Shown: positions 1 through 64,000 of the stretch, piece after piece
How the letters are laid out: every line of letters starts with the position of its first letter
How positions within the stretch are numbered: the first letter of the stretch is position 1
Assembly: GCA_964435665.1 (NCBI GenBank)
Contig: CAYSZW010000004.1
Location: 16,284 to 80,283, forward strand
Origin: an uncultured Gammaproteobacteria bacterium
GTDB lineage: Bacteria > Patescibacteriota > Microgenomatia > UBA1406 > GWC2-37-13
DNA length: 64,000 nt
Reading direction: 5' to 3'
Position numbers and translations under genes: made by a program
Notes under the pieces: generated by a model
The model's database searches: none
What the model was told of the DNA's origin: nothing
Seen by the model: the letters and a program-made list of their open reading frames with translations, nothing else

Positions 1-2
1 TT

Positions 3-893
3 CGTATAGAAATTGATTATTTTAAATATCAAGATCCAAAAAAAATAGGTCATCTCCTTATTTTTTTTAAAGCTTGTCACAAAGAGCAAATTGTAGTGGT
101 CGGTTTATTTTCACAATTTGTACCTGGCAATATTAAGAACGTTTTATTTTCTCATCATTCAAATATCTCTGTTTTAGAATACTTAGATAATTATTTATTT
201 TTTGTTGAACAGATTGTTAAGCAATGTAAAAAATATGTATTTTATTGGGAAATTTGGAATGAACAAAATTCAAAACGTTTCTGGATTAAAAGACCAAATG
301 CAAAAGAATATGTAACGTTTTTACAAAAAATGAGTGAATTAATTCAAACCATTTCCCCATCAAGTGAAATTATTTTTGGTGGTATTGTGGGTAATGATGT
401 TACTCCAATTGTATTTTTGCCAAATCAGTTTACACAATATGTCAACTTTATAGAAGAATCCATATCTCATGGAGCAAATGATCATGTTCATCATTATGGT
501 TTTCATCCGTATGTATTAGATTGTTATATTTCTTTTAAAAATAAAGATCAATTGTTACAGCTTCTTAAAAAGAGAATTTACGAAACAAGACAAAAGTATC
601 CTCAATATTCATTAATAATCACTGAGTTTGGCATAAGTGCAATGCTTCAATTAAATATAAGGGAAGAAGATATTGCGTATATCTATAAAAATCTACTTGA
701 ATTCCTTTACGATTTAGAAATACCGTTGTGTATCTATACATTAATCGATCTAGATGATAAACACTTTTTTACATTTAATCCAGAAAGAGGATTTGGATTG
801 CTGACAGAGTTATTAGAAGAGAAAAAAATGTTTACTCATTTATTAAATTCTTTAGTATCTTTGCCAAATCAACAGATTCTGTTAGATGTTTAA
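3..893 (+). CDS. Glycoside hydrolase, clan GH-A (TIM-barrel)-like; 5' end runs off the window
   Basis: The frame is open from nt 3 up to the listed GTG at 96, so the gene is 5'-partial. WEIWNEQN (acid/base NE) and IITEFG (nucleophile E) motifs are typical of GH-A retaining glycosidases. Confidence 0.55.
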   Translation, partial: RIEIDYFKYQDPKKIGHLLIFFKACHKEQIVVVGLFSQFVPGNIKNVLFSHHSNISVLEYLDNYLFFVEQIVKQCKKYVFYWEIWNEQNSKRFWIKRPNAKEYVTFLQKMSELIQTISPSSEIIFGGIVGNDVTPIVFLPNQFTQYVNFIEESISHGANDHVHHYGFHPYVLDCYISFKNKDQLLQLLKKRIYETRQKYPQYSLIITEFGISAMLQLNIREEDIAYIYKNLLEFLYDLEIPLCIYTLIDLDDKHFFTFNPERGFGLLTELLEEKKMFTHLLNSLVSLPNQQILLDV

Positions 894-1557
894 GTCTATG
901 ATCTGCAAGCATTCGTATAGCACGCACTAAATATTCTCCAAAAAAAGATTCAGGATGTTGTTTTAATCTTCTTGCTGATATAGGAACAATAAGATCTGGA
1001 TCAAATCCAATTAATGTGGGAATAGGTATATGAATAGAAATATCAAAATCTTCATGTACCTTTTTGTCGTCAAGACAAATTTCATCTTTAATACTATTCC
1101 ACATTTTTTTGGAAATAGCATAATTTGGACCGAATAAAAAGTTTTGGTGAAACATTAATTTAAGAGTTTTTGATAAAAAGTTTGAAAAAACAGTACTACT
1201 TGCAGGTAAATCATAAAAAGAAACAGGGCCAGATAAAGCTTCAATTTTGTTTTCTTTAAAATTTTCTTTTATTTTTTTAACCCAGTCTTTTGGTACCTGA
1301 GTATCTGCATCTGTTTTGACTAGAATGTCACCCATAGCTTCGTTAAATCCTCTATTTCTTGCTGGAATCATTCCTTGTTGAGTCTCATTAACTAAAGTTA
1401 CAGGAAATTCTTTAATAATTTCTACAGTTTTGTCTGTGGAATTATTATTAACTACGATAACTTCATCTGCGGGTTCTATTTGGTCTGTAATATGCTTAAG
1501 GCATTCTCTAATATATTTTTCTTCATTATAAGCAGGAATAATTATTGAAATTTTCAT
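832..1557 (-). CDS. Family 2 glycosyltransferase
   Basis: N-terminus MKISIIIPAYNEEKYIRECL, then VVNNNSTDKT and a TDAD (DxD-like) motif; classic GT2 fold signature. Confidence 0.8.
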   Translation of the reverse strand: MKISIIIPAYNEEKYIRECLKHITDQIEPADEVIVVNNNSTDKTVEIIKEFPVTLVNETQQGMIPARNRGFNEAMGDILVKTDADTQVPKDWVKKIKENFKENKIEALSGPVSFYDLPASSTVFSNFLSKTLKLMFHQNFLFGPNYAISKKMWNSIKDEICLDDKKVHEDFDISIHIPIPTLIGFDPDLIVPISARRLKQHPESFFGEYLVRAIRMLADHRLKHLTESVDLAKILKNLINE

Positions 1558-1563
1558 GCTTAT

Positions 1564-1569
1564 ATTGTA
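1564..1569 (-). promoter_or_regulatory. -10-like hexamer TACAAT ending 6 nt before the GT2 start codon (leaderless geometry)
   Basis: The reverse complement of 1564-1569 is TACAAT. The spacer 1558-1563 is 6 nt and the ATG ends at 1557. Confidence 0.35.
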
Positions 1570-1714
1570 ACAAATATTAAAAATAGGTAAGGAATGAACT
1601 ACTCTTAGTTATCCACAATATATGTAAGAGAAAGATAATACTGTCCTGATGCTATTATTTCCCATTATATTTCTATAGGATATGAGAAAAATATTCACCA
1701 ATTTATTATAGGAC

Positions 1715-1743
1715 TTGACGTCTAAAATACACTGTTTTAACAT
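1715..1743 (+). promoter_or_regulatory. Putative sigma-70 promoter TTGACG-17-TAACAT
   Basis: The -35 is at 1715-1720, the spacer is 17 nt and the -10 is at 1738-1743. The ATG at 1750 sits at the predicted +1. Confidence 0.35.
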
Positions 1744-1749
1744 AAAAAT

Positions 1750-1902
1750 ATGAATTTAAGATATATTTCAAAATATGAAGAATCAAAGAAGGAAAAGCTT
1801 ATTAAAGATAAGCAATCTGACATGAAGTCTTTTGCTAAAAAAGAATTATTTACACTAACAGAAAAACATTTAACAATACCAATTTTTATAATGAAGCTAT
1901 AA
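1750..1902 (+). CDS. Possible 50-aa small ORF (MNLRYISKYEESKKEKL...)
   Basis: Below the ORF-track cutoff. It lies between a promoter-like element and a terminator hairpin. It has no recognisable domain and lysine-rich composition. Confidence 0.2.
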   Translation: MNLRYISKYEESKKEKLIKDKQSDMKSFAKKELFTLTEKHLTIPIFIMKL

Positions 1903-1905
1903 AAA

Positions 1906-1960
1906 AGAGCATCACTACCGCTCGTATAAAGGGGACGACGTGTAGTAATGCTCTTTTTTT
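1906..1960. terminator. Bidirectional rho-independent terminator-like hairpin
   Basis: The arms agagcatcacta (1906-1917) and tagtaatgctct (1943-1954) pair with one mismatch. An A-run lies upstream and a T-run downstream. It is placed 3' of both the small + ORF and the - strand YYY gene. Confidence 0.5.
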
Positions 1961-2035
1961 CGTCTTTCTTTTTTCAAATAAAAAAACGATACTTTAAACA
2001 ATATCACAAATAAAAATTCTTGTCAATACATATCG

Positions 2036-4351
2036 CTATTTTACTCTGTATAGAGCCCCAAAGCCATTTGAAGATTCAAACACCTTTATACCTATCTGTT
2101 CAAATTTTTCTTCATTAAGTTTAGTATATTTTTCGCGTTCTAAATTAGATATTACAACATATTCTATGTGGTATTTTTTAATAATTCTTCGTGTTTCTTG
2201 GATATCTGTAGATTCATATACTGCAACAATTTCAGGAATACGATTTCCGACGATTTCAGGGGTTCCACGCCATAACCATTCATGTACCCACCACCCAGCA
2301 ACAGTAGGAATGCCTGTGTAGGCAGAAATACGGTTGTAGTCTGTATAAGAATCACCTTGTGCTTCTAAAATTACTGGTTGGTGTGGAATATTTTTTTCAA
2401 TATAATCAACAAGTTCTTTGTCTTGAGGATATTGAGCAGCCATCCATACAGATCCATCTAGTTGTGGAGGCTGTTCAGTAATCGATTTAGCTGGATAATA
2501 GGATGGAAAAGCTAAAAATGGATATATAAATACAAGTAAGAATAAAAGTGCATAAATTCCTTTTAGTATAAATTTTTTTCGTGAATTCCATAAACTAATA
2601 CGATACAGAACCAATGCTGAAGAAATACTCATAATAATAAAAGCTTGATATCCCATCTTGAACATTGTATTAGCTCTAAAATGGGCAGGATAAATATCTT
2701 TAATGTAAAAAAATTCAGGAATTAATATCAGAAATGTGCCAAAAGCGAAAGAGATAAGAATCCAATAATCGAGTGTTGAGAAAAGATTTTTATTATGTTT
2801 ATGTTCTTTGCTAGAAAAAAATACAAATATGCCATAAAGTAAGAAAGAAAGCCAGAAAAAGCCCCAAAGTATAAATAGCATCCATGGTTGAGACAACTGG
2901 CAGTTTCCTTTTTCAAACATAAAAGGACCCAGTTTTTGTATAGCAACTAAAAATGAAGGACTACAATTTACCCCTATTCCCGAAACAAATGGGGCAAAAA
3001 AAGCTGAGAACGGTAAAGAAAATAAAATAAAGGACCCTCCCAAAAGTACAGTTAAAATAAAAAATTGTAAAGAGATTCTATATATAGCAAAGAATATAAG
3101 CATGGCCATAAGTACATAAATAGGACCATCAAATGCATTAGTCATGTAATGTATTGCTATAAAGAATCCTAAAAATATAGGGAAGAGTATTTCATAGAGT
3201 GATAATTCTTTAGGAAACCAATTTAAATTAATTTTTTTGATTATGGTTGGACGATGCTTTTTTATAAATGTTAAGAACGAATCTTTAGGTTTAAACTCTT
3301 TTATGGAAAGTTGAGTTAAAAACACAAATAGTAAGGCAATTGTTAGTAGTACAAAAGGAATATCAAAAACATGTCCATGTAAATCTGCAACAACATATGA
3401 ATAAGATGGGAATTCATGAATAGTAAATGGAATAAATCGTGTTGCATTTGGATACCAATAAGCGGAATTTTGAAGTAAAGCTTCTAGAAAAGGTTTACCA
3501 GTGGCAGCCATTGTCTCTCTAATTTGATCTCCTGACTGAAAGATTTGCCAGAATGGAACAGGGCTTTCGTTAGGATAACCTTTCGTAAAAATATAAATTG
3601 TGTGTAAATTACCGGCTAAATTTACTAAGAAACTTCCTATTAATCCTAAAAGAATCATAAATAATGGATTAAGATACTTTTTAACAATATATTTTTGTGT
3701 TACATACACAGCGTTCATTGTTAATGAAAAAGCAAGTGTAATTCCTTGGCCAAAAATGGTAGCAAGCACTAAGTTATAGCCAATGTAGGGTGAAATTCCA
3801 GATAATTTAGTTAAAAAAGTTCCAGTTAAATGACCAAAGTAATAATAATTAATTGGATAGCCATTTGGCATGTTTTGATCTGCTGAATACCACATGTCTA
3901 ATGGTGGAAAATATTCAGAACGATTTATAGACTGCATAAATCCAAAATCCATAAATTTTTCTAACCCACGGATCGAAGGTTCTTGTCCACGCATGTAAAC
4001 CAAAAACAGAAAAGCTACAAAAAAGAGAAGTTCTTCAGCAATAAGAAGTACATATTGTTCTGGTGTTAATTTTTTTAATCCTTTGAGTTCTTTACCAAAA
4101 AATTTATAAAAAATGAATCCGGAAAATACCAATAAAAAAAATAGTGCTTCTCTACTAAATGGCACAATATGCAGAAGTCCTAGGATGTAAATAGTGTAGC
4201 TAGCAAGCACAATTGCAAGAGTCTTTGCAAATGGATACCCTTTATCTACAAACATACTAAAAACTCTTGCTGTTAAAGGAAAAAATAAGATTCCTAGAGC
4301 AAAAAGATATAAATACCAGGTTAAGCTTGTAGTAAACCACTCCATATCCAT
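2036..4351 (-). CDS. Large polytopic membrane protein, DUF2298 / Chlor_Arch_YYY family (GT-C-like)
   Basis: 771 aa with many hydrophobic helices. The INYYYFGH motif is characteristic of the YYY-domain family, and there is a C-terminal soluble domain. Confidence 0.6.
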   Translation of the reverse strand: MDMEWFTTSLTWYLYLFALGILFFPLTARVFSMFVDKGYPFAKTLAIVLASYTIYILGLLHIVPFSREALFFLLVFSGFIFYKFFGKELKGLKKLTPEQYVLLIAEELLFFVAFLFLVYMRGQEPSIRGLEKFMDFGFMQSINRSEYFPPLDMWYSADQNMPNGYPINYYYFGHLTGTFLTKLSGISPYIGYNLVLATIFGQGITLAFSLTMNAVYVTQKYIVKKYLNPLFMILLGLIGSFLVNLAGNLHTIYIFTKGYPNESPVPFWQIFQSGDQIRETMAATGKPFLEALLQNSAYWYPNATRFIPFTIHEFPSYSYVVADLHGHVFDIPFVLLTIALLFVFLTQLSIKEFKPKDSFLTFIKKHRPTIIKKINLNWFPKELSLYEILFPIFLGFFIAIHYMTNAFDGPIYVLMAMLIFFAIYRISLQFFILTVLLGGSFILFSLPFSAFFAPFVSGIGVNCSPSFLVAIQKLGPFMFEKGNCQLSQPWMLFILWGFFWLSFLLYGIFVFFSSKEHKHNKNLFSTLDYWILISFAFGTFLILIPEFFYIKDIYPAHFRANTMFKMGYQAFIIMSISSALVLYRISLWNSRKKFILKGIYALLFLLVFIYPFLAFPSYYPAKSITEQPPQLDGSVWMAAQYPQDKELVDYIEKNIPHQPVILEAQGDSYTDYNRISAYTGIPTVAGWWVHEWLWRGTPEIVGNRIPEIVAVYESTDIQETRRIIKKYHIEYVVISNLEREKYTKLNEEKFEQIGIKVFESSNGFGALYRVK

Positions 4352-4357
4352 ACAAAG

Positions 4358-4363
4358 ATACTA
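4358..4363 (-). promoter_or_regulatory. -10-like hexamer TAGTAT ending 6 nt before the YYY-protein ATG
   Basis: The reverse complement of 4358-4363 is TAGTAT, with a 6-nt spacer to the start codon ending at 4351. Confidence 0.3.
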
Positions 4364-6546
4364 TGATTATATTGCAAATTCAAGCTATTTTTGATAATAT
4401 CACGAATAATAGAATAGGAACTTTCATTATGATGGATTCAAAATATACACCCAAGCTATATCAGGAGAAATTATATTCTTTCTGGGAACAGAATAATTAC
4501 TTCAAAGCAAAAATAAGTAGCGATAAAAAACCTTTTTCAATTATCCTTCCGCCACCAAATGCTAATGGAAATTTACATTTAGGTCATGCAATGTTTGTGT
4601 ATGAAGATGTCATGATTCGTTATCACAAAATGATGGGTTATGAAACATTTTGGGTATTAGGATTAGATCACGCAGGAATAGAAACACAATTTGTATACGA
4701 AAAACATTTAAAAAAACAAGGTAAAAGTCGTTTCGATTTTTCGCGTGAAGAACTATTTAAAAATATCTGGGATTTTGTAATGGAAAATAAAGGAACAATA
4801 AAAGGCCAAATGCGCCAACTTGGTTTTGCACTTGATTGGAGTAATGAAAAATTCACAATGGATGAAGATATTGTACAAACAGTTTATGACACATTTGAAC
4901 ATTTATTTCATGATGGATTAGTCTATAGAGATTTTAAATTGGTAAATTACTGTACTTCTTGTGGCACTTCATTTTCCGATTTAGAAGTAAATGATAAAGA
5001 AACAGAAGGATTACTGTACCACATCAAATTTCCAGTAAAAGGTGGTGGTTCTATAACTATTGCAACAACTCGTCCAGAAACATATGTTGGTGATGTTGCA
5101 GTAATGGTTCATCCTAAAGATAAAAGATATAAAGATATGATTGGAAAAACAGTAGTACTTCCACTTACTAATCGAGAGATCCCAATTATTGCAGATGATT
5201 ATGTAGATCCAAAATTTGGTACAGGTGCAGTAAAAGTTACTCCATATCATGATTTTAATGATTTTGAAGTAGGGAAAAGACATAAGCTTTCTTATCCTCC
5301 AGTAATTGGTTTTGATGGCAAAATGCAAAATACAGAAATAACAGAACTTGATGGTATGTATGTAACTAAAGCACGCAACTATTTAGTTGAAAGACTTACC
5401 GCTGAAGGCTTTTTAGAAAAAACGGAACCACATCATATGGTGTTAAAGGTATGTTATCGCTGTGGCACTACACTTCAACCGTTACCAAAAGAACAATGGT
5501 TTATTAATGTTAAGTCGTTAGCTAAAAATGCAGTAGATCTTGTGGAAAAAGATAGTATTAAAGTGTTTCCAAAACGATTTAAAAAACAACTAACAACAAT
5601 TTTAGAAAATTTTATTGATTGGAATATTTCACGACAAATTGTATGGGGAATTCGGATTCCAGCATATAAATGTATTACAAAAGGTGAATGGTTTGTTTCA
5701 AAAGAAACACCAAAAGAATGTCAGATTTGTCATTCATGTACCTTTGTTCAAGATGAAGATACGTTTGATACCTGGTTTTCTTCTGCTCAATGGCCATTTG
5801 CAACTCTTAAGTCTGTAGGAAAAGAGTACTTTGATTACTACTATCCAACAACAGTTATGGAAACAGGATATGACATTCTACGTGCATGGGTAGCACGTAT
5901 GATAATGATCGGATATTTTGAAACCAAACAAGTGCCATTTAACAATGTATTTCTTCATGGCATGGTTCGAGACAAACATGGTCAAAAAATGAGTAAGAGT
6001 AAAGGAAATGTAATAGATCCGTTACTTATGGTAGATCAATATGGTGCGGATGCTTTACGTGCTTCACTTGTGTTTGGAACAAAAGAAGGTGGAGATGTCG
6101 TACTTTCTGAAGATAAGATTATCGGAATGCGTAATTTTGGCAATAAAATTTGGAATATTGGCAGATTTATTGAAATGAATATGCAGGTTGAAAAATCACA
6201 AGAAAAGTTGTCAGAAAATTCAAAAAAAGAAATAAAACAATTAGAAAAAGAGTTTGTACAGCTCGAAAAAGCTTATCATCGTCATTTTGAAAAACATGAA
6301 TTTGCAAAAGCTTTTGACGAAACTTATGAATTTTTATGGCATAGATTTGCCGATTATTATATAGAGCAGTTGAAAGAAGAGATGAAAAATGGTAGTATGG
6401 AGACTTCCGAAAAACTTAAAGGAATCTATTTGCAGACCCTTAAGATGCTCCATCCATATATGCCATTTGTTACAGAAGCAGTATGGCAGAGTTTTTTTGG
6501 AGAAAAAACATCTATACTGGATACAAGATTTGGAGAAAAATTTTAA
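4363..6546 (+). CDS. valS: Valyl-tRNA synthetase
   Basis: Contains HIGH (PPPNANGNLHLGHA) and KMSKS (KMSKSKGN) motifs and class Ia ValRS-like conserved blocks. An alternative in-frame start at 4429 (MMDSKYTPKLYQEK) is preceded by AGGAA. The C-terminal coiled coil is short. Confidence 0.9.
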   Translation: MIILQIQAIFDNITNNRIGTFIMMDSKYTPKLYQEKLYSFWEQNNYFKAKISSDKKPFSIILPPPNANGNLHLGHAMFVYEDVMIRYHKMMGYETFWVLGLDHAGIETQFVYEKHLKKQGKSRFDFSREELFKNIWDFVMENKGTIKGQMRQLGFALDWSNEKFTMDEDIVQTVYDTFEHLFHDGLVYRDFKLVNYCTSCGTSFSDLEVNDKETEGLLYHIKFPVKGGGSITIATTRPETYVGDVAVMVHPKDKRYKDMIGKTVVLPLTNREIPIIADDYVDPKFGTGAVKVTPYHDFNDFEVGKRHKLSYPPVIGFDGKMQNTEITELDGMYVTKARNYLVERLTAEGFLEKTEPHHMVLKVCYRCGTTLQPLPKEQWFINVKSLAKNAVDLVEKDSIKVFPKRFKKQLTTILENFIDWNISRQIVWGIRIPAYKCITKGEWFVSKETPKECQICHSCTFVQDEDTFDTWFSSAQWPFATLKSVGKEYFDYYYPTTVMETGYDILRAWVARMIMIGYFETKQVPFNNVFLHGMVRDKHGQKMSKSKGNVIDPLLMVDQYGADALRASLVFGTKEGGDVVLSEDKIIGMRNFGNKIWNIGRFIEMNMQVEKSQEKLSENSKKEIKQLEKEFVQLEKAYHRHFEKHEFAKAFDETYEFLWHRFADYYIEQLKEEMKNGSMETSEKLKGIYLQTLKMLHPYMPFVTEAVWQSFFGEKTSILDTRFGEKF

Positions 6547-6570
6547 TATTATTAATCATTTATTACCCTT

Positions 6571-6708
6571 ATGTCAAAACGAACATATCAACCTAAAGCT
6601 GATAAAAGTAAAAAGAAACACGGTTTTCTTGTACGAATGGCTACTAAAAAAGGTCAAGACGTCATCAAAAGAAGAAGAGCTAAAGGCAGAACAAAATTAG
6701 CTAAATAA
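6571..6708 (+). CDS. rpmH: 50S ribosomal protein L34
   Basis: The 45-aa translation [45 protein letters not shown] matches the L34 consensus (TxQP...HGF..RM.T..G..V...RR.KGR..L). It is absent from the ORF track because it is under 60 aa. Confidence 0.9.
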
Positions 6709-6730
6709 TTACCAATTCATATAAAATACT

Positions 6731-7615
6731 GTGTTTGAACTATTTCATGTAATTTTTGTAGAACCCATACTAAATATTTTAGTTGCTTTCTATAAACTAT
6801 TTCTTACCATTGGGCTCCCTGGAGCATTCGGTTTTTCTATTGTTGCAATCACAGTTCTTGTACGAATTGTTCTTCATCCTTTTTTTAAACAACAAATGGA
6901 TACTGCAAAAAAAATGCAGGATATTAAACCAAAGTTAGATAAACTTTCAAAAAAATATAAAGAAGATCCAAAAATGCTTCAACAAGAACAAATGAAAGCA
7001 TATCAAGAAGCAGGTATTAATCCAGCTGCTGGTTGTCTATTTGCTATTATTCAGATTCCAATTTTCCTTAGTTTGTATCAAACACTTCAACTTTTTTTAA
7101 AGGAAGATGTCAATGGTGAAATCGTAAAACAAATTAATGGAGATCTATATTTCAATTTTCTTCATATTAATTCAATTGATCCTAATTTTTTTGGTATTAA
7201 TTTAGCTCATACTCCAAGCAGTGCAGGACATTGGATTTTCTTTAGTATTCCTGTTATAACGGCAATACTTCAGTATTTACAAACAAAAATTACATTACCT
7301 TCTATGCAACCATCAGCTCCTGCAGAAAAAGATGGTGAAAAGAAAGAAGGCGGTACAGCAGAAGAATTCCAAAAAGCAATGAATACACAAATGAAGTATT
7401 TCTTCCCAATTATGATTGGATACTTCTCTTATACATTACCAATGGGATTATCAATTTATTGGAATATCTTTTCATTATTTAGTATTTTGCAACATTTTCA
7501 TATTAACCGTGATAAAAAAACAGTTGAATTAATAGATGCTACAGGTGAAAATGTACTAGAACCAGAATCTGTGGAGATGCCAAAAGAACCTAAATCAAAG
7601 AAAAAGAAAAAATAA
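6731..7615 (+). CDS. yidC: Membrane protein insertase YidC/Oxa1 (short form)
   Basis: GTG start. Conserved blocks (ITVLVRIVLHPF, MQ.IKPKL..L.KKYK.D, Y.E.GINP..GCL...IQIPIF..LY) and synteny rpmH-yidC-jag. Lys-rich C-terminal tail. Confidence 0.85.
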   Translation: MFELFHVIFVEPILNILVAFYKLFLTIGLPGAFGFSIVAITVLVRIVLHPFFKQQMDTAKKMQDIKPKLDKLSKKYKEDPKMLQQEQMKAYQEAGINPAAGCLFAIIQIPIFLSLYQTLQLFLKEDVNGEIVKQINGDLYFNFLHINSIDPNFFGINLAHTPSSAGHWIFFSIPVITAILQYLQTKITLPSMQPSAPAEKDGEKKEGGTAEEFQKAMNTQMKYFFPIMIGYFSYTLPMGLSIYWNIFSLFSILQHFHINRDKKTVELIDATGENVLEPESVEMPKEPKSKKKKK

Positions 7616-7656
7616 TTACATTCTTTTAACAATTAAAAATTATAATTTGAATATAT

Positions 7657-8175
7657 ATGGATAAAGTAGAAATAATAAAAACAAATACTCAAGAACTTGT
7701 GAGTAAGATGGTAAATGCTGCAGAAATAGAAGTTACCCAAGAAGGTGAAATGTTTCACATCAATATTAAGGTAGATGAAGAAGCACCAACAGTTATTGGT
7801 CGACATGGAGAAACAATTCGTGCTTTACAGAAAATTCTTGAAGTCATTATTTTTAAACAAACAAACGAAAAAATTGATCTTCTTATTAATGTAAACGATT
7901 ATCGAGAAAAACAGATGAGTCGTTTGCAATATATTGCTTCAGAAGCAGCTAAAAAAGTTCAGGAAAGACAATCTGCAACATACTTACGTGGATTTTCATC
8001 ATATGAAAGACGCGTAATGCATGAATACATAGCAGAAAACTTTACAGATCTTTCAAGTTTTTCTATTGGAGAAGGTCGTGATCGAAGACTTGTCGTTGAT
8101 TTAAAATCAAATCAATCTGAACGACCAGCAGAAGAACACGAACAACCAGAAACAACCGAAGAAGATGAAGTATAA
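7657..8175 (+). CDS. jag: Jag/KhpB-like RNA-binding protein (KH + R3H domains)
   Basis: GRHGETIRALQ (KH GxxG-type) and ERRVMHEY (R3H) motifs; conserved position after yidC. Confidence 0.75.
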   Translation: MDKVEIIKTNTQELVSKMVNAAEIEVTQEGEMFHINIKVDEEAPTVIGRHGETIRALQKILEVIIFKQTNEKIDLLINVNDYREKQMSRLQYIASEAAKKVQERQSATYLRGFSSYERRVMHEYIAENFTDLSSFSIGEGRDRRLVVDLKSNQSERPAEEHEQPETTEEDEV

Positions 8176-8432
8176 TAAACCGTATGTCACGTTTGTTATC
8201 TTTAATTTTTTTACTATTACTTCCCGTCATATTCCTTTTTGACTTACTTGTTTTCTTTGGTACAAAAATGAATATAACCTGTTTAACGTGCGAGTTGCCT
8301 AACTATTTTAGAACGTCATCTTTATCTTTTGTGGTATTAAGCCAGAGTTTTGAGACGTTTTTAAAAAGAAAGATACAGTAGTCTATTGTTAAGTTTTTGA
8401 TTAATAAAATTGATCTTTTAATTAGGTCAAAA

Positions 8433-8441
8433 TGATATAAT
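8433..8441 (+). promoter_or_regulatory. Extended -10 (TGaTATAAT) ending 6 nt before the ATG of the 1347-aa gene
   Basis: TG is at 8433-8434, TATAAT at 8436-8441 and the ATG at 8448, which is the predicted +1. There is no SD-like purine run in between. Confidence 0.4.
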
Positions 8442-8447
8442 TATTAT

Positions 8448-11400
8448 ATGGCAGAAAATGAAGGTCGTTCACCGGCACCATTGGAAACACAGATAAAACA
8501 AGGATTTTCTTTAGAATGGGCCAAGGCAGATAGTGCAGATAAAAAGAAATCTCTCATGCAGCGGATAATGCAGAGGATTCGTGATATGGTTACTAAAGCA
8601 GATGAGTCTGAGAAAAATAAAACTGAAACTTCAGAAAAAGAAGCAAAAGAAGCTAAACAAGAAGCTGCTAAATCTGTTATTGAGTTTTTTCAATTTTTAA
8701 CTGGGAATGTGGGTCAAGTTTTAGATCCAGAAACTCTTAAGTCTCTTCCATTAAATGAATCACAAGTTTCATTTCTTCAAAATTTAGGGAAAATGAATCA
8801 AAATCAAGAATCTGCCGGATTAATTTCACAAATTGTAAAAAAAACTATAGATAATCCGGATTACCTAACTCTCTCCAAGCCTGGTGATCCAACAAAGTCT
8901 CAACTAGAACAAGATTTTGAAAAAGTTAAAAGTAATGAGCGTGCAAAGCACTATTTTATCTTAGGTTTAACAAAATTAGCAGCAGAAGGTAAGCTAAAAG
9001 ATGCAGAAGGAAAAAATCTTTCGATAGATGATGTAAATGCAAGATTCCCATATGTGAATGAAGAGAGCACAGAAACCAATAGTAAATCACAAACTGAAAA
9101 ACAAAACACACAAAATCGTGTGGAAGATGAGACAGAAGAATTTAATTTACCTCCAAGTCAACAAGGTAGAGGATTTGGTCGTAAACGAAATAAGGCAGAG
9201 GATCCAGTAAGATTAGCACGATATAAAGATATAATGGACAGATTGCGTAAAATTGATGATGTCCAATCTGTAGAGTTAAATGCAAAATTAGAAGCCAATA
9301 GACAAGCGATAAAAGATCTAGAAGAAAAAAATTTATCTAAAGAACAAAAACAACAAGAATATACAAAACTAAGTGAGGAACAAGCTGATCTGGATGAAGA
9401 GTCAAAAGTTCATTTTGATCAAGTTAATGAAGCTTTAAACTATTTAATAACTGGAGAATTTACTGGTTCGCCAGAAGAGAAAGCACAGATAGAACAATTT
9501 ATAAAAGACCGATTAAACAATCAAGATCCTGCATATTTGAATGAAGTTAAAGCTTTTATGCAAGAAGGTACAGGAACTCTTGATGGGACGTATGAAGGAT
9601 ATCAAGATTTAGCTGATAAAGTTAACAGTGACTATACAACCGAAGCTATTAAAACAAGAATAATAAAAAATGGGAGGATAGATTTGGAAGCTATACAAAG
9701 ATTGCAGGCAGATATTGAAGATGATATTGGCGTACTGTTCGAAACACTTTACAATAGTCCTAAAGGAAGTTTCGAAGAATCTTTTTCTTCCTATTCAGAA
9801 GGTCAAATGCTACGTAAAATAACACAACATTTAAGAGTTCAGATAAATCGCATATTGGAGGAAGTCCCTCGAGATAAAAGAGATCAGTTTAAACAAATAT
9901 TTAATGACATGATCATATCTCCAATTCAGCGTAGACCAGCATTAGAACGTATAGTACATCAGTATCAACAAGTTGGTGCAACTATTGATTTAGAAAAGTT
10001 ACGTGATATTTTGAAGACATACAATATATCATCTTTACAAGAATTTTATAACGATGATCTAAGTGCAACGATTAATGATTTAATGCCTTCATTTGTACAA
10101 CATTTATTTATTAAAAATGGAAATGAAATGATTAATAATTTTTTTCAGCTTGTTCAAGAGGAAGAAGAGATTGACAGTAAGATTGTTTTTGGGAAAAATG
10201 AAGGACGTAGGTCTAAAAAATTTGTTCTGAAATATAGACAAGAGTGTATAGATTATATGCACACTGTTATTAATGCTGCAAACAGAGCAAAAGGTAATAC
10301 TGATGAAATTTCTAAAGATCGAATAAATGCCCGTTTTTCTCGTGCATATCTGGATAATTTCCTTTTAACTTTACGAGGAATAAAAGTAATGTCTAAAGCA
10401 AATCCTATGTTCGAAAAATTCGGAGATCTGCCTTTCGCAAGCTTAATTACAGGAATTTTTAATCCATTAGCTGGATGGGGAAAGTTTGGACATAGAGGTC
10501 GTGGTCACCAAGAAAGTGGAGATGCAGAAACTACAGAATTTTCTGGTATGAATAACTTTGCTTTTAATGAAATTGCTGCACAAGAATATATTAAAAAATA
10601 TGGAGATGTATTTGACAATTTTCATCCGGCTGAGATGAAAAAAGAAGGTGATAAGAGAGTAATGTTTCAAGTATATCCAGACAATAAACAACTCATGGAA
10701 GATTTGAAAACAGGCCGTTGGGATGCATATTACACCATGGATGAAGTGTATAAGGGTATGGTTTTTGGAAATATAATCGATCAGCAATATTGGCCGTTTG
10801 CAGGGTTTAATAAAGTAGTACTACCACGTTTAGCGAAAGAATTATATAAGAAAGAACTAAACGAATTATCTAGGCAAGAGGCATTAGAGCTTAAATATCG
10901 TACTTCTGGGGTTGTTACTGCGTTTTGGAATGTGGAAGGGTATGCTTCTGATGATACAGAAAATATGTTTGTTCGTTATCAATATAATCAAGAAATTGCA
11001 AAAGAATTTGCTTCACGTATTAAGACAATGGGCCGAGAATTAACAGAAGAAGAAAGAAAGGTAATAAAGGAAGAGATTGTGGCTAAAAAAAAATATGAGT
11101 TTAGCAATATGGATTGGATTAAAGAAACAGCAAAATATACTAAAGGAGAAAAGCGTTTTGACAAAATTTTTGATGTGAAAATGGAAGGTAAAGACTCAAA
11201 AGTTGCTTTCCGTGAGTACAGAATGCATAGATTTAATTCATTAAAAGGAGAAGTGTTTCATCAGTTGTTATTAAAAGATCCAAATGCTTGGCTTGCAGAA
11301 ATGGTGCAAACATATCCTGAATTGGCTAAAGGTAAAGTACCATATACAGATAATAATGGTATAAACCATGAAGTTACTGCATCTGAGTTCTATTTTAATC

Positions 11401-12491
11401 TAGATGCAATACCAGATAGTTCTATACCAAAAGATCTCAAAGTTCAAAGAGATAGATTCCGTTTTAAAATACTCACCAAATTTAGAGGAAAAGAAGGAGA
11501 TTATTTAAGTAATGTGCCACATTTAAAAAAAATCATGGATTTTTATACCAAATTATATGAGACAGAATCTGACAAAGATACAGCACTCCTTAAATTAAGC
11601 GAAAATCTTACTACTGCGCGACAAATTGCAGTACAAGGTAGTGAATCTGCAATTAAAGATAATTATATAACGGATGATAATATTAGATCTTTAATGTTTG
11701 ATAAAAATGATGGCCTTATAACTTACTTTAATAATATGGTTGGAGGGGATGATAAAGAAAAACGCAAGAAATACTTTGGAGATGGAGAGCACGATTTAGG
11801 TGAAGTTAATGGATTTTATCAACGTTGGTCTTTTTCTAAAGAACAAGATAATCAATCAAATATTCTTCCAGAAGGAGATACAAACATGAAATATTTATTG
11901 GAAGTAAACGAAAATCCACAAGCATTAGATAGACGTCTAGGTACAGATATGGCTTTTGTTAAAGCTCAGGAAGTACTTAATAAAGTTCCAAGTGTTTGTA
12001 AAAAAGCAGCAGATTCAGATAATTTTGATTCTTGGTATGGAACAATTGAAGAACTTCACAAAGAAATGGCTGTTATTGCAGACGAGGATCAAGGTAAAGA
12101 ACAAAAATATCAGCAACTACTTTATCAGACCATATGTAATTGGTTCTCACTTGATAGCGATACTGAGAAAATGTTTATTGGTTTCTTAAATCAAATGAAG
12201 CTGGGTACAGACGCTTCTATGGCTAATTTAAAGTCTAAAAATATGTCTAAGTTTGTTCTCGATCAAGATAGTAGAAGGGAATATTTAATAAGATTACAGG
12301 ATAGAGCATATCTCAAAGGTAATTATGATGCAATTGGCGGTTGGGGTTTTGATACTGCTGAATTAGTTGCTGGAGTGAGCATGGCCGAGATATTTAGAAA
12401 ACAAGCTGTCTATGCTTTAATAGGAGCTGCTATTGTTACGGTTGCTACGGCTATTAAAGAAGGATATGAAGAGGAAATAGATGAGGATTAA
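8448..12491 (+). CDS. Giant (1347 aa) orphan protein, charged/helical, with a single C-terminal TM helix (tail-anchored topology)
   Basis: Long uninterrupted ORF. There is no N-terminal signal peptide and no Walker A or HExxH motif was found by eye. The only hydrophobic segment is AVYALIGAAIVTVATAI near the C-terminus, followed by an acidic tail. Confidence 0.7.
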   Translation: MAENEGRSPAPLETQIKQGFSLEWAKADSADKKKSLMQRIMQRIRDMVTKADESEKNKTETSEKEAKEAKQEAAKSVIEFFQFLTGNVGQVLDPETLKSLPLNESQVSFLQNLGKMNQNQESAGLISQIVKKTIDNPDYLTLSKPGDPTKSQLEQDFEKVKSNERAKHYFILGLTKLAAEGKLKDAEGKNLSIDDVNARFPYVNEESTETNSKSQTEKQNTQNRVEDETEEFNLPPSQQGRGFGRKRNKAEDPVRLARYKDIMDRLRKIDDVQSVELNAKLEANRQAIKDLEEKNLSKEQKQQEYTKLSEEQADLDEESKVHFDQVNEALNYLITGEFTGSPEEKAQIEQFIKDRLNNQDPAYLNEVKAFMQEGTGTLDGTYEGYQDLADKVNSDYTTEAIKTRIIKNGRIDLEAIQRLQADIEDDIGVLFETLYNSPKGSFEESFSSYSEGQMLRKITQHLRVQINRILEEVPRDKRDQFKQIFNDMIISPIQRRPALERIVHQYQQVGATIDLEKLRDILKTYNISSLQEFYNDDLSATINDLMPSFVQHLFIKNGNEMINNFFQLVQEEEEIDSKIVFGKNEGRRSKKFVLKYRQECIDYMHTVINAANRAKGNTDEISKDRINARFSRAYLDNFLLTLRGIKVMSKANPMFEKFGDLPFASLITGIFNPLAGWGKFGHRGRGHQESGDAETTEFSGMNNFAFNEIAAQEYIKKYGDVFDNFHPAEMKKEGDKRVMFQVYPDNKQLMEDLKTGRWDAYYTMDEVYKGMVFGNIIDQQYWPFAGFNKVVLPRLAKELYKKELNELSRQEALELKYRTSGVVTAFWNVEGYASDDTENMFVRYQYNQEIAKEFASRIKTMGRELTEEERKVIKEEIVAKKKYEFSNMDWIKETAKYTKGEKRFDKIFDVKMEGKDSKVAFREYRMHRFNSLKGEVFHQLLLKDPNAWLAEMVQTYPELAKGKVPYTDNNGINHEVTASEFYFNLDAIPDSSIPKDLKVQRDRFRFKILTKFRGKEGDYLSNVPHLKKIMDFYTKLYETESDKDTALLKLSENLTTARQIAVQGSESAIKDNYITDDNIRSLMFDKNDGLITYFNNMVGGDDKEKRKKYFGDGEHDLGEVNGFYQRWSFSKEQDNQSNILPEGDTNMKYLLEVNENPQALDRRLGTDMAFVKAQEVLNKVPSVCKKAADSDNFDSWYGTIEELHKEMAVIADEDQGKEQKYQQLLYQTICNWFSLDSDTEKMFIGFLNQMKLGTDASMANLKSKNMSKFVLDQDSRREYLIRLQDRAYLKGNYDAIGGWGFDTAELVAGVSMAEIFRKQAVYALIGAAIVTVATAIKEGYEEEIDED

Positions 12492-12502
12492 AAAACTCCT
12501 AA

Positions 12503-12530
12503 TAGACAACTTCTAGAGAATAAGTATAAT
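12503..12530 (+). promoter_or_regulatory. Putative promoter TAGACA-16-TATAAT with the ATG at predicted +1
   Basis: The -35-like element is at 12503-12508 and a perfect TATAAT at 12525-12530. The spacer gaaatt is 6 nt and the ATG is at 12537. Confidence 0.45.
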
Positions 12531-12536
12531 GAAATT

Positions 12537-14177
12537 ATGGTGAAACGTTTTTTGCTTCTCTTATTAACTCTTGTAACTTTTTTCATGCTTACCTCCGTTA
12601 GTAGCGCAAATACTATAGATCCTCAAGATAGTAAAATAAAAAATTGTTTTGATACCGCTCCTGGTAATTATCTTGAATCTTATAATGCTGAAACCTATAA
12701 TCAAAATTTATTTGATTGTTTGAAGCGCGATTTAGTTCCAGACCATCCAACTTGGCAATGTGAATCATCCATTGATTGTCCGATTAAATTTGCAGAATCA
12801 GTTTGCGCAGAAGTTAATAATAGAATTTGGTATAGAAGAAATGTCTTTGTACAAAAATGTGAAACTTTAAAAGATCAATATCAAACTTTGTTTATAGAAA
12901 AAAATAAACTCGCACCCACTGTAGCACCAACTCCTACTCCAACAATAAATCAGAGTATTACCCCCACTCCAACCGCTATAACTAATAGTGTTTCAGCTAG
13001 TGATGAATGTATAGCTCTTATTACTCAAGATTGTCGTACAACTATGATTGCTCTGGATCGTTGTTACAATAATTTAAATGCAGGTAGTGGCGTTTGGTCA
13101 TGTCTGGATGAAAATAATCAAGATGTAGCAGATGCCAGATGTAAGGCATCTTTTACGAATCGTATTAGACAAAATGTCTATTCTAAATTTAATGAATACT
13201 GTGATGGGAACTATACTACGAGTGACACTCCTATAGGTAGTGGTGGCGTAAATGTATCACGAATTATTAACTATAGTACTTTAAGTGAGATATTTGATAA
13301 AAAGCTTAATATTAGAAGAAATAATGCTTTAGATCCATTTGATTTAGGACCAACTCCATATCCACCTACTCCAGCTATAATTGATAATAGATATTTAGAA
13401 AATTTAGTTATCCAAGATGATTTGGCTACCGATTCTGAATTGCTAGAGGATGCAAAAGAAACATTAACTTGTGGTTTTGCTGGAGTTGAGGGTAAAAATG
13501 TATGTTGCAGTAATACTATTAAAGATATAACTCCGAGTTTAAGCGGACAAGATGCTATAGCTCCACAAATAGATTGTGGATTTTGGCAAGGTGTATTTGG
13601 TGTTTGTGATCTGCCAGATTTTAGCCAACTTGCCAAAGATAAATTTACTGAATATTTTGAACAAAATAACATTGTTGGCAGTTTAAATGAATATATTGAT
13701 AAACAAGGTGAATTGCCACAATGTTTTATTGGAGTCCCTTCTACATCGACAGCTGCTGTATCTGCTATAAATGTAGCACCTGTATGTACATGTGAATTTG
13801 AGTCTGCTGCAGCTATTTGTCAACGTTATATTGATACTGATGACACAGATGCGTTAGCGAAGTGTAACACCTGTATGCAAAATAATGATATAGATGAAAA
13901 GAATTTTTATACGGCTCTAGGATGTATTGATACTAGTATAGATGGAATTATTACAATGGTATTTACTTTGGGATTAGGAATTTCTGGTACAACTGCTTTA
14001 TTTTGTATTATCTATGCAGCTTTTATTATGCAAACTTCTCAAAATAATCCAGAAAGGATACAAAAAGCACAAGAAACAATTACTTCTTGTATAACGGGAT
14101 TAATTCTAATTATTTTCTCAATATTTATTCTTCGTGTTATAGGAGTAGACTTGTTACGGATACCTGGATTTGGTTGA
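12537..14177 (+). CDS. Secreted Cys-rich protein with a PT-rich linker and a C-terminal T4SS-pilin-like (TrbC/VirB2-like) two-TM module
   Basis: Signal peptide MVKRFLLLLLTLVTFFMLTSVSSA, numerous Cys residues and a linker APTVAPTPTPT...TPTPTA. The C-terminal ~90 aa (nt ~13899-14177) form two TM helices around a polar loop (SQNNPERIQKAQETITS) and align with the 110-aa protein at 23881. Confidence 0.7.
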   Translation: MVKRFLLLLLTLVTFFMLTSVSSANTIDPQDSKIKNCFDTAPGNYLESYNAETYNQNLFDCLKRDLVPDHPTWQCESSIDCPIKFAESVCAEVNNRIWYRRNVFVQKCETLKDQYQTLFIEKNKLAPTVAPTPTPTINQSITPTPTAITNSVSASDECIALITQDCRTTMIALDRCYNNLNAGSGVWSCLDENNQDVADARCKASFTNRIRQNVYSKFNEYCDGNYTTSDTPIGSGGVNVSRIINYSTLSEIFDKKLNIRRNNALDPFDLGPTPYPPTPAIIDNRYLENLVIQDDLATDSELLEDAKETLTCGFAGVEGKNVCCSNTIKDITPSLSGQDAIAPQIDCGFWQGVFGVCDLPDFSQLAKDKFTEYFEQNNIVGSLNEYIDKQGELPQCFIGVPSTSTAAVSAINVAPVCTCEFESAAAICQRYIDTDDTDALAKCNTCMQNNDIDEKNFYTALGCIDTSIDGIITMVFTLGLGISGTTALFCIIYAAFIMQTSQNNPERIQKAQETITSCITGLILIIFSIFILRVIGVDLLRIPGFG

Positions 14178-14274
14178 TAGTTCACTATTCCATTATATAT
14201 ACTTAAATTAATGAGTATACAATTTTAGTGAGCTCAATTCAAAAAAGATATTTACAAGAGAAATCTTTGTTATA

Positions 14275-15999
14275 TTAGGTACTTCTATCTTGAAGTGCTT
14301 CACGAATTGAATCGCTTGGATTTTCTGCTTTTAAGAAGTTTATAACCCTGCCAAACCCAGTAGCACCTTCTTCTTTATATTGTCCAAATTCACTTAAAAA
14401 GGATCTCGATCTTGTTAATAATCCCATCCCTCCTGCCAGTGCGACTCCAGCTCCACCAAGTAATTTGCCTGGAGTAATATTAAATGGTAAGTCTTCAACT
14501 CCAAATGTTTTCTTCACAAAGGCTATCATATCCGGTATTAAGAAAATTATACTAATAGCTACTAACATAACAAATCCATTAGCTTCAATTGAATAAAGAA
14601 AAGGTGGTCTCCACAATTCTCGATCTAAATTAAATACTCCATATAATGGCGCAGTAGAAGATATATTAGATATCATGCCAGCCGTCATTATAAGAATTGC
14701 TACCAAAGGAAAAGTGAGTAAGTTAAAAAACAATCCTTTAATCCAGTATGCAAATGTATTTCTTTCTGGCAATGCTTCAAACATAAGGATAAATGGTGAA
14801 AAAATAATTGAAATTAATATTTTTGTATAAGTAATAAACAGAAGGAAAAAGATTCTAAAGAATAAAAATAAAGTTGTGACAAAAACAAAGAAACTTAAAA
14901 TTAAGGGGAAAAGTATGCCCATTAATAATCCAAAAACAGCAAATGAAATAATTGCACCTATTCCAGTAGCTAACCATCCACCTATAACTGGAACAGGTCT
15001 AAGAATGTTTCCAGTAACAAAGTCATGTACTTGAGGATGTAAATTTAATATCAGAAACACAACGCCACTAAGTACTGTTCTTAATGTAAATTGTAATTCA
15101 TAAGGTACTAATGAAAGAATAGCTGAACCAGATTTCCAGATATCACCGTTGCCCACGACTTTACCAAATAAATTCCAACCAGTAGTATTAAAGATATCAC
15201 CTGCTGTAGCAGTAATATTAGCATTATTAATAGGTTGAGCCCATCCTAATGCAATAGCTACTTCTCTGGTGCTTACTGTATCAGTAGCAATATTCTGAAC
15301 AATAATACTACCTCCTAAACCCATAATTACATACATAATATCAATCAGGAACCCAGCTATTGGAAAGGAGAATGTAATAAGTATTAATGCCAATACAATT
15401 CTTGGTATTGCATTTTCTATTGCGATCACAGTTTGAGGGTTAATATTAGCTCTAAACATTATCATAAAGCCTATGCTAATCACTACAAGTACAAGTAATA
15501 AATAGGAAACATTTCTAAATATTTTCCAGATAGGTGCGAGAGGTTGTAATGAATAAAAACCAATACCTTGTGCATATGTCTGTGGTACAAATCCAGCTTC
15601 TTGCATACCTTCATAAGCCCATAAAACTCCTGAAGCAGGTGGATTGGCATATGGAGCAACGAAAATATTAGAAGCTTTAGTAACAAAACTTCGTTCAATG
15701 TAAGGTGCAGCTTCATCAGGATTATCAGTACAAGTTTCTCCTAAAGTTAAGCATAGAAATCCACTATATACAGCTAGTTGAGATTTCGTAATATCATCTT
15801 TTTGAAATTGAGGACTAGCAATGAAATCATAAAGCTCCATACGACTTTGTTCATATGCACTACTATGCAGTGTTATTTTATCTTTATTCATGAAGTATGC
15901 AAAAAGATAAAAAATAGTTATAAAAACGGAGATTATTATGGTGGCATTTCTCAGATAAAGGAGCCAAGTTCGGACAGCAGTATCTGCATTTTTAAACAT
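14275..15999 (-). CDS. Polytopic integral membrane protein (roughly 8-10 TM helices); VirB6/TrbL-like topology is a hypothesis only
   Basis: 574 aa. After the first TM there is an extracytoplasmic loop of ~130 aa, then densely packed hydrophobic helices. It is the last gene of the minus-strand operon 18665->14275. Confidence 0.6.
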   Translation of the reverse strand: MFKNADTAVRTWLLYLRNATIIISVFITIFYLFAYFMNKDKITLHSSAYEQSRMELYDFIASPQFQKDDITKSQLAVYSGFLCLTLGETCTDNPDEAAPYIERSFVTKASNIFVAPYANPPASGVLWAYEGMQEAGFVPQTYAQGIGFYSLQPLAPIWKIFRNVSYLLLVLVVISIGFMIMFRANINPQTVIAIENAIPRIVLALILITFSFPIAGFLIDIMYVIMGLGGSIIVQNIATDTVSTREVAIALGWAQPINNANITATAGDIFNTTGWNLFGKVVGNGDIWKSGSAILSLVPYELQFTLRTVLSGVVFLILNLHPQVHDFVTGNILRPVPVIGGWLATGIGAIISFAVFGLLMGILFPLILSFFVFVTTLFLFFRIFFLLFITYTKILISIIFSPFILMFEALPERNTFAYWIKGLFFNLLTFPLVAILIMTAGMISNISSTAPLYGVFNLDRELWRPPFLYSIEANGFVMLVAISIIFLIPDMIAFVKKTFGVEDLPFNITPGKLLGGAGVALAGGMGLLTRSRSFLSEFGQYKEEGATGFGRVINFLKAENPSDSIREALQDRST

Positions 16000-16035
16000 A
16001 GATTCATTCTACTGAATTTGCGTTATGAAAGTCAA

Positions 16036-16473
16036 TTACTCTTGTACCTCAGAGACTTCTACCCTTGGTGGAAGTGTAACTTGGTCAAGTGTGCGGTATT
16101 CAATTTTATATAAATCTTGATTTATATTTAAGTCTGTAAAGAAACGATTTACAGTCTGTACTGCAGCATTTTGATCACCTTGAAAATAAATAAGAAAGGT
16201 TCCACTTCTACTTTTATATTCCACAGTTATATCTTCAAATTTAATTGGATACAGTAATTCATTACGAATTTCTGGTGCGAGAGTTGGCACTATATAGTTA
16301 ATAACAACTGGTGTAATAGTGGGCAATGGTGAAGGTGTTACTGTAATAGGTAAACCATCTGGTCCTGTAGTCATTTGTAGTCTACTAATCATTACATAAA
16401 GAAATATGATTAATAGAATAATGCCGCCAATAATTAATATATATTTTTTATTATTCATATCTATAAAGTACAT
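16036..16473 (-). CDS. Small N-terminally TM-anchored protein (cassette partner of the SLT-like hydrolase)
   Basis: One TM helix (YILIIGGIILLIIFLYVMI), a Pro/Thr linker and a ~90-aa domain. The architecture parallels the ORF at 17360-17821. An alternative start at 16458 removes the overlap with the upstream gene. Confidence 0.6.
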   Translation of the reverse strand: MYFIDMNNKKYILIIGGIILLIIFLYVMISRLQMTTGPDGLPITVTPSPLPTITPVVINYIVPTLAPEIRNELLYPIKFEDITVEYKSRSGTFLIYFQGDQNAAVQTVNRFFTDLNINQDLYKIEYRTLDQVTLPPRVEVSEVQE

Positions 16474-17363
16474 TGGTGAATTATAAATTCACAATACGTA
16501 CGATTTCCTAAATGTTGAAATGGAGTTTTACATTCTCCAAAGTATCTTTTGCCAGCTTGAAAAATTGCATTTTGATCCCAATTCCTATTACCTGCTTGGG
16601 TTCCACTATCTTGTTTAAGTTTTTTTGCTGCAGCAAAAGTGCTGTCTCGTAAGTTACATACATTTGATTGATGACTGGCTCCATCATATTGATTTACCGC
16701 ATTGCCATATGAACCCCATGCATTAGGGCAAGAATTTAAACATTTTCCATTCCAACAGCATCGATTGCAAGAAGTTGAACCTCGTTCATCTGTTCCAATA
16801 GTCATTTGCATATGGCCTGCTGCAGAACAAGAATTCCATGGACAGTTTGGGATTTTTTGTCCAGGTTGAATATATTGATTAACTTGTTCAGGCGTATATT
16901 TTAAAACTGGAGTATATTCCATGTATGAAATTGCTTCAATAACACAGGTAGGAACTGAAACTTTTTGCCCGACATAATCATAAAAAGTTTGTATAGCTGT
17001 AAATGTTTGGTCTACCGGTTTTCCTCCAGGTGTTTGTGATGGAATAACATTTGTTGGAAATGGTGTTAATGAATTAAGTGGAGTTGGAATTGATGAAGGA
17101 TTTGTAGATGGCCCTGTAGAGTTGTTTCTAGGAGTACCTTCTGATCCATTCGTTCCACCTGTTGGTCTTTTAAAAAAAATATCTAAAAAATCTTCAAAAA
17201 TTTCATTAGAAGTTTTTTGCGTATCTCCAGGATTATAACAACGACCATCACCACTATCCATACAAGGTCTATCCGGGTTTTCCAGAGAGCCTGGCTGAGC
17301 AAATACAATATTATGTGAAAAAATAAATAAAATTAAGAGTAATAGAGTAATAATGTATTTCAT
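16461..17363 (-). CDS. Secreted Cys-rich protein: shared N-terminal module plus a lysozyme-like / SLT-like (lytic transglycosylase) C-terminal domain
   Basis: Signal peptide. The module [41 protein letters not shown] is shared with the 292-aa paralog. EAISYMEY ... SAAGHMQMT ... AGKRYFG resemble SLT motifs I-III (ES / GLMQ / AYNAG). The SLT call is motif-level only. Confidence 0.5.
   Translation of the reverse strand: MKYIITLLLLILFIFSHNIVFAQPGSLENPDRPCMDSGDGRCYNPGDTQKTSNEIFEDFLDIFFKRPTGGTNGSEGTPRNNSTGPSTNPSSIPTPLNSLTPFPTNVIPSQTPGGKPVDQTFTAIQTFYDYVGQKVSVPTCVIEAISYMEYTPVLKYTPEQVNQYIQPGQKIPNCPWNSCSAAGHMQMTIGTDERGSTSCNRCCWNGKCLNSCPNAWGSYGNAVNQYDGASHQSNVCNLRDSTFAAAKKLKQDSGTQAGNRNWDQNAIFQAGKRYFGECKTPFQHLGNRTYCEFIIHQCTL
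17172..17300. repeat. 129-nt repeat copy A (encodes the shared N-terminal module of the 300-aa protein)
   Basis: Aligned by eye to 18471-18599 with 10 mismatches in 129 nt (~92% identity) and no gaps. Flanking coding sequence is unrelated. Confidence 0.85.
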
Positions 17364-17821
17364 AAAGTTGACATTTCCATTATATTAAACTTCTCTTGAG
17401 GAATAGCTGAGAACTGGGCATTTATAAATGAATTAAAGTTATTTCTTGACTCAGTAATTGGATCTAAAATAATGACATCATATTGAAAGGTTTCGTAGTT
17501 ATATGTAATAGTAAAACCATTTCCATTAAATGGAGAAAGTTTATATAGTTCGGTATTTTGGTCAATTTCTGCTTGTTCTTCTGTGGTAAATTCTGGTTCC
17601 ACAAATCCTGTAAAATCTCCAGTTACTTCTGGTGTAGGAGCTTGTCCAATTGGAATAATTGAATTAGTACTACCTCCATTACGATTCATACTGAATAGAA
17701 GGGTAGCAATAAGTAATATAACTACAAATATAATTAAAGTAATAATAATTATTTTTTTATATTTTAAAATTGTATCTTGGTCCATATTATTTTCTTCTAA
17801 CTGCAGCTGCAAATGTAACAA
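17360..17821 (-). CDS. Small N-terminally TM-anchored protein (cassette partner of the C39-like peptidase)
   Basis: One TM helix (IIIITLIIFVVILLIATLLF) followed by a ~100-aa domain. A 4-nt ATGA overlap joins it to the downstream gene. An alternative start at 17785 (MDQDTILKYKK) lies 1 nt after the upstream stop. Confidence 0.6.
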   Translation of the reverse strand: MLHLQLQLEENNMDQDTILKYKKIIIITLIIFVVILLIATLLFSMNRNGGSTNSIIPIGQAPTPEVTGDFTGFVEPEFTTEEQAEIDQNTELYKLSPFNGNGFTITYNYETFQYDVIILDPITESRNNFNSFINAQFSAIPQEKFNIMEMSTL

Positions 17822-18665
17822 CTTGTAAATCTTTTATATATCTGTAATTTAATGGTCTTGTGTTACGGTCACCAAAAGTTGAATCTAATCCATAAATATC
17901 ATACTCTTTTCCATTTTTTACAATGTTTGTGATAACAAAAAAATGACCAACAGTTTTATTACCTAATGTAAAATTACCACCAGCTAAGATCCAAGAACCT
18001 GATTTTACAAATGGCATTAAATTATCTGCTACTTCTTGTGGTGTTCCTTTTTGAAAACCTGGAACTATTTCTGAGCGAAAACCTTCACCATTTAGAGCAA
18101 ACATTGCACCTTGAAGAGTACTTCCAGCACAGCTTGCATATCTCGTTTCACCATATTTTGAACCATAATATTTTGAAATAATACTCGGAGGTGTCGCATT
18201 AGGGTCTCCAAGATTAGCAACAATATTAGATACAGCAGAAGGTCCACAACCTGCATAGCAGATACTACAGCCATCCGGCATCATGATACTTTTATAATCA
18301 CATTGACGATTCATAATGTAACTACCTGGAACTGGAGTCGCAACAGGTGATAAGTTAGGTGTTGTTTGGTTAGGGAATTGTGTAGCACCAGATGGTCGAG
18401 GTGTTAATGTATTATTAGATCCGGAGTTATTTGTTGGATTAGAACTAGAGCCATCATTTTTAGGAGGTTTAAAAAAAATATCTAAAAAATCTTCAAAAAT
18501 TTCATTAGAAGTTTTTTTCTTATCTCCAGGATTATAACAACGACCATCACCACTATCCATACAAGGTCGATTGGGATTTTCCAGATTGTCAGGCTGAGCC
18601 AAAATTAAATTGGGGCTTAGGAAAAGTAAGAAAATAGAGATTGTGAATATAACTAATAGTTTCAT
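17787..18665 (-). CDS. Secreted protein: shared N-terminal module plus a papain-fold Cys peptidase (Peptidase_C39_2 / CHAP-like) domain
   Basis: Signal peptide and the same module as the 300-aa protein. Candidate Cys-His-Asp triad: [25 protein letters not shown]. The pattern also matches the C-terminal domain of the FtsEX-linked hydrolase at 54417. Confidence 0.55.
18471..18599. repeat. 129-nt repeat copy B (encodes the shared N-terminal module of the 292-aa protein)
   Basis: About 92% identical to 17172-17300. Confidence 0.85.
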
Positions 18666-18666
18666 G

Positions 18667-18695
18667 TTGACTTTTATAAAATACTTTCACATAAT
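18667..18695 (+). promoter_or_regulatory. Putative promoter TTGACT-17-CATAAT with the ATG at predicted +1
   Basis: The -35 is at 18667-18672 and the -10 at 18690-18695, with a 6-nt spacer to the ATG at 18702. It sits in the 36-nt divergent gap next to the minus-strand operon start (18665). Confidence 0.45.
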
Positions 18696-18701
18696 GAATA
18701 C

Positions 18702-21700
18702 ATGTCGAACATGTTTGATTTTATACGAAAAAAGCCATCTAATGCAAATCCAAATGGAGATGTATCAATAAATACAAATTCTCAAGTAAGTTCTGTGAGT
18801 GATACGCCACAGCCAATATCGGCACCAGTAACTCAATCATATAATGGTATTGGAAACCCACCAAGTGGACAGTCATTTAATGGAATTGGTACTCCACCAA
18901 ACGGCCAGTCATACAATGGTATCGGAAATCCTCCACAAGGTAATTCTTATAATGGTATTGGATCAACACCATCCGGACAAGATCCATATAACGGTGTAGG
19001 TTCAGCTCCAGCACCAAAAATGAATGACACCATGTCATCCCCTTCAAATGGACAAGATAGCAATGGTTCTATGAAACCAAAAGAAGATAAACCTGTATTT
19101 GATCAAATGCCAAAAGAAAAGAATGAATGGCAAGGTTTAGATTCATCAAAAAAAGATGCTAATCAAAATAAACCAACCGATCAAAAATCTAATAATCAAA
19201 GCGCAGATCAAAATAAACAATCAATGAATAATAATCAAAATGCACAAAAAGATCAAAATAATAAAAATCAGGATCAAAAGAATGTAGATAATAAAAATAA
19301 TTCTAATGCTCCAAAAGGTGATGCTCTTAAATCAAATATAAATGATAAAAAGCGAAATGATTTAGATATCATGACACACTTAACACAACGATCTAATAAA
19401 GTATTTTTAGAAGCAAATAATAAAGCAAAAGAATTAAAAAACACGTATGTTGATAGTGAACATTTATTACATGGATTACTTTCTGATGGAGAAATATATA
19501 ATGCATTTGTTGAATTAAAAATTCAACCTCAACTAATTGAACAAGAATTAGATAAGGTATATAAAAAAGAAACTAATAATAACCCACCACAAATTGCTCC
19601 TCGTGTAAAACAGATAATCAGTAATTCTCTAATTGTTGCACGTAAAATGGGTTATGAATTTATTTCACCAGAACATTTGTTACTTGCAATGTTTGATGAA
19701 GGTGAAGGGTTAGGTGCACGAATTTTAGTAAAACTTGGCTTGAAGAAAGAAGATTTAAATAAAAAAGTAACTGGTAAAAAAGAAGGTCTTGAAGGTAAAG
19801 ATGCAAAAGCACAACAAAAAGCAAAATCTGCATTAGAACAATACACAATTGACTTAACAGCAAGAGCTGCAAATGGTGAATTAGATCCAGTTGTTGAACG
19901 ATCTGACGTTATAGAACGTGTTGTCCATATTCTTTCAAGAAGAATTAAGAATAATCCTGCACTTATTGGAGAACCAGGTGTTGGTAAAACCGCTGTGGTA
20001 GAAGGGCTCGCAGAACGTATTGTTGCAAAACAAGTTCCAGAAAGTCTTTTAAACAAAAGAATTCTCCAATTAGATTTAGCAGGAGTCGTTGCTGGAGCCT
20101 CTCATAGAGGAGAATTTGAAGAGCGAATGAAAAATATTGTTGATGAACTTAAGGGTGCAAAAGGCGAAATAATTATGTTTATTGATGAAATGCACATGAT
20201 GATGGGTGCTGGCGGTGGAGATGGCACAATTGATGCTTCAAATTTTATAAAACCTGCTCTTGCCCGTGGTGAAGTTCAGTTTATTGGTGCAACTACCATT
20301 ACAGAATATAGAAAATATATAGAAAAAGATGCCGCTCTTGAACGAAGATTTCAAACAGTAGTTGTTCCTGAACCTTCACAAGAAGCAGCAATTAAAATGT
20401 TAAAGGCTGCAAAAGATAAGTACGAAGCATTTCATAAAGTCAAAATTCCAGAAGAAACAATCGAATTAGCAGTCAAACTTTCAAAAAGATATATTGGAGA
20501 TCGTTTCCTTCCAGATAAGGCATTTGATCTTATGGATGAAGCAGCAGCGGCAGTTAGATTACCATTAATTTCATTACCAGAAGAGATTCAATCGTTAGAA
20601 ACGCGTATCGCACAAATTCAACAAGAAGTTGATGAAGCAGAAAAAGGCGGGGAAAAAGTGAAAGCAAGAATAGGTCGCTCAAAAATTGATGATGTAAAAG
20701 CAACACTAAAGTCAAAGCAAGATGAATATAACATGAAGAAAGCCAGTACAACTACAGAAGTAACAGATGAAATTGTTAAAGATATAGTTGCAAAACGAAC
20801 TGGAATTCCTGTTTCAAGAATTTCTTCAACAGAAGGAGATAAATTAGTTAATTTAGAAGATATCATTCACAAACGAATGATTGATCAAGAAAATGCTGTT
20901 AAGTCTGTCTCACAAGCTATTAGAAGAGGACGAGCAGGATTAAAGTCAACAAATAGACCAATTGGAAGTTTTGTATTCCTAGGACCAACAGGTGTAGGTA
21001 AAACAGAACTAGCAAAAACAGTCTCAGAAGTGCTTTTTGATGAAGATGATGCAGTAATCCGTTTTGACATGACAGAATATATGGAACGTCATGAAGTTGC
21101 AAAACTTCTTGGACCTCCTCCAGGTTATGTTGGATATGAAGAAGGTGGAAAGCTTACAGAAATGGTTCGCAGAAAACCTTATTCCGTAGTCTTATTTGAC
21201 GAGGTAGAAAAAGCACATCCAGATATTTTCAATATCTTACTTCAAATTTTGGATGATGGACGTTTAACTGATAATAAAGGTCGAACAATTTCATTCAAAA
21301 ACACTGTTGTTATTTGTACTTCAAACATTGGTACAAAACTTATTCAAGAAGAAATGCTTAAGAGTGGAAAAACTGAAGTAAGTGAACCAACAATGATGTC
21401 TACATATGTATTTACGCCAAGAGGTAGAGAATTATTAACTATTGGTAACAAGTACTTTGAAAGAGATGGAGGCAATGTACAAGCATTAAATGCCCAAATG
21501 GATGCTTCAAAACAGCCACAACAAGCAGATGCAAAACCAGAAGATGCAACAAAAGCACCAACATCATCATGGGCTAATCACCAATTGAATGAATATTTTG
21601 CAGGACAAAAAGTTGAAGGTAAAATGCCTGAACCAATTAAAGAAGAAACTCAAGCAAATCCTGATGAACCAGCAACAGAAAAACCATTAGAAGAATTACC

Positions 21701-23039
21701 TGAAAAACCAAATGAGTCAATGAAGTCAGTTGGCTTTCCAATGATGGGTTACGATACACATGCAATTGCTGCAAATGGTTTAGAAATTGTCACAAAAGGC
21801 AATACACTATTCTCACGAAGTGCAACAACTGCAAAAGTATGGAATGTAACATCTCTTATAGAATATTTTAAAGATGGTGTTGTCATTAATGCTTTACCAG
21901 ATGCACCAGATGAACAATTGCCAACTGTTAAATTAAAAACACATGCTTTTAGTCCTACTGAAGAAGAAATCGTTACATTTAAAGACAGATATTGGAAAAG
22001 AAAAACAAATTCTACAGATTGGGAAACAGGTTACTTAAAAGATTATTTTAAAGATCAACCAATAACAGGAGAAATGACTCTTCCAACAACACATTGGGAT
22101 ATCCATACATTCTCACCTAATGGAAAAGAAGTAATTATAGTAGCAAATGATATTTGGTTTAGAGAAGGTACAGGTCCATGGAAGAAACAAGCATTAACTG
22201 AATATTTTGGAAAAGATTTCCCATTAGAACAAGAAGTAAATGCAAACCAAAAGGTAGAAGAAGAAAACGATACAAAGAAATATTCTCTTATTAAAGATAA
22301 GGTAATGAATGAACTCTTGAAGTTTTTCCGACCAGAGCTTGTAAATCGTTTTGATGAAGTTATTATCTTTGAGCCACTTAAGTTTATTCACATGATTGAG
22401 ATTGTTAAACTACAACTCAAAGGTTTAACCAAACTATTAGAAGAACAAGAATTAGGTTTTTCAGCAACAGATTCAGCTATTAAAGAAATTGTCCGTTCTG
22501 GTTTTGATCCAATCTTTGGAGCTCGACCATTACGAAGAGCAATTCAAAAATTAGTTGAGAATCCAATTTCAGAATTAATTATTGCTAAAAAAGTAACAGC
22601 AGGAGATACAATTATTGTTGATTTTAATGGTGAAGAATTTGTATTTAATGTTGAACACACAGAGCGAAAAGCAGTTTCAGGTGAAACCAAATCTGAAGGT
22701 ACAAATAAAGATGAAGTTGAAAAAATGTTTTTCTGTGAAAAATGTGCAAATACATTTACCACAAAAGTAAAATCTAATGCAACAACTGTCTGTTCAAAAT
22801 GTGCAAATAAAAATGTAACAGAAATTTCTGACCAATCACAACAAACAGTAAAAGATGCAACAACAGAAAAAAAGAATGAAGCAAAAACAGATATGAATTC
22901 TACTGCAGATCAAAAGAATTCACAGAATCCTATGAGTTCAGGTTCAAACGATATGAATACAATGCCATCAATGAATCCTACACCAAATACTCAAAATTCT
23001 GGAGATACAATGAATCAGCAGATGAATACCATGTCATAA
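18702..23039 (+). CDS. Atypical ClpC/ClpB-family double-AAA+ protein (1445 aa) with low-complexity termini, a large repeat insertion in D2 and a C-terminal zinc ribbon
   Basis: Clp_N repeats ([19 protein letters not shown]). D1 Walker A GEPGVGKT and Walker B MFIDEMH. Short ClpC-length M-domain. D2 Walker [13 protein letters not shown], Walker [11 protein letters not shown] and sensor-1 [10 protein letters not shown]2-small [18 protein letters not shown] and [10 protein letters not shown]. Insertion of ~316 aa at nt 21333-22277. CxxC...CxxC at 22731-22812. Confidence 0.85.
18837..19010 (+). repeat. In-frame 36-nt tandem repeat (12-aa unit S-Y/F-N-G-I-G-x-P-P-x-G-Q), 4 full copies plus 1 degenerate
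   Basis: Translation: [58 protein letters not shown]. Confidence 0.85.
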
Positions 23040-23046
23040 TGAACGT

Positions 23047-23193
23047 ATGGCCGATTTTACTCCATTAAACATATCATCTTTGCAGAAAAAGTTTGAAAAT
23101 GATGGTGGACTAAACACTATTCTTATTGTATTGGCTGTTGCGACAATGGGAGTTGTAGGATTTATTGTCTATCTTTTATCTTCTAAGTATTGA
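23047..23193 (+). CDS. Possible 48-aa single-pass membrane protein
   Basis: MADFTPLNISSLQKKFENDGGLNTILIVLAVATMGVVGFIVYLLSSKY. It begins 7 nt after the Clp-like stop, has one clear TM helix and is below the ORF-track cutoff. Confidence 0.35.
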   Translation: MADFTPLNISSLQKKFENDGGLNTILIVLAVATMGVVGFIVYLLSSKY

Positions 23194-23204
23194 TAAAATT
23201 ATAT

Positions 23205-23879
23205 ATGGACTGGGTTTTTTTTGTATTGTTTTGTATTCAACTAATTGTGCTTTTTTTTATCTCAAGACTTAGCATTCGGTATATTTTTTATTTGCTTCGT
23301 TCTTTTACCTCTAGTGATACTATTGTATATTCTTCAATTGCATTCTTATTTCTTCCAGGAACTATATTGCATGAACTAAGTCATTTTTTAATGGCAATAG
23401 TGTTGTTATTAAAAGTACGAGAAATACATATTTTTCCACAATGGGAACAGAATTATATTAAATTAGGTAGAGTTCTTTATGAAAAAAAAGATGTATTTAG
23501 AAGCATACTTGTGGGTATAGCTCCCATAATTGTAGGATTATTATTTTTTTGGTGGCTTAGTATATTAAATGTACTTCAGATAGAAGATATAATTTTAAAA
23601 ATAATTATTTTTTATATTATTTTTGTCATTTCTTCGACTATGTTTTCTTCTCAACAAGATTTAGTTGATCTTATTTATGTTATTCCAATAGTTATTATTG
23701 TTGCAATAATTCAATATTTTTTCCCAATAAATTTTTCATTTATAACTTCACAAGAAACTATTATGAAAAGTATTAATACTTTTATATATGATATTAATTG
23801 GTATTTATTTATTTCAACATGTATACATGCAGTACTGGTTAGTGTAATATTTATACTATTACGATTATTAAAAAAATAA
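23205..23879 (+). CDS. Polytopic membrane protein with an HExxH motif (putative intramembrane/zincin-like metallopeptidase)
   Basis: HELSHFLMA lies at the edge of a TM helix and there are ~5-6 hydrophobic helices. The ATG at 23205 is preferred over the listed TTG at 23190. Confidence 0.45.
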   Translation: MDWVFFVLFCIQLIVLFFISRLSIRYIFYLLRSFTSSDTIVYSSIAFLFLPGTILHELSHFLMAIVLLLKVREIHIFPQWEQNYIKLGRVLYEKKDVFRSILVGIAPIIVGLLFFWWLSILNVLQIEDIILKIIIFYIIFVISSTMFSSQQDLVDLIYVIPIVIIVAIIQYFFPINFSFITSQETIMKSINTFIYDINWYLFISTCIHAVLVSVIFILLRLLKK

Positions 23880-23880
23880 T

Positions 23881-24213
23881 ATGAACAATACTCTTGCTCA
23901 AGGTTTACAGATTCAACCAAAAGGTGGTGCAGCTGTTACTGTAACAGGTCCACTTGAAGGAATTAATAATTTAGGTGATTTAATTAATGTTCTCATGTCC
24001 TTTTTAGTACCTTTTGCTGGTATTATTCTCTTTTTTATTCTTATCTGGGGAGGATACGATATTTTAATGTCTCAAGGAGAAGCTGATAAAGTAGAATCAG
24101 GAAAAAATAAAATTACTGCTGGAATTATTGGTATTGTATTGCTTGTTCTTTCTTACTTAATTACCAATCTATTTGGATATATATTTGGACTAGATAGAAG
24201 TTTTTTTCAATAA
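23881..24213 (+). CDS. T4SS-pilin-like (TrbC/VirB2-type) small membrane protein
   Basis: 110 aa. Two TM helices flank a polar loop (SQGEADKVESGKNKITAG). It aligns with the C-terminus of the 546-aa protein through shared I[WY]..[YF]....SQ.......K..IT..I.G..L...S. Confidence 0.55.
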   Translation: MNNTLAQGLQIQPKGGAAVTVTGPLEGINNLGDLINVLMSFLVPFAGIILFFILIWGGYDILMSQGEADKVESGKNKITAGIIGIVLLVLSYLITNLFGYIFGLDRSFFQ

Positions 24214-24221
24214 GGAAGAAA

Positions 24222-25055
24222 TTAGAGATTATATTCTTTAATGGCCTTTTCGTAGTTATCTGGATTGCCTACATCATACCATTTGCCAGAAAATACAAAT
24301 CCACTTACTTTTTGTTGATTTACTAAATCTTGAATTACATCTTCTAATGCAAATTTATTCTTTTTTGGAAAGTAATTAAAAATTTCTGGACTAAAAGCAT
24401 AAATACCACTATGAATTAAGTGGCTTCGCAGTCCTGGTGCAGTTGTATTTGGATAAAATCCAATAAGTTTTGTTCCATGTAAATTAAATTGTCCGTATTC
24501 TCGAGGTTCTGTAGCACTTGATAATGCGACAGAAGCCAAAGCATCTTCTTTTTGGTGAAATGCGATAAAATCTGTATAAGAAAAATCTGTCAAAATATCT
24601 CCATGGATAACGAGGAATGTTTCGTTACCAATTTTATCTTTAACCTTTTTAATCGCACCACCAGTTAATAAATTTTCTTCTTCTTCTGAATACTGAATTT
24701 TTACACCAAATTGTTCGCCATTACCAAAATATGTCTTAATCTTTTCACCTAAATAACTTATTGCAATAATAAGATCGGTAACATTATGTTTTTTTAATTG
24801 TTTAATAAGATGTTCAAGAATTGGTGTTCCTTTTACAGGAAGCATTGGTTTTGGAATTTCGTAGGTATATGGTCGAAGTTGAGTTCCACGGCCGCCTGCA
24901 AGAATAATCGCTTTATGTACATTGGATTCTGTATACTTATTTAAGACAAATTCAATTGCGTGGGAACGGTTGCGAATTTTGTTTTTGTCGATAAGTAAAT
25001 CAACCTTTTTAAGTAGTTGACTATCGAGTGTTATAGTAATACGAGATCTCCTCAT
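24222..25055 (-). CDS. Sugar-phosphate nucleotidyltransferase with an N-terminal ribbon-helix-helix (CopG-like) domain
   Basis: RITITLDSQLLKKVDLLID...RSHAIEFVLNKY follows the RHH pattern (strand-helix-helix). AIILAGGRGTQLRPYTYEIPKPMLPV is the NTP_transferase signature. Confidence 0.75.
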   Translation of the reverse strand: MRRSRITITLDSQLLKKVDLLIDKNKIRNRSHAIEFVLNKYTESNVHKAIILAGGRGTQLRPYTYEIPKPMLPVKGTPILEHLIKQLKKHNVTDLIIAISYLGEKIKTYFGNGEQFGVKIQYSEEEENLLTGGAIKKVKDKIGNETFLVIHGDILTDFSYTDFIAFHQKEDALASVALSSATEPREYGQFNLHGTKLIGFYPNTTAPGLRSHLIHSGIYAFSPEIFNYFPKKNKFALEDVIQDLVNQQKVSGFVFSGKWYDVGNPDNYEKAIKEYNL

Positions 25056-25078
25056 GTTAATCCATTTTAGATCACGTA

Positions 25079-25107
25079 TTGCTTTTTGTCAAAGAAGAAT
25101 TTATAAT
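25079..25107 (+). promoter_or_regulatory. Putative promoter TTGCTT-17-TATAAT
   Basis: The -35 is at 25079-25084 and the -10 at 25102-25107. Predicted TSS is ~25114, upstream of a terminator hairpin and the pyrH-fusion gene. Confidence 0.4.
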
Positions 25108-25178
25108 ACACTAATACATATCATATGCATATCACATACGCACAAAGTTTTATTAAAAATTATTAAATTGAAATATCT

Positions 25179-25204
25179 ACCGCTTGTATAAGCGGTTTTT
25201 TTTT
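25179..25204 (+). terminator. Rho-independent terminator/attenuator-like hairpin
   Basis: A perfect 7-bp stem accgctt / aagcggt with loop gtat is followed by a T-tract of about 8 nt. It ends 14 nt before the ATG at 25219. Confidence 0.55.
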
Positions 25205-25218
25205 ACTATTTTTATACT

Positions 25219-26547
25219 ATGCTATTCGATCCAAAAGAACCACCTATAGTAATATCCATCGGAGGTTCTCTTATTGCTCCGAAAGAAGGCATAGATCCTA
25301 AGTTTTTAGCCAAACTAAATGAATTTGTTCGCACCTATGTAAAACAGGGAAAGCGATTTTTTTTAGTATCTGGTGGCGGTCGTTTAGCTCGTACATATCG
25401 TGATGCAGGAAAATCTGTCATTGGTGATATGACAGAAGATGATTTAGATTGGATTGGTATTCATGCAACACGTTTAAATGCACATTTACTTCGTACTATT
25501 TTTGCAGATATTGCAAATCCTCGTATTATTGAAAATTACGACAAACGTCTTAATGACTGGAAAGAGCCAGTCGTCATAGGCGCAGGGTGGAAACCTGGTT
25601 GGTCTACAGACTACGACGCAGTCATGTTAGCCAAAGACTACGGAGCAAACCTCGTTATTAACCTCTCCAATATTTACTACGTATACGACAAAGACCCCAA
25701 CAAATACAAAGACGCAAAAGCAATTAAAAGACTTACCTGGGAAGATTTAGAAAAACTTGTTGGTACAGAATGGTCACCAGGTATTAATGCACCTTTTGAT
25801 CCAATTGCAGCTCAGCTGGCAAAAAAAATGGATCTGACAGTTATTGTAACTCATGGTGAAGATTTTAAAAATCTTGCAAATATTATTGAAGGGGATTCTT
25901 TTAAAGGAACAGTTATTATGCCATATAGAATTGATGCAAGTTTTTATGATCGTGAATACTACACTGGTAATAAATGTGGATATAAATTTGCTCAGAAGGA
26001 ATCATTTGTTGGAAAATGGCTAACATATATAGCAAATTATTACAGAGCATTTTTAATACGTGTATTTTTGAACCCTAAAAGTTGTTTGGATGTTGGCTGT
26101 GGAACGGGCCAATTAGTTAGCATGCTTAGATCTTTTGGTATTGATGCATATGGTGTTGAAATATCCGAACATGCAATTGAACTTGCAGATAAAACAATTC
26201 GACCATTCTTAAAAAAAGGCGATATTACAAAGCTGCCATATGAAAATGACGAATTTGATTTGGTTGTTTCTTATGATGTATTGGAACATGTCGAACGATC
26301 CAAAATTAAACAAGCAATTAATGAAACCATTCGTGTTTCCCATAAATTTATTCTCCATAAAATTTATACACGAGAAAATTTATGGATGAAATATGTTCAT
26401 AGTGCTGATAAATCTCATATTTCTATTTTTAGTAAAAAGTTTTGGCAGAAATTATTCTTAGAAAATGATCAAGCAAGTTTACTTCGTAATTCATTTTTCA
26501 GATTACCTTCGTTTATGGAATCAGTATTCTTGCTTAAAAAGAAATAA
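25219..26547 (+). CDS. pyrH: Fusion protein: archaeal-type UMP kinase (N-terminal ~235 aa) plus class I SAM-dependent methyltransferase (C-terminal ~200 aa)
   Basis: The N-terminal blocks VISIGGSLI, LVSGGGRLAR, GWKPGWSTDYDA and FDPIAAQLA resemble archaeal PyrH. The C-terminal LDVGCGTGQL ... DLVVSYDVLEHV is methyltransferase motif I / post-I. Confidence 0.75.
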   Translation: MLFDPKEPPIVISIGGSLIAPKEGIDPKFLAKLNEFVRTYVKQGKRFFLVSGGGRLARTYRDAGKSVIGDMTEDDLDWIGIHATRLNAHLLRTIFADIANPRIIENYDKRLNDWKEPVVIGAGWKPGWSTDYDAVMLAKDYGANLVINLSNIYYVYDKDPNKYKDAKAIKRLTWEDLEKLVGTEWSPGINAPFDPIAAQLAKKMDLTVIVTHGEDFKNLANIIEGDSFKGTVIMPYRIDASFYDREYYTGNKCGYKFAQKESFVGKWLTYIANYYRAFLIRVFLNPKSCLDVGCGTGQLVSMLRSFGIDAYGVEISEHAIELADKTIRPFLKKGDITKLPYENDEFDLVVSYDVLEHVERSKIKQAINETIRVSHKFILHKIYTRENLWMKYVHSADKSHISIFSKKFWQKLFLENDQASLLRNSFFRLPSFMESVFLLKKK

Positions 26548-26558
26548 TCCAATATACT

Positions 26559-27614
26559 GTGTCATTCATGCTACTTTCCAAGTTATATTTATCTCATTTT
26601 CGCAATTTTGTTAAAAAAGAAGTTGAATTTAATTCACATCTTACATTAATTGTTGGAGAAAATGCACGAGGTAAAACTACTTTATTAGAAGGAATTTATA
26701 CAAGCGTTTTTGGAAGAGGCTATCGCGAATCTCGAGAACACGAATTAATTCAGTGGGATCAAGACCAAACACTTATTGAAAGTATTTTTGTAGAAAATGA
26801 TGCAAAGACAATTTTTCAAATTCGGTTAGTTCGTACAGCAGAGGATAGAGTAACTAAAGAATATTTTGTTAATAAAACAAAAAAATCATCGATGCAATAT
26901 AAAGAATTTCAGACAAAAGCGGTACTTTTTGCACCTGAACATATATCTGTTGTGGATGGATCGCCAAGTACAAGGCGTACCTATTTTGACACAGCACTTT
27001 GTGAATTTGATCATGAATATAGAAAAAGACTTCGTAATTATGAAACAGCTCTTCGAAAAAGAAATAAAGTATTAGAACTTCATCAAAATGAATTTCAATT
27101 AGATCAAGAATTACCATTTTGGAATCAATATTTGTTAGAGCAAGCAAGTTATATTACAAAAACAAGAGAATCATATATGGAATATTTAAATAAAAATCCA
27201 TATGTTGATGGCAAAGAATTTTCAATAGAGTATTTAAAAGATGAATTTAATGAAGAACGTATGCGTCGTGTTTTTGAACAAGAAAAACGAATGAGAAGAA
27301 CCGTTATTGGTCCGCAAAAAGATGAATTTATTATTACATTAAAAAATAATCGAGAAAAAAATGTCCATTTATATGGTTCTAGAAGTGAACAACGATTAGC
27401 TGTATTTTGGTTGAAGTTAAATGAAATAAGATATTTTGAAACTGTGTTAGGAAAAAAACCATTACTGCTTTTGGATGACGTTTTTTCTGAACTTGATGAA
27501 CACAATAAAGATTTAGTACTGAAAGTTATTAAGAATTATCAGACAATTATTTCTACAACAGCTGATCATTTAAATGATTTAGAAGAAGTTCCTGAAAATA
27601 TTATCTATTTGTAG
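26559..27614 (+). CDS. recF: DNA replication and repair protein RecF
   Basis: LSHFRNF, Walker A GENARGKTTLLEGIY, signature SRSEQR and Walker B LLLLDDVFSELD. It starts at the GTG at 26559 or the ATG at 26568. Confidence 0.85.
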   Translation: MSFMLLSKLYLSHFRNFVKKEVEFNSHLTLIVGENARGKTTLLEGIYTSVFGRGYRESREHELIQWDQDQTLIESIFVENDAKTIFQIRLVRTAEDRVTKEYFVNKTKKSSMQYKEFQTKAVLFAPEHISVVDGSPSTRRTYFDTALCEFDHEYRKRLRNYETALRKRNKVLELHQNEFQLDQELPFWNQYLLEQASYITKTRESYMEYLNKNPYVDGKEFSIEYLKDEFNEERMRRVFEQEKRMRRTVIGPQKDEFIITLKNNREKNVHLYGSRSEQRLAVFWLKLNEIRYFETVLGKKPLLLLDDVFSELDEHNKDLVLKVIKNYQTIISTTADHLNDLEEVPENIIYL

Positions 27615-27647
27615 AAACTGTGCTACCCAGCTCACCGGTCAGAAGCT

Positions 27648-27656
27648 TGATATAAT
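27648..27656 (+). promoter_or_regulatory. Extended -10 (TGaTATAAT) upstream of tRNA-Ser(CGA)
   Basis: TG at 27648-27649 and TATAAT at 27651-27656. The predicted TSS is ~27663, 8 nt before the mature tRNA 5' end. Confidence 0.4.
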
Positions 27657-27670
27657 AGTATAAATAAAAA

Positions 27671-27755
27671 GGAGGGTTGGCTCGAGCGGTTTATGGCGCG
27701 AGTTTCGAAAACTCGTGGGCGCAAGCCCTCACAGGTTCGAATCCTGTACCCTCCG
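27671..27755 (+). tRNA. tRNA-Ser (anticodon CGA), class II with long variable arm
   Basis: Hand-folded. Acceptor GGAGGGT/ACCCTCC, anticodon stem CGAGT/ACTCG, loop TTCGAAA, T-arm ACAGG-TTCGAAT-CCTGT and discriminator G. No encoded CCA. Confidence 0.85.
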
Positions 27756-27758
27756 CAT

Positions 27759-28517
27759 TTGCTTTCATATATACTAATAATTGTGAAACAAAATATAATC
27801 TCCTATTTTTTACTTCTATTTGCATTTGCTGCATATTTGTTTGCATTTATTTATGTTTTGTTTAGAAGTGATATCTATGCAGTATCTGGAATGTATATTT
27901 GGGAGGATATTCAATTTCAAGAAATAATTAGTGGACTTTTTAATCTTTTTTCAACGAATATAACAAATTACTATTTGTATATTACGATATTACTAGTAAC
28001 CGTTTTATTGTTTTTAAGTATTCAAATAGTTCTAGGTCGAATTTACAAAAACGGTCGATATAAGAATATAGTATTAGCAGGTTTATTTTTAGGAATAATA
28101 AGTATTGTTCTACTACTCGAAAGTTTCTTAGTACTTAATAAGTATGCTAACTGTGGACATATGATATTAAAATGTTCTATTAATAGTAAAACAGAAATAA
28201 ATACGTATGGAACAGAAATAATAGTGAGTTATATTAAAAATTTTAAAGGTGAAATAGTAGAACCATATCCATACTATTGTACTTATCCAGATGTATTTTC
28301 GAATAAACGTTTAGCTTTAAAAAAGATTGCAGATTTTGAAACTACCAATGACAATATAATTTTTAAATATTATTTTACTCAAGATAAATCTTTTATCATT
28401 CTTGATACACAATTAGAAACAATTAATGATGAAAATGCTAGTGAACAAATAAAGAATCTTCTTATGCATACCATTTATGATGGAACAAGTTGTGAATCTG
28501 TAGCTAGTAAATTTTAA
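27759..28517 (+). CDS. Hypothetical membrane protein
   Basis: The listed ORF start (27693) overlaps the tRNA, so the likely start is TTG 27759 or GTG 27783. It has several TM helices followed by a soluble C-terminal domain with Cys residues. Confidence 0.5.
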   Translation: MLSYILIIVKQNIISYFLLLFAFAAYLFAFIYVLFRSDIYAVSGMYIWEDIQFQEIISGLFNLFSTNITNYYLYITILLVTVLLFLSIQIVLGRIYKNGRYKNIVLAGLFLGIISIVLLLESFLVLNKYANCGHMILKCSINSKTEINTYGTEIIVSYIKNFKGEIVEPYPYYCTYPDVFSNKRLALKKIADFETTNDNIIFKYYFTQDKSFIILDTQLETINDENASEQIKNLLMHTIYDGTSCESVASKF

Positions 28518-28524
28518 TTAGATC

Positions 28525-29103
28525 TTAACTAAAAAAACCTTTAAATAATTCTAAATATGTTCCGTAATTTGCATAAATTAAATAGCCATTCAATAAAATT
28601 AAACCAGGGAAAACGATCCATATTTCTATAAATCCACCTGTCTTCATTCTCATAAATTTAAAAGGAGGAAAACCAAAATCCCAAGGAATAGGGAAGAGAA
28701 GTGGAATACCTGCTTTTGTCATACCATCGGTAACTAAATGAGAAATAAAACCAATCATTACAGACCACCAGACAATATCCATATCTACGAGTAAAAATGT
28801 TCCCATCCATGAAAGTAATAATTCTAAAATAATTGCACCAATAAATAATCCTAGAAATGAATGAGAAATCATCCTATGTTTGCCTACAAATGGTTTTACT
28901 ATTTTTGCCAAAATATTGCCACCTCTAAATTTATCCCAAAAATCAGAAGTTGCGTTATCTATATCTGGTAAAAGCCCACCAAGCATATTTGCGCCAAGTG
29001 CTGTAATAGTTGTTGCAAATGTAATATCTGGAATGGGATGTTTTAGTAAAAAAACAATATTTAATGCAGTGAATGCTGCAAGATCATGAGTTCGACCAGT
29101 CAT
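28525..29103 (-). CDS. Membrane-bound metal-dependent hydrolase, YdjM/DUF457 family
   Basis: MTGRTHDL at the N-terminus, conserved His/Asp residues (SHSFLG, HLVTDGMT) and ~4-5 TM helices are typical of DUF457. Confidence 0.6.
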   Translation of the reverse strand: MTGRTHDLAAFTALNIVFLLKHPIPDITFATTITALGANMLGGLLPDIDNATSDFWDKFRGGNILAKIVKPFVGKHRMISHSFLGLFIGAIILELLLSWMGTFLLVDMDIVWWSVMIGFISHLVTDGMTKAGIPLLFPIPWDFGFPPFKFMRMKTGGFIEIWIVFPGLILLNGYLIYANYGTYLELFKGFFS

Positions 29104-29109
29104 AGTAAA

Positions 29110-29115
29110 AGCATA
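29110..29115 (-). promoter_or_regulatory. -10-like hexamer TATGCT ending 6 nt before the YdjM-like ATG
   Basis: The reverse complement of 29110-29115 is TATGCT, with a 6-nt spacer. Confidence 0.25.
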
Positions 29116-29145
29116 GCATATTGAGAAGTACTATAATTGTTTTAT

Positions 29146-29538
29146 ATGAAACCTATTTATTTCTATTCAATCATTTTCTGGTTTGCATTAGCTTTGGTTG
29201 CAGTTATAAATGGTGCTATTCGAGAAAAAATATATAAACCGCATGTTGGCGATTTGTTGGCTCACCAAATTAGTACTGTTGTTTTTATTTCAGCAATGTG
29301 GAGTTTAATGTATGTATTTTTTCGAAAGTTAGGATTTGTTTATACAAATGCTGATCTTATAAGTATAGGAGTTGGTTTGCTCATTGGAACAATAGTATTT
29401 GAATTTATTGTTGGACATTATGCCTTTGGTAATTCTTGGGAGAAATTATTTAAGGATTATAATATTTTAAAAGGAAGATTGTGGAGTATAGTTCTTTTGG
29501 CTACGGTATTAGGTCCGTGGATTGTCGGTAGAAAGTAA
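29146..29538 (+). CDS. Hypothetical 4-TM membrane protein
   Basis: Hydrophobic helices run throughout. TATAAT at 29132-29137 lies 8 nt upstream of the ATG at 29146 (the listed TTG is at 29137). Confidence 0.5.
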   Translation: MKPIYFYSIIFWFALALVAVINGAIREKIYKPHVGDLLAHQISTVVFISAMWSLMYVFFRKLGFVYTNADLISIGVGLLIGTIVFEFIVGHYAFGNSWEKLFKDYNILKGRLWSIVLLATVLGPWIVGRK

Positions 29539-29554
29539 TGTAAGTCATGTATAA

Positions 29555-29560
29555 TATAAT
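29555..29560 (+). promoter_or_regulatory. TATAAT -10 element placed so that the predicted TSS coincides with the 5' end of the tRNA
   Basis: Overlapping TATAAT hexamers lie at 29550-29555 and 29555-29560. The latter predicts +1 at ~29567 and the tRNA starts at 29568. The element lies in the loop of hairpin aagtcat/atgactt (29542-29565). Confidence 0.3.
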
Positions 29561-29567
29561 GACTTTA

Positions 29568-29656
29568 GGAGAGGTGGCTGAGTGGCCGAAAGCAACGGTT
29601 TACTAAACCGTCGTTGGGGTAATACCTAACCGCGAGTTCGAATCTCGCCCTCTCCG
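29568..29656 (+). tRNA. tRNA-Ser, class II, with apparent anticodon ACT (ACU)
   Basis: Hand-folded. Acceptor GGAGAGG/CCTCTCC, D-arm GCT-GAGTGGCCGAA-AGC, anticodon stem ACGGT/ACCGT, loop TTACTAA (29600-29606), long variable arm and T-arm GCGAG-TTCGAAT-CTCGC. The layout parallels bacterial tRNA-Ser(GCU) except for A at position 34. Confidence 0.75.
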
Positions 29657-29662
29657 CATTGA

Positions 29663-30427
29663 TCAGTAAAAGTTTTTTCTATACCTCCTCATCCCAACAA
29701 CACCCACAACACTTGGAATAATAATAAACAGTAAAGCAAACAACACCATTTGTAAATGAAAATTGCTAGCAAACCCTTCATGAAAAACAGAAACTATACT
29801 AGAAAGAATAAGTAAAGGAATAATAATATAAAACCAAATGACATTTTCTTCAGTAAAACCAACATGTCCAATTATATATCCAGTTTCATTAGAATTTAAT
29901 TTTAATGTAGCGTAAACTTCACAAGATGGTGCAGGGTAACCAGCAGTTCCAAAATAATTACAAGTTCTCGTTAAGAATCTAATATATTGAGCAACAGATA
30001 AATCTATAATAGATTTATTTGCTATAGATGTGACATCTGTTAACTCTCCATCCCAACCAAGTTTGTAATAATTATCACCAACTCTTTTTACAAAAGAAAG
30101 ATCATGTGCTGTATTTTCTTTATATTCATTTAAATCTGTTTCAATAATAGCAACAGCCATTTTATAGCTAACTTCCTCATGACATTGTTCTTTATAGACT
30201 CCTTTCAAACGTAGACAAGATTTTGCATGTTTAAAAAGATTTTCAAATATATCTTTTTTTAACGTTTTTTCATGTTTAGATATGTATTTATTTTGAATTG
30301 TAGATTTTTGATTATAACTAGAAGTATTTTGATATACCCAAAAGGCAATACCCATGAGCAGATATGTAACAATAAAAAAAGTTATAAATACAAAAATAGA
30401 TGATACTTGTTTTTTAGCTTTTTTCAT
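29663..30427 (-). CDS. Hypothetical membrane protein (N-terminal TM, extracytoplasmic Cys-containing domain, C-terminal TM pair)
   Basis: ORF with clear hydrophobic segments and no recognisable motif. Confidence 0.5.
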   Translation of the reverse strand: MKKAKKQVSSIFVFITFFIVTYLLMGIAFWVYQNTSSYNQKSTIQNKYISKHEKTLKKDIFENLFKHAKSCLRLKGVYKEQCHEEVSYKMAVAIIETDLNEYKENTAHDLSFVKRVGDNYYKLGWDGELTDVTSIANKSIIDLSVAQYIRFLTRTCNYFGTAGYPAPSCEVYATLKLNSNETGYIIGHVGFTEENVIWFYIIIPLLILSSIVSVFHEGFASNFHLQMVLFALLFIIIPSVVGVVGMRRYRKNFY

Positions 30428-30484
30428 TACGAATAATTATAAATGATAAATGAAAGCTTCCATCTAGCTATCCTGCCTCTTTCC

Positions 30485-30493
30485 TGCTATAAT
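30485..30493 (+). promoter_or_regulatory. Extended -10 (TGcTATAAT) upstream of the ABC-F gene
   Basis: TG at 30485-30486 and TATAAT at 30488-30493. This predicts a leader of ~46 nt before the ATG at 30546. Confidence 0.35.
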
Positions 30494-30545
30494 TTAGTCT
30501 TCTGGAGAGCTATCTACAAGATTTTTCCTCCTATTTTTTACTTGT

Positions 30546-31997
30546 ATGGAAACAATAATTCGATTCGACAAAGTATCTTTTGAATTTTTAAATAAACCCA
30601 TTTTAGATGCGGTTAGTTTTAGTGTAAAAAGTGGCATGAAAATTGCACTTATGGGACAAAATGGAGCAGGTAAAAGTACATTATTTAAACTTCTCACAAA
30701 AAAACTTAAACAAAATTCTGGACAAATTGCAGTAAATCCAGACCTTACCGTTGCAACTGCATACCAAGTTATAGATCCAGAAGACAAAGAATTAACAATC
30801 GAAGAATATTTTAAAAAACAAAGTGGCTTTGAAGAATTACATGAAGTGCGTCGTGGCATGAGTGTTGCACTCGACGCTGTCAATTTACATGCTCCAGCAG
30901 ATAAACTAGTTAAATCTTTTTCTGGTGGCCAACAAGCACGATTACTTCTTGCAGCTGCATTAATAAAAAAACCAGATTTATTATTACTAGACGAACCAAC
31001 CAATAATTTAGATTACGATGGCATTAGTCACTTAACAACATTTTTAATGAACTACAACAAAAGTTGTATTGTTATTTCCCATGATGCCGAATTTTTAAAT
31101 TCTTTTACTGAAGGTGTTTTGTATTTAGATAGTCATACTAAAAAAATAGAACAGTATGCTGGAAATTATCATGACGTAGTTGCAGATATTGCAGCCAGAA
31201 TTGAAAAACAAAATAGGCAAAATGCTCTTATGGAAAAGGGAATTCAAGAAAATAAAGATAAAGCAAATTTCTTTGCACAAAAAGGTGGAAAAATGAGAAA
31301 TGTTGCAAAAAAGATGAGAGAGAAAATAGAAAAACTTGAAAGTGAAAAAGTAGAAGTTCGAAAAGAAGACAAAACAATTAGACATTTTACAATTCCAGTT
31401 CAAGAAAACTTGCCAACAGATGTTTTAAAAATAAATAGTTTTACGGTGATGCAAAATCATCAATTGGTAACAAAAACTGCAAATAAATTTTTAGTAAAAG
31501 GAAAACACATGCTTATTATTGGACCAAATGGTATGGGAAAAAGCACCCTTATTGAATCTATCGCAAACCGCAAAGCAGAAGGTGTTGTTATAGAACCATC
31601 CGTAAAAATTGGCTATTATAGTCAAGATTTTGCAACTCTTAATTATGATGAAACCGTGTATGAATCTTTAGATAATGCACTTGGCGAAGATGCAATTATG
31701 AATGAAGAAAAAATTCGTTCAGTGGCAGCTGGTTTTTTAATAAATAAAGACTTAATTTATGCAAAAATTGGTAGTATTTCTGAAGGTCAAAAAGGACTTG
31801 TTTCTTTTGCACGATTAGTTCTTATGAAACCAGGATTACTTATCTTAGATGAACCAACAAATCATATTAATTTCCGACATCTTCCAGTTATTGCAAAAGC
31901 TCTTGATGAATATCAAGGTGCAATGATTTTAGTTTCTCACGTAGCCGAATTTTGGTCTCAGATTCAAATTGATGAAGTATTAGATTTGGAAGCATAA
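30546..31997 (+). CDS. ABC-F family ATPase (tandem ABC domains, no TM domain)
   Basis: Two Walker A motifs (GQNGAGKST, GPNGMGKST), two signature motifs (FSGGQQARL, ISEGQKGLV), two Walker B motifs (LLLLDEPTN, LLILDEPTN) and a charged inter-domain linker. Confidence 0.85.
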   Translation: METIIRFDKVSFEFLNKPILDAVSFSVKSGMKIALMGQNGAGKSTLFKLLTKKLKQNSGQIAVNPDLTVATAYQVIDPEDKELTIEEYFKKQSGFEELHEVRRGMSVALDAVNLHAPADKLVKSFSGGQQARLLLAAALIKKPDLLLLDEPTNNLDYDGISHLTTFLMNYNKSCIVISHDAEFLNSFTEGVLYLDSHTKKIEQYAGNYHDVVADIAARIEKQNRQNALMEKGIQENKDKANFFAQKGGKMRNVAKKMREKIEKLESEKVEVRKEDKTIRHFTIPVQENLPTDVLKINSFTVMQNHQLVTKTANKFLVKGKHMLIIGPNGMGKSTLIESIANRKAEGVVIEPSVKIGYYSQDFATLNYDETVYESLDNALGEDAIMNEEKIRSVAAGFLINKDLIYAKIGSISEGQKGLVSFARLVLMKPGLLILDEPTNHINFRHLPVIAKALDEYQGAMILVSHVAEFWSQIQIDEVLDLEA

Positions 31998-32003
31998 ATC
32001 CAT

Positions 32004-32009
32004 TAGAAT
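32004..32009 (+). promoter_or_regulatory. -10-like hexamer TAGAAT ending 6 nt before the ATG at 32016
   Basis: TAGAAT at 32004-32009 and a 6-nt spacer gtgggt. This supports ATG 32016 rather than the listed GTG 32010. Confidence 0.3.
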
Positions 32010-32015
32010 GTGGGT

Positions 32016-32675
32016 ATGAACAAAGCCATTATTTTTGCTATTACGTGTATTTTGGGCATCATTATTATTGTAGATTACTACCTTTGGAAACCTACTGAAA
32101 CAGAAGTAGAACCAACTATTACACCTCCCGCCGTACAAACTGAACAGTTAGATAGAAAATCCTTACTTGATAATCCGCCTCCAGAATCGTTAAAAGGTAA
32201 AATAACTAATCTAAGTGGAGAAGTCCAATGGCAATCGCGAGCAGCTACAGAATTTCAACAAATAACAGAACCACAACAAGTTCTTCAGGGAGAAATACTC
32301 GCGACAAAAGATGGAACTGTAGATATTTTTTTTAATGAGGATATTCAGTTTTCTTTACAAGAAGATTCCGAAGTAGAAATAATTCAAACACTTAAAGATA
32401 AATTTGTTTTAGTTCATAAAAATGGCACTATAGATTATTCAAATAAAATAAATGCACCATTATCTATTCGTAGCTCCAGTTTGATTGCACTCTTAAAAAA
32501 CGGCTCTATGCAAATTACCAGAGATAATGAAGAACAACAAATTACAATAACATCCGTAGAAGGGACAGTGCAGATTGCATACAACAATGCTGATTTTGTA
32601 AGTCAAATTGTAAACTTAGAGGAGGGGGAAACTTTTATATTTTATATTGAAGAAAGTGATGGAGAAGTTTTGTAA
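32016..32675 (+). CDS. TM-anchored protein with a FecR-like beta-rich domain (tentative)
   Basis: N-terminal TM helix. The pattern G.V.W......F..I.....L..G..L.T.DG.V.I.F is reminiscent of FecR/PF04773. Confidence 0.4.
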   Translation: MNKAIIFAITCILGIIIIVDYYLWKPTETEVEPTITPPAVQTEQLDRKSLLDNPPPESLKGKITNLSGEVQWQSRAATEFQQITEPQQVLQGEILATKDGTVDIFFNEDIQFSLQEDSEVEIIQTLKDKFVLVHKNGTIDYSNKINAPLSIRSSSLIALLKNGSMQITRDNEEQQITITSVEGTVQIAYNNADFVSQIVNLEEGETFIFYIEESDGEVL

Positions 32676-33851
32676 TCATTTGTATTCTTTAAGAGGATCT
32701 AAAATAGTATCGCCTTCATAACCTAACGCCCATGCCGCAATGCCACCAATATGATATGTCTCTGCAAGTTTTACTTTTGCTGCTGTTGCTTTTTCTTCAG
32801 GATAAAAAATTTGATGATACGTACCTGTTTCTTCATCCTCGTAAACAACGTAATATTCTTTGGCAGGTTCATCAATCTTAACTTCACAATTACTACATTC
32901 ATCCAATAATTTTTCTACTTTTCTACTACTAATTACAGCACCGCTGCCTGGAATAATTGCTGCTCTATGCGATTTATCGAGCGTTTCCCAGCGATATCCA
33001 TACAATGGTATCCCTAAAATTATTTTATGTTCAGGCATAATTTGTTTGGCAAGTTTAATTGCCGTTTCACTATCAAATTCTGCATCTATTCCCATTCCTC
33101 CGACAGGTGAAACCGCTCCAGTTACATACGAACCAGAGTAGTGATAATCATATGTCATAAAAACCACATAATCGACAATTTTAGAAACTTCATCAACATT
33201 AATAAGATAGTTACGCAACATTGCAGTTGGACTTACATCAACGGTTATTGTTCCCAAATTTTCTTTATCCACTATAGTATTAACTTGTTTTACAAATCGA
33301 GTAAATTGAAGTCTAGCTTCCGGGGAAGCGTCACGAACACTTTCAATATCAATATTTAAATCAGTAAAACCGTATTCCTTCATAATAGGTGTTACTTCTT
33401 CCATCATGTTAATTGCATGTTCTTCTGGGTTTTCAATAAGTGCTGCGATATCATCTTCATCTGCACTAAAAACTAGTAAAGAAAGATTGATATTTTTTTC
33501 TTTCGCTGCAGTAAGAAAATTATCTGCTCTTCCAGAATCAAGAGCATACAAACCTGGCTCAGATTCACCAGGATTAGTAAATTTTCGAATAGTACCATCT
33601 GGTTCAAGAGTTAATCCAAAATAGGTAAGTGTTGTAATATAAGGTGAATAGTCTTCTTTAGCAAATTCTAAAAGCCAATAAGGCAAAAATCCAATCACAT
33701 TATTTTTTTTAAGACCAATACTTTTGGAAAATTCTGTAATTGTATTAGCAGTTTCTTTTGAATTAAGTAGGGGAATTTGTTGGACAATAAAATAACCAAT
33801 AAGTAATCCAGAAAGTATTCCAATTATTCCAACAATACTGTTTTTAAGCAC
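32676..33851 (-). CDS. Glycoside hydrolase family 18 (chitinase/YaaH-like), TM-anchored
   Basis: FTDLNIDIES matches the GH18 DxxDxDxE catalytic motif, and MTYDYHYSG and GIPLYGY blocks are present. N-terminal TM helix and GTG start. Confidence 0.75.
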   Translation of the reverse strand: MLKNSIVGIIGILSGLLIGYFIVQQIPLLNSKETANTITEFSKSIGLKKNNVIGFLPYWLLEFAKEDYSPYITTLTYFGLTLEPDGTIRKFTNPGESEPGLYALDSGRADNFLTAAKEKNINLSLLVFSADEDDIAALIENPEEHAINMMEEVTPIMKEYGFTDLNIDIESVRDASPEARLQFTRFVKQVNTIVDKENLGTITVDVSPTAMLRNYLINVDEVSKIVDYVVFMTYDYHYSGSYVTGAVSPVGGMGIDAEFDSETAIKLAKQIMPEHKIILGIPLYGYRWETLDKSHRAAIIPGSGAVISSRKVEKLLDECSNCEVKIDEPAKEYYVVYEDEETGTYHQIFYPEEKATAAKVKLAETYHIGGIAAWALGYEGDTILDPLKEYK

Positions 33852-33890
33852 ACAATATTATAACAATTCAACCTGAAGATTGAGGTATTG

Positions 33891-33896
33891 TATAAT
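33891..33896 (+). promoter_or_regulatory. Perfect TATAAT ending 6 nt before the ATG at 33903
   Basis: The 15-mer tataatgaaattatg is identical to the one at 12525-12539. It supports ATG 33903 over the listed TTG 33888. Confidence 0.4.
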
Positions 33897-33902
33897 GAAA
33901 TT

Positions 33903-34307
33903 ATGAAATCACATTTAAATCATTTACAAATCAATATAAACCCAACAAATCTTCCATTTTATAAAGAATTCATGGCCTTTCTGGGTTGGACTCTTATTAT
34001 GGAATCAGAAGAAATGGCTGGATTTACCAGTGGGGGAGAAGCTTCTTTATGGTTTTTAAAAAGTCAAAATAATGAACAAAATAATTATGATGGATTTGGT
34101 GTAAATCATATTGGGATAAAGGTTGAAGAACTTAAAAATGTAGATGAAGCAACGGCATATCTAAAAACTAAAAATATAGAAATGCTTTTTGGAACACCCA
34201 AACATAGACCAGAATTTGCGATGAGTGAAACTGAAACGTATTATCAAATTATGTTTAAATCACCAGACAACATGTTATTTGAAATAGTTTATACTGGTAC
34301 AAAATAA
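33903..34307 (+). CDS. VOC/glyoxalase-bleomycin resistance family protein
   Basis: The size and the HLQINI ... NHIGIKV ... FEIV pattern fit the paired beta-alpha-beta-beta-beta VOC fold. Confidence 0.55.
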   Translation: MKSHLNHLQININPTNLPFYKEFMAFLGWTLIMESEEMAGFTSGGEASLWFLKSQNNEQNNYDGFGVNHIGIKVEELKNVDEATAYLKTKNIEMLFGTPKHRPEFAMSETETYYQIMFKSPDNMLFEIVYTGTK

Positions 34308-34309
34308 AT

Positions 34310-34678
34310 ATGTTTCAAAAACTGTATGCACTCTGTTTACTTGTTGAAAATTATGAAACTTCACTTCAGTTTTATAGAGATATACTTGGTTTAGAATTAA
34401 ATTCTACAGATACAAAATATGCAGATTTTAAATTGGGTGAAACATTACTCGCAATCTTTCAAAAAGATGAAGCCACAATTATGTTTCCAAAAGAACATAT
34501 TACAACTGGAGGAGGAACAGTAATTGCTTTTCCTGTAGAAGATATAGAAAAAGCTTGTAAAGAATTAAAACAAAAAGGTATAGAAATTTTTGAAGGTCCA
34601 AAAACAATGCCATGGGGACAAACAGTTGCTTACTTTAAAGATCCAGATAATAATATTTTAGAAATTACTAGCTTATGA
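34310..34678 (+). CDS. VOC/glyoxalase family protein
   Basis: FYRDILGLEL ... PWGQTVAYFKDPDNNILEI is a typical glyoxalase-domain signature. Confidence 0.65.
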   Translation: MFQKLYALCLLVENYETSLQFYRDILGLELNSTDTKYADFKLGETLLAIFQKDEATIMFPKEHITTGGGTVIAFPVEDIEKACKELKQKGIEIFEGPKTMPWGQTVAYFKDPDNNILEITSL

Positions 34679-35328
34679 AACTACTTCTCACATCTTCTGG
34701 TTTTACAAACAAATCTATTATTAATGCCTTTGCAGATTTACTTCAAAAACCATTTTCAGAAACTTCCCTCGTATTTATTCCAACTGCTTCTAATGTAGAA
34801 GATGACGATAAAGGTTGGCTTTTAGACGATATGAATAATGCAAGGAAATTGGGATTAAAGTCGTTTGATATTGTTGATATCTCTGCAGTTCCACAAGATA
34901 TATGGGAACAGAGAATTACAAAAGCTGATGTCATTATGGTCGGTGGGGGAAACACATATCATTTAATGTATTGGATCAATAAATCAGGGTTTAATGAAAT
35001 AATTGGTGACCTTTTAAAGACAAAAATATACGTAGGAATTAGTGCAGGTAGTATGGTACTGTCTAAAAATTTAGCATTAACACAATCAAAAAAATTATAT
35101 TATGAAGATAAAGGAAATGTAGATATTGAAAAAGGTTTAGGATATGTAGATTTTCATACACGTCCACATTTAAATTCTGAATGGTTTCCGAATGTTCGTG
35201 AAAACATATTAAAAGAACAAGCTAAAGAATTAGATGAACCTGTGTATGCAATAGATGATCAATCAGCAATACAAGTCGTAGACAATACTATTGAAGTTAT
35301 TTCAGAAGGAACATGGGTAAAAATTTAA
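34675..35328 (+). CDS. Peptidase S51 (dipeptidase E-like) family
   Basis: GGGNTYHLM and GISAGSMV (nucleophile Ser elbow) motifs. A 4-nt overlap joins it to the upstream gene. Confidence 0.65.
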   Translation: MKLLLTSSGFTNKSIINAFADLLQKPFSETSLVFIPTASNVEDDDKGWLLDDMNNARKLGLKSFDIVDISAVPQDIWEQRITKADVIMVGGGNTYHLMYWINKSGFNEIIGDLLKTKIYVGISAGSMVLSKNLALTQSKKLYYEDKGNVDIEKGLGYVDFHTRPHLNSEWFPNVRENILKEQAKELDEPVYAIDDQSAIQVVDNTIEVISEGTWVKI

Positions 35329-35330
35329 AT

Positions 35331-35783
35331 TTATTTTCCTTTTCTTTTTTCGTAGATTTTTATATATTCATCAACAGAAGTGGCAGCAACTGCATGACCA
35401 ATAACTTCTAAAGGAATATCTTCAAGTTTTTTAAATCTCACACATGATTTACCCATATCTAATTTTTTCCCGGAAGCTTTAAATTCTTTTATAAATTGTT
35501 CATTTAATTTTGGATCTCCATAAATATTCGAAAGATAAATTGCTATATGATTTTTTTGAGAAGCCAAAGCGACATAGGGAATAGGTTCATCTTTTCTATT
35601 TAGATAACCATCAGGATAAATTGAAAGAGGAATGACATAACCAATCATGCCGTATTGCATAATCTCTTCATACCCTTTTGGAAGATGTTTAATAATAGTA
35701 TTACGAATAGTAGCAATTGCTTCTTTTCTATCTGCAGGAAGAGATTCTATATATTCTGTAACTGTTTTGGCGGAACTTTGCAT
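35331..35783 (-). CDS. DUF1801 (YdhG-like) domain protein
   Basis: The N-terminal TVTEYIESLPADRKEAIATIRNTI pattern and the ~150-aa size are typical of DUF1801. Confidence 0.5.
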   Translation of the reverse strand: MQSSAKTVTEYIESLPADRKEAIATIRNTIIKHLPKGYEEIMQYGMIGYVIPLSIYPDGYLNRKDEPIPYVALASQKNHIAIYLSNIYGDPKLNEQFIKEFKASGKKLDMGKSCVRFKKLEDIPLEVIGHAVAATSVDEYIKIYEKRKGK

Positions 35784-35791
35784 AACAAGTA

Positions 35792-36301
35792 TTATAACTT
35801 TTTCCCGTATGGGATATATAGTGTTTCACCAACAATAAGTGGAAAAGCTTCATCATCGGAAAAACGATTAAATTCGTAATTAAGAATAGCTTCTGGTTCG
35901 ACACCATATTTTTTTGCAATACCACCAATAGTATCACCATATTTAACAACATGTGTTACACCTGTTATTGGCGGAATAATAATTATAGAGTCAACTACTA
36001 ATTCATCAGATGAAAGATTATTTGCCCATCGAATAGTATCGACAGAAATTTTAAAATCTTGAGAAATAGATTGAATTGTATCTTCTGGCTGAACTCTATA
36101 GGTAATATTTCCCTGTCGTACTGGAAGTTCATTTTGAATACGTTCACGGAAAGCTAAATTTTTTATCTGATCTCGAGCAGTTTTAATTGAAAGAGACCAA
36201 ATATACATTGCTAATAAAAAAATAAGCGGCAAATAAAGGAGGTAAGTTAGGTGAAAATAATTATGAACATGTGGCTTATTTATTTTTTTCTTTCGCATCA
36301 T
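35792..36301 (-). CDS. TM-anchored protein with two LysM domains
   Basis: The LysM repeats are YRVQPEDTIQSISQDFKISVDTIRWANNL and HVVKYGDTIGGIAKKYGVEPEAILNYEFN. ATG 36301 is preferred over the listed TTG 36337; TATAGT at 36309-36314 lies 7 nt upstream. Confidence 0.7.
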   Translation of the reverse strand: MMRKKKINKPHVHNYFHLTYLLYLPLIFLLAMYIWSLSIKTARDQIKNLAFRERIQNELPVRQGNITYRVQPEDTIQSISQDFKISVDTIRWANNLSSDELVVDSIIIIPPITGVTHVVKYGDTIGGIAKKYGVEPEAILNYEFNRFSDDEAFPLIVGETLYIPYGKKL

Positions 36302-36330
36302 ACTATTTACTATAACTTTTACAACTTCTC

Positions 36331-36360
36331 TTGTCAAAGGGAGCTCATTACAAGTACAAT
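36331..36360 (+). promoter_or_regulatory. Putative promoter TTGTCA-18-TACAAT with the ATG at predicted +1
   Basis: The -35 is at 36331-36336 and the -10 at 36355-36360, with a 6-nt spacer to the ATG at 36367. Confidence 0.4.
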
Positions 36361-36366
36361 ACTAGT

Positions 36367-37173
36367 ATGAATCGATTAATCTATTGGATTTTTATATTTG
36401 TTATTATTGTCGTATTTTTTTATTCGTTATTATTCGGTTCACTACTGTTTTTAAATCCTATAAAGCTTGGTCTTCGTTCTAAAAAATTTCCTAATGCGAC
36501 AGTTTATACAAGTAATATTTATGAATTAAATCCTATATATGACTATGTCAATGATCATATGGTAGAAGCAGAATTATTATATCAATCGAAATATAATCAA
36601 CGAGTAAATATATATGTAGCAACATCTGCCAATGAATTTAAACGCTGGGCACCACCATGGATTAATAAAAATGTGGGTGGTATTTCGTTATATATCGGAA
36701 ATACAATTATTCTTAACCCAGAAGCAATTAAAAAAAACAAGTATAGTGAAGAAGAATTTTTAAAACACGAGTTAGTACATAATCTTATAATTCAAAATAG
36801 TGCCGTTCTTAATAATTTTGTTTTTGATTCTCAGGAATGGATGACAGAAGGGACTGCTATGTATTTTGGCGGACCAAATTATATGAATGAAAACGAGTTT
36901 AGAACCAGAATGAGAGGAGCTACATTAGTTCAGGATGATAAATCTTCAAAATTATTTACTAATTTAGATGACAAAGACTATAAATTTAAAATGTCAGTTT
37001 ATAAATACTTTGTTGCATTTTTAATTACTGAATACGGAGATAATCGTTTTACTAATTTTATGAATCAATATATCGATTCTCCAGGAAACTATAAAATTAT
37101 TTTTTATGAAGTCTATGACAAGCCTCTCAAATTAGTACTTGATGAATTTAAAAAAGCATACGGAGCAAAATGA
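36367..37173 (+). CDS. TM-anchored peptidase MA-like zinc metalloprotease (Peptidase_MA_2-like)
   Basis: HELVHNL (HExxH) is followed ~20 aa later by EWMTEGTAMYFGG (gluzincin third-ligand Glu context). N-terminal TM helix. Confidence 0.55.
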   Translation: MNRLIYWIFIFVIIVVFFYSLLFGSLLFLNPIKLGLRSKKFPNATVYTSNIYELNPIYDYVNDHMVEAELLYQSKYNQRVNIYVATSANEFKRWAPPWINKNVGGISLYIGNTIILNPEAIKKNKYSEEEFLKHELVHNLIIQNSAVLNNFVFDSQEWMTEGTAMYFGGPNYMNENEFRTRMRGATLVQDDKSSKLFTNLDDKDYKFKMSVYKYFVAFLITEYGDNRFTNFMNQYIDSPGNYKIIFYEVYDKPLKLVLDEFKKAYGAK

Positions 37174-37970
37174 ATGTAACAGACTTTAATACTATGCTCC
37201 GGGAATTCTATTCAAAAAATAAAAGGATTCTTTCATGGAGAGAAACAATCGTACCTTATCATGTAGTATTGACAGAACTTATGTTACAACAAACACAAGT
37301 TCCTCGAGTACAAATTAAATTCCCAGAATTTATTGCTGCATTTCCTACTTTTCAATCTCTTGCTCAGTCATCTTTAACAGATTTACTTCGTGTATGGCAG
37401 GGAATGGGGTATAACAGAAGAGCTAAATATTTACGTGAAATTGCTACTATTATCAGCACTACATATAAAGGAATTGTTCCTAATGATCCAGAAATATTAG
37501 ATGCTATGCCAGGTATTGGCCCTGCAACAGCTAAATCTATCATCGTGTATATATACAATAAGCCAGAATTATTTATAGAAACGAATGTTCGCCGAGTATT
37601 TATTCATCATTTTTTTGAAGATAAAACAGACATTCCAGACACAGATATTGTTCCAATATTAGAAAAAGCATTAGATACACAGAATCCACGTGAATGGTAT
37701 TACTCAGTCATGGATTACGGAACATATTTGGGTAAAACAGTACAAAATCCAAATCGAAAAAGTAAACATTATGCAAAACAAAGTAAGTTTGAAGGTTCTA
37801 ACAGACAAATAAGAGGGGCCATTTTGAAACAACTTGTACATGGTGGTATGAATAGAGAAGTGCTTCTATCATCATTAGGTTTTGAAGAAGAGAAAGTGTA
37901 TACTGTTTTGCGGGAATTACAGAGTGAAGGTTTTATAAATGAAAAAATGGGGAAGTATTCTATAAAATAG
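37170..37970 (+). CDS. MutY-like HhH-GPD DNA glycosylase, Cys-free (no Fe-S cluster motif), with a C-terminal winged-helix-like tail instead of a NUDIX domain
   Basis: LTELMLQQTQVPRV (MutY catalytic Glu block), GMGYNRRAKYL and MPGIGPATAKSI (HhH-GPD). The translation contains zero cysteines. Confidence 0.65.
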   Translation: MNVTDFNTMLREFYSKNKRILSWRETIVPYHVVLTELMLQQTQVPRVQIKFPEFIAAFPTFQSLAQSSLTDLLRVWQGMGYNRRAKYLREIATIISTTYKGIVPNDPEILDAMPGIGPATAKSIIVYIYNKPELFIETNVRRVFIHHFFEDKTDIPDTDIVPILEKALDTQNPREWYYSVMDYGTYLGKTVQNPNRKSKHYAKQSKFEGSNRQIRGAILKQLVHGGMNREVLLSSLGFEEEKVYTVLRELQSEGFINEKMGKYSIK

Positions 37971-38032
37971 TTTTTTGATAACATGTCTCGTTTGATACCA
38001 TTTTTTCTTTTTTTTTATTATTATATACACAT

Positions 38033-38683
38033 ATGAAAATGGATATCGAAACAAGAACAAAACGAGCAGAAGTTATTGTCACCACTTTAAAAAAACTCTT
38101 TCCTACGACAAAATCGGCTCTGGAATACTCCAATCCATGGGAATTTTTAGTTGCAGTTATGTTATCTGCGCAATGCACCGATGTTGCAGTTAATAAAGCA
38201 ACTCAAACCTTATTTAAAAAATATAAAACTGTCACAGATTATGTACATGCAGATCCTGATGAATTTAATACAGATATAAAAACGATAATTTTTCATAATA
38301 ATAAAACAAAAAATGTTTTAGCAACAGCAAAAATTATTCATGAAACATACAACGATAAACTTCCACAAACTATGGAAGAAATGTTACAACTACCTGGAGT
38401 AGCCAGAAAAACGGCTAATGTTGTTCTAGGAAACGAATTTGGTGTTATAGAAGGAATTGCAGTAGATACTCATGTCCGTCGTCTATCAAATTTATTCGGT
38501 TTAACAACACAAGATAATCCTGACAAAATAGAGAAAGATCTTATGGAAGTTTTACCTCGAAAAGAATGGCCAGAATTTACACTTCGCATGATAGATTATG
38601 GAAGAAAATACTGTCCAGCCCGTAAACATGATCACGATGTGTGTCCACTAAAAGTAGCATTAGAAGAAAAAGGATTACTATAA
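38033..38683 (+). CDS. nth: Endonuclease III-like HhH-GPD glycosylase/lyase
   Basis: LSAQCTDVAVNK, LPGVARKTANVVL (catalytic Lys) and AVDTHVRR (catalytic Asp). Only 2 Cys (YCPARKHDHDVCP) sit where the canonical Cx6Cx2Cx5C motif would be. Confidence 0.8.
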   Translation: MKMDIETRTKRAEVIVTTLKKLFPTTKSALEYSNPWEFLVAVMLSAQCTDVAVNKATQTLFKKYKTVTDYVHADPDEFNTDIKTIIFHNNKTKNVLATAKIIHETYNDKLPQTMEEMLQLPGVARKTANVVLGNEFGVIEGIAVDTHVRRLSNLFGLTTQDNPDKIEKDLMEVLPRKEWPEFTLRMIDYGRKYCPARKHDHDVCPLKVALEEKGLL

Positions 38684-39334
38684 ATATTTTTCTTGTTTTG
38701 GGTTTAAAACACCATTTGTTATAAACATGTATTGTGCTAAACCGTGTTTAATAATCCCTGTATTTATGAATCTATTTTCATGATCAATTTCTGCACAATG
38801 AGTATGTCCGCATACAAAATATTCATTAGGTTTTAATTCTAATTTAATCTGATCTTTGATACGACGATTGTAGTGAAGAAGTCCTTTTTGATATAATGCT
38901 CCCCCAGTTCTAATAATAAATTTTTCTACTTGTTCGGCAAATCGTGTCATGATATTTGGTCTTCCTGCAACAGCAACATCTCCATTTTCAAGTGGTACTA
39001 ACCTATTACCGTGTTCAAAAATAAATGTTTTATCGTTTATTTTTAAAGAATATTTATTAGTTTGAAGGTTAGAAAAAGCACTAATTTCTTTAGTAGAAAA
39101 TCGCTCACTATCATGATTCCCAAAAATATAAACAGTTTCTTTTTGTTTAAGAAGGGTAAATAAATTTTTCCAAGGAGAATCCATAAATTCCCTAAATGGA
39201 ATAAAATAACCATCCCAAAAATCACCATTAATAATAACTCGATCAGCTTTACTAATGATACTTTTGAGAAAATTAAATTTTTTCTCATCAAAAGGAAGAG
39301 TTAAATGTGTATCAGAAAACACTAAAATATTCAT
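38678..39334 (-). CDS. Calcineurin-like metallophosphoesterase
   Basis: Motifs VFSDTHL, NGDFWD, GNHD and GHTH occur in canonical order. Its 3' end overlaps nth by 6 nt (convergent). Confidence 0.75.
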   Translation of the reverse strand: MNILVFSDTHLTLPFDEKKFNFLKSIISKADRVIINGDFWDGYFIPFREFMDSPWKNLFTLLKQKETVYIFGNHDSERFSTKEISAFSNLQTNKYSLKINDKTFIFEHGNRLVPLENGDVAVAGRPNIMTRFAEQVEKFIIRTGGALYQKGLLHYNRRIKDQIKLELKPNEYFVCGHTHCAEIDHENRFINTGIIKHGLAQYMFITNGVLNPKQEKYL

Positions 39335-39362
39335 GGTAAATTAACTATACCAGTAATTATAT

Positions 39363-41462
39363 TTAGTTACTCTTTAAAGCTGCAAGTACTCCACCTGGAA
39401 CTTCTTCATAGTGGGAAGGTTCCATATAGAATACACCTCGTCCTTCAGTTAATGAACGAAGGATTGTTGCATAACCAGAAAGTTCTGCAAGTGGTGCATA
39501 TGCTTTAATGATAGTAACTCTACTTTTCTTTTCTGTACCAAGAATTTTACCTCTTCTACTTGAAACGTCTCCAATAGCAGTACCCATAAAATCATCAGGT
39601 ACAGTAATTTCGAGTTTCATAATAGGTTCAAGAAGTACCATTCCAGCTTTTTTCATACCATCTTGTAAAGCCATTGATCCTGCAATTTGGAATGCAATAT
39701 CAGATGAATCTACATCGTGGTAACTTCCATCATAGAGTGTTACTTTTAAGTCAACAATTGGGAATCCAAGAAGGACACCTTTATCAAGTGCTTGACGTAC
39801 ACCTTTTTCAACAGATGGAATAAATTCTGAAGGAATTGAACCTCCTTTAACTTGATTTACAAATTGAAAGCCTTCTCCACGTGCAAGAGGTGCAACTTTA
39901 ATAAGACAGTGACCATATTGTCCGTGTCCTCCACTCTGTTTAATATATTTACCTTCTGCATCTGCTTCTTTTGTAATGGTTTCTTTGTATGCAACTTGAG
40001 GTTTACCAACATTTGCATCCATACCCATTTCTCGTTTCATACGATCAACAAGAATTTCAAGATGAAGTTCTCCCATTCCAGCCATAATTGTTTGGTTTGT
40101 TTCATGATTTACAGAAACACGGAATGTTGGATCTTCTTCTGAAAGTCTTTGAAGTGCATAGGATAATTTTTCTTGATCTGCTTTTGTTTTTGGTTCAATA
40201 GCTAAAGAGATAACTGGATCTGGAAATGAAATTTGTTCCAATACAATTGGATGATTTTCATCTGCAAGTGTATCTCCTGTTTTGGATTCTTTTGGTCCAA
40301 CAAGGGCTACAATTTCACCAGCATAAGCTTCTGCAATTTCTTCTCGTTGATTTGCATGCATAAGAAGAATACGTGAAACACGTTCTTCACGACCACTATT
40401 TACGTTATAAACATAAGAACCAGATTTAAGGGTTCCTGAATAAATACGTGTATAAGTGATTTTACCTACATGTGGATCAAGTTGAATTTTAAATGCAAGA
40501 GCTGCAAAATGTTCTTTAGGTGTAAGTTGTCTTGTTAATTTTTCTTCTGGATTTTTTGGATCAAGTCCAACAATTTCTTTCAAATCAAGTGGTGATGGAA
40601 GATAATCTACAATTGCGTCTAAAATTGTTTGTACGCATTTATTTCTAAGTGATGTTCCTGCATATACTGGAATTAATTTATATCCAATAACAGATTTACG
40701 AAGTGAAGCTTTTAGTTCTTCATTTGAAATTTCTTCACCTGCGAGGAATTTTTCAAGAAGGACATCGTCATTTTCAGCAATTTTTTCAATCATGTGTGCG
40801 CGTGCTTTTTGTGCTGCTTCCATTAAATCTGATGGAATTTCTTCTACATCAAATTCAACACCAGATTCATCGCGACCCCAAACTAATGCTTTCATTTTGA
40901 TAAGGTCAATAACACCTTTAAAATCTGATTCTTTTCCAAGTGGTACAACCATAGGAACTGGATTTGCACCAAGTCTTTCTTCAATTTCTCCAACAGTTCC
41001 TTCAAAATTTGCTCCTAATTTATCCATTTTATTAATAAAACAGATACGTGGTACTTTATATTTATCAGCTTGTCGCCAAACTGTTTCAGATTGACTTTGT
41101 ACACCTTCTTCAGCGTCAAATACTACTACTCCTCCGTCTAAAACACGAAGTGAACGTTCTACTTCTGCTGTAAAATCTACGTGGCCTGGAGTATCAATAA
41201 TATTAAATCTTACATCGCCCCAAAATGTTGTTGTTGCAGCAGAAACGATTGTAATTCCTCGTTCTTTTTCTTGTTCCATCCAGTCCATCTGTGTATCACC
41301 ATCATCAATATCTCCAATTTTATAACTGCGACCAGTATAAAAAAGGATTCGTTCAGTTGTTGTAGTTTTTCCTGAATCAATATGAGCGATAATACCGACA
41401 TTGCGGATTTTATCAAGAGGTACATTTCTGTTTTTTGTTGCGACAACGTTTTTTTGAGCCAT
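39363..41462 (-). CDS. fusA: Translation elongation factor G
   Basis: G1 [10 protein letters not shown]3 DTPGHVDF and G4 NKMD motifs, with full-length EF-G domain order. Confidence 0.95.
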
Positions 41463-41470
41463 AGATATTA

Positions 41471-41510
41471 AAAATTAAATAAAAAGATCCCAAATACAAT
41501 CTAGGATCTT
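41471..41510 (-). terminator. Hairpin plus U-rich tract between rpsG and fusA (possible attenuator/partial terminator)
   Basis: On the minus strand: aagatcc - 13-nt loop - ggatctt, followed by tttatttaatttt. Confidence 0.35.
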
Positions 41511-41546
41511 GCGATTTGCTAATGTTATAAATTAACTAATTTTAGT

Positions 41547-42020
41547 TTACCACTTTAAGTGGGAGAATGCTTTGTTTTGATCAGCAAGTTTTTCTGTCTG
41601 TTCTTTCTTAGCAACAGCTTGACCTTGATTTTTAGCAGCTTCTTTTATTTCAACTGTAAGTTTATCAGCGAATGATCTAAATTCTTTGTTAGAACGAGAA
41701 CGAGCAGCTTCTAAGATCCAATTAAGAGCTAAATAAATTCTTCTTTCTCGACGAATTTCTGTAGGAACAAGATAAGAAGCACCACCGAGTCTTCGTGGAC
41801 GTACTTCTTTTTCTGGCATTACATTTGTAATAGCTTTATTAAGAGTAAGCAATGAATCGTTTTCTTCTGATTTTAAACTTTCGAGTGCTTGATACACAAC
41901 TTTTTGAGCTACACTTTTTTTACCATCTTCCATAAGATAGTTAACCAGTTTTGCTACTTCGTAACTGTCGTAGACTGGATCCATTTTCAATGATGTTGCT
42001 TTGTATTGATGTCTTGGCAT
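41547..42020 (-). CDS. rpsG: 30S ribosomal protein S7
   Basis: MPRHQYK..., the VEVRPRRLGGASYLVP block, and position in the str operon. Confidence 0.93.
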   Translation of the reverse strand: MPRHQYKATSLKMDPVYDSYEVAKLVNYLMEDGKKSVAQKVVYQALESLKSEENDSLLTLNKAITNVMPEKEVRPRRLGGASYLVPTEIRRERRIYLALNWILEAARSRSNKEFRSFADKLTVEIKEAAKNQGQAVAKKEQTEKLADQNKAFSHLKW

Positions 42021-42038
42021 AAATATGTATATTATTAA

Positions 42039-42458
42039 TTAGCTTTTTACCTTAGGTTTTTTTGTTCCGTATTTAGAACGAGATGTAACTCTATTGTCTA
42101 CACCTGCAGTATCAAATTTATTTCTAACGATATGATACTTTACACCTGGTAAATCTTTTACACGACCTCCACGAATAAGCACAATTGAATGCTCTGCAAG
42201 GTTATGACCAATTCCTTGAATATAAGCTGTTACTTCCATTCTATTTGAAAGTCTTACTCTAGCAACCTTTCGGAGAGCTGAGTTTGGCTTTTTAGGAGTC
42301 ATAGTACGTACAATAGTACATACTCCTCGTTTCATAGGATTGTTGGTATCTACATAAGCACGTTTTACAGCATTATAGCTGGCCTTCAGTGCTGACGCTC
42401 TGGACTTCTTGTCCTTCTTCAAGCGTTTTGTCCTCACTAGTTGATTTATTGTTGGCAT
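42039..42458 (-). CDS. rpsL: 30S ribosomal protein S12
   Basis: [24 protein letters not shown] and [13 protein letters not shown] blocks. Confidence 0.95.
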
Positions 42459-45400
42459 AAGTCGTTTGGAATTGTGTGTAATATTTATTAATCAAAGTTT
42501 CTGTAACTGGAATTAATCTTCCAATTATAACATTCTCTTTCAGTCCTAGCAAGTAATCTACTTGTCCTTTGATTGCTGCTTTTGAAAGAACATTTGTTGT
42601 CTGTTCAAATGATGCAGCTGATAACCAAGAATCTGTATAAATTGCAGCTCTTGTTATACCAAAGATAGTTACTTTTCCGACTGATGGGTTACCACCGATT
42701 GCGAGTGCTTTTTTATTTTCTTCTTCAAAGCGAACACGAGATACAACTTCATTCTTTGTGAATGAGGTATCACCTTCATCTTCGATAATAACTTTGTCAC
42801 TCATTTTTCGAATAATAACTTCGAAATGTTTATCATGAATACCAATACCTTGAGATTCATATACATCTTGTATTTCGTTTAAGAGATACTGTTGTGCATA
42901 GTGAATACCTTTAATACTAAGTACATCATGAATATTTAAGTATCCTTCAGAAATTTGTGTTCCTGCTGGTACTAAATCTCCATCTTTAACTCTTAGTTTT
43001 TGAGTATTAGGAATACTAAATTCTTGAACAGCATCATCTTCATTTGTTGGATTAACTTTTACAACAAACATGTCACGTTCAGAATCTTCTGTAATGACTA
43101 CTTTACCTGCTGTTTCTGTAATAGGTGATACTACTTTTGGATTTCGTGTTTCAAAGAGTTCTTCTACACGAGGTAAACCTTGTGTTACGTCTGAGATAAC
43201 GATACCTCCGAAATGTCGGACACGCATAGTAAGCTGTGTACCTGGTTCACCAATAGATTGTGCTGCAAGTACTCCTGCTGGAACACCAATGTCAGCTAAT
43301 CCTTGTGTGGAAAGATCTATTCCGTAACATTTTTGACAGATACCTGTCTTTGACTTACAGAATAATGGTGATCTAACGACAAGTTGTGTAACATCACTTG
43401 CTTCAATGACTTTAATTTCATTTTCATCAAGTAATACATTTCCTTCAAATAATACTTTGCCTTTTTTATCTTTTACTTGTTCAAGTGAATATCTTCCAGC
43501 AATACGTGCGATCATTTTATCTCCACGATCTCCGGATGATGAAACTGTCAAACCTTCTGTGGTTCCACAATCTACTTCACGAACAATCATATCGTGTGCT
43601 ACGTCATGAAGTCTTCGTGTTAAGTAACCTGCATCTGCTGTTTTAAGAGCTGAGTCGGTTAAACCTTTACGTGCACCTCTTGCTGAGATTACATATTCAA
43701 AGATGTTTAATCCTTCACGATAATTAGATTTTGTTGGAACCTCAATAATTTTACCCATTGGGTCGACAACAAGTCCTTTAATAGCTGAAAGCTGTTTAAG
43801 TTGTTCTCGAGAAGCACGAGCTCCTCCAGATTTAATAATAATCTTGACTGGATTTTCTTCTGCGATTTCATCCCATGTAAGATCTGCTAACTTTTCAGTT
43901 GTATCAATCCACATTTTGTTTGAAATTCGTTTCTTTTCATCAAGAGTAAGAAGTCCTTGATTATAGTTTTCTTGAATCTTTGTTACTTCATTTTCTGTTT
44001 CATCAACAATTTCGTTTTTGTTAGCAATAATTTTACAATCAAAGATTGATACAGAAAGTCCACAAGAAACTGTAGCTCCCCAGAATCCAATATCTTTAAC
44101 TTTATCAATTAATGCTCCAACTTCTTCTTGTGATAAGAATTTAGTTGCTGCAACGATAAGTGCTTTAATATCTGATGCTTTTACATCTTCATTAACAAAC
44201 TGAAGTTCTTCAGGTAATGTGTTATTAAACATGATTCTACCTGTTGATGTGACAACAATTTCACCATTAATTCTTACAAGAATTGGCTGTCTAAGTGTAA
44301 TTCTTTGTAAATTAAAGTTACTAATTGCTTCATCTTTTGTTGCAAAGACTTTAAGATCTTGTTCAGATTCATATTTATAGTCTTTATCAAGAGTTGTAAT
44401 ATAGTACACACCAAGAGCCATTTCTTTGTTTGGCAACACAATTGGTGTCCCATCTGCTGGTTTCAATAAATTTCTATATGGAAGCATTCGAGCTTTTACT
44501 TCTGCAATAGATTCTTCTGAAAGTGGTACAAATACACCCATTGCGTCTCCATCGAAGTCGGCATTGTATCCTGCACAGACTGTTGGATGAAGTTTAATTG
44601 CACTTTCATCTGTCAAAACTGGATAGAATCCAAGAATTGAAAGTTTGTGAAGGGTAGGTGCACGGTTCAAAAGAACTGGGTGATTTTTTGTAATTTCTTC
44701 TAAGATATCGTAAATAATTGGTTCACGTTCTTCTAAGAAATTTTTTGCACTTTTAATGTTTGGTGCAAGTCCACGAATAATAATTTCATGTAATAAATGT
44801 GGTTTAAATAGCTCAAGAGCCATTTCTTTTGGAATTCCACATTGATCAATTTTAAGTTCAGATCCTACAATAATGGTTGAACGTCCAGAATAATCTACAC
44901 GTTTTCCAAGTAAGTTCTGTCGGAAACGACCCTGTTTTCCACGTAAAATATCAGAAAGAGATTTAAGTTTCTTTGCTGAACGACGAGTTTGAGATCGTCC
45001 ACGAGATTTCTGAAGATCAAGAAGTGAATCAACAGCTTCTTGAAGCATTCGTTTTTCGTTACGTAAAATAATTTCAGGTGCTCCAAGATCAATAAGTTGA
45101 GCTAAACGAATATTTCTATTAATAACTCTTCTATAAAGATCATTTAAATCTGAAGTTGCAAATTTTCCTCCTGGAAGTTGAACAACTGGTCTAAGATCTG
45201 GTGGTACAACTGGAAGTACAGAAACGAGCATCCATTGTGGAGAAATTTTACTCTTCATGAATGACTCAATAATTCTTACTTTTTTAAGTAATTTACTTCG
45301 TTTTTCACCTTTTGTTTTAGAAAGTTTACTCATTGTTCCGTTAAGTAGAGTTTTAAGATCTTGACTGGAAAGAAGTTCATGAATAACTTCTGCACCCATA

Positions 45401-46194
45401 CCTACTTTTACGAAACCTTCAAGTTCTTGATCTTTTAAGAACAGATAATCTTCTTCTTCGAGTGTATCAAAAGGTTTAAGACTTTTAACAACTTTTCCTA
45501 AACGTTCATAGATAGCAATATGTTGAGATTTTCTTTCAACAAATTTATCTGAAAGTCTTCGTAGATTTTCTCTTTCTTTTAAGTCAATTTCTTGAATTGC
45601 GAGTTCTTTTTGTTCTGCGCCAGAAATTTTCTTTTCAATATCTTCTCTTTGTTTTGTAAATTCTTTTGCAAGCTTCATTTTTTCTTGTTCATACCATTCT
45701 TCTTGTCTTGCTGCTTCTTCTTCACGCATTTTGTCTAAAGCATCTCCTACTTCTTTTTGTTTATCTTTATCGATATCCATAACAAGATAGAGAGCATAGT
45801 AAACAATTCTTTCAAGAGTTTGAGTTGGAATATCAAGAATAATACTTAATGGGGATGAAGCTCCTTTAAAGTACCAAATATGTGCAACTGGAGTTGCAAG
45901 TTTAATATGTCCCATGCGTTCACGACGAACAACAGAGGATGTAACTTCGACACCACAGCGATCACAGACTATACCTTTATATCTAATTCTTTTGTATTTT
46001 CCACAGTAACATTCGTAATCTTTAGTTGGTCCAAAGATACGTTCATCAAATAAACCGTCTTTTTCTGGTCTAAAGGTTCGATAGTTAATTGTCTCTGGTT
46101 TTGTTACTTCACCATGAGACCATTTCATTATGTCTTCTGGAGATGCAAGTCTTATTTTAAGACCTGAAAAATCCACTATTTGTAATTCGTCCAT
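42373..46194 (-). CDS. rpoC: DNA-directed RNA polymerase subunit beta-prime
   Basis: Zn-finger [20 protein letters not shown], catalytic NADFDGD and a trigger-loop/bridge-helix region. Its 3' end overlaps the first 86 nt of rpsL in another frame. Confidence 0.95.
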
Positions 46195-46199
46195 AGTTA

Positions 46200-49100
46200 T
46201 TATTCGATATAGTCAACTGATAATCCTAGTGCGTTAAGTTCTTTTACAAGTACGTTAAATGATTCTGGTACGCTTGATTGAGGAATATTAAGTCCTTTAA
46301 TAATTGCCTCAAATGTTTTCTGACGACCACGAACATCATCTGACTTAATAGTTAACATTTCTTGTAATGTTGATGGTACTCTGTGTGCTTCAAGTGCCCA
46401 GACTTCCATCTCTCCGAAACGCTGTCCACCCATTTGTGATTTTCCTCCAAGTGGTTGTTGTGTAACAAGTGAGTATGGTCCAACTGATCTTGCATGGAAT
46501 TTATCTTCAACCATGTGAATCAATTTCATGATGTAACCAATACCTACAAGAGCTGGTCTTTCAAAAGGTTGACCGGTTGCTCCATCGTAAAGTGTTACTT
46601 TACCATCTGTTGGGTATCCAAGTTTTTCCATTTCACTAAAGATAAAGTCTTCTTTAATGCGTTCAAATGTTGGAACTGTAATAAAGTTATTATTTTTAAG
46701 TGCGATCCATCCGAAAATTGTTTCAAACAACTGTCCTAAATTCATACGAGCAAGAATAGACAGTGGAGAAATAATGATATCTACTGGAGTTCCATCTTCA
46801 AGATATGGCATATCATGTTCTGGAAGAATCTTTGAGATAACACCTTTGTTTCCATGTCGACCTGCGAGCTTATCTCCAACTGTAATCTTTCGAAGTTGGG
46901 AAGTTCGGACTAAAATTCTTTCAATGATACTTGGTTCAAGTTCATTTGGATCTTTTTTAGCATTAATTGTGTCAATATTGACAACTGTTCCTCGATCTCC
47001 GTAAGGCATTTTAAGGGATGTATCTTTAACATCTTTTGCCTTTTCACCGAAGATTGCTCGAAGAAGTCGTTCTTCTGCTGTAAGTTCTCGTTCTCCTTTT
47101 GGAGCAACTTTACCTACTAATATGTCTCCACCTTTAACATGTGTTCCAAGAAGAACATTTCCATCTTTATCTAAGTTTTGAAGTACTTCTTCACGAACAT
47201 TAGGAAGATCTCTTGTTAATTCTTCTGGTCCAAGTTTTGTGTCAACGACATCAGCAACATATTCTTCTGAAGAAATAGATGTAAATACATCATCTTTCAA
47301 AAGACGTTCTGAAATGACAAATCCGTCTTCGTAACCTAAACCTTTTAAGGATGTATATGCAATAACTAAGTTTTGTCCTAGTGCAAGACGACCATGTTGA
47401 CTTGTAGGTCCATCAACTATAAGATCACCTTTTTTAAGTTTTTGTTTTGGTTCAACACGAGGTTTTTGATCGAAAGATACGTCGCGATTTGTTCGGACAT
47501 AACGTTCAAGTTTATATTCATGTTTTTTACCAGATTCACCTTTAAAGACAACTTTTTCACCGTCGACATAATCAACGACTCCGTCTTCTGGTGCGACAAT
47601 TGTGCGTCCAAGTTCTTTAGCAACAATTTCTTCCATACCTGTTCCAACAAATGGAGCTTGTGGCTTAATAAGAGGAACTGCTTGACATTGCATGTGACTT
47701 CCCATGAGAGCACGAGATGCATCATCGTTTTGAATAAATGGAATCATTGCTGCAGAAATACCAATTGCTTGTCGTGGTGAAACGTCAATATAATTAATTT
47801 TTTCTACAGGAACTTCTATAACTTCTCCTTTGTAACGAGCTACTACTGTATCTCCGTTAATAATACCTTTTTCATTAAGAGCTACGTTTGCAGAAGTAAT
47901 ATAATATTGTTCTTCATCATCTGCTTGTAAATAATCAACTTCATTGGTGACAGTTGCTACAACTTTAGTTCCTTTTTTATCAATTTTTACTTTTTTGTAT
48001 GGAGTTTCGAGGAATCCATATTCATTTGCGCGTGCATACAAAGCCATGTATGTAACGACACCGATGTTTGGACCTTCTGGTGATCTAATTGGATCAATTC
48101 TTCCATATTGTGAAGAAGCAATGTCTCGGATTGAGAACGATGCTCGTTGTTTTTCAATACCACCTGGTCCACCGACTGTAATTCTTCTTAAATTATCAAG
48201 TTCTGAAAGTGGATTTGTCTGATCAACGATTGTTGAAAGTTGACTTGTTTTATAGAAAATATTGATTGTTGCTATAAGTGGTTTGTTATTTAATACTTGT
48301 GAAGGAGTTGGATTTACATCACTTGTAATTAAACTCATTCTTTCTTTTACTTCTTTTTCGACACGAATCATTCCTGCACGAATTCCGTACATGCCGATGA
48401 GTTCACCGACTGTTCGAAGTCTTCGATTACCTAAATGATCAATATCATCAAAGTTACCTTGTCCTTTTGTTAAATTAACAAGATATTTAAGTCCAGCAAT
48501 AATATCTTCTTTAGTAAGAAGGTAATTTTCTGGAGTATTCTCAATTTTAAGTCCAAGTTTTTTATTAATCTTATAACGACCAACACTACTCATTGAATAT
48601 CTTTTTGCATCAAAGAATAATGAATTAAGTGTTTTATAAGCATTATCTAAAATAAGAGGTTCACCTGGTTTTACTTTTCGGTAAAATTCAAGTACAGCTT
48701 CATCTCTATTTGTTGTTCTGTCTTTTTTAAGAGTTGGAGCAATATATTTTTCAATTAATTCAGGATCTAAATCATTAAATTGAGACATAATATCTGTATT
48801 ACTCATATCTTCAAAGAGTTTGAGGAACACAGAAGCAAGCATTTTTCTTCTTTTATTTATTTTTACTTCGATAAGTCCATATTTATTAATAGTTACATCA
48901 ATCCATGAACCAATGTATGGTCGAATTTCTGCATTATAAAGTGTAAGACCAGTTGTCTTATCAATTTCTGCTGTAAAGTACATTCCAGGGGAACGTACAA
49001 TTTGTGAAATAACTGCTCTTTCAATACCATTAATAATAAATGTACCTTTATCTGTCATGATTGGCAGATTAAAGAAATATACATCTTGAGATTTACTTTT

Positions 49101-49400
49101 ACCTGTCTTTTTATTTTCAATAGATAAACGAAGATAAACAGGGAGATCATAAGTTAATTTTTTCTGAACACAAAGGTCTAAAGAATATCGTGGTTCTCCA
49201 AAAAAGAGATCTTCGAAATGGAGAGTTAATTTTTTCCCTGTGTAGTCTTCTATTGGGAAAAATTCTTGAACTATTTCCTTTAAATCTTTGTCTAAAAATC
49301 GTTGCCAGAACTGTCTTTGAATCTCGATGAGATCAAAATCTTTCATGTACTTTTCTTCAGTACCTAGTAATATTTGATTAGATGAGGATATAGCTGTCAT
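46200..49400 (-). CDS. rpoB: DNA-directed RNA polymerase subunit beta (short form, 1066 aa)
   Basis: Conserved blocks GRYKINKKLG, RRLRTVGEL, SQLSQF-like TSQLSTIVDQTNPL, GNKGVISKI and GEMEVWALEA. Confidence 0.95.
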   Translation of the reverse strand: MTAISSSNQILLGTEEKYMKDFDLIEIQRQFWQRFLDKDLKEIVQEFFPIEDYTGKKLTLHFEDLFFGEPRYSLDLCVQKKLTYDLPVYLRLSIENKKTGKSKSQDVYFFNLPIMTDKGTFIINGIERAVISQIVRSPGMYFTAEIDKTTGLTLYNAEIRPYIGSWIDVTINKYGLIEVKINKRRKMLASVFLKLFEDMSNTDIMSQFNDLDPELIEKYIAPTLKKDRTTNRDEAVLEFYRKVKPGEPLILDNAYKTLNSLFFDAKRYSMSSVGRYKINKKLGLKIENTPENYLLTKEDIIAGLKYLVNLTKGQGNFDDIDHLGNRRLRTVGELIGMYGIRAGMIRVEKEVKERMSLITSDVNPTPSQVLNNKPLIATINIFYKTSQLSTIVDQTNPLSELDNLRRITVGGPGGIEKQRASFSIRDIASSQYGRIDPIRSPEGPNIGVVTYMALYARANEYGFLETPYKKVKIDKKGTKVVATVTNEVDYLQADDEEQYYITSANVALNEKGIINGDTVVARYKGEVIEVPVEKINYIDVSPRQAIGISAAMIPFIQNDDASRALMGSHMQCQAVPLIKPQAPFVGTGMEEIVAKELGRTIVAPEDGVVDYVDGEKVVFKGESGKKHEYKLERYVRTNRDVSFDQKPRVEPKQKLKKGDLIVDGPTSQHGRLALGQNLVIAYTSLKGLGYEDGFVISERLLKDDVFTSISSEEYVADVVDTKLGPEELTRDLPNVREEVLQNLDKDGNVLLGTHVKGGDILVGKVAPKGERELTAEERLLRAIFGEKAKDVKDTSLKMPYGDRGTVVNIDTINAKKDPNELEPSIIERILVRTSQLRKITVGDKLAGRHGNKGVISKILPEHDMPYLEDGTPVDIIISPLSILARMNLGQLFETIFGWIALKNNNFITVPTFERIKEDFIFSEMEKLGYPTDGKVTLYDGATGQPFERPALVGIGYIMKLIHMVEDKFHARSVGPYSLVTQQPLGGKSQMGGQRFGEMEVWALEAHRVPSTLQEMLTIKSDDVRGRQKTFEAIIKGLNIPQSSVPESFNVLVKELNALGLSVDYIE

Positions 49401-49462
49401 TTGGGCGTTTTTTGAAGTTTTAACAAATAAAAATACTCCCTTTAGATCAGGGCGATTGCATA

Positions 49463-49491
49463 ACTATACTATATGACTATATAAAAGTCAA
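49463..49491 (-). promoter_or_regulatory. Putative rpoBC promoter TTGACT-17-TATAGT
   Basis: The reverse complement of 49486-49491 is TTGACT and of 49463-49468 is TATAGT, with a 17-nt spacer. This predicts a leader of ~55 nt. Confidence 0.45.
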
Positions 49492-49554
49492 CAAGAAATG
49501 ACTTTAAAAAGGATATTTTAAATGAAGATTTCTAAATGCATACGATTCTAATTT

Positions 49555-50301
49555 TTATTTAGGTAATCTTCTTAGTTGAATTAACGCATCTTGAGGAAAT
49601 GGTGGAGCAAAATTTTGAGCATATCCACCAGCTTTTTGAATTGATTCAGCAAGAGGAATAGCTTTTTCTACCTCAGCATAGTAGGCTTGGGTAGTTCTTA
49701 GAACAGCTTCTATGGTGGCTTTTTGAGTTGGCGTGACCTCATTCTTTCCACTTTTTATCTCTCCTGTTTTTATGCCAATATCAACTCCCCATAAACCTTT
49801 AATAAGAGAATCATCTCCACCATTCATAGGTGCTTGTAAACTAATATGTGGTTCATTCAATCCTTTTAATTCACTACCTTTTAAATCAGCATTAATTTTA
49901 TATTGGCCACCGACAAATAGACCTGTCCTTTGATATCTAACATCACCCGAATCATTACCAACAAATTGAAATGGCACTTTTGCTTCTTGAAGTTTAAAAA
50001 AACGTTCAAGAATATTTATAGATAATCCTTGCATTGAATTTTCAAAAATTTCTTCTTCTCCTGGAGTAGGATGTTCACCTAAAGCTTGAAGTTTTAGATA
50101 TTGAACAAATTCTAAGTCCGTTTTGAATTCTTTTGTATCTTCTATTTCTTGAATAACCGTTGTATCAACTTGAGTATTTAAAGTAGGTTCTCCCGATGGT
50201 TTGTCAGCAGTTCCACCATTTATCAATTGTGAAGGGACAGAAGGTAATTCTTGCTGAATATTAGGAAGGTTCAAAGAAGGATCAAAGTTAGTTTCTGACA
50301 T
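49555..50301 (-). CDS. Hypothetical protein (248 aa), no signal peptide or TM helix
   Basis: Clean ORF with no recognisable motif. It occupies the position where rplJ-rplL usually precede rpoB. Confidence 0.5.
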   Translation of the reverse strand: MSETNFDPSLNLPNIQQELPSVPSQLINGGTADKPSGEPTLNTQVDTTVIQEIEDTKEFKTDLEFVQYLKLQALGEHPTPGEEEIFENSMQGLSINILERFFKLQEAKVPFQFVGNDSGDVRYQRTGLFVGGQYKINADLKGSELKGLNEPHISLQAPMNGGDDSLIKGLWGVDIGIKTGEIKSGKNEVTPTQKATIEAVLRTTQAYYAEVEKAIPLAESIQKAGGYAQNFAPPFPQDALIQLRRLPK

Positions 50302-50338
50302 ACTTATTTATAAAGAAGTTTAGTTAGTAAGTCAATAT

Positions 50339-50563
50339 TTATTTATCTTTTGGTTTTTCCTGATCAGAAAGAATATTATTTTTTTGAAGCATCTCAAGTA
50401 TATTCTCAATATTATGTTCTAATGTTTCTGTGTTATCAAGCATCTTTTTTACAGTTTCACGACCACGTTTTGTGGTAAAAGCATAGAGTAGAGCTCCACC
50501 AACTACACCACCAAGTGCAAAACCTGACCAAAAATTATCAGAATGTTGTTTTTCTTTAGTCAT
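50339..50563 (-). CDS. YtxH-like small membrane-associated protein
   Basis: FWSGFALGGVVGGALLYAFTTKRGRETVKKM matches the YtxH glycine-zipper helix plus charged coil pattern. Confidence 0.55.
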   Translation of the reverse strand: MTKEKQHSDNFWSGFALGGVVGGALLYAFTTKRGRETVKKMLDNTETLEHNIENILEMLQKNNILSDQEKPKDK

Positions 50564-50807
50564 TTTTCTTTTTATATAAATCTACAATCTTCAAAATAGT
50601 TTTAAACCCATTTATAAAACCTGTTGCTTCTCCGAGTCCATGCTTAAGACCGATACCAATTGCATCAAACCCGTTGATAATTTTATTTGCATTATCAAGA
50701 GTTTTGCGCAAGGCTTTGAGCACAAGAAATAACTGAATTCCTACAACAGTTAACAAAACTGTGGTAATACTAAGCACGATTATCATTAAAATTTGAATTG
50801 TATCCAT
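50556..50807 (-). CDS. DUF948-like small protein (N-terminal TM plus coiled segment)
   Basis: Its architecture and its adjacency to a YtxH-like gene mirror the DUF948/YtxH pairing known from Firmicutes. Confidence 0.4.
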   Translation of the reverse strand: MDTIQILMIIVLSITTVLLTVVGIQLFLVLKALRKTLDNANKIINGFDAIGIGLKHGLGEATGFINGFKTILKIVDLYKKKND

Positions 50808-50850
50808 TTCTATAAGTGTATAGGAAAAATAAAAAAGTTAATAGAGGTAT

Positions 50851-51567
50851 TTACTGATTCTTACTTTTTTCTGCCCAATAATTATTTGCATCAAGTAAGC
50901 TATCAAATGTTCCTGCATCATGCCAAGAGCCATCCATAATACTTACTTTTAATTCTCCAAGATCTTTATATTTATTAATAAGATCAGGGATTTCTAATTC
51001 ACCACGAGCTGAAGGAGTTAATGTTTTTGCAAATTGTGAAGCACGATTGTCAAGAATATACATGCCGACCATTGCAAATTCACTTTTTGGTTCAGTAGGT
51101 TTTTCAACAATAGATAATACATTGTTATTATCATCAAATTCAATTACACCATATCGTTCAGGATCTGGTACTTTTTTTGCAAATACAACACCACCTTTAT
51201 CAAATTCTTTTATTGTTTGAGAAAAGTCTTGATCAAAAATATTGTCCCCAAGAATAAGAGCTACATCATCATTACCTATAAATTGTTCACCAAGAATAAA
51301 TGCATCAGGAAGTCCACGTGGTTCTTCTTGAATTTCATAAGTAAATTTTGCTCCAAATTCTTTACCAGTACCAAGAAGGTTAAGAAAATGTCCAGCATAA
51401 TCTGGTGCAATAATAATAAGTATATCTTTAATACCAGCTTTAGTAAGGGTTTCGATAGGATAAAAAATCATCGGTTTGTTATAAACAGGAAGAAGTTGTT
51501 TAGATGTAATTTTGGTTAATGGACGTAAACGAGTAGCTTTACCTCCAGCTAAAATGATTCCTTTCAT
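50851..51567 (-). CDS. rfbA: Glucose-1-phosphate thymidylyltransferase-like (short RmlA form)
   Basis: MKGIILAGGKATRLRPLTKITSKQLLPVYNKPMIFYPIETL closely follows the RmlA N-terminal consensus. Confidence 0.75.
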   Translation of the reverse strand: MKGIILAGGKATRLRPLTKITSKQLLPVYNKPMIFYPIETLTKAGIKDILIIIAPDYAGHFLNLLGTGKEFGAKFTYEIQEEPRGLPDAFILGEQFIGNDDVALILGDNIFDQDFSQTIKEFDKGGVVFAKKVPDPERYGVIEFDDNNNVLSIVEKPTEPKSEFAMVGMYILDNRASQFAKTLTPSARGELEIPDLINKYKDLGELKVSIMDGSWHDAGTFDSLLDANNYWAEKSKNQ

Positions 51568-51571
51568 AGTG

Positions 51572-51853
51572 TTATGGAAGAATAAGTATTTTTAGTAAAA
51601 ATAAAATTGTAAATCCAATGAGCACATATTCTAACACAATTTTAAATCTAAGGGTATTCTCAATTATGTGATGATAAATGCCCCAAATAATATAAAAAGA
51701 GATAAATGATAATAGAATAATAAATTCCAACAGTCTTTCACCTTTAAAAAGATTTAATGAAACAATAAAAAAAATTCCTGCAGTTGCAAACAATAAATAA
51801 TCAAACGTATGTTTATTTACTTCTTTTTTTATTAATTTGACTAAATGTTTCAT
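51572..51853 (-). CDS. Small 3-TM membrane protein
   Basis: 93 aa and hydrophobic, tightly packed in an operon. Confidence 0.4.
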   Translation of the reverse strand: MKHLVKLIKKEVNKHTFDYLLFATAGIFFIVSLNLFKGERLLEFIILLSFISFYIIWGIYHHIIENTLRFKIVLEYVLIGFTILFLLKILILP

Positions 51854-51855
51854 AT

Positions 51856-52749
51856 TTAAATAATTGATCCTTTAATAAGAATAAATGCACCCACTACTAT
51901 AAAACCAATAAACATTAAATGAACAAGATTTTTACCTTTTACTCTAATCAGATTAAGTTTCGCAGCAAAATAAAAGTCAAGTAATAAAGCTAAAAATAGG
52001 ACTGTAAAGAAAATAAGGTTAACATTAAAGTAGGTAGGTAAAAAAGAACGTTGTGTTGTGGATTCTTTTGCTAGTACAACAGGTTTTTGAGCTACTTCTT
52101 GAATTGGAGCAGCATTATCTTCAACAGCAACATTTGTATCTGGCTTTGTATCAGCAGTATTTTTTTCAGTAGATGGATACAGTGGTTTGCCAAACATCTG
52201 TACAACTAAAGTAGTTTCTTCTCCATTTAATACACCATTTACCACTGCAAAACCCACTTCGGTGTAGTCATTTCTTAAAAGATTTTCTTTGTGAGTAGGA
52301 GAATTCATCCAAGCTTCAACAATACCGTCACTAAATAAAAAGTTTTTAGCTAAATTTTCACCAGCATATTCATATTGGTAACCTGATTCTAGAATAAATT
52401 GCCATGGTGTTTCTCCTGCAGGACCATAATGAGACCAATAATTTTGTTCGAACATATTTTTTGCTTTTAGTTGTGCAGCTTTGGCAAGATCTTCGTTATA
52501 TTCTAAAGGAGGAATATTTTGTTTTTCGCGCTCAACATTGGTTAATTCATATAATTTTTCTACGGTTACATCTGTCGCATATCCCAAAATATCTCCACTC
52601 GTTTTTTGTAGATGTCCTACACTTGCCGTCAAAATAAGAGCTGCAACAAGATAAACAGTTAAAAAATCATGATGAAGTAATTTTGCTGTGTAATTATTAG
52701 TATGACGAGGAATAAAAAAATGATGCAGAGACTGTATTAATTGTTTCAT
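51856..52749 (-). CDS. CAP/SCP (PR-1/YkwD-like) domain protein with flanking TM helices
   Basis: YWSHYGP ... WMNSPTHKENLL ... VGFAV are CAP-domain signatures, with an N-terminal TM and two C-terminal TM helices. Confidence 0.65.
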   Translation of the reverse strand: MKQLIQSLHHFFIPRHTNNYTAKLLHHDFLTVYLVAALILTASVGHLQKTSGDILGYATDVTVEKLYELTNVEREKQNIPPLEYNEDLAKAAQLKAKNMFEQNYWSHYGPAGETPWQFILESGYQYEYAGENLAKNFLFSDGIVEAWMNSPTHKENLLRNDYTEVGFAVVNGVLNGEETTLVVQMFGKPLYPSTEKNTADTKPDTNVAVEDNAAPIQEVAQKPVVLAKESTTQRSFLPTYFNVNLIFFTVLFLALLLDFYFAAKLNLIRVKGKNLVHLMFIGFIVVGAFILIKGSII

Positions 52750-53144
52750 ATATAACGCTTCAATTTGTTCAGATACATTTTAGTATAACTAAACGCTAAT
52801 AGAATTCCAATAGTATCAATAAATATATCGCGTATTGCACCTTGTCTTGTAGGTACAAATGTCTGATGAAGTTCATCCGATACAGCGTATAAGATTGATG
52901 AAATTATGGCAATTGTAAATATTGATTGATTAGAAATTTTTTTTGTAAATGATTTAAAAGTCGCTCTAAATAGTAATATATATAAAATTGCATACTCAAT
53001 TACATGTAATGATTTAAAAATTAAAAAATTTTCTACTTCTGTATCTGCAAGTGAAATACGTTGTCGTGATGACATTACAAAAATAATGGTCATCCAAATT
53101 ATCGGAGGTAACCAATATAAAATAAAATGACGAATAGATTTCAT
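52746..53144 (-). CDS. VanZ-like family membrane protein
   Basis: SDELHQTFVPTRQGAIRDIFIDTIG is the VanZ signature, with 4 TM helices. Confidence 0.65.
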   Translation of the reverse strand: MKSIRHFILYWLPPIIWMTIIFVMSSRQRISLADTEVENFLIFKSLHVIEYAILYILLFRATFKSFTKKISNQSIFTIAIISSILYAVSDELHQTFVPTRQGAIRDIFIDTIGILLAFSYTKMYLNKLKRYI

Positions 53145-53173
53145 AAAATAATTAATTTCTCGAATACCAATAC

Positions 53174-54433
53174 TTAAGTGTATCTAAAGAAAATCATTTT
53201 GGAAACTAGAGAAATACCTGCGAGCAGAGAATATGAGCCAGAAATAATAAGCCAAGGTTTTTTATCTGAAGTTGTATATGAATTAGATTCAGTTGTTATG
53301 ACAAGTGGGTCTTCTTTTTCTGTAAATTGAGGTATCGGTTTTGCTGTAACATATACAGTCTGTTTTTTTACAGATATAGTGGGTGAGGGTTTAAAAGAAA
53401 TTTTTGGTATTATGCTAATTCCTAATATACTTCCAGTTAGAGTGGGTGTGACAGTTTTTGTTACTGTAGGAATTATGATCGTATCAATACAAGGGGAATT
53501 CGATTTGTTTTTTGAAGGATTCTGATAACAAAAAACATTTGAACTATTTTTTCCAATACTAGTATCTTTTTCTGAATCTTCATAAGAAAATGAATCCACT
53601 ACTTCCCCATTAGGATTTAATAATCTAATATCATCACCAGCATTATTAAATAACGAGGAACTCATATCAATGGAAGCATAACTAAACGGTAACATAGTTA
53701 CAGAAAATTTTTTTGGTGAAGCGCCACTATCTGCTGTATCGTCTATAAACCAATCGGAAAGTGTTACTTCATTATTATTATTGTTGAATAACTCAACCCA
53801 TTCATTGCTTGTCGAATTAGGATATACCATCGCTTCTGTTATTGATATATTTTTAATGGCTACAAAGGTTGGTGTTGGCACAGATGTAGGTGTATAAAAT
53901 GGCGTTGGCGTTATTAATAATTCTTCAAAGGTAATACTATCGAAATAAGCAGTTCCCAAAGAAACGAGTAAGCGAATTTTTGCAGAATGTGCATTTGCTG
54001 GTGAAATTGCACTTATATGTACTAGTTTCCAATCGGTTTCTGTAGAAATGATTTCTGAATCGTGAGTAGTAATTTGGCTACCTGAACCATCTGTAGATTC
54101 ATACCAGGCAATCCGAATAAAAGATTTAGAAGGGGGAGGATTATTGGTTTTTATATAAGCATCAATAGAGTAATACTGCTCAGGTGTAATGGTGTATATT
54201 ATTTGCTCGATTCCATAAGACGTGGAAGAATCATTCTTAATTTGAGCAGATTGTGTTCCTTCTTTTACAGAATCACTGTTAATACTAAATTCGATAGCAT
54301 TATTATTTTTTTGCCATGACTGTTCGTATTGTTCAAAGCCATTATTTTCAAAAGCTAGAATAGAAGTGGGGTAAATACATAACATTATAAAAATGAGAAA
54401 AAAAAGGGTTAGAGATTTATTCAAATACTCCAT
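53174..54433 (-). CDS. Surface protein: CBM4_9-like domain plus lamin-tail domain (LTD), C-terminal TM anchor
   Basis: FENNGFEQ...W...SVKEGTQSAQI is a CBM_4_9-like start. ITEAMVYPNSTSNEWVELFNNNNNEVTLSDWFIDD is the LTD signature. PT linkers are present. ATG 54433 (signal-peptide-like MEYLNKSLTLFFLIFIML) is preferred over 54493. Confidence 0.6.
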   Translation of the reverse strand: MEYLNKSLTLFFLIFIMLCIYPTSILAFENNGFEQYEQSWQKNNNAIEFSINSDSVKEGTQSAQIKNDSSTSYGIEQIIYTITPEQYYSIDAYIKTNNPPPSKSFIRIAWYESTDGSGSQITTHDSEIISTETDWKLVHISAISPANAHSAKIRLLVSLGTAYFDSITFEELLITPTPFYTPTSVPTPTFVAIKNISITEAMVYPNSTSNEWVELFNNNNNEVTLSDWFIDDTADSGASPKKFSVTMLPFSYASIDMSSSLFNNAGDDIRLLNPNGEVVDSFSYEDSEKDTSIGKNSSNVFCYQNPSKNKSNSPCIDTIIIPTVTKTVTPTLTGSILGISIIPKISFKPSPTISVKKQTVYVTAKPIPQFTEKEDPLVITTESNSYTTSDKKPWLIISGSYSLLAGISLVSKMIFFRYT

Positions 54434-55640
54434 AAGGTCCAGATAATGAATAATAATCAGAGACCTTTTTGTCAGGTCCGTAAATTGGATCATTCATAAT
54501 ATAATCACTACCATCAGTTTTTTTGAGAACAACATAATGACTTGATCCACGAACACCTGCAATAACCGGAACTCCTCTATCTAAATAAGAGGAAATATCG
54601 GCTGATCCAATATTTCTATAACTTTTTCCATTTGGCCAAGAGCCATTAAATGTTGAAGGAATATACATATATGCTGATCCTGGTAAAAAATACTGTGAAC
54701 TACTTGCAATATTTGCAGGAGTATAATCAGCTCCATAAAAACGCATTACCATAGCAATGCTTGTAATAAAACATCCTACATCTAGTACAGATTCACTGGA
54801 AGTCCCCATTTGCATACCTGCCCATCTTTCATCACGTTGAGATAAATACCAGCCACCTTCTCCAGTTCCAAGACCATTTGCTGAAACCGTACCAACACCA
54901 GTAATTGCTACGAAGGATTTATAAGCAGTAATTTGTCTTCTGGCTTCTTCCAATAAACGACTATAGTTACTTTCATCATTTTGAGTTGCTGAGAGAAGTA
55001 TTCTTTTTTCTTCTTGTTGTGCTTTAAGACTTGCTTCTTGAGCAGATAATGTATCTTGTAACTTGTCTAATTCTTCTTTTTTCTTTTCTCTTAACTTTTT
55101 TTGTTCTTCGTAATTAAGTTTAGCTTCTTGTACTTCTAGAAGAACTTTTTTATTTGTATCCCGTGCGACTTCATAATATTTCAGTTTATTTACAAGATCA
55201 GAAGCGTTAGAGGTATCAAAAATAATATCAATAACAGATGCTTGTCTTGTTTTGTATCCAACAACAATACGTTCAAGCATTGTTTTAGATAATTGGTCTA
55301 AAGAAGAATCAAGATCTCCAATCCAATCATCAAGAGTATCGATTTCATATTCTGTGGCTTCAATCTTTTCTGCAGTTTCTTCGGTTTTTAATTGAGTTAA
55401 ATAAATTTGTGTATCCATATACTCAATTTGTGAAGAAAGTGTATTCTTTTGATTTCGAGCTTCAGTAAGTTTTTTTTCATATTCGTCTATCTTTTTTTGA
55501 ATTTCATTTTTAGCGGCATCATTATTTGGTGCAGATGTTGGTGTAGGTGTCGCATCTTGGGCTAATAAAGGAGATGATACTGAAGTAAGTAATAAGATTG
55601 CTATACACAGAATTGAAAAATAAAATCGAAGCCTAAACAT
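54417..55640 (-). CDS. Coiled-coil plus papain-fold Cys peptidase (C39_2/CHAP-like) cell-wall hydrolase, PcsB/CwlO-type FtsEX partner
   Basis: A signal peptide starts from M28 (MFRLRFYFSILCIAILLL...AQD), followed by ~230 aa of heptad-rich coil. The C-terminal VGCFITSIAMV ... SSHYVVL ... MNDP forms a candidate Cys-His-Asp triad. It lies directly downstream of ftsE-ftsX. Confidence 0.6.
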   Translation of the reverse strand: MFRLRFYFSILCIAILLLTSVSSPLLAQDATPTPTSAPNNDAAKNEIQKKIDEYEKKLTEARNQKNTLSSQIEYMDTQIYLTQLKTEETAEKIEATEYEIDTLDDWIGDLDSSLDQLSKTMLERIVVGYKTRQASVIDIIFDTSNASDLVNKLKYYEVARDTNKKVLLEVQEAKLNYEEQKKLREKKKEELDKLQDTLSAQEASLKAQQEEKRILLSATQNDESNYSRLLEEARRQITAYKSFVAITGVGTVSANGLGTGEGGWYLSQRDERWAGMQMGTSSESVLDVGCFITSIAMVMRFYGADYTPANIASSSQYFLPGSAYMYIPSTFNGSWPNGKSYRNIGSADISSYLDRGVPVIAGVRGSSHYVVLKKTDGSDYIMNDPIYGPDKKVSDYYSLSGPYGVFE

Positions 55641-55646
55641 AGGATC

Positions 55647-55652
55647 ATTGTA
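55647..55652 (-). promoter_or_regulatory. -10-like hexamer TACAAT ending 6 nt before the ATG at 55640
   Basis: The reverse complement of 55647-55652 is TACAAT. This supports the M28 start of the hydrolase gene. Confidence 0.3.
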
Positions 55653-55686
55653 GTGGAAATTACATACCGAGGCAAGTTCAGAATGC

Positions 55687-56577
55687 TTACAAATATCTAT
55701 TAGTTGCAGTAAGACTTGCAATAAGACTTATGAGAAAACTAAAAAAGATAGTAACAAACATTGTTGCTAACACAAATGCTATATTAAATGGCCAAACTTG
55801 CATACCAAAACCAAATAGCATAACAGTTAAAGTTGGGATACCACTTAAATAACCAGACAAAATTGAGTTTAATGTTACTAATAAACCTACCAAAATAATA
55901 TTTGCGCCTGCTGTAGCCATTAAACCAAGAAATATACTTTCCTGAATGAATGGCTTACGAATATAGTCATTACTTGCACCAAGTAATTTAAGAAGAGAAA
56001 TTTCATCTTTTTTAAGTGCAATTTTAAATGAAGTTGTAATAGTTAATACAATAATAGATACAAACAATAGGTATCCAAAAAAGATAAGTGAAATTTGTCG
56101 AATATTTGAGGTTAATCGTAATAAATTATCTACAATATCCTTTTGAAATTGTACTTCGTCAACTCCTGGTTCATTTGCTAACATTTCTGCAATTTGTGGT
56201 AAGAATGCTGGTTCTTTTGCATCAATTTCTAAAGAAGCAGGAAGAATATCTGCTGATGTCATTTCAAGAAGTAATGGATCATTTTTTGTTAGCTCTTTAT
56301 AAATGTTATATGCTTCCGTTTTGGAGACATATGTTATTTCTTTTGTTTTACCAGAAGCTTCTAATTTATCTCTAACAGCAAAAATTTCTTTTTCTTCTGC
56401 TTTAATTTGAAAATATACAATTACTCGTGGTCTTGTTTCTACATATCCCAATAATCCTTGAATAAAAGAGAGAGATATAAAAATAAGTCCCGACATAAGA
56501 AGTGTAAAGAACAATATAGAAAGTGCAGCAAATGTCTGATAAGGAGTTCTTCTTAGTGAGGTTGTTACATCGCTCAT
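55687..56577 (-). CDS. ftsX: Cell division ABC transporter permease-like FtsX
   Basis: One TM helix, a large extracytoplasmic loop and three C-terminal TM helices. A 4-nt overlap joins it to ftsE. Confidence 0.8.
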   Translation of the reverse strand: MSDVTTSLRRTPYQTFAALSILFFTLLMSGLIFISLSFIQGLLGYVETRPRVIVYFQIKAEEKEIFAVRDKLEASGKTKEITYVSKTEAYNIYKELTKNDPLLLEMTSADILPASLEIDAKEPAFLPQIAEMLANEPGVDEVQFQKDIVDNLLRLTSNIRQISLIFFGYLLFVSIIVLTITTSFKIALKKDEISLLKLLGASNDYIRKPFIQESIFLGLMATAGANIILVGLLVTLNSILSGYLSGIPTLTVMLFGFGMQVWPFNIAFVLATMFVTIFFSFLISLIASLTATNRYL

Positions 56578-57251
56578 AGTTCATAACCTCCTTTTTCTTG
56601 ATCCTTTACAAGTGCACCATGCTTCATAACTAATACACGGCGTTTCATACTATTTACAATATCGGTGTTATGAGTTGCAAATAAAATTGTTTTTGTTTTT
56701 TCTAACTTTTTGAAAATTTTCATAACTTCCCAGGTAGTTTTTGGATCTAAATTACCTGTTGGTTCATCTGCAAGAATAATATTTCGGTCACCAACAATTG
56801 CGCGAGCAATAGCTACTCGTTGTAATTCACCTGCGGAAAGTTGGGCAGGGAACATGTTCATTTTTTCTGCAATACCTGTAGTTTCTAGAGCTTCTATACT
56901 TTGTCTTTTAATTTCAGATTCAGGATATCCTTTTACTCTCATACTTAATGCAACATTTTCTAAAACATTTTTTTCATTAAGAACTTTAAAATCTTGAAAT
57001 ACAATGCCAATACGTTGTCGAAGATTAGTAGTGTGTTTATATTTTTTGGAAGAAATGTCTTCGCTATCAAGAGTAATACTTCCAGATTCTGGCACAACTT
57101 CTCGAAGAAGAAGTTTGAGAATTGTAGTTTTACCAGCACCAGAAGGACCAACTAAATAAATAAATTCATTATCAGCTACATTGAAAGAAACATCATTAAG
57201 TGCTAAGTTACCAAAAGGATATTTAACGGTGACATTTTGAAACGAAATCAT
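56574..57251 (-). CDS. ftsE: Cell division ATP-binding protein FtsE
   Basis: Walker [10 protein letters not shown], signature LSAGELQRV and Walker [12 protein letters not shown], with typical FtsE length. Confidence 0.88.
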
Positions 57252-57316
57252 ACAGCTTACAAATTATTAGTAACTATCTTATTAAAGCAGATTTGTGATG
57301 ATCTTTAAAGGCGAAG

Positions 57317-57775
57317 TTATTTAATAACTTCAACATAGCCTACATCCATAAGCCAACCAGCTTTTTCTGCTGTGAATGTTTGTCCTCGTACTTTTACTTT
57401 TTTACCAACAAATTCTGATAAATCAACAGTTGAAGATGTTAAATATGCTGTTTGATCTTCTCCACCTGGTCTTTCTAAATGGAAACTTCCTTCACCTTCA
57501 AATCCACCTTCTTTAAGTGTGCCTTCTGCTTCATCTGGAAATGTTTTTTCATCGAGAATACCGGCTGAAGTTTTTGAACCATCTGCACCTTTTTCATTAG
57601 TTTTATCTGCTGTGGTGCTCATTGAGCCACTAGAAAAACTATATACACCAAATCCTGTTGCAGCACCAAGTGCAAGGGCGGCAAGAATAATGACTATAAC
57701 AATTGGGGTAGATAAAGAAGTTGAAACACGTGGTTTATTGATTGAGTGTAATATATGTTTATCTTGATTTTCCAT
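57317..57775 (-). CDS. Hypothetical TM-anchored protein (152 aa)
   Basis: One TM helix (IVIVIILAALALGAATGFGVY) and a ~100-aa extracytoplasmic domain. Confidence 0.5.
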   Translation of the reverse strand: MENQDKHILHSINKPRVSTSLSTPIVIVIILAALALGAATGFGVYSFSSGSMSTTADKTNEKGADGSKTSAGILDEKTFPDEAEGTLKEGGFEGEGSFHLERPGGEDQTAYLTSSTVDLSEFVGKKVKVRGQTFTAEKAGWLMDVGYVEVIK

Positions 57776-57815
57776 AGATATTAGAATAACACATGACCAG
57801 AAAAAACAAAAGATT

Positions 57816-58835
57816 TTATTTATTTGGTTGCTTTATAAAAGCTTCAATAAAGCCTTCAATATTACCATCAAGCACTTTTTCTGTTTGTGTTTCTTCGTAA
57901 TCTGTCCGAAGATCTTTAATCATTTTATATGGATGAAGCACATACGATCTAATTTGAGTTCCCCAAGAAGCCATTTTGTCTTTTTTAAATGAAGCAATAG
58001 CTTTGTCTTTCTTTTCTTCTTCAAGTTGCCATAATTGTGCACGAAGCAAACTTAAAGCTGTTTCTCTATTTTGCATTTGTGAACGTTCTTGCTGACAAGT
58101 TACGGTAATACCAGTTGGCTTATGAATAAGTCGAACAGCAGTTGAAACTTTGTTTACATTTTGTCCTCCAGCACCACCTGATCTAAAAAATGACCATTCT
58201 AATTCGTCATCTGTAATTTTAATTTGATGATCTTTGACAATTGGTAACACTTCTACTAATGCAAAAGAGGTCTGGCGAAGTCCATCTGCGTTAAATGGTG
58301 ATTGTCGAACTAATCTATGAACTCCTGCTTCTGCTTTCATATAACCATATGCAAAATCGCCATATACATTAATAATGACACTTTTAATACCTGCTTCTTC
58401 TCCTTGAACACGGTCAACTTCTTCCCATTTCCAACCTTTGATATCAAAAAAACGAGTATACATTCTAAATAACATATCGGTCCAATCCATAGCTTCCGTA
58501 CCACCTTGACCTGCATGAATAGAAAAAATTGCATCACCTTGGTCGTATGTACCACTTAAAAATAATCGTACTTCATATGTGTCAATTAATTTTTCAGCTT
58601 CTTTTAGTTCATCTTCACTAAGATATAATTCCATCATTTCAAGATCTTCGAGTTCTTTTTTCATGCCATTTATTCGTTTCATTACTTCAGCAGCCTCTTC
58701 ATGATTCTCCCAAAAATTTCCTTCATAGGTGCGAGCTTCTAGGCTTTGTAGTTCTGTCTTTTTTTCTTCAGGATTAATTTTTGCTTTAATTTGTCCGAAT
58801 TTTTCAAGAAGTTCTTGTTTGGTAGTATCGTCCAT
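57816..58835 (-). CDS. prfB: Peptide chain release factor 2 (single ORF, no programmed frameshift)
   Basis: SPF tripeptide (RQSPFNA) and GGQ motif ([12 protein letters not shown]). Confidence 0.9.
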
Positions 58836-58841
58836 GAAGAT

Positions 58842-58847
58842 ATTATA
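58842..58847 (-). promoter_or_regulatory. Perfect TATAAT ending 6 nt before the prfB ATG
   Basis: The reverse complement of 58842-58847 is TATAAT, the spacer is atcttc and the ATG ends at 58835. Confidence 0.4.
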
Positions 58848-58878
58848 ACATTAGGAGGGCCATTCTAAACTAATGAAG

Positions 58879-60369
58879 TTATTTAAAGTCTGTTCCAACA
58901 ATAATCACAACATCTGCTGCTTCATCTTCATCTAAGGTTTCAAATTCTGGAGAAGGAACTTGGGAAGCAATATCTACTTCTATATATTCACGAATTTCTG
59001 TGTCTTCATCGCGAATTTGAACTACGGTTGTTTCATAATCAAATGCATCAGCATTGCCAGTTAAAATTTCTCCATACCCTTTACCTTGGAAAAACTCTTT
59101 GACTTCTGTTGCTTTTCCAGAAATACCAGAACCATTTAAAACTTTGACTCGAATTTCTTCGCGTTTTACAGAAGGTGTTGGTGTTGGCGTAACAGGAGGA
59201 ACAGTTGGTTCAAGTACTGGTGTTGGCGTTGGTTGTGTCATACCAGGAATAGAAATAGCTGAAAGTGATGGGAATTTAAATCCACCCATTTTCATATCTT
59301 TCCAATTTACTTGAGAAAGTGCATACAACAAACCAAATGTTATAACAAATGAAACTATAAATAGAATTGCATTTTTAACAGGAAATTTTTTATCACTTAA
59401 ATTAACTGAAGGAACTTGCATGGATGGCATTGCATTAGAGGTTTTTCCTAATAATGAGAAGGATTTATTCTCTTGTGAAAATATAAATGCCCCAATAAGC
59501 ATGTCGTACATAAGAATTGGAAGTGGTTTTGTATCGTGTTGAAGCATTTTAAGATAATCTGCATAAAAATGAGGAATGATACGAATTAATGGATTCGTCC
59601 ATACACCAACATTTTTTGTAAAAGTATCTTGACGTATGCCATCTGCTTGTTTTCCAGAAAGAATTAATCGATTTAATTTAATATTTTTAGCAACATATTC
59701 CGCAGCTTTTTTTTGAAGGATTTCTTCAACTTTGCCTTCTGCAGGAATTACTGCTTCCCATTTTTCTCCTTCTAATAATCCATAAGAATCGTAAACATAT
59801 CCTTGTAAGAGATTATTTTCATACGAAACATACCATATATTTTCTTTTTTATTTTTGCGGAGGGTTTTTTCAAATAATTTATAGTAGGTAAGTGATTCAG
59901 GAATGACGGAAGTTACTTTGAGTTCTAATAATTTAAATGGTTGTTCAAATGCAGCAAGTGTTTCTTTTTTAATGCCAAAAAATAATACTTGTTTCTGTCC
60001 TTCACTTTCTTGAATAAGATAACTAAAGTCCATTGAGTCAGCTTCAATATTTTGAGCTTTTGCTTTTTCTTTAAGGAAAGATTCTAAAACAGCTGGAGTT
60101 ACATCAACAGGTAATTCTATTCTAAAAAATGAGAATGCTTCAACAGGAAGAATAAGAGTAATATCTTTTTCTTTTAGCGGTTGTTCAGGAATCTCTTCAA
60201 GAGTTTTTTTTACTGCAGAATCAATAACGTCTATATTGCCTGGCATGCCATTTTGAATTAAATCTACTTCAAATGTTTTACCATAAAAAGACACATCATA
60301 TTGGCCAAGGAGGCTTTTTTTAAGATGTAATAATTTAATCTGGTGCGAATCTAAGTATATATAGAGCAT
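58879..60369 (-). CDS. Bitopic protein: cytoplasmic N-domain, TM helix, PT linker, C-terminal LytR_C domain
   Basis: IRVKVLNGSGISGKATEVKEFFQGKGY matches the LytR_C consensus, and the mid-protein TM is AILFIVSFVITFGLLYAL. TATAAT (60377-60382, minus) lies 7 nt upstream of the ATG. Confidence 0.55.
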   Translation of the reverse strand: MLYIYLDSHQIKLLHLKKSLLGQYDVSFYGKTFEVDLIQNGMPGNIDVIDSAVKKTLEEIPEQPLKEKDITLILPVEAFSFFRIELPVDVTPAVLESFLKEKAKAQNIEADSMDFSYLIQESEGQKQVLFFGIKKETLAAFEQPFKLLELKVTSVIPESLTYYKLFEKTLRKNKKENIWYVSYENNLLQGYVYDSYGLLEGEKWEAVIPAEGKVEEILQKKAAEYVAKNIKLNRLILSGKQADGIRQDTFTKNVGVWTNPLIRIIPHFYADYLKMLQHDTKPLPILMYDMLIGAFIFSQENKSFSLLGKTSNAMPSMQVPSVNLSDKKFPVKNAILFIVSFVITFGLLYALSQVNWKDMKMGGFKFPSLSAISIPGMTQPTPTPVLEPTVPPVTPTPTPSVKREEIRVKVLNGSGISGKATEVKEFFQGKGYGEILTGNADAFDYETTVVQIRDEDTEIREYIEVDIASQVPSPEFETLDEDEAADVVIIVGTDFK

Positions 60370-60521
60370 TAGAACTATTATAATAGTATTCAGAAAAAGA
60401 AAGCAAGAGGAAGTTTGAACTTAAAATAAGTATTTATTGGAAGCCCTAATCCAGCTAAAATTATTAAGAATGGTGCTTAGATAAGTCTACTTTTATGTTA
60501 TTATGGGTATGAAAAAAGTAT

Positions 60522-62273
60522 ATGGAAGATCAAATAGAAGAGATAAAAAGTAAACTCGACATTGTCGAATTTATTTCACAATACGTTGAAGTTAAAAAGT
60601 CTGGACGCAATTTTAAGGCATTATGTCCGTTTCATCAGGAAAAGTCTCCGTCCTTTGTAATTTCTCCCGATAGACAGATATGGCATTGTTTTGGTACTTG
60701 TGGTGAAGGTGGAGATGTCATTAAGTTTTTAATGAAAATGGATAACTTAACTTTCATAGAAGCTCTTCGTGAACTTGCCCAACGTACTGGTGTAAAGCTT
60801 GAATCAATGCCAGCTGGTGATAATGAATCAAATAAAAAAGATGCAGTATATGCTATGAATAATTGGGCTGCACGCTATTATTCTCACATTCTACAAAAAT
60901 TACCAGTAGGACAAAAAGCGCGAGATTATTTAAAAAATCGAGGTATTAATGAAAAAATAATTAATACGTTTGAATTAGGATATGCACCTGATTCTTGGGA
61001 TTCATTGATTAAATTTTTAAAGTCAAAAAAATATTCAGAAGAACAAATGTTATTAGCAGGTTTAGTTGTATCTTCAGCAAAAGGACACATGTACGATAGA
61101 TTTCGTAATCGTTTAATGTTTCCAATAAAAGACACGAAAGGAAATGTTATAGGTTTTTCTGGCAGACAATTAGATGATGCAGATAAATCTGCTAAATATA
61201 TAAATACACCAGAAACGCCTGTATATCACAAACGAATGAGTTTGTTCGGTATTCATTTAGCAAGTGATGCAATTCGAAAAGAAGAAAATGTATATGTTGT
61301 TGAAGGTGAATTTGATATGATTACGCCGTTTCAAAAAGGAATTTCTAATATTGTAGCAATTAAAGGTGCAGCACTTACAAAAGAACAATTAACACTTTTA
61401 AAGCGTTATACAAATAAAATCACCTTAGCTTTAGATACAGATGAAGCAGGAATTGAAGCCATGAAACGTGGTATTAATGAAGCATTTGAATTTGATTTTG
61501 ATATTCGCGTGGCACAATTTACAAAAGGTAAAGATCCAGATGAAGCAGCAACTGCTGATTTTATTACCTTTAAAAAAGAGTTAGATCAAGCAATTCCACT
61601 CTATGACTTTTTATTCCAAATAGTTCTAAAAAAATATCCAGAGAAAACTTCCTATTCTAAAAAGAAACTAGGTGATGAACTTATTCCTTACATCCGTACT
61701 ATTCAAAACAGCATTATTAAAGCTCACTACACCAAAAAGTTAGCAGAGCTTTTGGAAATGAAAGAAGAACAAGTTGAAAGACTCATTTATTATTCAAAAC
61801 GTAATTTTAAATCCAAACTTCCTGCAAAAACTGATCTACATCAAATTCCACGCGAAGAAATGGTACAAAAATATTTACTAAGTATTTTGTTCCAATCCGA
61901 TTCTCCAAAAAAACTTTCTGCACAAATTTTTAGTATTGTGTCTAAAGATGATTTTTCAATACCTGCATATCAAAAAATAATAACTGCATACCAAACATTT
62001 TTAGATGAAACAGGGGAACATGATTCGTATACAGATTTTGCTCAGACAATTCCTTCTGAATTAAAATCTGTTGCCGATGAAATTTATTTATACGCATCTG
62101 GAGATCACACGTTTGATAAAGAAAAAATCTGGGATATTGTGTTTGAATTATTGGAACATCAATATAGAATGAAGTATGCAACTTCTGAAGATGATGAAGA
62201 AGTTATGCTATATAAAAAGAAGTTAGATGCTCTAGATAAAAAAGAATTGGAAAAATTATTCAAATCAGTGTAA
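60522..62273 (+). CDS. dnaG: DNA primase
   Basis: Zn-ribbon [35 protein letters not shown] core and Toprim ([15 protein letters not shown]). Confidence 0.92.
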
Positions 62274-62284
62274 AATGTACAGCT

Positions 62285-63373
62285 ATGATTAACCGCATGC
62301 CAAAAAACGTTAAAGAACTACTTAAACAAGGAACCGATGATGGATTTTTAGTCCAAGATGATATCTTACTTGTATTTTCAGAACCAGAAAAACATGTACA
62401 AGAAATAGATGAATTTTTTGAAACTGCTTTTAAAAAAGGAATTGATATTTTTGAAACCATTTCAACACGCGAAGAAACTGAAGCAAATAAAACTGCTGAA
62501 GAAATGGAAAAAGAGTTAGAAAAGCTTGTTGGCGGAAAACATGGAGAATCGTTAGATCCAATTAAAAAATACTTAAAAGAAATTGGTCGTACTCCCCTTT
62601 TAACTTTTGAACAAGAAATAGATCTTGCAAAGAAAAATGAAAAAGGTGATGAAGATGCAAAAGAAAGACTTATTAAATCTAATTTAAGACTTGTAGTTTC
62701 TATTGCTAAAAAATATTTGGGTAGAAGATTATCATTCCTTGATCTTATTCAAGAAGGTAATAAAGGATTAATTCGTGGTGTAGAAAAATATGATTGGCGT
62801 CGAGGATTTAAATTTTCAACATATGCAACATGGTGGATTCGACAAGCAATCACCAGAGCAATTGCAGATCAATCTCGAACAATTCGTATTCCTGTTCACA
62901 TGGTTGACCAGATTAATCGTTTCTATAAAACTCAAAGAAAACTCATGCAACAGCATGGTAAAGATCCAGATATAAGAGATATTGCAAAGGAAATGGAAAT
63001 TTCAATTGAAGAAGCAGAAAATTTAATGCGTATTTCTCAACAGCCAAAATCATTATCAACACCAGTTGGTGATGATAAAGAAGCCACACTTGAACAATTT
63101 ATTGCAGATAAATCTAAACCTAATTTATATGATGTTGTTTCTCAAGAATTGTTAAAGGATGCAATTGGAGAAGTTCTTGAAACTCTTTCACCAAGAGAAC
63201 AAAAAGTTCTTATTATGCGTTTCGGTTTAGAAGATGGAAAACCAAAAACATTAGAAGAAGTTGGTAAAGAATTTAAAGTAACACGAGAACGTATTCGACA
63301 AATTGAAGCTAAAGCAATTCGAAAGTTAAAACATCCAACTCGTGCACGAAAGTTACGAGACTTTTTGGATTAA
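62285..63373 (+). CDS. rpoD: RNA polymerase sigma factor RpoD (sigma-70)
   Basis: Region 2 [17 protein letters not shown], region 3 and region 4.2 [24 protein letters not shown]. Classic dnaG-rpoD linkage. Confidence 0.93.
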
Positions 63374-63442
63374 AATTTGCTCCCACAATCAATTATTGCT
63401 TTAGTCTTGAATAGTTTATTAAACAGGTGTACATTTTAATGC

Positions 63443-64000
63443 ATGCAGAAAGATACTTCGCTTAATCAGAAAATGCTCAATACCTGGGCAATTGCAATTA
63501 TAGTTTGGAGTGTATATCGCTATTATTTTAAAACTGATCTTCCTATTTGGTTTGACGAATTTATTGCAAAGCCAATTGTTTTTTTAGTACCTGTATATTA
63601 TTTCATAATAAAGTACGAAAAAGAATCTTTTTGGCAAGCAATTGATTTTAAATTCAAAAAGGTAAATGATTGGATTTTTGGAGTCATTGCAGGATTATTT
63701 ATTCTTTTAATGGGGTTAGTTGTAAATTATCTAGAAACAAAAACAATACTACCAACATTTTCTACAACTACATTATTCTTTATAATTGTTGCATTTGCTT
63801 CTAGTTTTTCTGAAGAAATTTTATCTCGTGGATTTGTTTTAAAAAGACTATATGCAGAATCTAAAAATGTATATTCTTCTGTATTTTTTGGAAGCTTTTT
63901 ATTTTTTATAATGCATGTGCCAATATTATTTAGTAATCCAGAACTGAGAGGTACATTACTATTGCAAGTTATGGTTACTGATTTTCTGCTAAGTTTTGGA
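63443..64000 (+). CDS. CPBP (CAAX/Abi) family intramembrane metalloprotease; 3' end runs off the window
   Basis: Not in the ORF track because there is no stop in the window. The translation from ATG 63443 is open to 64000. SEEILSRGF (EExxxR) and FFIMHVP (His motif) are present, with multiple TM helices. TTGAAT-17-TACATT lies upstream. Confidence 0.65.
   Translation, partial: MQKDTSLNQKMLNTWAIAIIVWSVYRYYFKTDLPIWFDEFIAKPIVFLVPVYYFIIKYEKESFWQAIDFKFKKVNDWIFGVIAGLFILLMGLVVNYLETKTILPTFSTTTLFFIIVAFASSFSEEILSRGFVLKRLYAESKNVYSSVFFGSFLFFIMHVPILFSNPELRGTLLLQVMVTDFLLSFG

Follow-up and report, generated by a model that had tools for sequence, protein, structure and literature searches.

The region at positions 8184-24213 is best read as the Microgenomatia-specific membrane and wall portion of a chromosomal Patescibacteria T4SS-like apparatus, with VirB4 encoded elsewhere in the genome; we give this a probability of roughly 0.55. 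The cluster would be a dispersed, lineage-specific variant of the known patescibacterial T4SS, extended by an orphan giant scaffold and a hydrolase cassette of variable content. The window analyzed is the whole 64,000-nt stretch, positions 16,284 to 80,283 of the forward strand of contig CAYSZW010000004.1 (GCA_964435665.1). All ORFs named in an earlier, sequence-only reading of the window were recovered with the same coordinates and lengths. The features are as follows.

8184..8381, plus strand: 65-aa single-helix membrane protein (ORF), directly 3' of jag and 5' of the giant gene
8448..12491, plus strand: 1347-aa giant orphan protein, hydrophilic and mostly helical, with one C-terminal hydrophobic helix
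12537..14177, plus strand: 546-aa secreted Cys-rich protein with a signal peptide and 26 Cys; C-terminal two-helix VirB2-like pilin module at residues 466-535
14275..15999, minus strand: 574-aa polytopic membrane protein with about 9 hydrophobic segments; candidate divergent VirB6-like channel subunit
16036..16473, minus strand: 145-aa bitopic protein with N-terminal anchor, Pro-rich linker and outside domain of about 75 aa
16461..17363, minus strand: 300-aa secreted Cys-rich protein (14 Cys) with a probable SLT-type lytic transglycosylase domain
17360..17821, minus strand: 153-aa bitopic protein (ORF), second of the small anchored family by its profile link to the 145-aa protein
17787..18665, minus strand: 292-aa secreted papain-like peptidase of the Peptidase_C39_2 type, from Pfam matches of orthologues; probable cell-wall peptidase
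18666..18701, no strand: divergent intergenic gap of 36 nt; TTGACT-17-CATAAT on the plus strand ends 6 nt before the Clp ATG
18702..23039, plus strand: 1445-aa Hsp100, ClpB/ClpC-type double AAA+ (ClpB TIGR03346)
23047..23193, plus strand: 48-aa single-helix membrane peptide between the Clp and M50-like genes
23190..23879, plus strand: 229-aa six-helix membrane metalloprotease, Peptidase_M50B-like, with HELSH
23881..24213, plus strand: 110-aa stand-alone VirB2-like pilin, a two-helix hairpin (PF18895)

The genes are densely packed. Remeasurement of the minus-strand series from 18665 to 14275 returned the reported overlaps of 35, 4 and 13 nt, followed by a 36-nt gap, and the same length of 36 nt for the divergent gap. 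The 35-nt overlap hinges on a TTG start and would be abolished by an in-frame ATG 12 codons downstream. On the plus strand, 7 nt separate the Clp gene from that of the 48-aa peptide, which overlaps the HExxH protein gene by 4 nt, and a single nucleotide lies between the latter and the pilin gene. Overall, the promoter scan gave no excess over the shuffled expectation, and the terminator scan was likewise at chance level.

Co-conservation in relatives, proposed earlier as a check, was found: the arrangement recurs in about 80 species-level genomes, with a nearly fixed order in the 82 related loci compared, all of them Microgenomatia/Roizmanbacteria-like. This is far above chance. Block A in relatives consists of rpmH-yidC-jag, a protein of about 70 aa, the giant and the pilin-module protein, convergent on a polytopic protein of about 570 aa. 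In block B, genes for wall hydrolases and small anchored proteins are oriented divergently to Hsp100-(M50)-pilin. Of 74 loci, 73 have a pilin-module gene adjoining the polytopic gene (convergent in 72), and its product is usually about 250 aa in relatives, against 546 aa here. The polytopic, pilin and giant genes form one inverted block together in three loci (L008, L014 and L030), and block A genes persist without block B in three others (L029, L031 and L034). The region had been described as one unit arranged around the 36-nt gap; two separable blocks replace it.

Part of this conservation may be gene-order inertia, because the housekeeping neighbours LeuRS, rpmH, YidC, Jag, AA-kinase and RecF show equally conserved order in the sampled genomes and all genomes belong to one class. 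It is possible, though rather unlikely, that there is no single machine here. The region would then hold origin-proximal envelope housekeeping genes for membrane insertion, wall remodelling in growth and division, and proteostasis, with an order frozen in Microgenomatia, and the PF18895 proteins would be small membrane hairpins with another role. The order shared between housekeeping and orphan genes and the chance-level promoter and terminator scans are in favor of it. However, the polytopic, pilin and giant genes rearrange as a block and stay together without block B.

Both pilin-like modules recognized earlier score above the PF18895 (T4SS_pilin) gathering cut-off of 26.6 bits, with 27.3 bits (E 3.9e-6, residues 466-535) for the 546-aa protein and 33.6 bits (E 4e-8) for the 110-aa protein. 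With the NCBIfam Mbov_0395 pilin-like conjugal transfer model they reach 25.7 and 30.1 bits, both below its 40-bit cut-off. In the Southlakia T4SS, the essential pilin array is built from this same PF18895 family (PMC10633639), which has two proteins here, a tie that argues against small hairpins of purely housekeeping use.

More than 700 homologues of the polytopic protein were found, with 537 species-level genome matches; the named ones are all from Microgenomatia or Patescibacteria, and none carries a Pfam domain. Sequence and profile methods gave no tie to VirB6, TrbL or PrgH. Its AF2 model is of moderate confidence (pLDDT 70). Among 350,542 PDB chains searched with Foldseek, the top match of this model is TrwI/VirB6 of R388 (8rt9_F; probability 0.82). 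R388 VirB6/TrwI occupies ranks 1, 2, 4, 6 and 8, and DotA is also among the best matches. From this structural match, which is sub-threshold (E 0.45, TM 0.40), we infer that the polytopic protein may be a highly diverged VirB6-type channel or platform subunit. VirB6 as the best match also speaks against an ordinary envelope gene set. The likeness of the part list to a monoderm-type T4SS, pointed out before, is retained in the VirB2-like pilins, the polytopic protein weakly matching VirB6, and the wall hydrolases.

The window contains no VirB4/VirD4, relaxase or secretin, in agreement with the sequence-only reading, and none lies in the 10 kb around the polytopic gene in the 82 related loci; the lack of a nearby secretion ATPase would suit housekeeping genes as well. 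The search of the window for VirB3/PrgI, VirB8/NTF2-like, VirB4, TrsD and T4CP was negative, and a Pfam scan of its unassigned ORFs returned no T4SS part. Walker-A motifs in window ORFs of at least 100 aa belong to ABC-F, EF-G, FtsE, Clp and a C39_2 hydrolase at 54417-55721, where the match (GSWPNGKS) is a chance one. According to Table S1 of PMC12102498, VirB4 is encoded elsewhere in the genome in four of the six cluster-bearing relatives traced in that table; the two listed without it are both smaller draft assemblies. The same survey reports that pilin genes are abundant in Microgenomatia, that VirB6 is 'scarce' or seemingly 'missing' there, 'suggesting extreme sequence divergence', and that the VirB3 gene is not linked to that of VirB4; the system is thus dispersed in this class. 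Another Roizmanbacteria genome in the survey, outside the fetched loci, has VirB4 and TrsD adjacent (genes 1011-1012) and no listed VirB6 or VirB2.

Pilin genes of T4SS type with no accompanying VirB4, T4CP or relaxase could also be left over from an integrated conjugative element, now devoid of ATPases, relaxase and integrase and non-functional as a system, and the tRNA-Ser genes a few kb downstream of the region would fit such an origin. We regard this as highly improbable. The GC content of the cluster (0.32-0.36) equals that of the flanks, no integrase, transposase or repeats were seen in the region, and all cluster genes are intact and, with 33-68% identity across about 80 species, clearly constrained, unlike decay.

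The Clp protein, described earlier as an aberrant ATPase, is a two-ring Hsp100. Its N-terminal extension of about 225 aa is of low complexity, its middle domain is short, its D2 holds an insert of about 300 aa made of four repeats of about 45 aa, and it has a CxxC..CxxC tail. It matches ClpB TIGR03346 with 912 bits in three stretches, below the cut-off of 1232. A motor role for it is not supported. That role belongs to the proposal of a self-contained, VirB4-independent attachment or wall-breaching apparatus, in which the insert-bearing Hsp100 extracts or threads the pilin-module proteins and the pairs of hydrolase and small protein are host-directed effectors with cognate immunity proteins. 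ClpA and ClpC carry their ClpP-docking loop on the D2 face, the same face as the insert here, and ClpV of type VI secretion is an Hsp100 recruited to a secretion machine. In 24 of 25 assessable loci a pilin gene on the same strand lies 3' of that for Hsp100, and in the window the junctions are tight. We nevertheless consider this proposal improbable. The insert is hypervariable: at this one site relatives have between 37 and 566 aa, and some have none, which is hard to square with conserved docking, and block A occurs without the Hsp100 block in three loci. Moreover, the lack of a secretion ATPase in the window does not make Clp the motor, because four of the six cluster-bearing relatives traced have VirB4 elsewhere.

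In 27 of 37 loci the Hsp100 gene lies no more than 10 kb from the polytopic gene, and two more have it after an inversion. Its linkage is with the M50-like protease and the stand-alone pilin, not with the polytopic-protein block. Homologues of the 48-aa peptide are present in 14 loci. The HExxH membrane protein was confirmed as M50-like, with M50B matches in 11 of 22 orthologues (E 5e-6), M50 matches in 4 of 22 and an invariant PGT..HE.SH motif in the orthologue alignment. Its gene sits between Clp and pilin in 14 of 25 loci, and the product is a candidate pilin-processing or membrane quality-control protease.

The C39-like assignment of the 292-aa protein holds: the protein itself has no Pfam match, and Peptidase_C39_2 (PF13529) was found in 27 of 29 positional orthologues (best E 4.5e-10). 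Residues Q121, C140, H241 and D261 are invariant in the family, and the protein is a probable cell-wall peptidase. The SLT-like assignment of the 300-aa protein holds weakly: two of 15 orthologues match SLT (E 3e-4), the leading PDB profile match is EmtA at the catalytic Glu motif (E 0.14), and Glu149 is near-invariant in the orthologue alignment. Other orthologues are fusions to Amidase_2 or C39_2. An N-terminal module of about 50 aa is common to the 292-aa and 300-aa proteins (55% identity over 106 aa, E 9e-32). Across relatives, the slot adjoining the polytopic gene is filled by C39_2, SLT, Amidase_2, M23, M74, M15, VanY, CHAP or NlpC/P60, a wider range of catalytic types than expected of a housekeeping enzyme. 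A C39_2 hydrolase also serves beside FtsEX in the window, and such enzymes thus do have housekeeping uses. Since the hydrolases bear Sec-type signals or anchors, they need no special exporter, which again counts against an Hsp100-driven machine.

Each hydrolase gene here is followed by a small anchored-protein gene, a pairing that, with the high diversity of hydrolase types, could suggest effectors with immunity. However, the kinship of the 145-aa and 153-aa proteins is seen through iterative profiles only (their HMMs match each other with E 2.7e-6 and 5.7e-12), and larger members of the family themselves carry hydrolase domains, unlike simple immunity proteins. A member of this loosely defined family adjoins the polytopic gene in 52 of 71 loci. 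The similarity of the 145-aa protein to PrgL/VirB8 is confined to the membrane helix.

The giant is predicted to be tail-anchored, as proposed earlier, with a single hydrophobic helix at residues 1320-1336, no signal peptide and its bulk in the cytoplasm. An iterative HMM joins 60 of 64 positional orthologues, which are about 1200 aa long; of 58 assessable loci, 52 carry a member of the family, a count that rises to 56 if scored by position. Walker A is absent, a Pfam scan of 38 members gave zero matches, and only 26 relatives were found among 1.84 billion representative proteins. The AF2 model is of low confidence (pLDDT 50.6), with structural matches to generic helical repeats only. No relative was detected outside its own family, and any role for it is therefore a guess. 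The 65-aa protein has homologues of 61-85 aa at the same position in 29 related loci and no family match.

The sequence-only reading could not tell whether the combination had been described; its kind is already known from the patescibacterial T4SS in PMC10633639 (2023) and PMC12102498 (2025). The former describes this system as chromosomal, origin-proximal, pilin-bearing and relaxase-less; the latter surveys it and places its genes on the chromosome, often near dnaA/dnaN/rpmH. The Southlakia cluster is comparable in make-up, with a lysozyme, an essential hypothetical protein of 1113 aa, pilins, and large VirB6-like proteins that contain helical-repeat domains. Its setting is comparable too: recF, a chaperone gene and tRNA-Ser are nearby, and the order of pilin, recF-like and tRNA-Ser is the same in the window.

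In this reading, block A (8184-15999) prolongs the rpmH-yidC-jag operon with the 65-aa, giant and pilin-module proteins, the polytopic gene being convergent. Block B (16036-24213) supplies Sec-exported or anchored peptidoglycan hydrolases, divergent from the operon of Hsp100, 48-aa peptide, M50-like protease and pilin. The hydrolases may cut the wall locally, that of the cell itself and possibly that of a host. The polytopic protein would form the membrane base from which pilin-module proteins are pulled out and built into a surface filament or conduit, with the Cys-rich domain of the 546-aa protein exposed outside and the giant docked at the membrane as a cytoplasmic scaffold. A VirB4/TrsD pair from another part of the genome would provide the energy. 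Hsp100 and the M50-like protease would most likely be helpers in membrane-protein quality control or pilin maturation, co-expressed with the pilin, and not the motor. If the assignment of the polytopic protein is true, it would be the VirB6 that earlier profile searches missed in Microgenomatia.

The ORF map of the region agrees exactly with the gene list of the sequence-only reading, which had proposed an uncharacterised envelope apparatus here. LeuRS, rpmH (L34), yidC and jag/khpB are encoded upstream on the plus strand, followed by the features listed here.

Features of the region, in window positions
8184-8381, plus strand: 65-aa membrane protein, 3' of jag/khpB
8448-12491, plus strand: 1347-aa giant protein
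12537-14177, plus strand: 546-aa pilin-module protein
18665->14275, minus strand: five-gene series encoding proteins of 292, 153, 300, 145 and 574 aa, convergent on the plus-strand trio
18666-18701: 36-nt divergent gap between the minus-strand series and the Clp series
Beyond the gap, plus strand: series of four encoding a 1445-aa Clp-type ATPase, a 48-aa peptide, a 229-aa HExxH membrane protein and a 110-aa protein
21380-22290, within the Clp gene: D2 insert, Clp residues ~895-1195, with repeat positions E, R, W, L and YF invariant

Along the Clp series, the first two genes are 7 nt apart, the second and third overlap by 4 nt, and 1 nt separates the third from the fourth. The GC content of the region equals that of its flanks, so that it is not a recent insertion. 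A putative promoter, TTGACT-17-CATAAT, occupies the divergent gap (18667-18695) and finishes 6 nt upstream of the Clp start codon, so that the Clp transcript would be leaderless or near-leaderless; the 36 nt have no space for a second promoter serving the minus-strand operon. Scans for promoters and terminators gave no more matches than expected from shuffled sequence. The cumulative GC skew has its maximum near ~38 kb, where gene orientation changes from mostly plus to mostly minus. At 6.5-8.2 kb are the rpmH-yidC-jag genes, whose usual place is near the origin. Two unusual fusions are encoded at 24222-25055 (ribbon-helix-helix/NTP_transferase) and 25219-26547 (amino-acid kinase/SAM methyltransferase). 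A tRNA-Ser with anticodon ACT was called by ARAGORN at 29568-29657; an A in the wobble position would be unusual for a bacterial tRNA-Ser, and the call may be a miscall. A PHROGs search gave nothing relevant.

The claim of VirB2-like pilins was confirmed with Pfam, where both the 546-aa protein (27.3 bits) and the 110-aa protein (33.6 bits) score above the gathering score of 26.6 for T4SS_pilin (PF18895). Both are also matched by the NCBIfam Mbov_0395 pilin-like conjugal transfer model, under its 40-bit cut-off. The 546-aa protein possesses a signal peptide, 26 cysteines and a C-terminal pilin hairpin.

The 574-aa polytopic protein has about nine hydrophobic segments. Its family has no match in Pfam or NCBIfam (23 members searched in each) or in a PDB sequence profile search; a search of 72,556 plasmids by tblastn returned nothing, and hhalign gave 2% probability for a relationship to PrgH of pCF10. 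An AlphaFold2 model built from a 23-sequence alignment reached a mean pLDDT of 70. When this model was compared by Foldseek with 350,542 PDB chains, the best matches were TrwI/VirB6 of R388 (8rt9_F and 8rtd_L; E 0.45-0.57, probability 0.82, TM 0.40-0.42 on the target), with three 7o3v chains and DotA of Legionella also among the top matches; none passes E 0.001. A VirB6-type identity of the polytopic protein is therefore a lead provided by a predicted model, not a proof. TrwI (8rt9, 8rtd, 7o3v) and PrgH are likewise polytopic helical inner-membrane proteins, but the 574-aa protein is twice as long as either and its structural match to TrwI is below significance. More than 700 homologues were found, those with names all belonging to Microgenomates, Roizmanbacteria, Woesebacteria or 'Patescibacteria group', and relatives occur in at least 537 species-level genomes.

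The only hydrophobic helix of the giant protein spans residues 1320-1336, and a signal peptide is absent. No Pfam domain was found in 38 members of its family. Word-index homologue searches gave the same six proteins only, whether the query was the single sequence or an alignment of 38, and HMMER found 26 matches among 1.84 billion representatives, all from its own family. An iterative profile unites 60 of the 64 positional orthologues and nothing besides. The family evolves very fast. The AlphaFold2 model, from a 6-sequence alignment, has a pLDDT of 50.6, and its Foldseek matches are generic helical-repeat proteins only. The position of the giant gene behind that of a small membrane protein had suggested a degenerate VirB4, as virB4 is located after virB3. 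The window protein has no Walker A motif, and such motifs are present in only three of 64 relatives, as chance occurrences; this idea was rejected.

The sequence-only reading had further described a C39-like peptidase paired with an SLT-like protein, and the first of these stands more firmly than the second. Peptidase_C39_2 (PF13529) was detected in 27 of the 29 positional orthologues of the 292-aa protein (best E 4.5e-10), and the family alignment shows invariant Q121, C140, H241 and D261; the assignment holds at family level, the window protein itself having no Pfam match at the E 0.01 level. SLT (PF01464) was detected in two of 15 orthologues of the 300-aa protein (E 3e-4). Glu149 is near-invariant in this family, and the top PDB match at the Glu motif is the lytic transglycosylase EmtA, at an E value of only 0.14. 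The 300-aa protein is probably SLT-like, on weaker grounds than the C39_2 assignment. A peptidoglycan hydrolase of the VirB1 type is hence represented in the cluster by the C39_2 family, the SLT-like protein being more weakly supported.

The two hydrolases have an N-terminal module in common (55% identity over 106 aa, E 9e-32), which could be a docking or targeting module. This module of ~50 aa is near-identical ([16 protein letters not shown]...[13 protein letters not shown]) and is followed by unrelated catalytic domains. As with the VirB1-type hydrolases PrgK/TraG/CwlT of monoderm conjugation systems, the candidate channel gene is accompanied by genes for a lytic-transglycosylase-like enzyme and a papain-like peptidase; unlike the SLT plus CHAP arrangement of those proteins, the two enzymes are separate Sec-exported proteins in the window, and the peptidase is C39_2, not CHAP. 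Relatives of the window display other hydrolase types as well. In the 82 related Microgenomatia-type loci gathered around polytopic-protein homologues, the slot from the polytopic gene to the Clp gene holds C39_2, SLT, Amidase_2, M14, M23, M74, M15_4, VanY, CHAP, NlpC/P60 and Amidase_5 domains (loci L003-L082), and some slot hydrolases of ~400 aa are present as two or three tandem copies.

A small anchored protein is encoded 3' of each hydrolase gene in the window, a layout which recalls effector-immunity pairs. In both of these proteins (153 and 145 aa), a Pro-rich linker joins an N-terminal anchor to a small domain (~75 aa) on the outside. Their profiles match each other, though pairwise comparison shows no likeness. 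Larger members of the family bear M23, M74, M15_4, VanY, CHAP, NlpC/P60, Amidase_5 or Ig-like domains. A VirB8-like nature was considered and rejected: similarity to PrgL is confined to the membrane helix, PDB profile matches to DotF and VirB10 span the anchor and Pro-rich linker only, and the outside domain is shorter than an NTF2-like domain. No match to PrgI/VirB3 was found among the small proteins of the region with Pfam or NCBIfam.

The 229-aa HExxH protein belongs to an M50B-like protease family. HELSH is invariant, and M50B was detected in 11 of the 22 orthologues (E 5e-6) and M50 in four; the window protein itself has no Pfam match at E 0.1.

The Clp protein is, by its domain composition, an Hsp100 and not a canonical ClpB. 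It shares Clp_N, two AAA+ rings and D2-small with ClpB and ClpC. ClpB (TIGR03346) is its best NCBIfam model, at 912 bits under a cut-off of 1232 and split into three stretches, and ClpV scores too. The spacing of 338 aa between Walker A1 and A2 implies a short middle domain, which we take to be nearer to ClpC than to ClpB. In contrast to ClpB, it scores below the cut-off, has low-complexity extensions, one of them N-terminal, besides a CxxC..CxxC tail, and contains a hypervariable, repeat-bearing D2 insert. This insert of ~300 aa lies between sensor-1 and the Arg-finger region and comprises four ~45-aa repeats, which were seen by direct alignment of the four segments and gave no signal in self-BLAST. 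Inserts at the same site in relatives range from 37 to 566 aa. A VGF tripeptide inside the insert, looked at for a reading as a ClpP-docking ClpC, occurs in the closest relatives only.

Every window protein was mapped onto the 82 loci. The neighbourhood proved near-constant across these genomes, as the proposed co-conservation of the genes had predicted.

Linkage across the related loci, each count using only loci that extend far enough
Pilin-module gene adjoins polytopic gene: 73/74 loci, convergent in 72
Giant family next: 52/58 loci, 56/58 by position and size
Small anchored protein precedes: 52/71 loci
C39_2 or SLT-like hydrolase at most 6 genes away: 31/55 loci
Clp gene at most 10 kb away: 27/37 loci, 2 more after inversion
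Pilin gene 3' of Clp on the same strand: 24/25 loci
M50-like gene between Clp and pilin: 14/25 loci

The polytopic, pilin-module and giant genes are inverted as a single unit in three loci (L008, L014, L030), between jag and the hydrolase/Clp pair, and the same unit occurs without a nearby hydrolase, Clp, M50 or stand-alone pilin gene in three others (L029, L031, L034). The region thus splits into two blocks. The housekeeping genes around the cluster show the same degree of synteny, and the genomes sampled all come from a single class, so that gene-order inertia accounts for part of the signal. Three MAGs each contain two diverged pairs of polytopic and pilin-module genes with 44-68% identity (loci L011/L019, L047/L065 and L067/L079), which represent either true paralogous modules or mixed bins. 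L003, L004 and about 40 further loci come from third-party MAG records that are titled 'uncultured Gammaproteobacteria', in two cases Saccharibacteria, and yet hold a fully syntenic Microgenomatia-type locus; these organism names are evidently placeholders or errors.

The Hsp100 is not regarded as the motor of the cluster, because its insert varies from 37 to 566 aa and the polytopic/pilin/giant block is found without it. For a secretion role of this protein, ClpV (TssH) of type VI secretion, a secretion-dedicated Hsp100, would be only a precedent. Walker A motifs in the window are otherwise confined to an ABC-F protein, EF-G and FtsE; the GSWPNGKS string in a C39_2 hydrolase (54417-55721) is a chance match. 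That hydrolase belongs to a minus-strand group at 54417-57251, which encodes FtsE, FtsX and then a coiled-coil protein whose C-terminus is formed by a Peptidase_C39_2 domain. PcsB/EnvC-type division hydrolase partners take that place beside FtsEX in other bacteria.

VirB4 is the signature ATPase of a T4SS; no P-loop protein of this type was found in the window or, in the 82 loci, at 10 kb or less from the polytopic gene. Neither a coupling protein (VirD4/TcpA) nor a relaxase, both required for conjugation, is encoded in the window, and no T4SS part was recognised among its unassigned ORFs. The Walker-A and Pfam/NCBIfam scans hence bear out the remark that VirB4/VirD4 and relaxase are missing from the window. 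The T4SS-like reading is borne out in part: resemblance to a T4SS of the Patescibacteria/MPF-FATA type is seen in the pilins and a wall hydrolase, the polytopic protein is a candidate VirB6-type subunit, and no VirB4, VirB3/PrgI, VirB8/NTF2-like protein, coupling protein or relaxase was found in the window.

Two published systems allow a comparison. Southlakia epibionticum possesses an essential chromosomal T4SS beside dnaA, dnaN and recF (Wang et al. 2023, PMC10633639). Its cluster (SEML1_0006-0019, strain ML1) encodes a lysozyme-like protein, an essential 1113-aa hypothetical protein, VirB4, PrgI, an NTF2-like protein, six PF18895 pilins and two ~1000-aa membrane proteins, one of which is TrbL/VirB6-like with helical-repeat domains, and is followed by an Hsp20 gene and a tRNA-Ser (PMC10633639). 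Both clusters are chromosomal and origin-proximal, contain PF18895 pilins and wall hydrolases, have no relaxase, and lie near recF, a chaperone gene and a tRNA-Ser. The ~1100-aa hypothetical and the large VirB6-like proteins are a further likeness, compared by description, to the giant and to the candidate VirB6-type protein of the window. However, Southlakia carries VirB4, a TrsD-like protein, PrgI/VirB3, an NTF2-like protein and six tandem pilins in its cluster, whereas the window cluster has no ATPase, PrgI or NTF2-like protein of this kind and two pilin-module genes only, one of them fused to a large Cys-rich domain. In addition, the polytopic protein has half the size of its Southlakia counterpart and the helical bulk resides in a separate tail-anchored protein, a difference drawn from descriptions and not from direct sequence comparison.

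A phylum survey describes a distinct VirB4 clade related to MPF-FATA, with most clusters devoid of relaxase and T4SS genes often near dnaA, dnaN and rpmH (Quinonero-Coronel et al. 2025, PMC12102498). The absence of a coupling protein or relaxase is the usual state in Patescibacteria according to this survey (PMC12102498). For Microgenomatia, it reports VirB3 unlinked from VirB4, and VirB6 as 'scarce ... suggesting extreme sequence divergence' (PMC12102498). The window agrees with the survey's picture of dispersed Microgenomatia T4SS genes, many VirB2-like pilins, rpmH/dnaA proximity and no relaxase. The survey was anchored on virB4 and 20 neighbouring genes on each side, and in the text read, neither the polytopic and giant families nor the hydrolase cassette and the Hsp100-M50-pilin operon are mentioned (PMC12102498). 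The sequence-only reading had left open whether such a combination was already described. The kind of system is known from the 2023 and 2025 studies. In the literature searched, its Microgenomatia-specific make-up appears undescribed: two orphan families (polytopic and giant), a pilin with a fused domain, a cassette of hydrolases and an operon of Hsp100, M50-like protease and pilin.

VirB4 is encoded elsewhere in four of the six cluster-bearing related genomes looked up, and the two listed without it are smaller drafts (Table S1, PMC12102498). A Roizmanbacteria genome of the survey, from outside the 82 loci, has adjacent VirB4 and TrsD, with no VirB6 or VirB2 listed (Table S3, PMC12102498). 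We consider it improbable that the cluster is instead a VirB4-independent surface apparatus, in which polytopic, giant and pilin-module proteins would act together, the insert-bearing Hsp100 with the M50-like protease would extract and mature pilins, and the variable hydrolase/small-protein pairs would be host-wall effectors with immunity partners. If real, such an apparatus would give an episymbiont a wall-breaching organelle of a new kind, and would be more than a dispersed T4SS.

The preferred reading is the dispersed T4SS: the window cluster fits as an unlinked, unrecognised membrane/wall part of the patescibacterial system. The wall would be opened by the hydrolases, and the polytopic protein would form the membrane base. 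Pilin-module proteins might be drawn out of the membrane to build a filament or conduit at the surface, where one of them would display a large Cys-rich outside domain. The tail-anchored giant may serve as a cytoplasmic scaffold, with energy presumably coming from a VirB4/TrsD pair at another genomic site. Both the Hsp100 and the M50-like protease, probably co-transcribed with the pilin gene, may mature or police such membrane proteins.

To our knowledge, the patescibacterial T4SS is the sole type IV system known as essential for its bearer. Microgenomatia is one of the largest classes, for which profile searches gave VirB4 and pilins, almost no VirB6, and scattered parts. The missing channel subunit gains a candidate from this cluster, which also offers a conserved giant partner, a Cys-rich-fused pilin, a variable wall-hydrolase cassette and a conserved Hsp100-M50-pilin operon. 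If the assignment is true, these proteins would be targets for complex structure prediction, cryo-tomography and, once a member of Microgenomatia is cultured, genetics, and the cluster would illustrate the extent of T4SS remodelling that is possible in a reduced monoderm.

Follow-up and report, generated by a model that had tools for sequence, protein, structure and literature searches.

Two exported proteins that share a nearly identical N-terminal module, carry different putative wall hydrolase domains and are each followed by a small membrane protein raise the question of whether such a locus encodes weapons with their cognate immunity proteins or enzymes that serve an envelope machine. The locus lies in a 64,000-nucleotide stretch of DNA (the whole of which is called the window here), and the source organism is an uncultured ultra-small bacterium. 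The original prediction read the layout as that of polymorphic toxin/immunity loci; the alternative it gave was that the enzymes are dedicated to wall remodelling for the neighbouring apparatus and that the small proteins serve to anchor them. We compared the locus with ten related Microgenomatia loci in which the flanks are conserved.

A tight operon in a pilin gene cluster

All four cassette genes are packed on the minus strand as a single tight operon. The features of the locus are:

17787-18665, minus strand: p292 (292 aa), an ORF with a Sec signal peptide (residues 1-23), the shared module (23-66), a Pro/Ser/Thr/Asn-rich linker and a putative C39_2-type peptidase domain (about 115-292)
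18471-18599, minus strand: p292 copy of the module, with a putative gene-conversion core at 18471-18568
17360-17785, minus strand: S1, a small bitopic membrane protein of probably 141 aa (listed as 153 aa; longer ORF 17821-17360)
16461-17363, minus strand: p300 (300 aa), with a Sec signal peptide, the shared module, a linker and a putative Cys-rich lysozyme/SLT-like (GH23-like) domain (about 120-300)
17172-17300, minus strand: p300 copy of the module, with a putative gene-conversion core at 17172-17269
16036-16473, minus strand: S2, a small bitopic membrane protein, probably starting with the ATG at 16458 and then 140 aa long (listed as 145 aa)
16042-18427, minus strand: replaceable segment, without DNA homology to the closest relative (L001) by blastn
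14275-15999, minus strand: 574-aa polytopic membrane protein, the final gene of the operon, present in every related locus
12537-14177, plus strand: 546-aa secreted Cys-rich protein that ends in a T4SS_pilin (VirB2-like) domain, its gene running convergently to the operon
8448-12491, plus strand: 1347-aa protein that by eye looks mostly helical and seems to end in a TM segment, adjoining the large pilin
23881-24213, plus strand: 110-aa T4SS_pilin protein beyond the ClpB-like gene (Pfam PF18895, 33.6 bits)

The ORFs were found where they had been predicted, all on the minus strand (p292 18665-17787, small gene 17821-17360, p300 17363-16461, small gene 16473-16036), together with the matching junction geometry, both hydrolase stops lying 1-2 nt before a small-gene ATG. 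The TAA of p292 is separated by 1 nt from an ATG, which makes 17785 the likely true start of S1, and the TAG of p300 by 2 nt from the ATG at 16458, the likely start of S2. The S1 TGA overlaps the p300 ATG (ATGA), and S1 is translationally coupled to p292 and p300; the spacing between S2 and the 574-aa gene is 36 nt. S1 has an N-in TM helix and an ectodomain of about 100 aa. The proposed plan of one TM helix plus an outside domain holds for both small proteins, but their sizes, predicted as 153 and 145 aa, are likely to be 141 and 140 aa.

The gene order is the same in the ten related loci: a small T4SS_pilin gene, a ClpB-like gene, two to three units of hydrolase plus small TM gene, the polytopic protein, a large T4SS_pilin gene and a protein of ~1300 aa. 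The 110-aa T4SS_pilin gene has the same position in L001, L004, L007, L009, L013 and L015, the 1347-aa protein has orthologues in L001 (63% identical) and L004 (57%), and co-linearity with the two T4SS_pilin genes and the polytopic protein is kept down to a ClpB identity of 59%. The 546-aa protein matches Pfam PF18895 with 27.3 bits (cut-off 26.6) and the NCBIfam Mbov_0395 pilin-like model at E 6.5e-6, under the cut-off of that model. Because of the T4SS_pilin domains and the synteny, we assigned the cluster to a pilin/T4SS-like apparatus. The available text of PMC12102498 and PMC10633639 describes the T4SS of Patescibacteria as a monoderm MPF_FATA type with added arrays of VirB2-like pilins, and that of PMC12102498 states that in Microgenomatia homologues of VirB1 and VirB6 can seldom be detected, the scarcity of VirB6 possibly reflecting divergence. 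Only its position and topology make the 574-aa protein a candidate for a VirB6-type channel component; its nine orthologues gave no Pfam match, a nine-sequence profile gave no PDB match, and VirB6 homology was not detectable. Among the ORFs of the 64-kb window that were scanned with Pfam, none was a VirB4 or VirD4 ATPase. Among the relatives, a long-form SLT-like homologue in L012 adjoins a DUF87/TrwB_AAD_bind/TraG-D_C ATPase, and in L006, a Pacebacteria genome, a domain of the second lysozyme-like type (labelled Lyz3) lies between the pilins and the polytopic protein. The housekeeping genes ClpB, yidC, jag and leuS are nearby, and the window also contains a separate division-type hydrolase adjoining FtsX.

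Two putative wall hydrolases with a shared module

The original prediction assigned a papain-fold Cys peptidase-like domain to p292. No direct family match supports this, p292 having no Pfam match at E ≤0.1 and none among NCBIfam, PHROGs or PDB sequences; support comes from its homologues. L004 has an orthologue at the same position that is 32% identical along the whole of p292 (E 8e-44) and that matches Pfam Peptidase_C39_2 (PF13529) at E 4.5e-10 with 40.7 bits (cut-off 24), and Q121, C140, H241 and D261 are invariant across six homologues. The AF2 model of p292 is poor (pLDDT 48), and its top Foldseek matches are papain-like, with staphopain first at E 3e-3, a value not counted as significant. 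The C-terminal domain is a putative papain-like Cys peptidase of the C39_2 type.

For p300, predicted to carry a Cys-rich SLT/lysozyme-like domain, support likewise comes from the fold and from conserved residues but not from direct family matches, with no Pfam (including SLT), NCBIfam, PHROGs or PDB sequence match. The AF2 model has a pLDDT of 79.5 overall and above 90 in the C-terminal domain, and its informative Foldseek PDB matches all belong to the lysozyme superfamily (MltF, g-type lysozyme, GH23 chitinase, phiKZ gp144 and MltE), although the best E value, 0.44, is non-significant. E149, S180, G183, M185, Q186 and Y274, which include an S-x-x-G-x-M-Q motif, are invariant among 41 homologues; putative catalytic residues are kept in both families, as a check of the prediction had called for. 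One family member is named 'Transglycosylase SLT domain-containing protein' in UniRef, and remote homology links the Lyz3 domain to that of p300 (hhalign 77%, E 2e-5). The fold matches are weak though consistent, and suggest that p300 ends in a putative divergent lysozyme/SLT-like (GH23-like) domain.

The module, a short hairpin followed by an acidic amphipathic helix, has no Pfam or NCBIfam match. Its two 129-nt copies (17172-17300 and 18471-18599) align without gaps and with exactly 10 mismatches, as had been reported, and a 98-nt core (17172-17269 versus 18471-18568) contains two differences, both non-synonymous, and no synonymous one. The window contains two occurrences of an exact 42-mer from the module; the expectation from 100 shuffles is none. 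The high identity is limited to the module, because the signal-peptide DNA of the two genes is only 56% identical and the linker DNA 49%; past the module the proteins were proposed to be unrelated, and they show no BLAST similarity beyond about residue 116-121. Within genomes the modules are 92, 84 and 81% identical at the nucleotide level, compared with 58-78% between genomes, and in 6/10 genomes the best match of a module is the paralogue in the same genome. The module of L007 is 92% identical within its genome and at most 33% identical to anything else, and near-identical orthologues bear another module allele that is again common to both paralogues. Judged from these comparisons, the module has been homogenised between paralogues in several genomes, i.e., it evolves in concert, which supports the recent recombination or gene conversion suggested initially. 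That the identity stems from selection acting on the DNA or RNA as such, for instance on an internal promoter, is highly improbable: both copies do contain a sigma70-like TGGATA-N17-TATAAT with an extended -10 TG, and the core lacks synonymous differences, but promoter-like sites in the region equal the shuffle expectation (31 versus 28.9), the module alleles of L004, L001 and L007 differ there in protein and DNA and yet are homogenised within their own genomes, and a different allele in both paralogues of near-identical orthologues is the pattern that conversion or recombination predicts.

Cassette replacement and the small membrane partners

Three layouts occur among the relatives: C39 plus SLT; CHAP plus Lyz3; and CHAP plus Amidase_2 plus Lyz3. 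The first slot always holds a Cys peptidase type (C39-like or CHAP-like) and the last slot always a lysozyme-like domain (SLT-like or Lyz3). The search for further module-plus-variable-domain proteins in related genomes, proposed with the original prediction, succeeded: the module was found on five types of C-terminal domain (C39-like, SLT-like, Lyz3, CHAP-like and Amidase_2). The replaced stretch begins just past the first module and ends with the stop codon of the last small gene. Between the window and L001, DNA homology is lost in the linker of the first hydrolase gene and returns at the last small-gene stop, the p300 module and linker (17049-17282), which still match L001 by blastn, being the exception. 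The 5' ends of the first genes, C39 in the window and CHAP in L001, are orthologous, with 77% nucleotide identity in the signal peptide. Close relatives (ClpB 75-84% identical) bear non-homologous enzymes and partners, and the divergence of the C39 cassette greatly exceeds that of its flanks, p292 and its L004 counterpart sharing the 32% identity given above compared with 77% for ClpB and 71% for the SLT protein. The partner co-varies with the catalytic domain: S1 follows C39, S2 follows SLT, a Big_5-containing partner follows CHAP, and Amidase_2 and Lyz3 are each trailed by distinct partner genes. A tblastn search with all cassette proteins against the window and the ten loci found no orphan cassettes or remnants, and presence/absence variation was not seen, the array lying at the same place in every related locus, very distant ones included. 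The predicted layout of conserved N-terminal module, variable C-terminal wall hydrolase and adjacent small gene is real, and polymorphic among related genomes.

Positional orthologues of S1 sit after the C39 gene in L004, L007, L009, L011 and L010, and orthologues of S2 after the SLT-like gene in L004 (51% identical), L011, L009, L007 and L010; in L010 the gene order is rearranged, yet each hydrolase still has its small gene behind it. Between S1 and S2 there is at most remote homology (BLASTP E 0.01 across the TM segment and linker; hhalign 44%), so that 'tandem duplicated cassettes' overstates the case: only the module is clearly common to both cassettes. In distant relatives (L008, L012) the hydrolases are long, fused forms without a small gene, in which a TM anchor at the N-terminus is followed by a ~65-aa juxtamembrane domain, then by an amphipathic helix and a linker, and finally by the catalytic domain, whereas the window, L004, L007, L009, L010 and L011 have a short hydrolase plus a small TM gene. 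On this comparison of gene layouts, hydrolase and small partner show split/fused complementarity. The two long forms have N-domains that are homologous to each other (97.7%). In hhalign comparisons S1 matched the long-form N-domain with 71-85% probability (E 4e-5 to 6e-6) and S2 with 58% (E 1e-4), and S1, S2 and the partner of the CHAP cassette matched the long-form N-domain or one another at 44-81%; of 30 reversed sequences used as a control, 0/30 exceeded 5% probability. In an HMM-versus-sequence search just one S1 member was significant against the long-form N-domain (E 4e-4), and the Lyz3 and amidase partners showed no similarity to it by hhalign. The partners of the C39, SLT and CHAP cassettes appear to have one common, weakly detectable domain.

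Possible roles of the exchangeable hydrolases

With moderate confidence, we favour the view that the operon encodes the peptidoglycan-breaching, VirB1-like enzyme pair of a pilin/T4SS-like envelope apparatus of Patescibacteria (class Microgenomatia). The first slot would supply a Sec-exported papain-like Cys peptidase or amidase (of the C39_2 type in the window) and the last slot a Sec-exported lysozyme/lytic-transglycosylase-like glycan cleaver, together providing the two activities that are joined in one VirB1-like protein of monoderm conjugative T4SSs. In the lineage of the window, the long-form unit would have been split into a hydrolase with a cleavable signal peptide and the module, and a separate bitopic partner that has the TM anchor and probably, in the C39, SLT and CHAP cassettes at least, also a remote homologue of the juxtamembrane domain. 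The enzymatic activities, docking, the role of the partner and whose wall is cut are inferred: the module helix may be a docking element, and the exported hydrolase may be held or regulated at the producer membrane by the small partner, the apparatus or both, a tethering that would confine wall cleavage to the place at which a cell wall is crossed by the pilin/polytopic-protein machine. The module may double as a recombination handle, gene conversion between paralogues keeping it uniform and recombination just past it swapping the catalytic domain and partner gene as a unit.

VirB1-like hydrolases such as TraG of pIP501, PrgK of pCF10, CwlT of ICEBs1 and TcpG of pCW3 combine the two kinds of activity that are proposed here, a glycan-cleaving one of the lysozyme/SLT type and a Cys-His peptidase, and are described in the available text of PMC12102498 as products of T4SS-linked genes that are membrane-tethered and open the wall locally. 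The long-form relatives bear an N-terminal TM anchor, as these four proteins do. The VirB1-like enzymes differ in having both activities in one polypeptide (SLT/muramidase plus CHAP or NlpC/P60) rather than in two proteins. The putative peptidase of the window is C39_2-like instead of CHAP or NlpC/P60 (it is CHAP-like in sister genomes), and the window proteins have no Pfam SLT/CHAP match. Cleavable signal peptides, the shared N-terminal module, a separate small TM partner for each enzyme and the exchange of catalytic domains between close relatives also set the present system apart, as does a cluster with T4SS_pilin proteins but no VirB4/VirD4. A parallel in gene content is 'Ca. Southlakia epibionticum' (Saccharibacteria, class Saccharimonadia, as opposed to Microgenomatia), a patescibacterium with a T4SS-like system and pilin arrays in which, according to the available text of PMC12102498 and PMC10633639, peptidase and lysozyme homologues downstream of virB4 are essential and such a pair is proposed as a VirB1 replacement; that text does not mention a shared module, partner genes or cassette swapping. 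For a partner acting as regulator rather than as inter-strain immunity there is precedent, by description, in the T4SS-associated lysozyme-type autolysin SagA of Brucella, kept in check by a dedicated inhibitor, PhiA, which is a periplasmic protein of a diderm (PMC8334348), and in the muramidase PrgK, which is self-regulating (mBio 2024 study, as cited in the available text of PMC12102498). The alternative named in the original prediction fits better than its main proposal, but alone it leaves cassette turnover unexplained: a pure housekeeping role of making a hole in the own wall explains neither the non-homologous enzymes of close relatives nor why partners co-vary with the catalytic domain instead of the module.

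It is possible, though doubtful, that the cell exports the hydrolases to attack competitors or the wall of a host or prey, as weapons targeted by the module, with the small TM proteins as cognate immunity. Polymorphic toxins (CdiA-CT/CdiI, Rhs and LXG, described by Zhang, Aravind and colleagues) have a conserved N-terminus, displaceable C-terminal domains, a downstream cognate gene and breakpoints at the boundary. The present locus has the same combination of conserved N-terminal part, swapped C-terminal domains and co-varying downstream gene: a single module is joined to five hydrolase domains, a C-terminal domain is displaced jointly with its downstream gene (between breakpoints right past the module and at the small-gene stop, behind orthologous 5' ends in the window C39 and L001 CHAP genes), the small gene follows the catalytic domain in all cases, and the C39 cassette has diverged well beyond its flanks. 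In monoderms, immunity proteins against extracellularly acting toxins usually combine a TM anchor with an ectodomain (as in TelC/TipC), and the S proteins have this form. T4SS-delivered wall-hydrolase effectors with adjacent immunity genes are also known (X-Tfe/X-Tfi; PMC6536674, PMC10933484), and the bactericidal ones of Xanthomonas/Stenotrophomonas resemble the present proteins in their variable wall-degrading domains, conserved module, adjacent small cognate and T4SS link (PMC6536674, PMC8740702, PMC10933484). Their module, XVIPCD, is however C-terminal and binds VirD4 in the cytoplasm, whereas the present one is N-terminal, follows a Sec signal peptide (by inspection) and ends at residue 66 of 292 or 300; X-Tfi are periplasmic lipoproteins of a diderm, and the present organism is monoderm. 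Unlike in polymorphic toxins, the domains are wall hydrolases only and are replaced within a functional class at each slot; neither the window nor the loci contained orphaned remnants of catalytic domains or partners, and in place of a known toxin-trafficking or dedicated export domain there is a plain Sec signal peptide, as seen by inspection. The array is moreover fixed in the pilin/polytopic-protein cluster in all ten informative related loci, and the apparent common partner domain is cis-fused to the hydrolase in long forms, which would be unusual for immunity against different toxin folds. We found no evidence for the hydrolases as toxins or for the small proteins as immunity proteins, and the immunity role is unproven and somewhat disfavoured.

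In an unlikely intermediate reading, the cassettes determine the host range of an episymbiont: the pilin/T4SS-like apparatus would display or deliver the hydrolases via their shared, genome-specific docking module, and the hydrolases would cut the host or prey wall, while the membrane-anchored partner, a split-off cis-regulatory domain, would protect the producer's own. Exchange of catalytic domain plus partner at the module site would then adapt a lineage to the peptidoglycan chemotype of its host, and the locus would be part of the way from an assembly enzyme of the VirB1 type to a genuine effector/immunity pair. That these are ordinary housekeeping autolysins for growth or division, near the pilin genes by chance and with the module as a wall or membrane retention tag, is improbable. 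Every bacterium with peptidoglycan requires such enzymes, housekeeping genes are among the neighbours, and the locus is chromosomal and not distinct in composition; against this, co-linearity with the pilin genes and polytopic protein is strict even at 59% ClpB identity, a T4SS-type ATPase adjoins one long-form homologue, the window already has its division-type hydrolase beside FtsX, and non-homologous replacement between close relatives is not expected of housekeeping enzymes.

Read as the VirB1-like enzyme pair of the pilin apparatus, the locus looks more like a wall-breaching toolkit with exchangeable parts than like a proven toxin/antitoxin pair, and it gives concrete candidates for the missing wall-breaching enzymes of Patescibacteria, which would serve an essential T4SS-like machine and possibly the tapping of hosts. 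Its organisation is unusual, with an N-terminal putative docking module that is uniform per genome, partners that resemble split-off anchors, and in-place exchange of domains in close relatives. Should the turnover mirror the wall that is attacked, cassette type could predict the host range of uncultured lineages, and the split/fused series would show a route from assembly enzyme to effector/immunity pair; otherwise the locus remains a clean example from nature of gene conversion and domain displacement outside classical toxin systems.

A probable hydrolase operon between pilin and ClpB-like genes

Five closely packed genes occupy positions 18665-14275 on the minus strand of the window, whose G+C content is ~32% throughout. 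They encode two secreted, probable hydrolases (p292 and p300), each followed by a small bitopic membrane protein (S1 and S2, respectively), and a polytopic membrane protein.

Genes of the hydrolase operon
18665-17787, minus strand: p292 (ORF)
Likely ATG 17785, 1 nt past the p292 stop, minus strand: S1, 141 aa (153 aa from an upstream TTG according to the ORF finder)
17363-16461, minus strand: p300, its ATG overlapping the preceding TGA
Likely ATG 16458, 2 nt past the p300 stop, minus strand: S2, 140 aa
From 36 nt beyond S2, operon region to 14275, minus strand: 574-aa polytopic membrane protein

By inspection, p292 and p300 both start with a Sec-type signal peptide, and S1 and S2 alike consist of a Lys-rich N terminus, a single transmembrane (TM) helix and an ectodomain of ~100 aa. 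An Rfam scan of the window returned two tRNAs only, both away from the operon, and a promoter/terminator scan was uninformative (31 sites versus 28.9 expected). A mobile-element or prophage origin was rejected, because all relatives have conserved chromosomal genes on the flanks and the composition is uniform.

Convergent with the operon lies the gene for a secreted, Cys-rich protein of 546 aa that ends in a T4SS_pilin domain (PF18895, marginally above threshold), a 110-aa T4SS_pilin protein is encoded beyond the ClpB-like gene, and yidC and jag are located upstream. The scanned window ORFs include neither VirB4 nor VirD4. Homology of the 574-aa protein to VirB6 could not be detected, even with a nine-sequence profile, and a genome-contig scan with this protein returned a single distant locus.

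Other features of the window
18702-23039, plus strand: ClpB-like protein
8448-12491, plus strand: 1347-aa protein
32676-33851, minus strand: GH18 glycosyl hydrolase
51856-52749, minus strand: CAP-domain protein
53174-54493, minus strand: lamin-tail-domain protein
54417-55721, minus strand: 434-aa Peptidase_C39_2 protein
55687-56577, minus strand: FtsX
56574-57251, minus strand: ORF, presumed FtsE

The ClpB-like gene sits between two pilin sub-clusters in every related locus and is divergent from the hydrolase operon, with start codons 36 nt apart. Its 1445-aa product, compared with the 853 aa of the NCBIfam ClpB profile that it matched, stays under the cut-off of that profile (912 versus 1232 bits); by eye, SYNGIG-type repeats occur in its low-complexity N terminus, repeated motifs in an insertion of ~330 aa, and a zinc-ribbon-like CxxC...CxxC in its C-terminal tail. 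The 1347-aa gene directly follows yidC-jag and is kept beside the large pilin in related loci; its product, without family match and by eye mostly helical with one C-terminal TM segment, may be an unrecognised apparatus component. GH18, CAP and lamin-tail domains are typical of surface or secreted proteins. PIN-domain and nucleotidyltransferase genes with a small upstream ORF (12601-13563 in the related locus L007) form an insertion that separates the large pilin from the ~1300-aa gene in this relative only, and may be toxin-antitoxin-like.

Catalytic domains of p292 and p300

Direct family searches with p292, p300, S1 and S2 gave nothing useful in Pfam, NCBIfam, PHROGs or PDB sequences, and the domain assignments of both hydrolases are therefore indirect. 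The gene at the p292 position in the related locus L004 encodes a protein with 32% identity to p292 over its full length (E 8e-44), and this positional counterpart matches Pfam Peptidase_C39_2 above threshold (E 4.5e-10). Gln121, Cys140 (AGCGP), His241 (GHFF) and Asp261 are invariant in a six-sequence alignment of the family. The AF2 model of p292 was poor (pLDDT 48, shallow alignment) and its best Foldseek matches were papain-like proteases (staphopain, E 3e-3), which we took as weak support only. The domain is probably a papain-like Cys peptidase or amidase.

All 45 homologues of p300 come from Microgenomatia-type assemblies. Its AF2 model is confident over residues 120-300, and the informative Foldseek matches, although non-significant (best E 0.44), all belong to the lysozyme superfamily (MltF, goose-type lysozyme, GH23 chitinase, phiKZ gp144 and MltE); a BFVD fold search gave no significant matches. 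The family invariants Glu149, S180-x-x-G-x-M-Q and Tyr274 resemble GH23 motifs, and one family member is labelled as an SLT-domain protein in UniRef. We take the p300 domain to be, probably, a diverged lytic transglycosylase or lysozyme. Lyz3, a second lysozyme-like domain type met in related loci, has no family match of its own; hhalign shows it to be remotely homologous to the p300 domain (77%, E 2e-5), with the HYMEG motif of Lyz3 aligning with the region of the putative catalytic Glu. Profile searches against PDB sequences produced noise only for the C39-like (A4), SLT-like (A3), Lyz3 (A6) and polytopic-protein (A8) alignments; weak matches of A4 to CdiA-CT and DUF4150 chains, which covered the His-Asp strand only (E ~0.3-0.5), were set aside.

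The 434-aa protein of the window, no close relative of p292, combines a signal peptide, a long region that by eye is coiled-coil-like and, at its C terminus, a Peptidase_C39_2 domain (E 5.7e-7). Its gene lies directly downstream of FtsX, with the presumed FtsE upstream, a PcsB/EnvC-like arrangement in which C39_2 replaces CHAP or LytM. This suggests that C39_2 domains of this organism have a wall-hydrolase role.

A shared module on replaceable cassettes

The original prediction had aligned the near-identical segment that follows the signal peptide in p292 and p300 (the module) and proposed its recent recombination or gene conversion, together with a polymorphic layout. The alignment is exact (17172-17300 versus 18471-18599, 129 nt each, 10 mismatches and zero gaps). 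Within a 98-nt core there are two differences, both non-synonymous, and zero synonymous ones, and one 42-mer of this core is present in two copies in the window and in none of 100 shuffles; the flanking DNA is 56% identical in the signal peptide and 49% in the linker. A module profile run against 1.84 billion representative proteins recovered six real matches only, on C39-like, CHAP-like and Lyz3 domains, and a JGI metagenome scan with the module gave no matches. Including SLT-like and Amidase_2 proteins, its domain partners amount to five types in a narrow clade. Within one genome, the paralogues' module DNA shows 92% (window), 84% (L004) and 81% (L001) identity, compared with 58-78% between genomes, and for the module protein the same-genome paralogue is the best match in 6/10 genomes. 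The L007 module is quite different from the others, yet it is 92% identical between both L007 genes at the protein level. Orthologues in the p292-family database cluster (members at least 90% identical to the representative) carry the module allele PYMIDGEGNGVNPGD, as does the SLT paralogue in one genome, and p292 and p300 of the window both bear a different allele. Such a pattern is the signature that repeated gene conversion or recombination would leave. Both proposals thus hold up, the first on within-genome identity above that between genomes and on alleles common to paralogues, the second on one module borne by five domain types, with C-terminal domain and partner replaced.

The p300 model contains a helix (residues 52-64) that spans most of the module's acidic amphipathic segment, and by eye distant and long-form members have a similar helix ahead of the linker. 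The module Cys residues 34 and 42 (p292/p300; about 18566-18540 and 17264-17238) are either both present, as in p292, p300 and the L001 Lyz3 protein, or both replaced (Tyr...Gly/Val allele). The pair lies at the base of a short hairpin in the p300 model, which suggests that a disulfide-stapled allele alternates with an unstapled one. A sigma70-like TGGATA-N17-TATAAT with extended -10 TG lies in both module cores (18559-18531 and 17260-17232, minus strand) and would offer another explanation of the conserved DNA; it is probably there by chance, given that the number of sites matches the one expected from shuffling.

We mapped the limits of the replaceable unit by blastn between the window and L001, its closest relative. 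A continuous 78% match starts beyond the ClpB-like gene, spans the intergenic region and the p292 signal peptide and module, and ends at 18428, inside the p292 linker. Homology comes back for the p300 module and linker only (17282-17049), matching the L001 Lyz3 gene, and resumes at 16041, the S2 stop, on into the polytopic gene. The first array genes therefore have orthologous 5' ends (signal-peptide DNA 77% identical) but different 3' domains, C39 versus CHAP. Remnants of alternative cassettes were found neither in the window nor in related loci.

S1 and S2 are position-specific orthologue families. Every hydrolase of the rearranged locus L010 still precedes its small gene, so the cassette unit as originally drawn, hydrolase plus small gene, is right. 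For the same reason we rejected a pairing of S1 with the downstream p300 as a long gene split at the ATGA overlap. A VirB8-like identity of the small proteins was dropped because the conserved domain spans only ~65 aa. That domain may recur as the N-domain of long, fused hydrolases, and the N-domains of both long forms are clearly homologous to each other (hhalign 97.7%).

Profile-profile comparisons of the small proteins (hhalign probability and E-value, expanded profiles)
S1 versus long-form N-domain: 71%, E 4e-5
S2 versus long-form N-domain: 58%, E 1e-4
S1 versus CHAP partner: 81%, E 1e-5
S1 versus S2: 44%, E 2.4e-4

Reversed-sequence controls exceeded 5% probability in 0/30 cases, and the Amidase_2 and Lyz3 partners showed no similarity in the hhalign comparisons. 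An HMM-versus-sequence search with the long-form N-domain found one S1 protein significant and no others, so the homology claim rests on profile-profile comparison. The small gene is always present with short hydrolases and never with long ones (8 loci). Together with the profile matches, this moderately suggests that the small proteins are the split-off anchor/juxtamembrane part of an ancestral membrane-tethered hydrolase.

Array configurations and function of the locus

From related genomes we obtained ten informative loci. The gene order, which goes from the small pilin and ClpB-like gene through the hydrolase array and polytopic protein to the large pilin and ~1300-aa protein, is conserved across genomes with ClpB identities to the window of 84% down to 59%. 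The arrays take four configurations.

Configurations of the hydrolase array
A: [C39-like + S1][SLT-like + S2]; window, L004, L007, L009 and L011, rearranged in L010
B: [CHAP-like + Big_5-containing partner][Lyz3 + partner]; L013, partial in L015
C: as B, with an extra [Amidase_2 + partner] mid-array; L001
D: two long fused proteins, no small genes; L008, a single such protein in L012

Configuration D proteins comprise a TM anchor, the ~65-aa N-domain, an amphipathic helix, a linker and an SLT-like or C39-like domain. The A, B and C genomes are roughly equally related among themselves (ClpB 75-84% identical). The first slot always holds a Cys peptidase type and, given the remote homology of Lyz3 to the p300 domain, the last slot is always lysozyme-like.

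In L012, a 733-aa DUF87/TrwB_AAD_bind/TraG-D_C ATPase (3422-5623, plus strand) is followed after ~380 nt by the long-form SLT-like protein P0031 (6001-7317, plus strand), the only direct T4SS-type ATPase adjacency seen. In L006 (Pacebacteria), a protein of 979 aa that ends in a Lyz3-type domain (5778-8717, plus strand) lies between two genes that are pilin-like by eye and the polytopic protein, and a nearby 1318-aa protein (15131-19087, plus strand) ends, by eye, in an M23-like HxH motif. Wall hydrolases therefore accompany the polytopic-protein cluster, with apparent pilin genes, beyond Microgenomatia.

Two studies (PMC12102498; PMC10633639) describe a monoderm-type (MPF_FATA) T4SS plus VirB2-like pilin arrays in Patescibacteria, VirB1 and VirB6 as seldom detectable in Microgenomatia, and a peptidase and a lysozyme beside virB4 as essential in S. 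epibionticum; according to the former, monoderm VirB1-like proteins carry SLT and CHAP domains on one membrane-anchored protein (PMC12102498). On balance, we think it probable that the operon is a split, two-protein version of Patescibacteria VirB1-like wall enzymes, with partners. An apparatus-only model leaves turnover and the co-variation of partner and catalytic domain unexplained.

The original prediction of an effector/immunity locus captures the real polymorphism of the array. We find it doubtful, since a classical polymorphic toxin locus differs from this one, in which replacement is slot-specific, the array is always present and at one locus, neither the window nor the related loci contain orphan cassettes, and several cassette types appear to have a partner domain in common, which relatives carry in cis on the hydrolase itself. 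An immunity function of the small proteins is somewhat disfavoured. A hybrid, in which enzymes directed at the host wall are paired with a partner that arose from a cis-regulatory domain and protects the producer, appears improbable, and would be the most interesting outcome. Both options for S1 and S2 have precedents: as dedicated regulator-type partners of a wall enzyme they would resemble SagA/PhiA (PMC8334348), and as immunity proteins adjacent to T4SS-linked wall-hydrolase effectors they would resemble X-Tfe/X-Tfi (PMC6536674, PMC8740702, PMC10933484). Under the favoured reading of split VirB1-like wall enzymes, what is new would be the organisation of VirB1-type, T4SS-associated hydrolases as exchangeable, module-tagged cassettes with split anchors.

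What the first reader, a model, noticed from the sequence alone, without database searches (positions are those of the whole stretch)
21333..22277. Four-repeat insertion of about 316 aa in the D2 AAA+ module of a ClpC-like protein, at the position of the ClpP-docking loop
Between sensor-1 (VVICTSNIG, ends nt 21332) and the helix preceding [11 protein letters not shown] (from ~22278), canonical ClpC/ClpB proteins have only about 30 residues by my recollection of B. subtilis ClpC. In ClpC that segment carries the [LIV]-G-[FL] ClpP-binding tripeptide. Here the segment is ~316 aa and contains four copies of a ~45-50 aa repeat. The consensus is roughly H-x-F-[ST]-P-x-G-x-E-[IV]-[IV]-x(3)-[ND]-x(2)-[FW]-x-R-x(4-6)-W-x(4)-L-x-[ED]-Y-F. 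The copies are [20 protein letters not shown]...[31 protein letters not shown]...[31 protein letters not shown]...[10 protein letters not shown] and [32 protein letters not shown], at approximately nt 21399-21620, 21753-21900, 21936-22080 and 22098-22235. An acidic Pro/Glu-rich linker and a VGF tripeptide (KSVGFPMMG) lie between repeats 1 and 2. A hexamer would display 24 copies of this module on the face that normally contacts ClpP. That implies either a new partner-docking platform or loss of protease coupling.
Basis: partly seen in the sequence, partly recalled or inferred. Interest (0 to 1): 0.65.

Follow-up and report, generated by a model that had tools for sequence, protein, structure and literature searches.

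The report
Hemopexin-like propeller inside Clp ATPase
A protein-unfolding motor of the ClpC/ClpB type from an uncultured Roizmanbacteria-like bacterium carries a predicted four-bladed hemopexin-like beta-propeller at the spot where ClpC normally has its short protease-docking loop, an arrangement I could not find described and that probably gives the machine a new docking surface.

Summary
One uninterrupted 1445-aa ORF (nt 18702-23039) encodes a two-ring Hsp100. About 306 residues (aa 882-1187) sit between D2 sensor-1 and the FRPE helix, where B. subtilis ClpC has 10 residues and T. thermophilus ClpB has 3. The insert holds four significant ~45-aa repeats.

AlphaFold2 folds them confidently into a four-bladed beta-propeller. 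The best PDB matches are hemopexin-fold proteins. The same blades occur in secreted CPR proteins, and one of those passes Pfam Hemopexin.

The insert is in frame in 57 orthologues that could be read across the whole D2 module, from 95 matching species-level genomes, mostly Roizmanbacteria. Seven species carry it duplicated.

It lies in a hypervariable loop, and only 10 of 58 orthologues have any [LIVM]-G-[FL] in the insert. Syntenic orthologues without the insert also lack a ClpP tripeptide, so that motif was absent before the propeller arrived.

The most conserved element is the blade 2-3 linker, [15 protein letters not shown].

Best reading: a ClpP-independent unfoldase that gained a propeller on its exit face as a docking or regulatory platform. 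The function is untested, and ClpP presence in these genomes was not checked.

The parts
18702..23039 (+). Whole gene: a 1445-aa class-I Hsp100. Order of parts: N-terminal low-complexity region, Clp_N, D1, ClpC-length M-domain, D2 with the propeller insert, D2-small, zinc ribbon, low-complexity tail.
   Evidence: One continuous ORF. Pfam and NCBIfam architecture. Walker A/B of both rings and the D2 GYVG pore loop are intact.
20802..21332 (+). D2 large AAA+ subdomain up to sensor-1 (VVICTSNIG).
   Evidence: Aligns end to end with ClpB and ClpC D2 domains of solved structures. Mean pairwise identity among orthologues is 85%.
21333..21398 (+). N-terminal stalk: helix [10 protein letters not shown] plus a connector (aa 878-899) leading out of D2 into blade 1.
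   Evidence: Helix at model residues 178-187. The same flank is found in orthologues without the insert.
21399..21617 (+). Blade 1 (aa 900-972). It is interrupted by a hypervariable low-complexity loop (aa 923-956, nt 21468-21569).
   Evidence: Strands in both AF2 models. Blade-HMM hit at E = 6e-4. Loop length is 3-102 aa with 12% identity.
21618..21734 (+). Acidic, Pro/Glu-rich hypervariable linker between blades 1 and 2 (aa 973-1011). It ends in the non-conserved VGF (nt 21729-21737).
   Evidence: Low pLDDT. Length is 3-47 aa with 17% identity. The VGF position is shared only by L003, L006 and L026.
21735..21875 (+). Blade 2 (aa 1012-1058): FPxxG[FY]-DTH...
   Evidence: pLDDT above 90. Blade-HMM E = 2e-21.
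21876..21932 (+). Near-invariant blade 2-3 linker [19 protein letters not shown] (aa 1059-1077).
   Evidence: Mean pairwise identity 82%, with most positions of the NALPDxPxEQLPT core invariant. pLDDT is 51-57 in the isolated insert and 93-96 when D2 is present.
21933..22055 (+). Blade 3 (aa 1078-1118).
   Evidence: Blade-HMM E = 2e-24. pLDDT above 90.
22056..22094 (+). Variable connector between blades 3 and 4 (aa 1119-1131).
   Evidence: 39% identity, length 3-48 aa.
22095..22217 (+). Blade 4 (aa 1132-1172).
   Evidence: Blade-HMM E = 6e-23. W1132, D1133 and H1135 are invariant.
22218..22325 (+). C-terminal stalk: a long helix (aa ~1175-1208) that returns to D2 and merges with the canonical helix before FRPELVNRF.
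   Evidence: Helix at model residues 475-508. From aa ~1188 it aligns with ClpC and ClpB.
22326..22661 (+). Rest of D2: the [11 protein letters not shown] motif, D2-small and sensor-2 (GARPLRR).
   Evidence: Pfam ClpB_D2-small. PDB alignments.

Best explanation
The gene encodes an ATP-driven, two-ring Hsp100 unfoldase of ClpC-like build (Clp_N, D1, short M-domain, D2). Its lineage has no ClpP-docking tripeptide.

In one sub-lineage of Microgenomates (Roizmanbacteria and relatives), a four-bladed hemopexin-like beta-propeller was inserted into the surface loop of D2 between sensor-1 and the helix that leads to the [11 protein letters not shown] motif. This is the loop that carries the ClpP-docking tripeptide in ClpA and ClpC. 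The propeller probably came from the repertoire of secreted repeat proteins in the same radiation.

Each protomer carries one propeller, mounted on two helical stalks. A hexamer would therefore display six propellers on the D2 (exit) face.

Inferred mechanism: the propeller is a protein or ligand docking platform on the exit face, and the near-invariant blade 2-3 linker [15 protein letters not shown] is its key functional or mounting element. In ClpA, ClpC and ClpX, partner contact at this position is coupled to the motor. Partner binding to the propeller could act in the same way and tune D2 ATPase and translocation.

Shown here: the insert, its boundaries, its repeats, the predicted fold, its conservation, and the absence of a conserved ClpP tripeptide both with and without the insert.

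Inferred only: the position on the exit face of a hexamer, the docking or regulatory role, and independence from ClpP.
For: - Continuous ORF with intact ATPase and D2 pore-loop motifs.
- Boundaries against solved ClpC and ClpB: 306 aa replace 10 and 3 residues respectively.
- Repeats are significant.
- AF2 model of the insert: pLDDT 79, pTM 0.73, four strands per repeat. AF2 model of D2 plus insert: pLDDT 88.5, pTM 0.80.
- Foldseek top 14 PDB hits are all hemopexin-fold four-bladed propellers (E ~3e-7, TM 0.68 on target length).
- In 1.84 billion representatives, the insert profile finds only 48 proteins. These are Clp proteins plus secreted CPR proteins (DUF2961, GH39/42-like, dockerin) with 3-4 copies of the same blade.
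- Of these, P0043 passes Pfam Hemopexin (24.0 bits against a cut-off of 21.3), and P0034 hits the MMP-14 PEX domain at E = 1e-4.
- 95 species-level genomes carry the insert. 57 were read in one frame across the whole D2 module.
- Blades are 54-75% identical and the linker 82%, against 85% for the AAA+ core. The loops are hypervariable.
- Only 10 of 58 orthologues have any [LIVM]-G-[FL] in the insert.
- The closest relatives without the insert (63-73% identical in D2) lack the tripeptide too, while true ClpC hits have VGF or LGF. One such relative, L083, sits at the same syntenic position.
Against: - Function is untested.
- The fold is a prediction. The sequence link to Pfam Hemopexin is only transitive: the insert itself gives no Pfam hit at E <= 10, and a blade profile built from Clp inserts alone does not reach hemopexin chains in the PDB.
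- The rise in linker pLDDT with D2 present could be an alignment effect.
- No D2 residues are clearly co-adapted to the insert.
- Presence or absence of clpP in these genomes was not established. Only ~0.9 Mb of local neighbourhoods was searched.
- The window and three relatives do have [VLI]-G-F in a flexible linker.
Confidence: 0.5

Rival explanations
1. ClpP coupling is retained. A degenerate docking motif is presented from a flexible loop and reaches ClpP pockets between or around the propellers. The motif would be either the conserved G-[FY] just before blade 2 or the [VLI]-G-F of the window's sub-clade.
For: The insert sits exactly at the ClpP-loop position. P and G of FPxxG[FY] are invariant. 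The window, L003, L006 and L026 have V/L/I-G-F in a low-pLDDT linker.
Against: The residue before the conserved Gly is mostly H, F or Q (HGF 16, FGY 10, QGF 10), not aliphatic. FPxxG[FY]D-TH in blade 2 parallels FPxx[HY]WD-IH in blade 4, so it is a structural part of the blade. The linker holding VGF shrinks to 3 residues in some orthologues. Orthologues without the insert have no tripeptide at all. Six propellers on that face would probably hinder docking; this last point is inference.
Confidence: 0.1
2. The propeller controls assembly state. It would bridge neighbouring protomers to stabilise the hexamer, or mediate tail-to-tail stacking of two hexamers into a storage or resting form, rather than binding an external partner.
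For: From general knowledge, some hemopexin domains self-associate; the hit list includes a dimeric MMP-9 PEX entry (1itv). Six ~45-Å domains around the D2 exit would be close enough to touch (geometric inference). The invariant linker becomes ordered only when D2 is present.
Against: Nothing was tested directly. Orthologues without the insert evidently function without it, and their D2 core is almost unchanged: 76% identity between the two groups against 80% within each.
Confidence: 0.15
3. The propeller is a sensor for a small ligand or metal. A ligand bound in the central channel would be relayed through the two stalks to sensor-1 and the downstream D2 catalytic elements, gating ATPase activity.
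For: Equivalent positions on the first strand of the four blades are conserved: Tyr902 (48/51), His1020 (45/51), His1081 (49/51) and His1135 (51/51). From general knowledge, hemopexin-fold propellers bind ions in the central channel and some bind haem or polyamines. The insert lies between sensor-1 and the [11 protein letters not shown] motif.
Against: Model coordinates could not be inspected, so it is not shown that the His side chains converge. The conserved residues may simply be structural. The strongest conservation is in the linker, not the channel.
Confidence: 0.15
4. The insert is a tolerated passenger domain in a permissive surface loop, with no specific function.
For: The site tolerates variable spacers of 10-40 aa in insert-free orthologues. 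The D2 core shows no clear co-adaptation.
Against: The insert is kept in frame across 95 species-level genomes. Blades are 54-75% identical and the linker 82%, while the adjacent loops drift freely to 12-17%. The whole unit has been duplicated and retained in seven species.
Confidence: 0.07
5. The insert is an assembly or annotation artefact: frameshift-joined ORFs, a chimeric contig, or an intein-like element.
For: Three metagenome contigs (L001, L083, L084) do show frameshifts within the gene.
Against: Those frameshifts lie upstream of the insert, at Walker B of D2 or between D1 and D2, not at its borders. 57 independent assemblies read straight through the D2 module. The insert folds as a compact propeller with adjacent entry and exit helices, and an intein would not be expected to fold as a propeller.
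Confidence: 0.01

Closest known systems
ClpC (B. subtilis, S. aureus; PDB 3J3T, 6EM8)
   Same: Same domain order. The distance from the D1 Walker A to the start of D2 is within one residue of B. subtilis ClpC, which means a ClpC-length M-domain. D2 scores 366 bits against ClpC.
   Different: ClpC has a 10-residue loop with V-G-F that docks ClpP. Here 306 residues forming a propeller occupy that site and no conserved tripeptide exists. This protein also has His in place of the D1 pore-loop Tyr, a long N-terminal low-complexity region and a C-terminal zinc ribbon.
ClpB / Hsp104, ClpP-independent disaggregases (PDB 1QVR, 4LJ4)
   Same: Best NCBIfam match (TIGR03346, 912 bits). No ClpP tripeptide. 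D2 is equally similar (368 bits).
   Different: The score is below the ClpB equivalog cut-off of 1232. The M-domain is ClpC-length, not the long ClpB coiled coil. ClpB has only about 3 residues at the insertion site.
Hemopexin-fold (PEX) four-bladed propellers: plant seed albumins 3OYO, 3LP9 and 6IX1, haemopexin 1QJS, vitronectin 6O5E, MMP C-terminal domains
   Same: Four ~45-aa blades of four strands each. Best structural matches have E ~3e-7 and TM 0.68 on target length. Bridging homologues reach Pfam PF00045 and the MMP-14 PEX domain by sequence.
   Different: About 9% sequence identity and no direct Pfam match. The domain is cytoplasmic and nested inside an AAA+ module. Forty of 51 inserts have no Cys, so the blade 1-blade 4 disulfide I recall from MMP PEX domains is not conserved. 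The first-strand signature is D/K-T-H rather than the D-A-A I recall for hemopexin repeats. There are two long low-complexity loops and an extended invariant blade 2-3 linker.
Secreted CPR repeat proteins: DUF2961 proteins of Beckwithbacteria, a GH39 hydrolase of Dojkabacteria, and dockerin-containing proteins (P0035, P0042, P0050 and others)
   Same: Same blade family. Library-wide E = 1e-14 to 1e-6 against the insert profile, with 3-4 blade-HMM hits each.
   Different: They have N-terminal signal-peptide-like sequences, and the propeller is a C-terminal or internal module next to glycoside-hydrolase-like domains. They are not AAA+ proteins and lack the [13 protein letters not shown] linker.
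ClpX IGF loops, ClpA IGL loops and ClpC VGF loops (functional analogy)
   Same: Same topological position on the exit face of the last AAA+ ring, between sensor-1 and the following helix. In those proteins this is the partner-coupling element (general knowledge; PMC3999925 for ClpC).
   Different: Those are short flexible peptides that plug into ClpP pockets. This is a folded ~200-residue domain with no conserved tripeptide.

Membership tests
ClpC (ClpP-coupled class-I Hsp100) | Clp_N domain plus two AAA+ modules with Walker A/B motifs. | tested here: met
   Pfam Clp_N, AAA, AAA_lid_9, AAA_2 and ClpB_D2-small. Motifs located.
ClpC (ClpP-coupled class-I Hsp100) | Short, single coiled-coil M-domain. 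| tested here: met
   The offset window minus B. subtilis ClpC is 215 at the D1 Walker A (G423 against G208) and 216 at the start of D2 (701 against 485), so the D1 plus M length is the same.
ClpC (ClpP-coupled class-I Hsp100) | [LIV]-G-[FL] ClpP-docking tripeptide in the D2 loop after sensor-1. | tested here: not met
   Only 10 of 58 orthologues have any such tripeptide in the insert, at inconsistent positions. Insert-free orthologues have none, while genuine ClpC hits have VGF or LGF.
ClpC (ClpP-coupled class-I Hsp100) | Physical and functional coupling to ClpP, and a clpP gene in the genome. | not testable with these tools
   No ClpP in the window's ClpP-sized ORFs or in ~0.9 Mb of window plus loci. 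Whole genomes could not be scanned.
ClpB | Score above the NCBIfam equivalog cut-off (TIGR03346) and a long M-domain. | tested here: not met
   912 bits against a cut-off of 1232. The M-domain is ClpC-length.
ClpB | No ClpP-docking tripeptide. | tested here: met
Hemopexin-like repeat / PEX domain (Pfam PF00045) | Four tandem ~45-aa repeats, each a four-stranded blade. | tested here: met
   Repeat statistics. Four strands per repeat in two AF2 models. Four blade-HMM hits.
Hemopexin-like repeat / PEX domain (Pfam PF00045) | Four-bladed beta-propeller fold that superposes on solved PEX domains. | tested here: met
   Foldseek top 14 hits are all hemopexin-fold, E 3e-7 to 3e-5, TM up to 0.68 on target length. 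The query is a predicted model, not an experimental structure.
Hemopexin-like repeat / PEX domain (Pfam PF00045) | Sequence match to Pfam Hemopexin at the gathering threshold. | tested here: inconclusive
   The insert itself gives no Pfam hit at E <= 10, and the Clp-only blade profile finds no PEX chain. The homologue P0043 (E = 8e-10 to the insert profile) scores 24.0 against a cut-off of 21.3, and P0034 hits MMP-14 PEX at E = 1e-4.
Hemopexin-like repeat / PEX domain (Pfam PF00045) | Disulfide tying blade 1 to blade 4, as I recall for MMP PEX domains. | tested here: not met
   No Cys in the window's insert, and none in 40 of 51 orthologues.

The most novel reading that the evidence does not exclude
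Six hemopexin-like propellers form a third, non-ATPase tier under the D2 ring. This tier would be a new kind of exit-side coupling device for an AAA+ unfoldase. Through the invariant [13 protein letters not shown] element, or through the Tyr/His-lined channel, it would dock a non-ClpP partner and hand over or hold the translocated chain. Candidate partners include the conserved downstream HExxH membrane protein or the pilin-like assembly system. Such a device would replace peptide-in-pocket docking of the IGF type with domain-level docking.
Probability: 0.12. Interest if true: 0.85.

Novelty: new variant of a known kind. Interest (0 to 1): 0.64.

Why it matters
From general knowledge, Hsp100/Clp unfoldases recognise substrates and adaptors at the N-terminal, D1 or M-domain side and use the D2 exit face only for short ClpP-docking loops. 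A folded, strongly conserved propeller on the exit face, between catalytic elements of D2, would be a different way of coupling an AAA+ motor to its surroundings.

The case has a natural control. Syntenic orthologues that differ essentially only by the insert (76% identity in the D2 core) allow a direct swap experiment.

It also shows a eukaryote-associated fold (hemopexin/PEX) being used in CPR bacteria both outside the cell, on glycoside-hydrolase-like proteins, and inside an ATPase. That bears on how new domain architectures arise in these reduced genomes.

Full-text searches found no prior description.

Tried and rejected
- blastp of the insert against itself found only the self-hit, because the repeats are too divergent. 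Shuffle-controlled Smith-Waterman was used instead.
- All protein-search hits were shorter than 600 aa and at first suggested a gene split at the insert. Inspection showed a frameshift upstream in L001 and a contig-end truncation in L002, not a split at the insert.
Shallower alignments of database hits were used.
- Pfam on the insert at E <= 10 found nothing.
- A single-blade profile from Clp inserts against PDB sequences found no hemopexin chain. The best hit was Ycf48 at E = 0.017.
- ClpP search: ten ClpP-sized window ORFs are other proteins. This is local context only and is not evidence that ClpP is absent.
- Literature searches on ClpC/ClpP in CPR, on hemopexin in AAA+ or CPR, and on propeller insertions returned nothing relevant. 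The Nannochloropsis clpC paper is unrelated.
- A search for D2 residues co-adapted to the insert found none under strict criteria and only three weak ones under relaxed criteria.
- An intein or mobile-element reading was rejected because the segment is predicted to fold as a compact propeller.
- The idea that conserved synteny with the HExxH membrane protein and the pilin-like gene is specific to the insert was rejected. Insert-free orthologues share it.


Full report
**1. The observation**

The window (GC about 32%) holds one continuous ORF of 1445 aa at nt 18702-23039 on the + strand.

Pfam finds two Clp_N repeats, the D1 AAA module, AAA_lid_9, the D2 AAA_2 module (aa 752-892) and ClpB_D2-small (aa 1230-1306). 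About 340 residues between the last two are unassigned. NCBIfam's best models are ClpB, ClpK, ClpG and ClpA, all below their curated cut-offs.

Sensor-1 (VVICTSNIG) ends at nt 21332 and FRPELVNRF starts at nt 22326.

phmmer against PDB chains gives objective boundaries. Window aa 882-1187 (nt 21345-22262, 306 aa) stand where B. subtilis ClpC has residues 666-675. In close ClpC homologues that stretch reads KQNKYVGFNI, the ClpP loop. T. thermophilus ClpB has three residues there.

The four repeats are statistically real. All six pairwise comparisons beat 1000 of 1000 shuffles, with z between 6.3 and 11.4. An HMM built from blades 2-4 of orthologues recovers all four repeats in the window.

**2. 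Not an artefact, and conserved**

A search of 5.8 billion proteins with the insert returned only 17 hits. All came from Microgenomates or Patescibacteria sources and all were short.

The short lengths at first suggested a split gene. The contigs show otherwise. L001 has a frameshift in the D2 Walker B box, upstream of the insert. L002's gene simply runs off the contig start and reads in one frame from D2 through the insert.

A scan of one genome per GTDB species found 95 genomes that encode the insert. Most are labelled Roizmanbacteria, Microgenomates or Patescibacteria. The many "uncultured Gammaproteobacteria" titles look like bulk mislabels. Of the 80 loci kept, 57 could be read in one frame across the whole D2 module, mostly within ORFs of 1200-1620 aa.

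Conservation is uneven in an informative way:
- AAA+ core: 85% mean pairwise identity.
- Blades: 54-75%.
- Blade 2-3 linker [19 protein letters not shown]: 82%.
- The loop inside blade 1 and the acidic blade 1-2 linker: 12-17% identity, with lengths of 3-102 and 3-47 residues.

Seven species carry a tandem duplication of the whole four-blade unit, giving 8-9 blade hits.

**3. What the insert is**

AlphaFold2 on the insert alone (17-sequence alignment) gives pLDDT 79 and pTM 0.73. Each repeat forms four strands and a short helix.

Foldseek against the PDB puts hemopexin-fold four-bladed propellers in the top 14 places. These are the plant albumins 3OYO, 6IX1 and 3LP9, haemopexin, vitronectin and MMP PEX domains. 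E-values run from 3e-7 to 3e-5 and TM reaches 0.68 on target length, at about 9% identity.

An exhaustive HMM search of 1.84 billion representatives with the insert-only profile finds just 48 proteins. The strong hits are Clp proteins. The weaker but significant ones (E = 1e-14 to 1e-6) are proteins with N-terminal signal-peptide-like sequences that carry DUF2961, GH39/42-like or dockerin domains and 3-4 tandem copies of the same blade. Where the source names them, they come from Beckwithbacteria and Dojkabacteria, which are also CPR lineages.

Two of these bridge to the hemopexin family by sequence:
- P0043 passes Pfam Hemopexin (24.0 bits against a cut-off of 21.3).
- P0034 hits the MMP-14 hemopexin domain at E = 1e-4.

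The Clp insert itself has no direct Pfam match, and a Clp-only blade profile does not reach PEX chains. I therefore call it a divergent hemopexin-like propeller. The fold match is direct and the sequence link is transitive.

**4. How it sits in D2**

A model of D2 plus insert (85-sequence alignment) has pLDDT 88.5 and pTM 0.80. The chain leaves D2 through the helix [10 protein letters not shown] and returns through a 34-residue helix that merges with the canonical helix before FRPE.

The invariant linker has pLDDT 51-57 in the isolated insert and 93-96 when D2 is present. This hints that it packs against the AAA+ body or a fixed interface. Coordinates could not be inspected, so this is inference.

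Equivalent first-strand positions of the four blades are Tyr902, His1020, His1081 and His1135, each conserved in 45-51 of 51 orthologues. In hemopexin folds these strands line the central channel (general knowledge).

**5. The ClpP question**

Most orthologues have E/D-F-P at that position. Only 10 of 58 have any [LIVM]-G-[FL] in the insert.

The conserved FPxxG[FY]D-TH before blade 2 mirrors FPxx[HY]WD-IH before blade 4. It is therefore part of the blade and not a docking loop.

A search with the insert deleted found close relatives (63-73% identical, one named as Roizmanbacteria) that share the same flanks. They have only a 10-40-residue Lys/Ser-rich spacer with no tripeptide. Genuine ClpC hits in the same list have VGF or LGF.

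One such insert-free gene sits at the same syntenic position: clp, T4SS-pilin-like, AA_kinase, SMC, S24, EF-G, S7, S12, rpoC. It shares the other lineage peculiarities as well: His in place of the D1 pore-loop Tyr, and the C-terminal zinc ribbon.

So the propeller was plugged into an orthologous gene that already lacked the ClpP motif. D2-core identity between the two groups (76%) is almost the same as within each group (80%), and no clear co-adapted positions were found.

Whether these genomes encode ClpP could not be determined. There is none in the window's candidate ORFs or in 0.9 Mb of neighbourhoods.

**6. Mechanism**

Best-supported reading (confidence 0.5): this is an active, ClpP-independent ClpC-like unfoldase. 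Its exit face carries six hemopexin-like propellers that act as a docking or regulatory platform, and the [13 protein letters not shown] element is the key conserved feature. In ClpA, ClpC and ClpX the same position is the partner-coupling element, so binding events at the propeller could tune D2 in a similar way.

The fold, boundaries, conservation and absence of the tripeptide are shown. Hexamer geometry and function are inferred.

Rivals:
- A retained degenerate ClpP loop (0.10).
- Control of assembly state (0.15).
- A ligand or metal sensor acting through the His/Tyr-lined channel (0.15).
- A neutral passenger domain (0.07).
- An artefact (0.01).

**7. Comparison and novelty**

In architecture the protein is ClpC-like. 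The distance from the D1 Walker A to the start of D2 matches B. subtilis ClpC within one residue. It fails ClpC's defining ClpP tripeptide and it fails the ClpB equivalog cut-off.

The insert matches the hemopexin fold but not the Pfam model directly.

Full-text searches found no description of a propeller, or of any folded domain, inserted at this D2 site, and no report of hemopexin-like domains in CPR bacteria.

I rate it a new variant of a known kind: an Hsp100 with a new accessory domain in an unprecedented position. Interest is 0.64.

Noticed in passing
window 20091-20120 (aa 464-473): The D1 pore loop reads [10 protein letters not shown], so the canonical Tyr of K-Y-R is replaced by His. 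The same holds in 55 of 55 insert-bearing orthologues and in the insert-free orthologues L083 and L084. The D2 pore loop GYVG is normal.
   Followed up: partly
window 18702-19376 (aa 1-225): There is a long N-terminal low-complexity extension ahead of Clp_N, with tandem G-x-S-[FY]-N-G-I-G-x-P-P repeats followed by an N/Q/K-rich tract. The length before the D1 Walker A varies from 185 to 493 aa among orthologues.
   Followed up: partly
window 22734-22802 (aa 1345-1367) and the tail to 23036: A C-terminal C4 zinc ribbon (CEKC-x15-CSKC), with a weak Pfam Zn_ribbon_8 match, is followed by a low-complexity tail. It is present in 51 of 57 full-length orthologues and in insert-free orthologues. This is unusual for a ClpB/ClpC-type protein.
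   Followed up: partly
window 23190-23879 and 23881-24213: Two same-strand downstream genes are conserved: a 229-aa polytopic membrane protein with an HELSH (HExxH-type) motif and no Pfam match (detected in 33 of 51 loci), and a 110-aa T4SS_pilin-like protein (49 of 51 loci). The pilin-like gene overlaps the clp stop codon in L083. Insert-free orthologues share them, so they are not specific to the propeller.
   Followed up: partly
window 16461-17363 and 17787-18665 (- strand): Two divergently oriented paralogous proteins with signal-peptide-like N-termini (300 and 292 aa) share an N-terminal Cys-containing motif, [20 protein letters not shown]..[16 protein letters not shown]. Neither has a Pfam match.
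   Followed up: no
L001 ~2380-2400; L083 ~770; L084 6488-6544: Three metagenome contigs have the clp gene broken by frameshifts, in the D2 Walker B box or between D1 and D2. These may be assembly errors in AT-rich runs or real pseudogenes. This was not resolved.
   Followed up: partly
L066, L071, L075, L078, L079, L080, L081 (D2 modules of 833-867 aa): Seven species carry a tandem duplication of the whole blade unit, including a second copy of the NA[LF]PDAPEEQLPT-like linker. That is enough blades for two four-bladed propellers, the same two-domain arrangement as haemopexin itself.
   Followed up: partly
window aa 902, 1020, 1081, 1135 (nt 21405-21407, 21759-21761, 21942-21944, 22104-22106): Tyr, His, His and His are conserved at the equivalent first-strand position of blades 1-4. 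They form a candidate ligand or metal site in the central channel.
   Followed up: partly
protein-search outputs: Every hit returned by the search for homologous proteins was shorter than 600 aa, even for ordinary ClpB. The listing therefore seems to lack long proteins. Full-length orthologues had to be recovered from genome loci and from the representative library (P0020, 1431 aa).
   Followed up: no
window 24222-25055 (- strand): A nucleotidyl-transferase gene carries an N-terminal ribbon-helix-helix (CopG-like) domain, an uncommon fusion.
   Followed up: no
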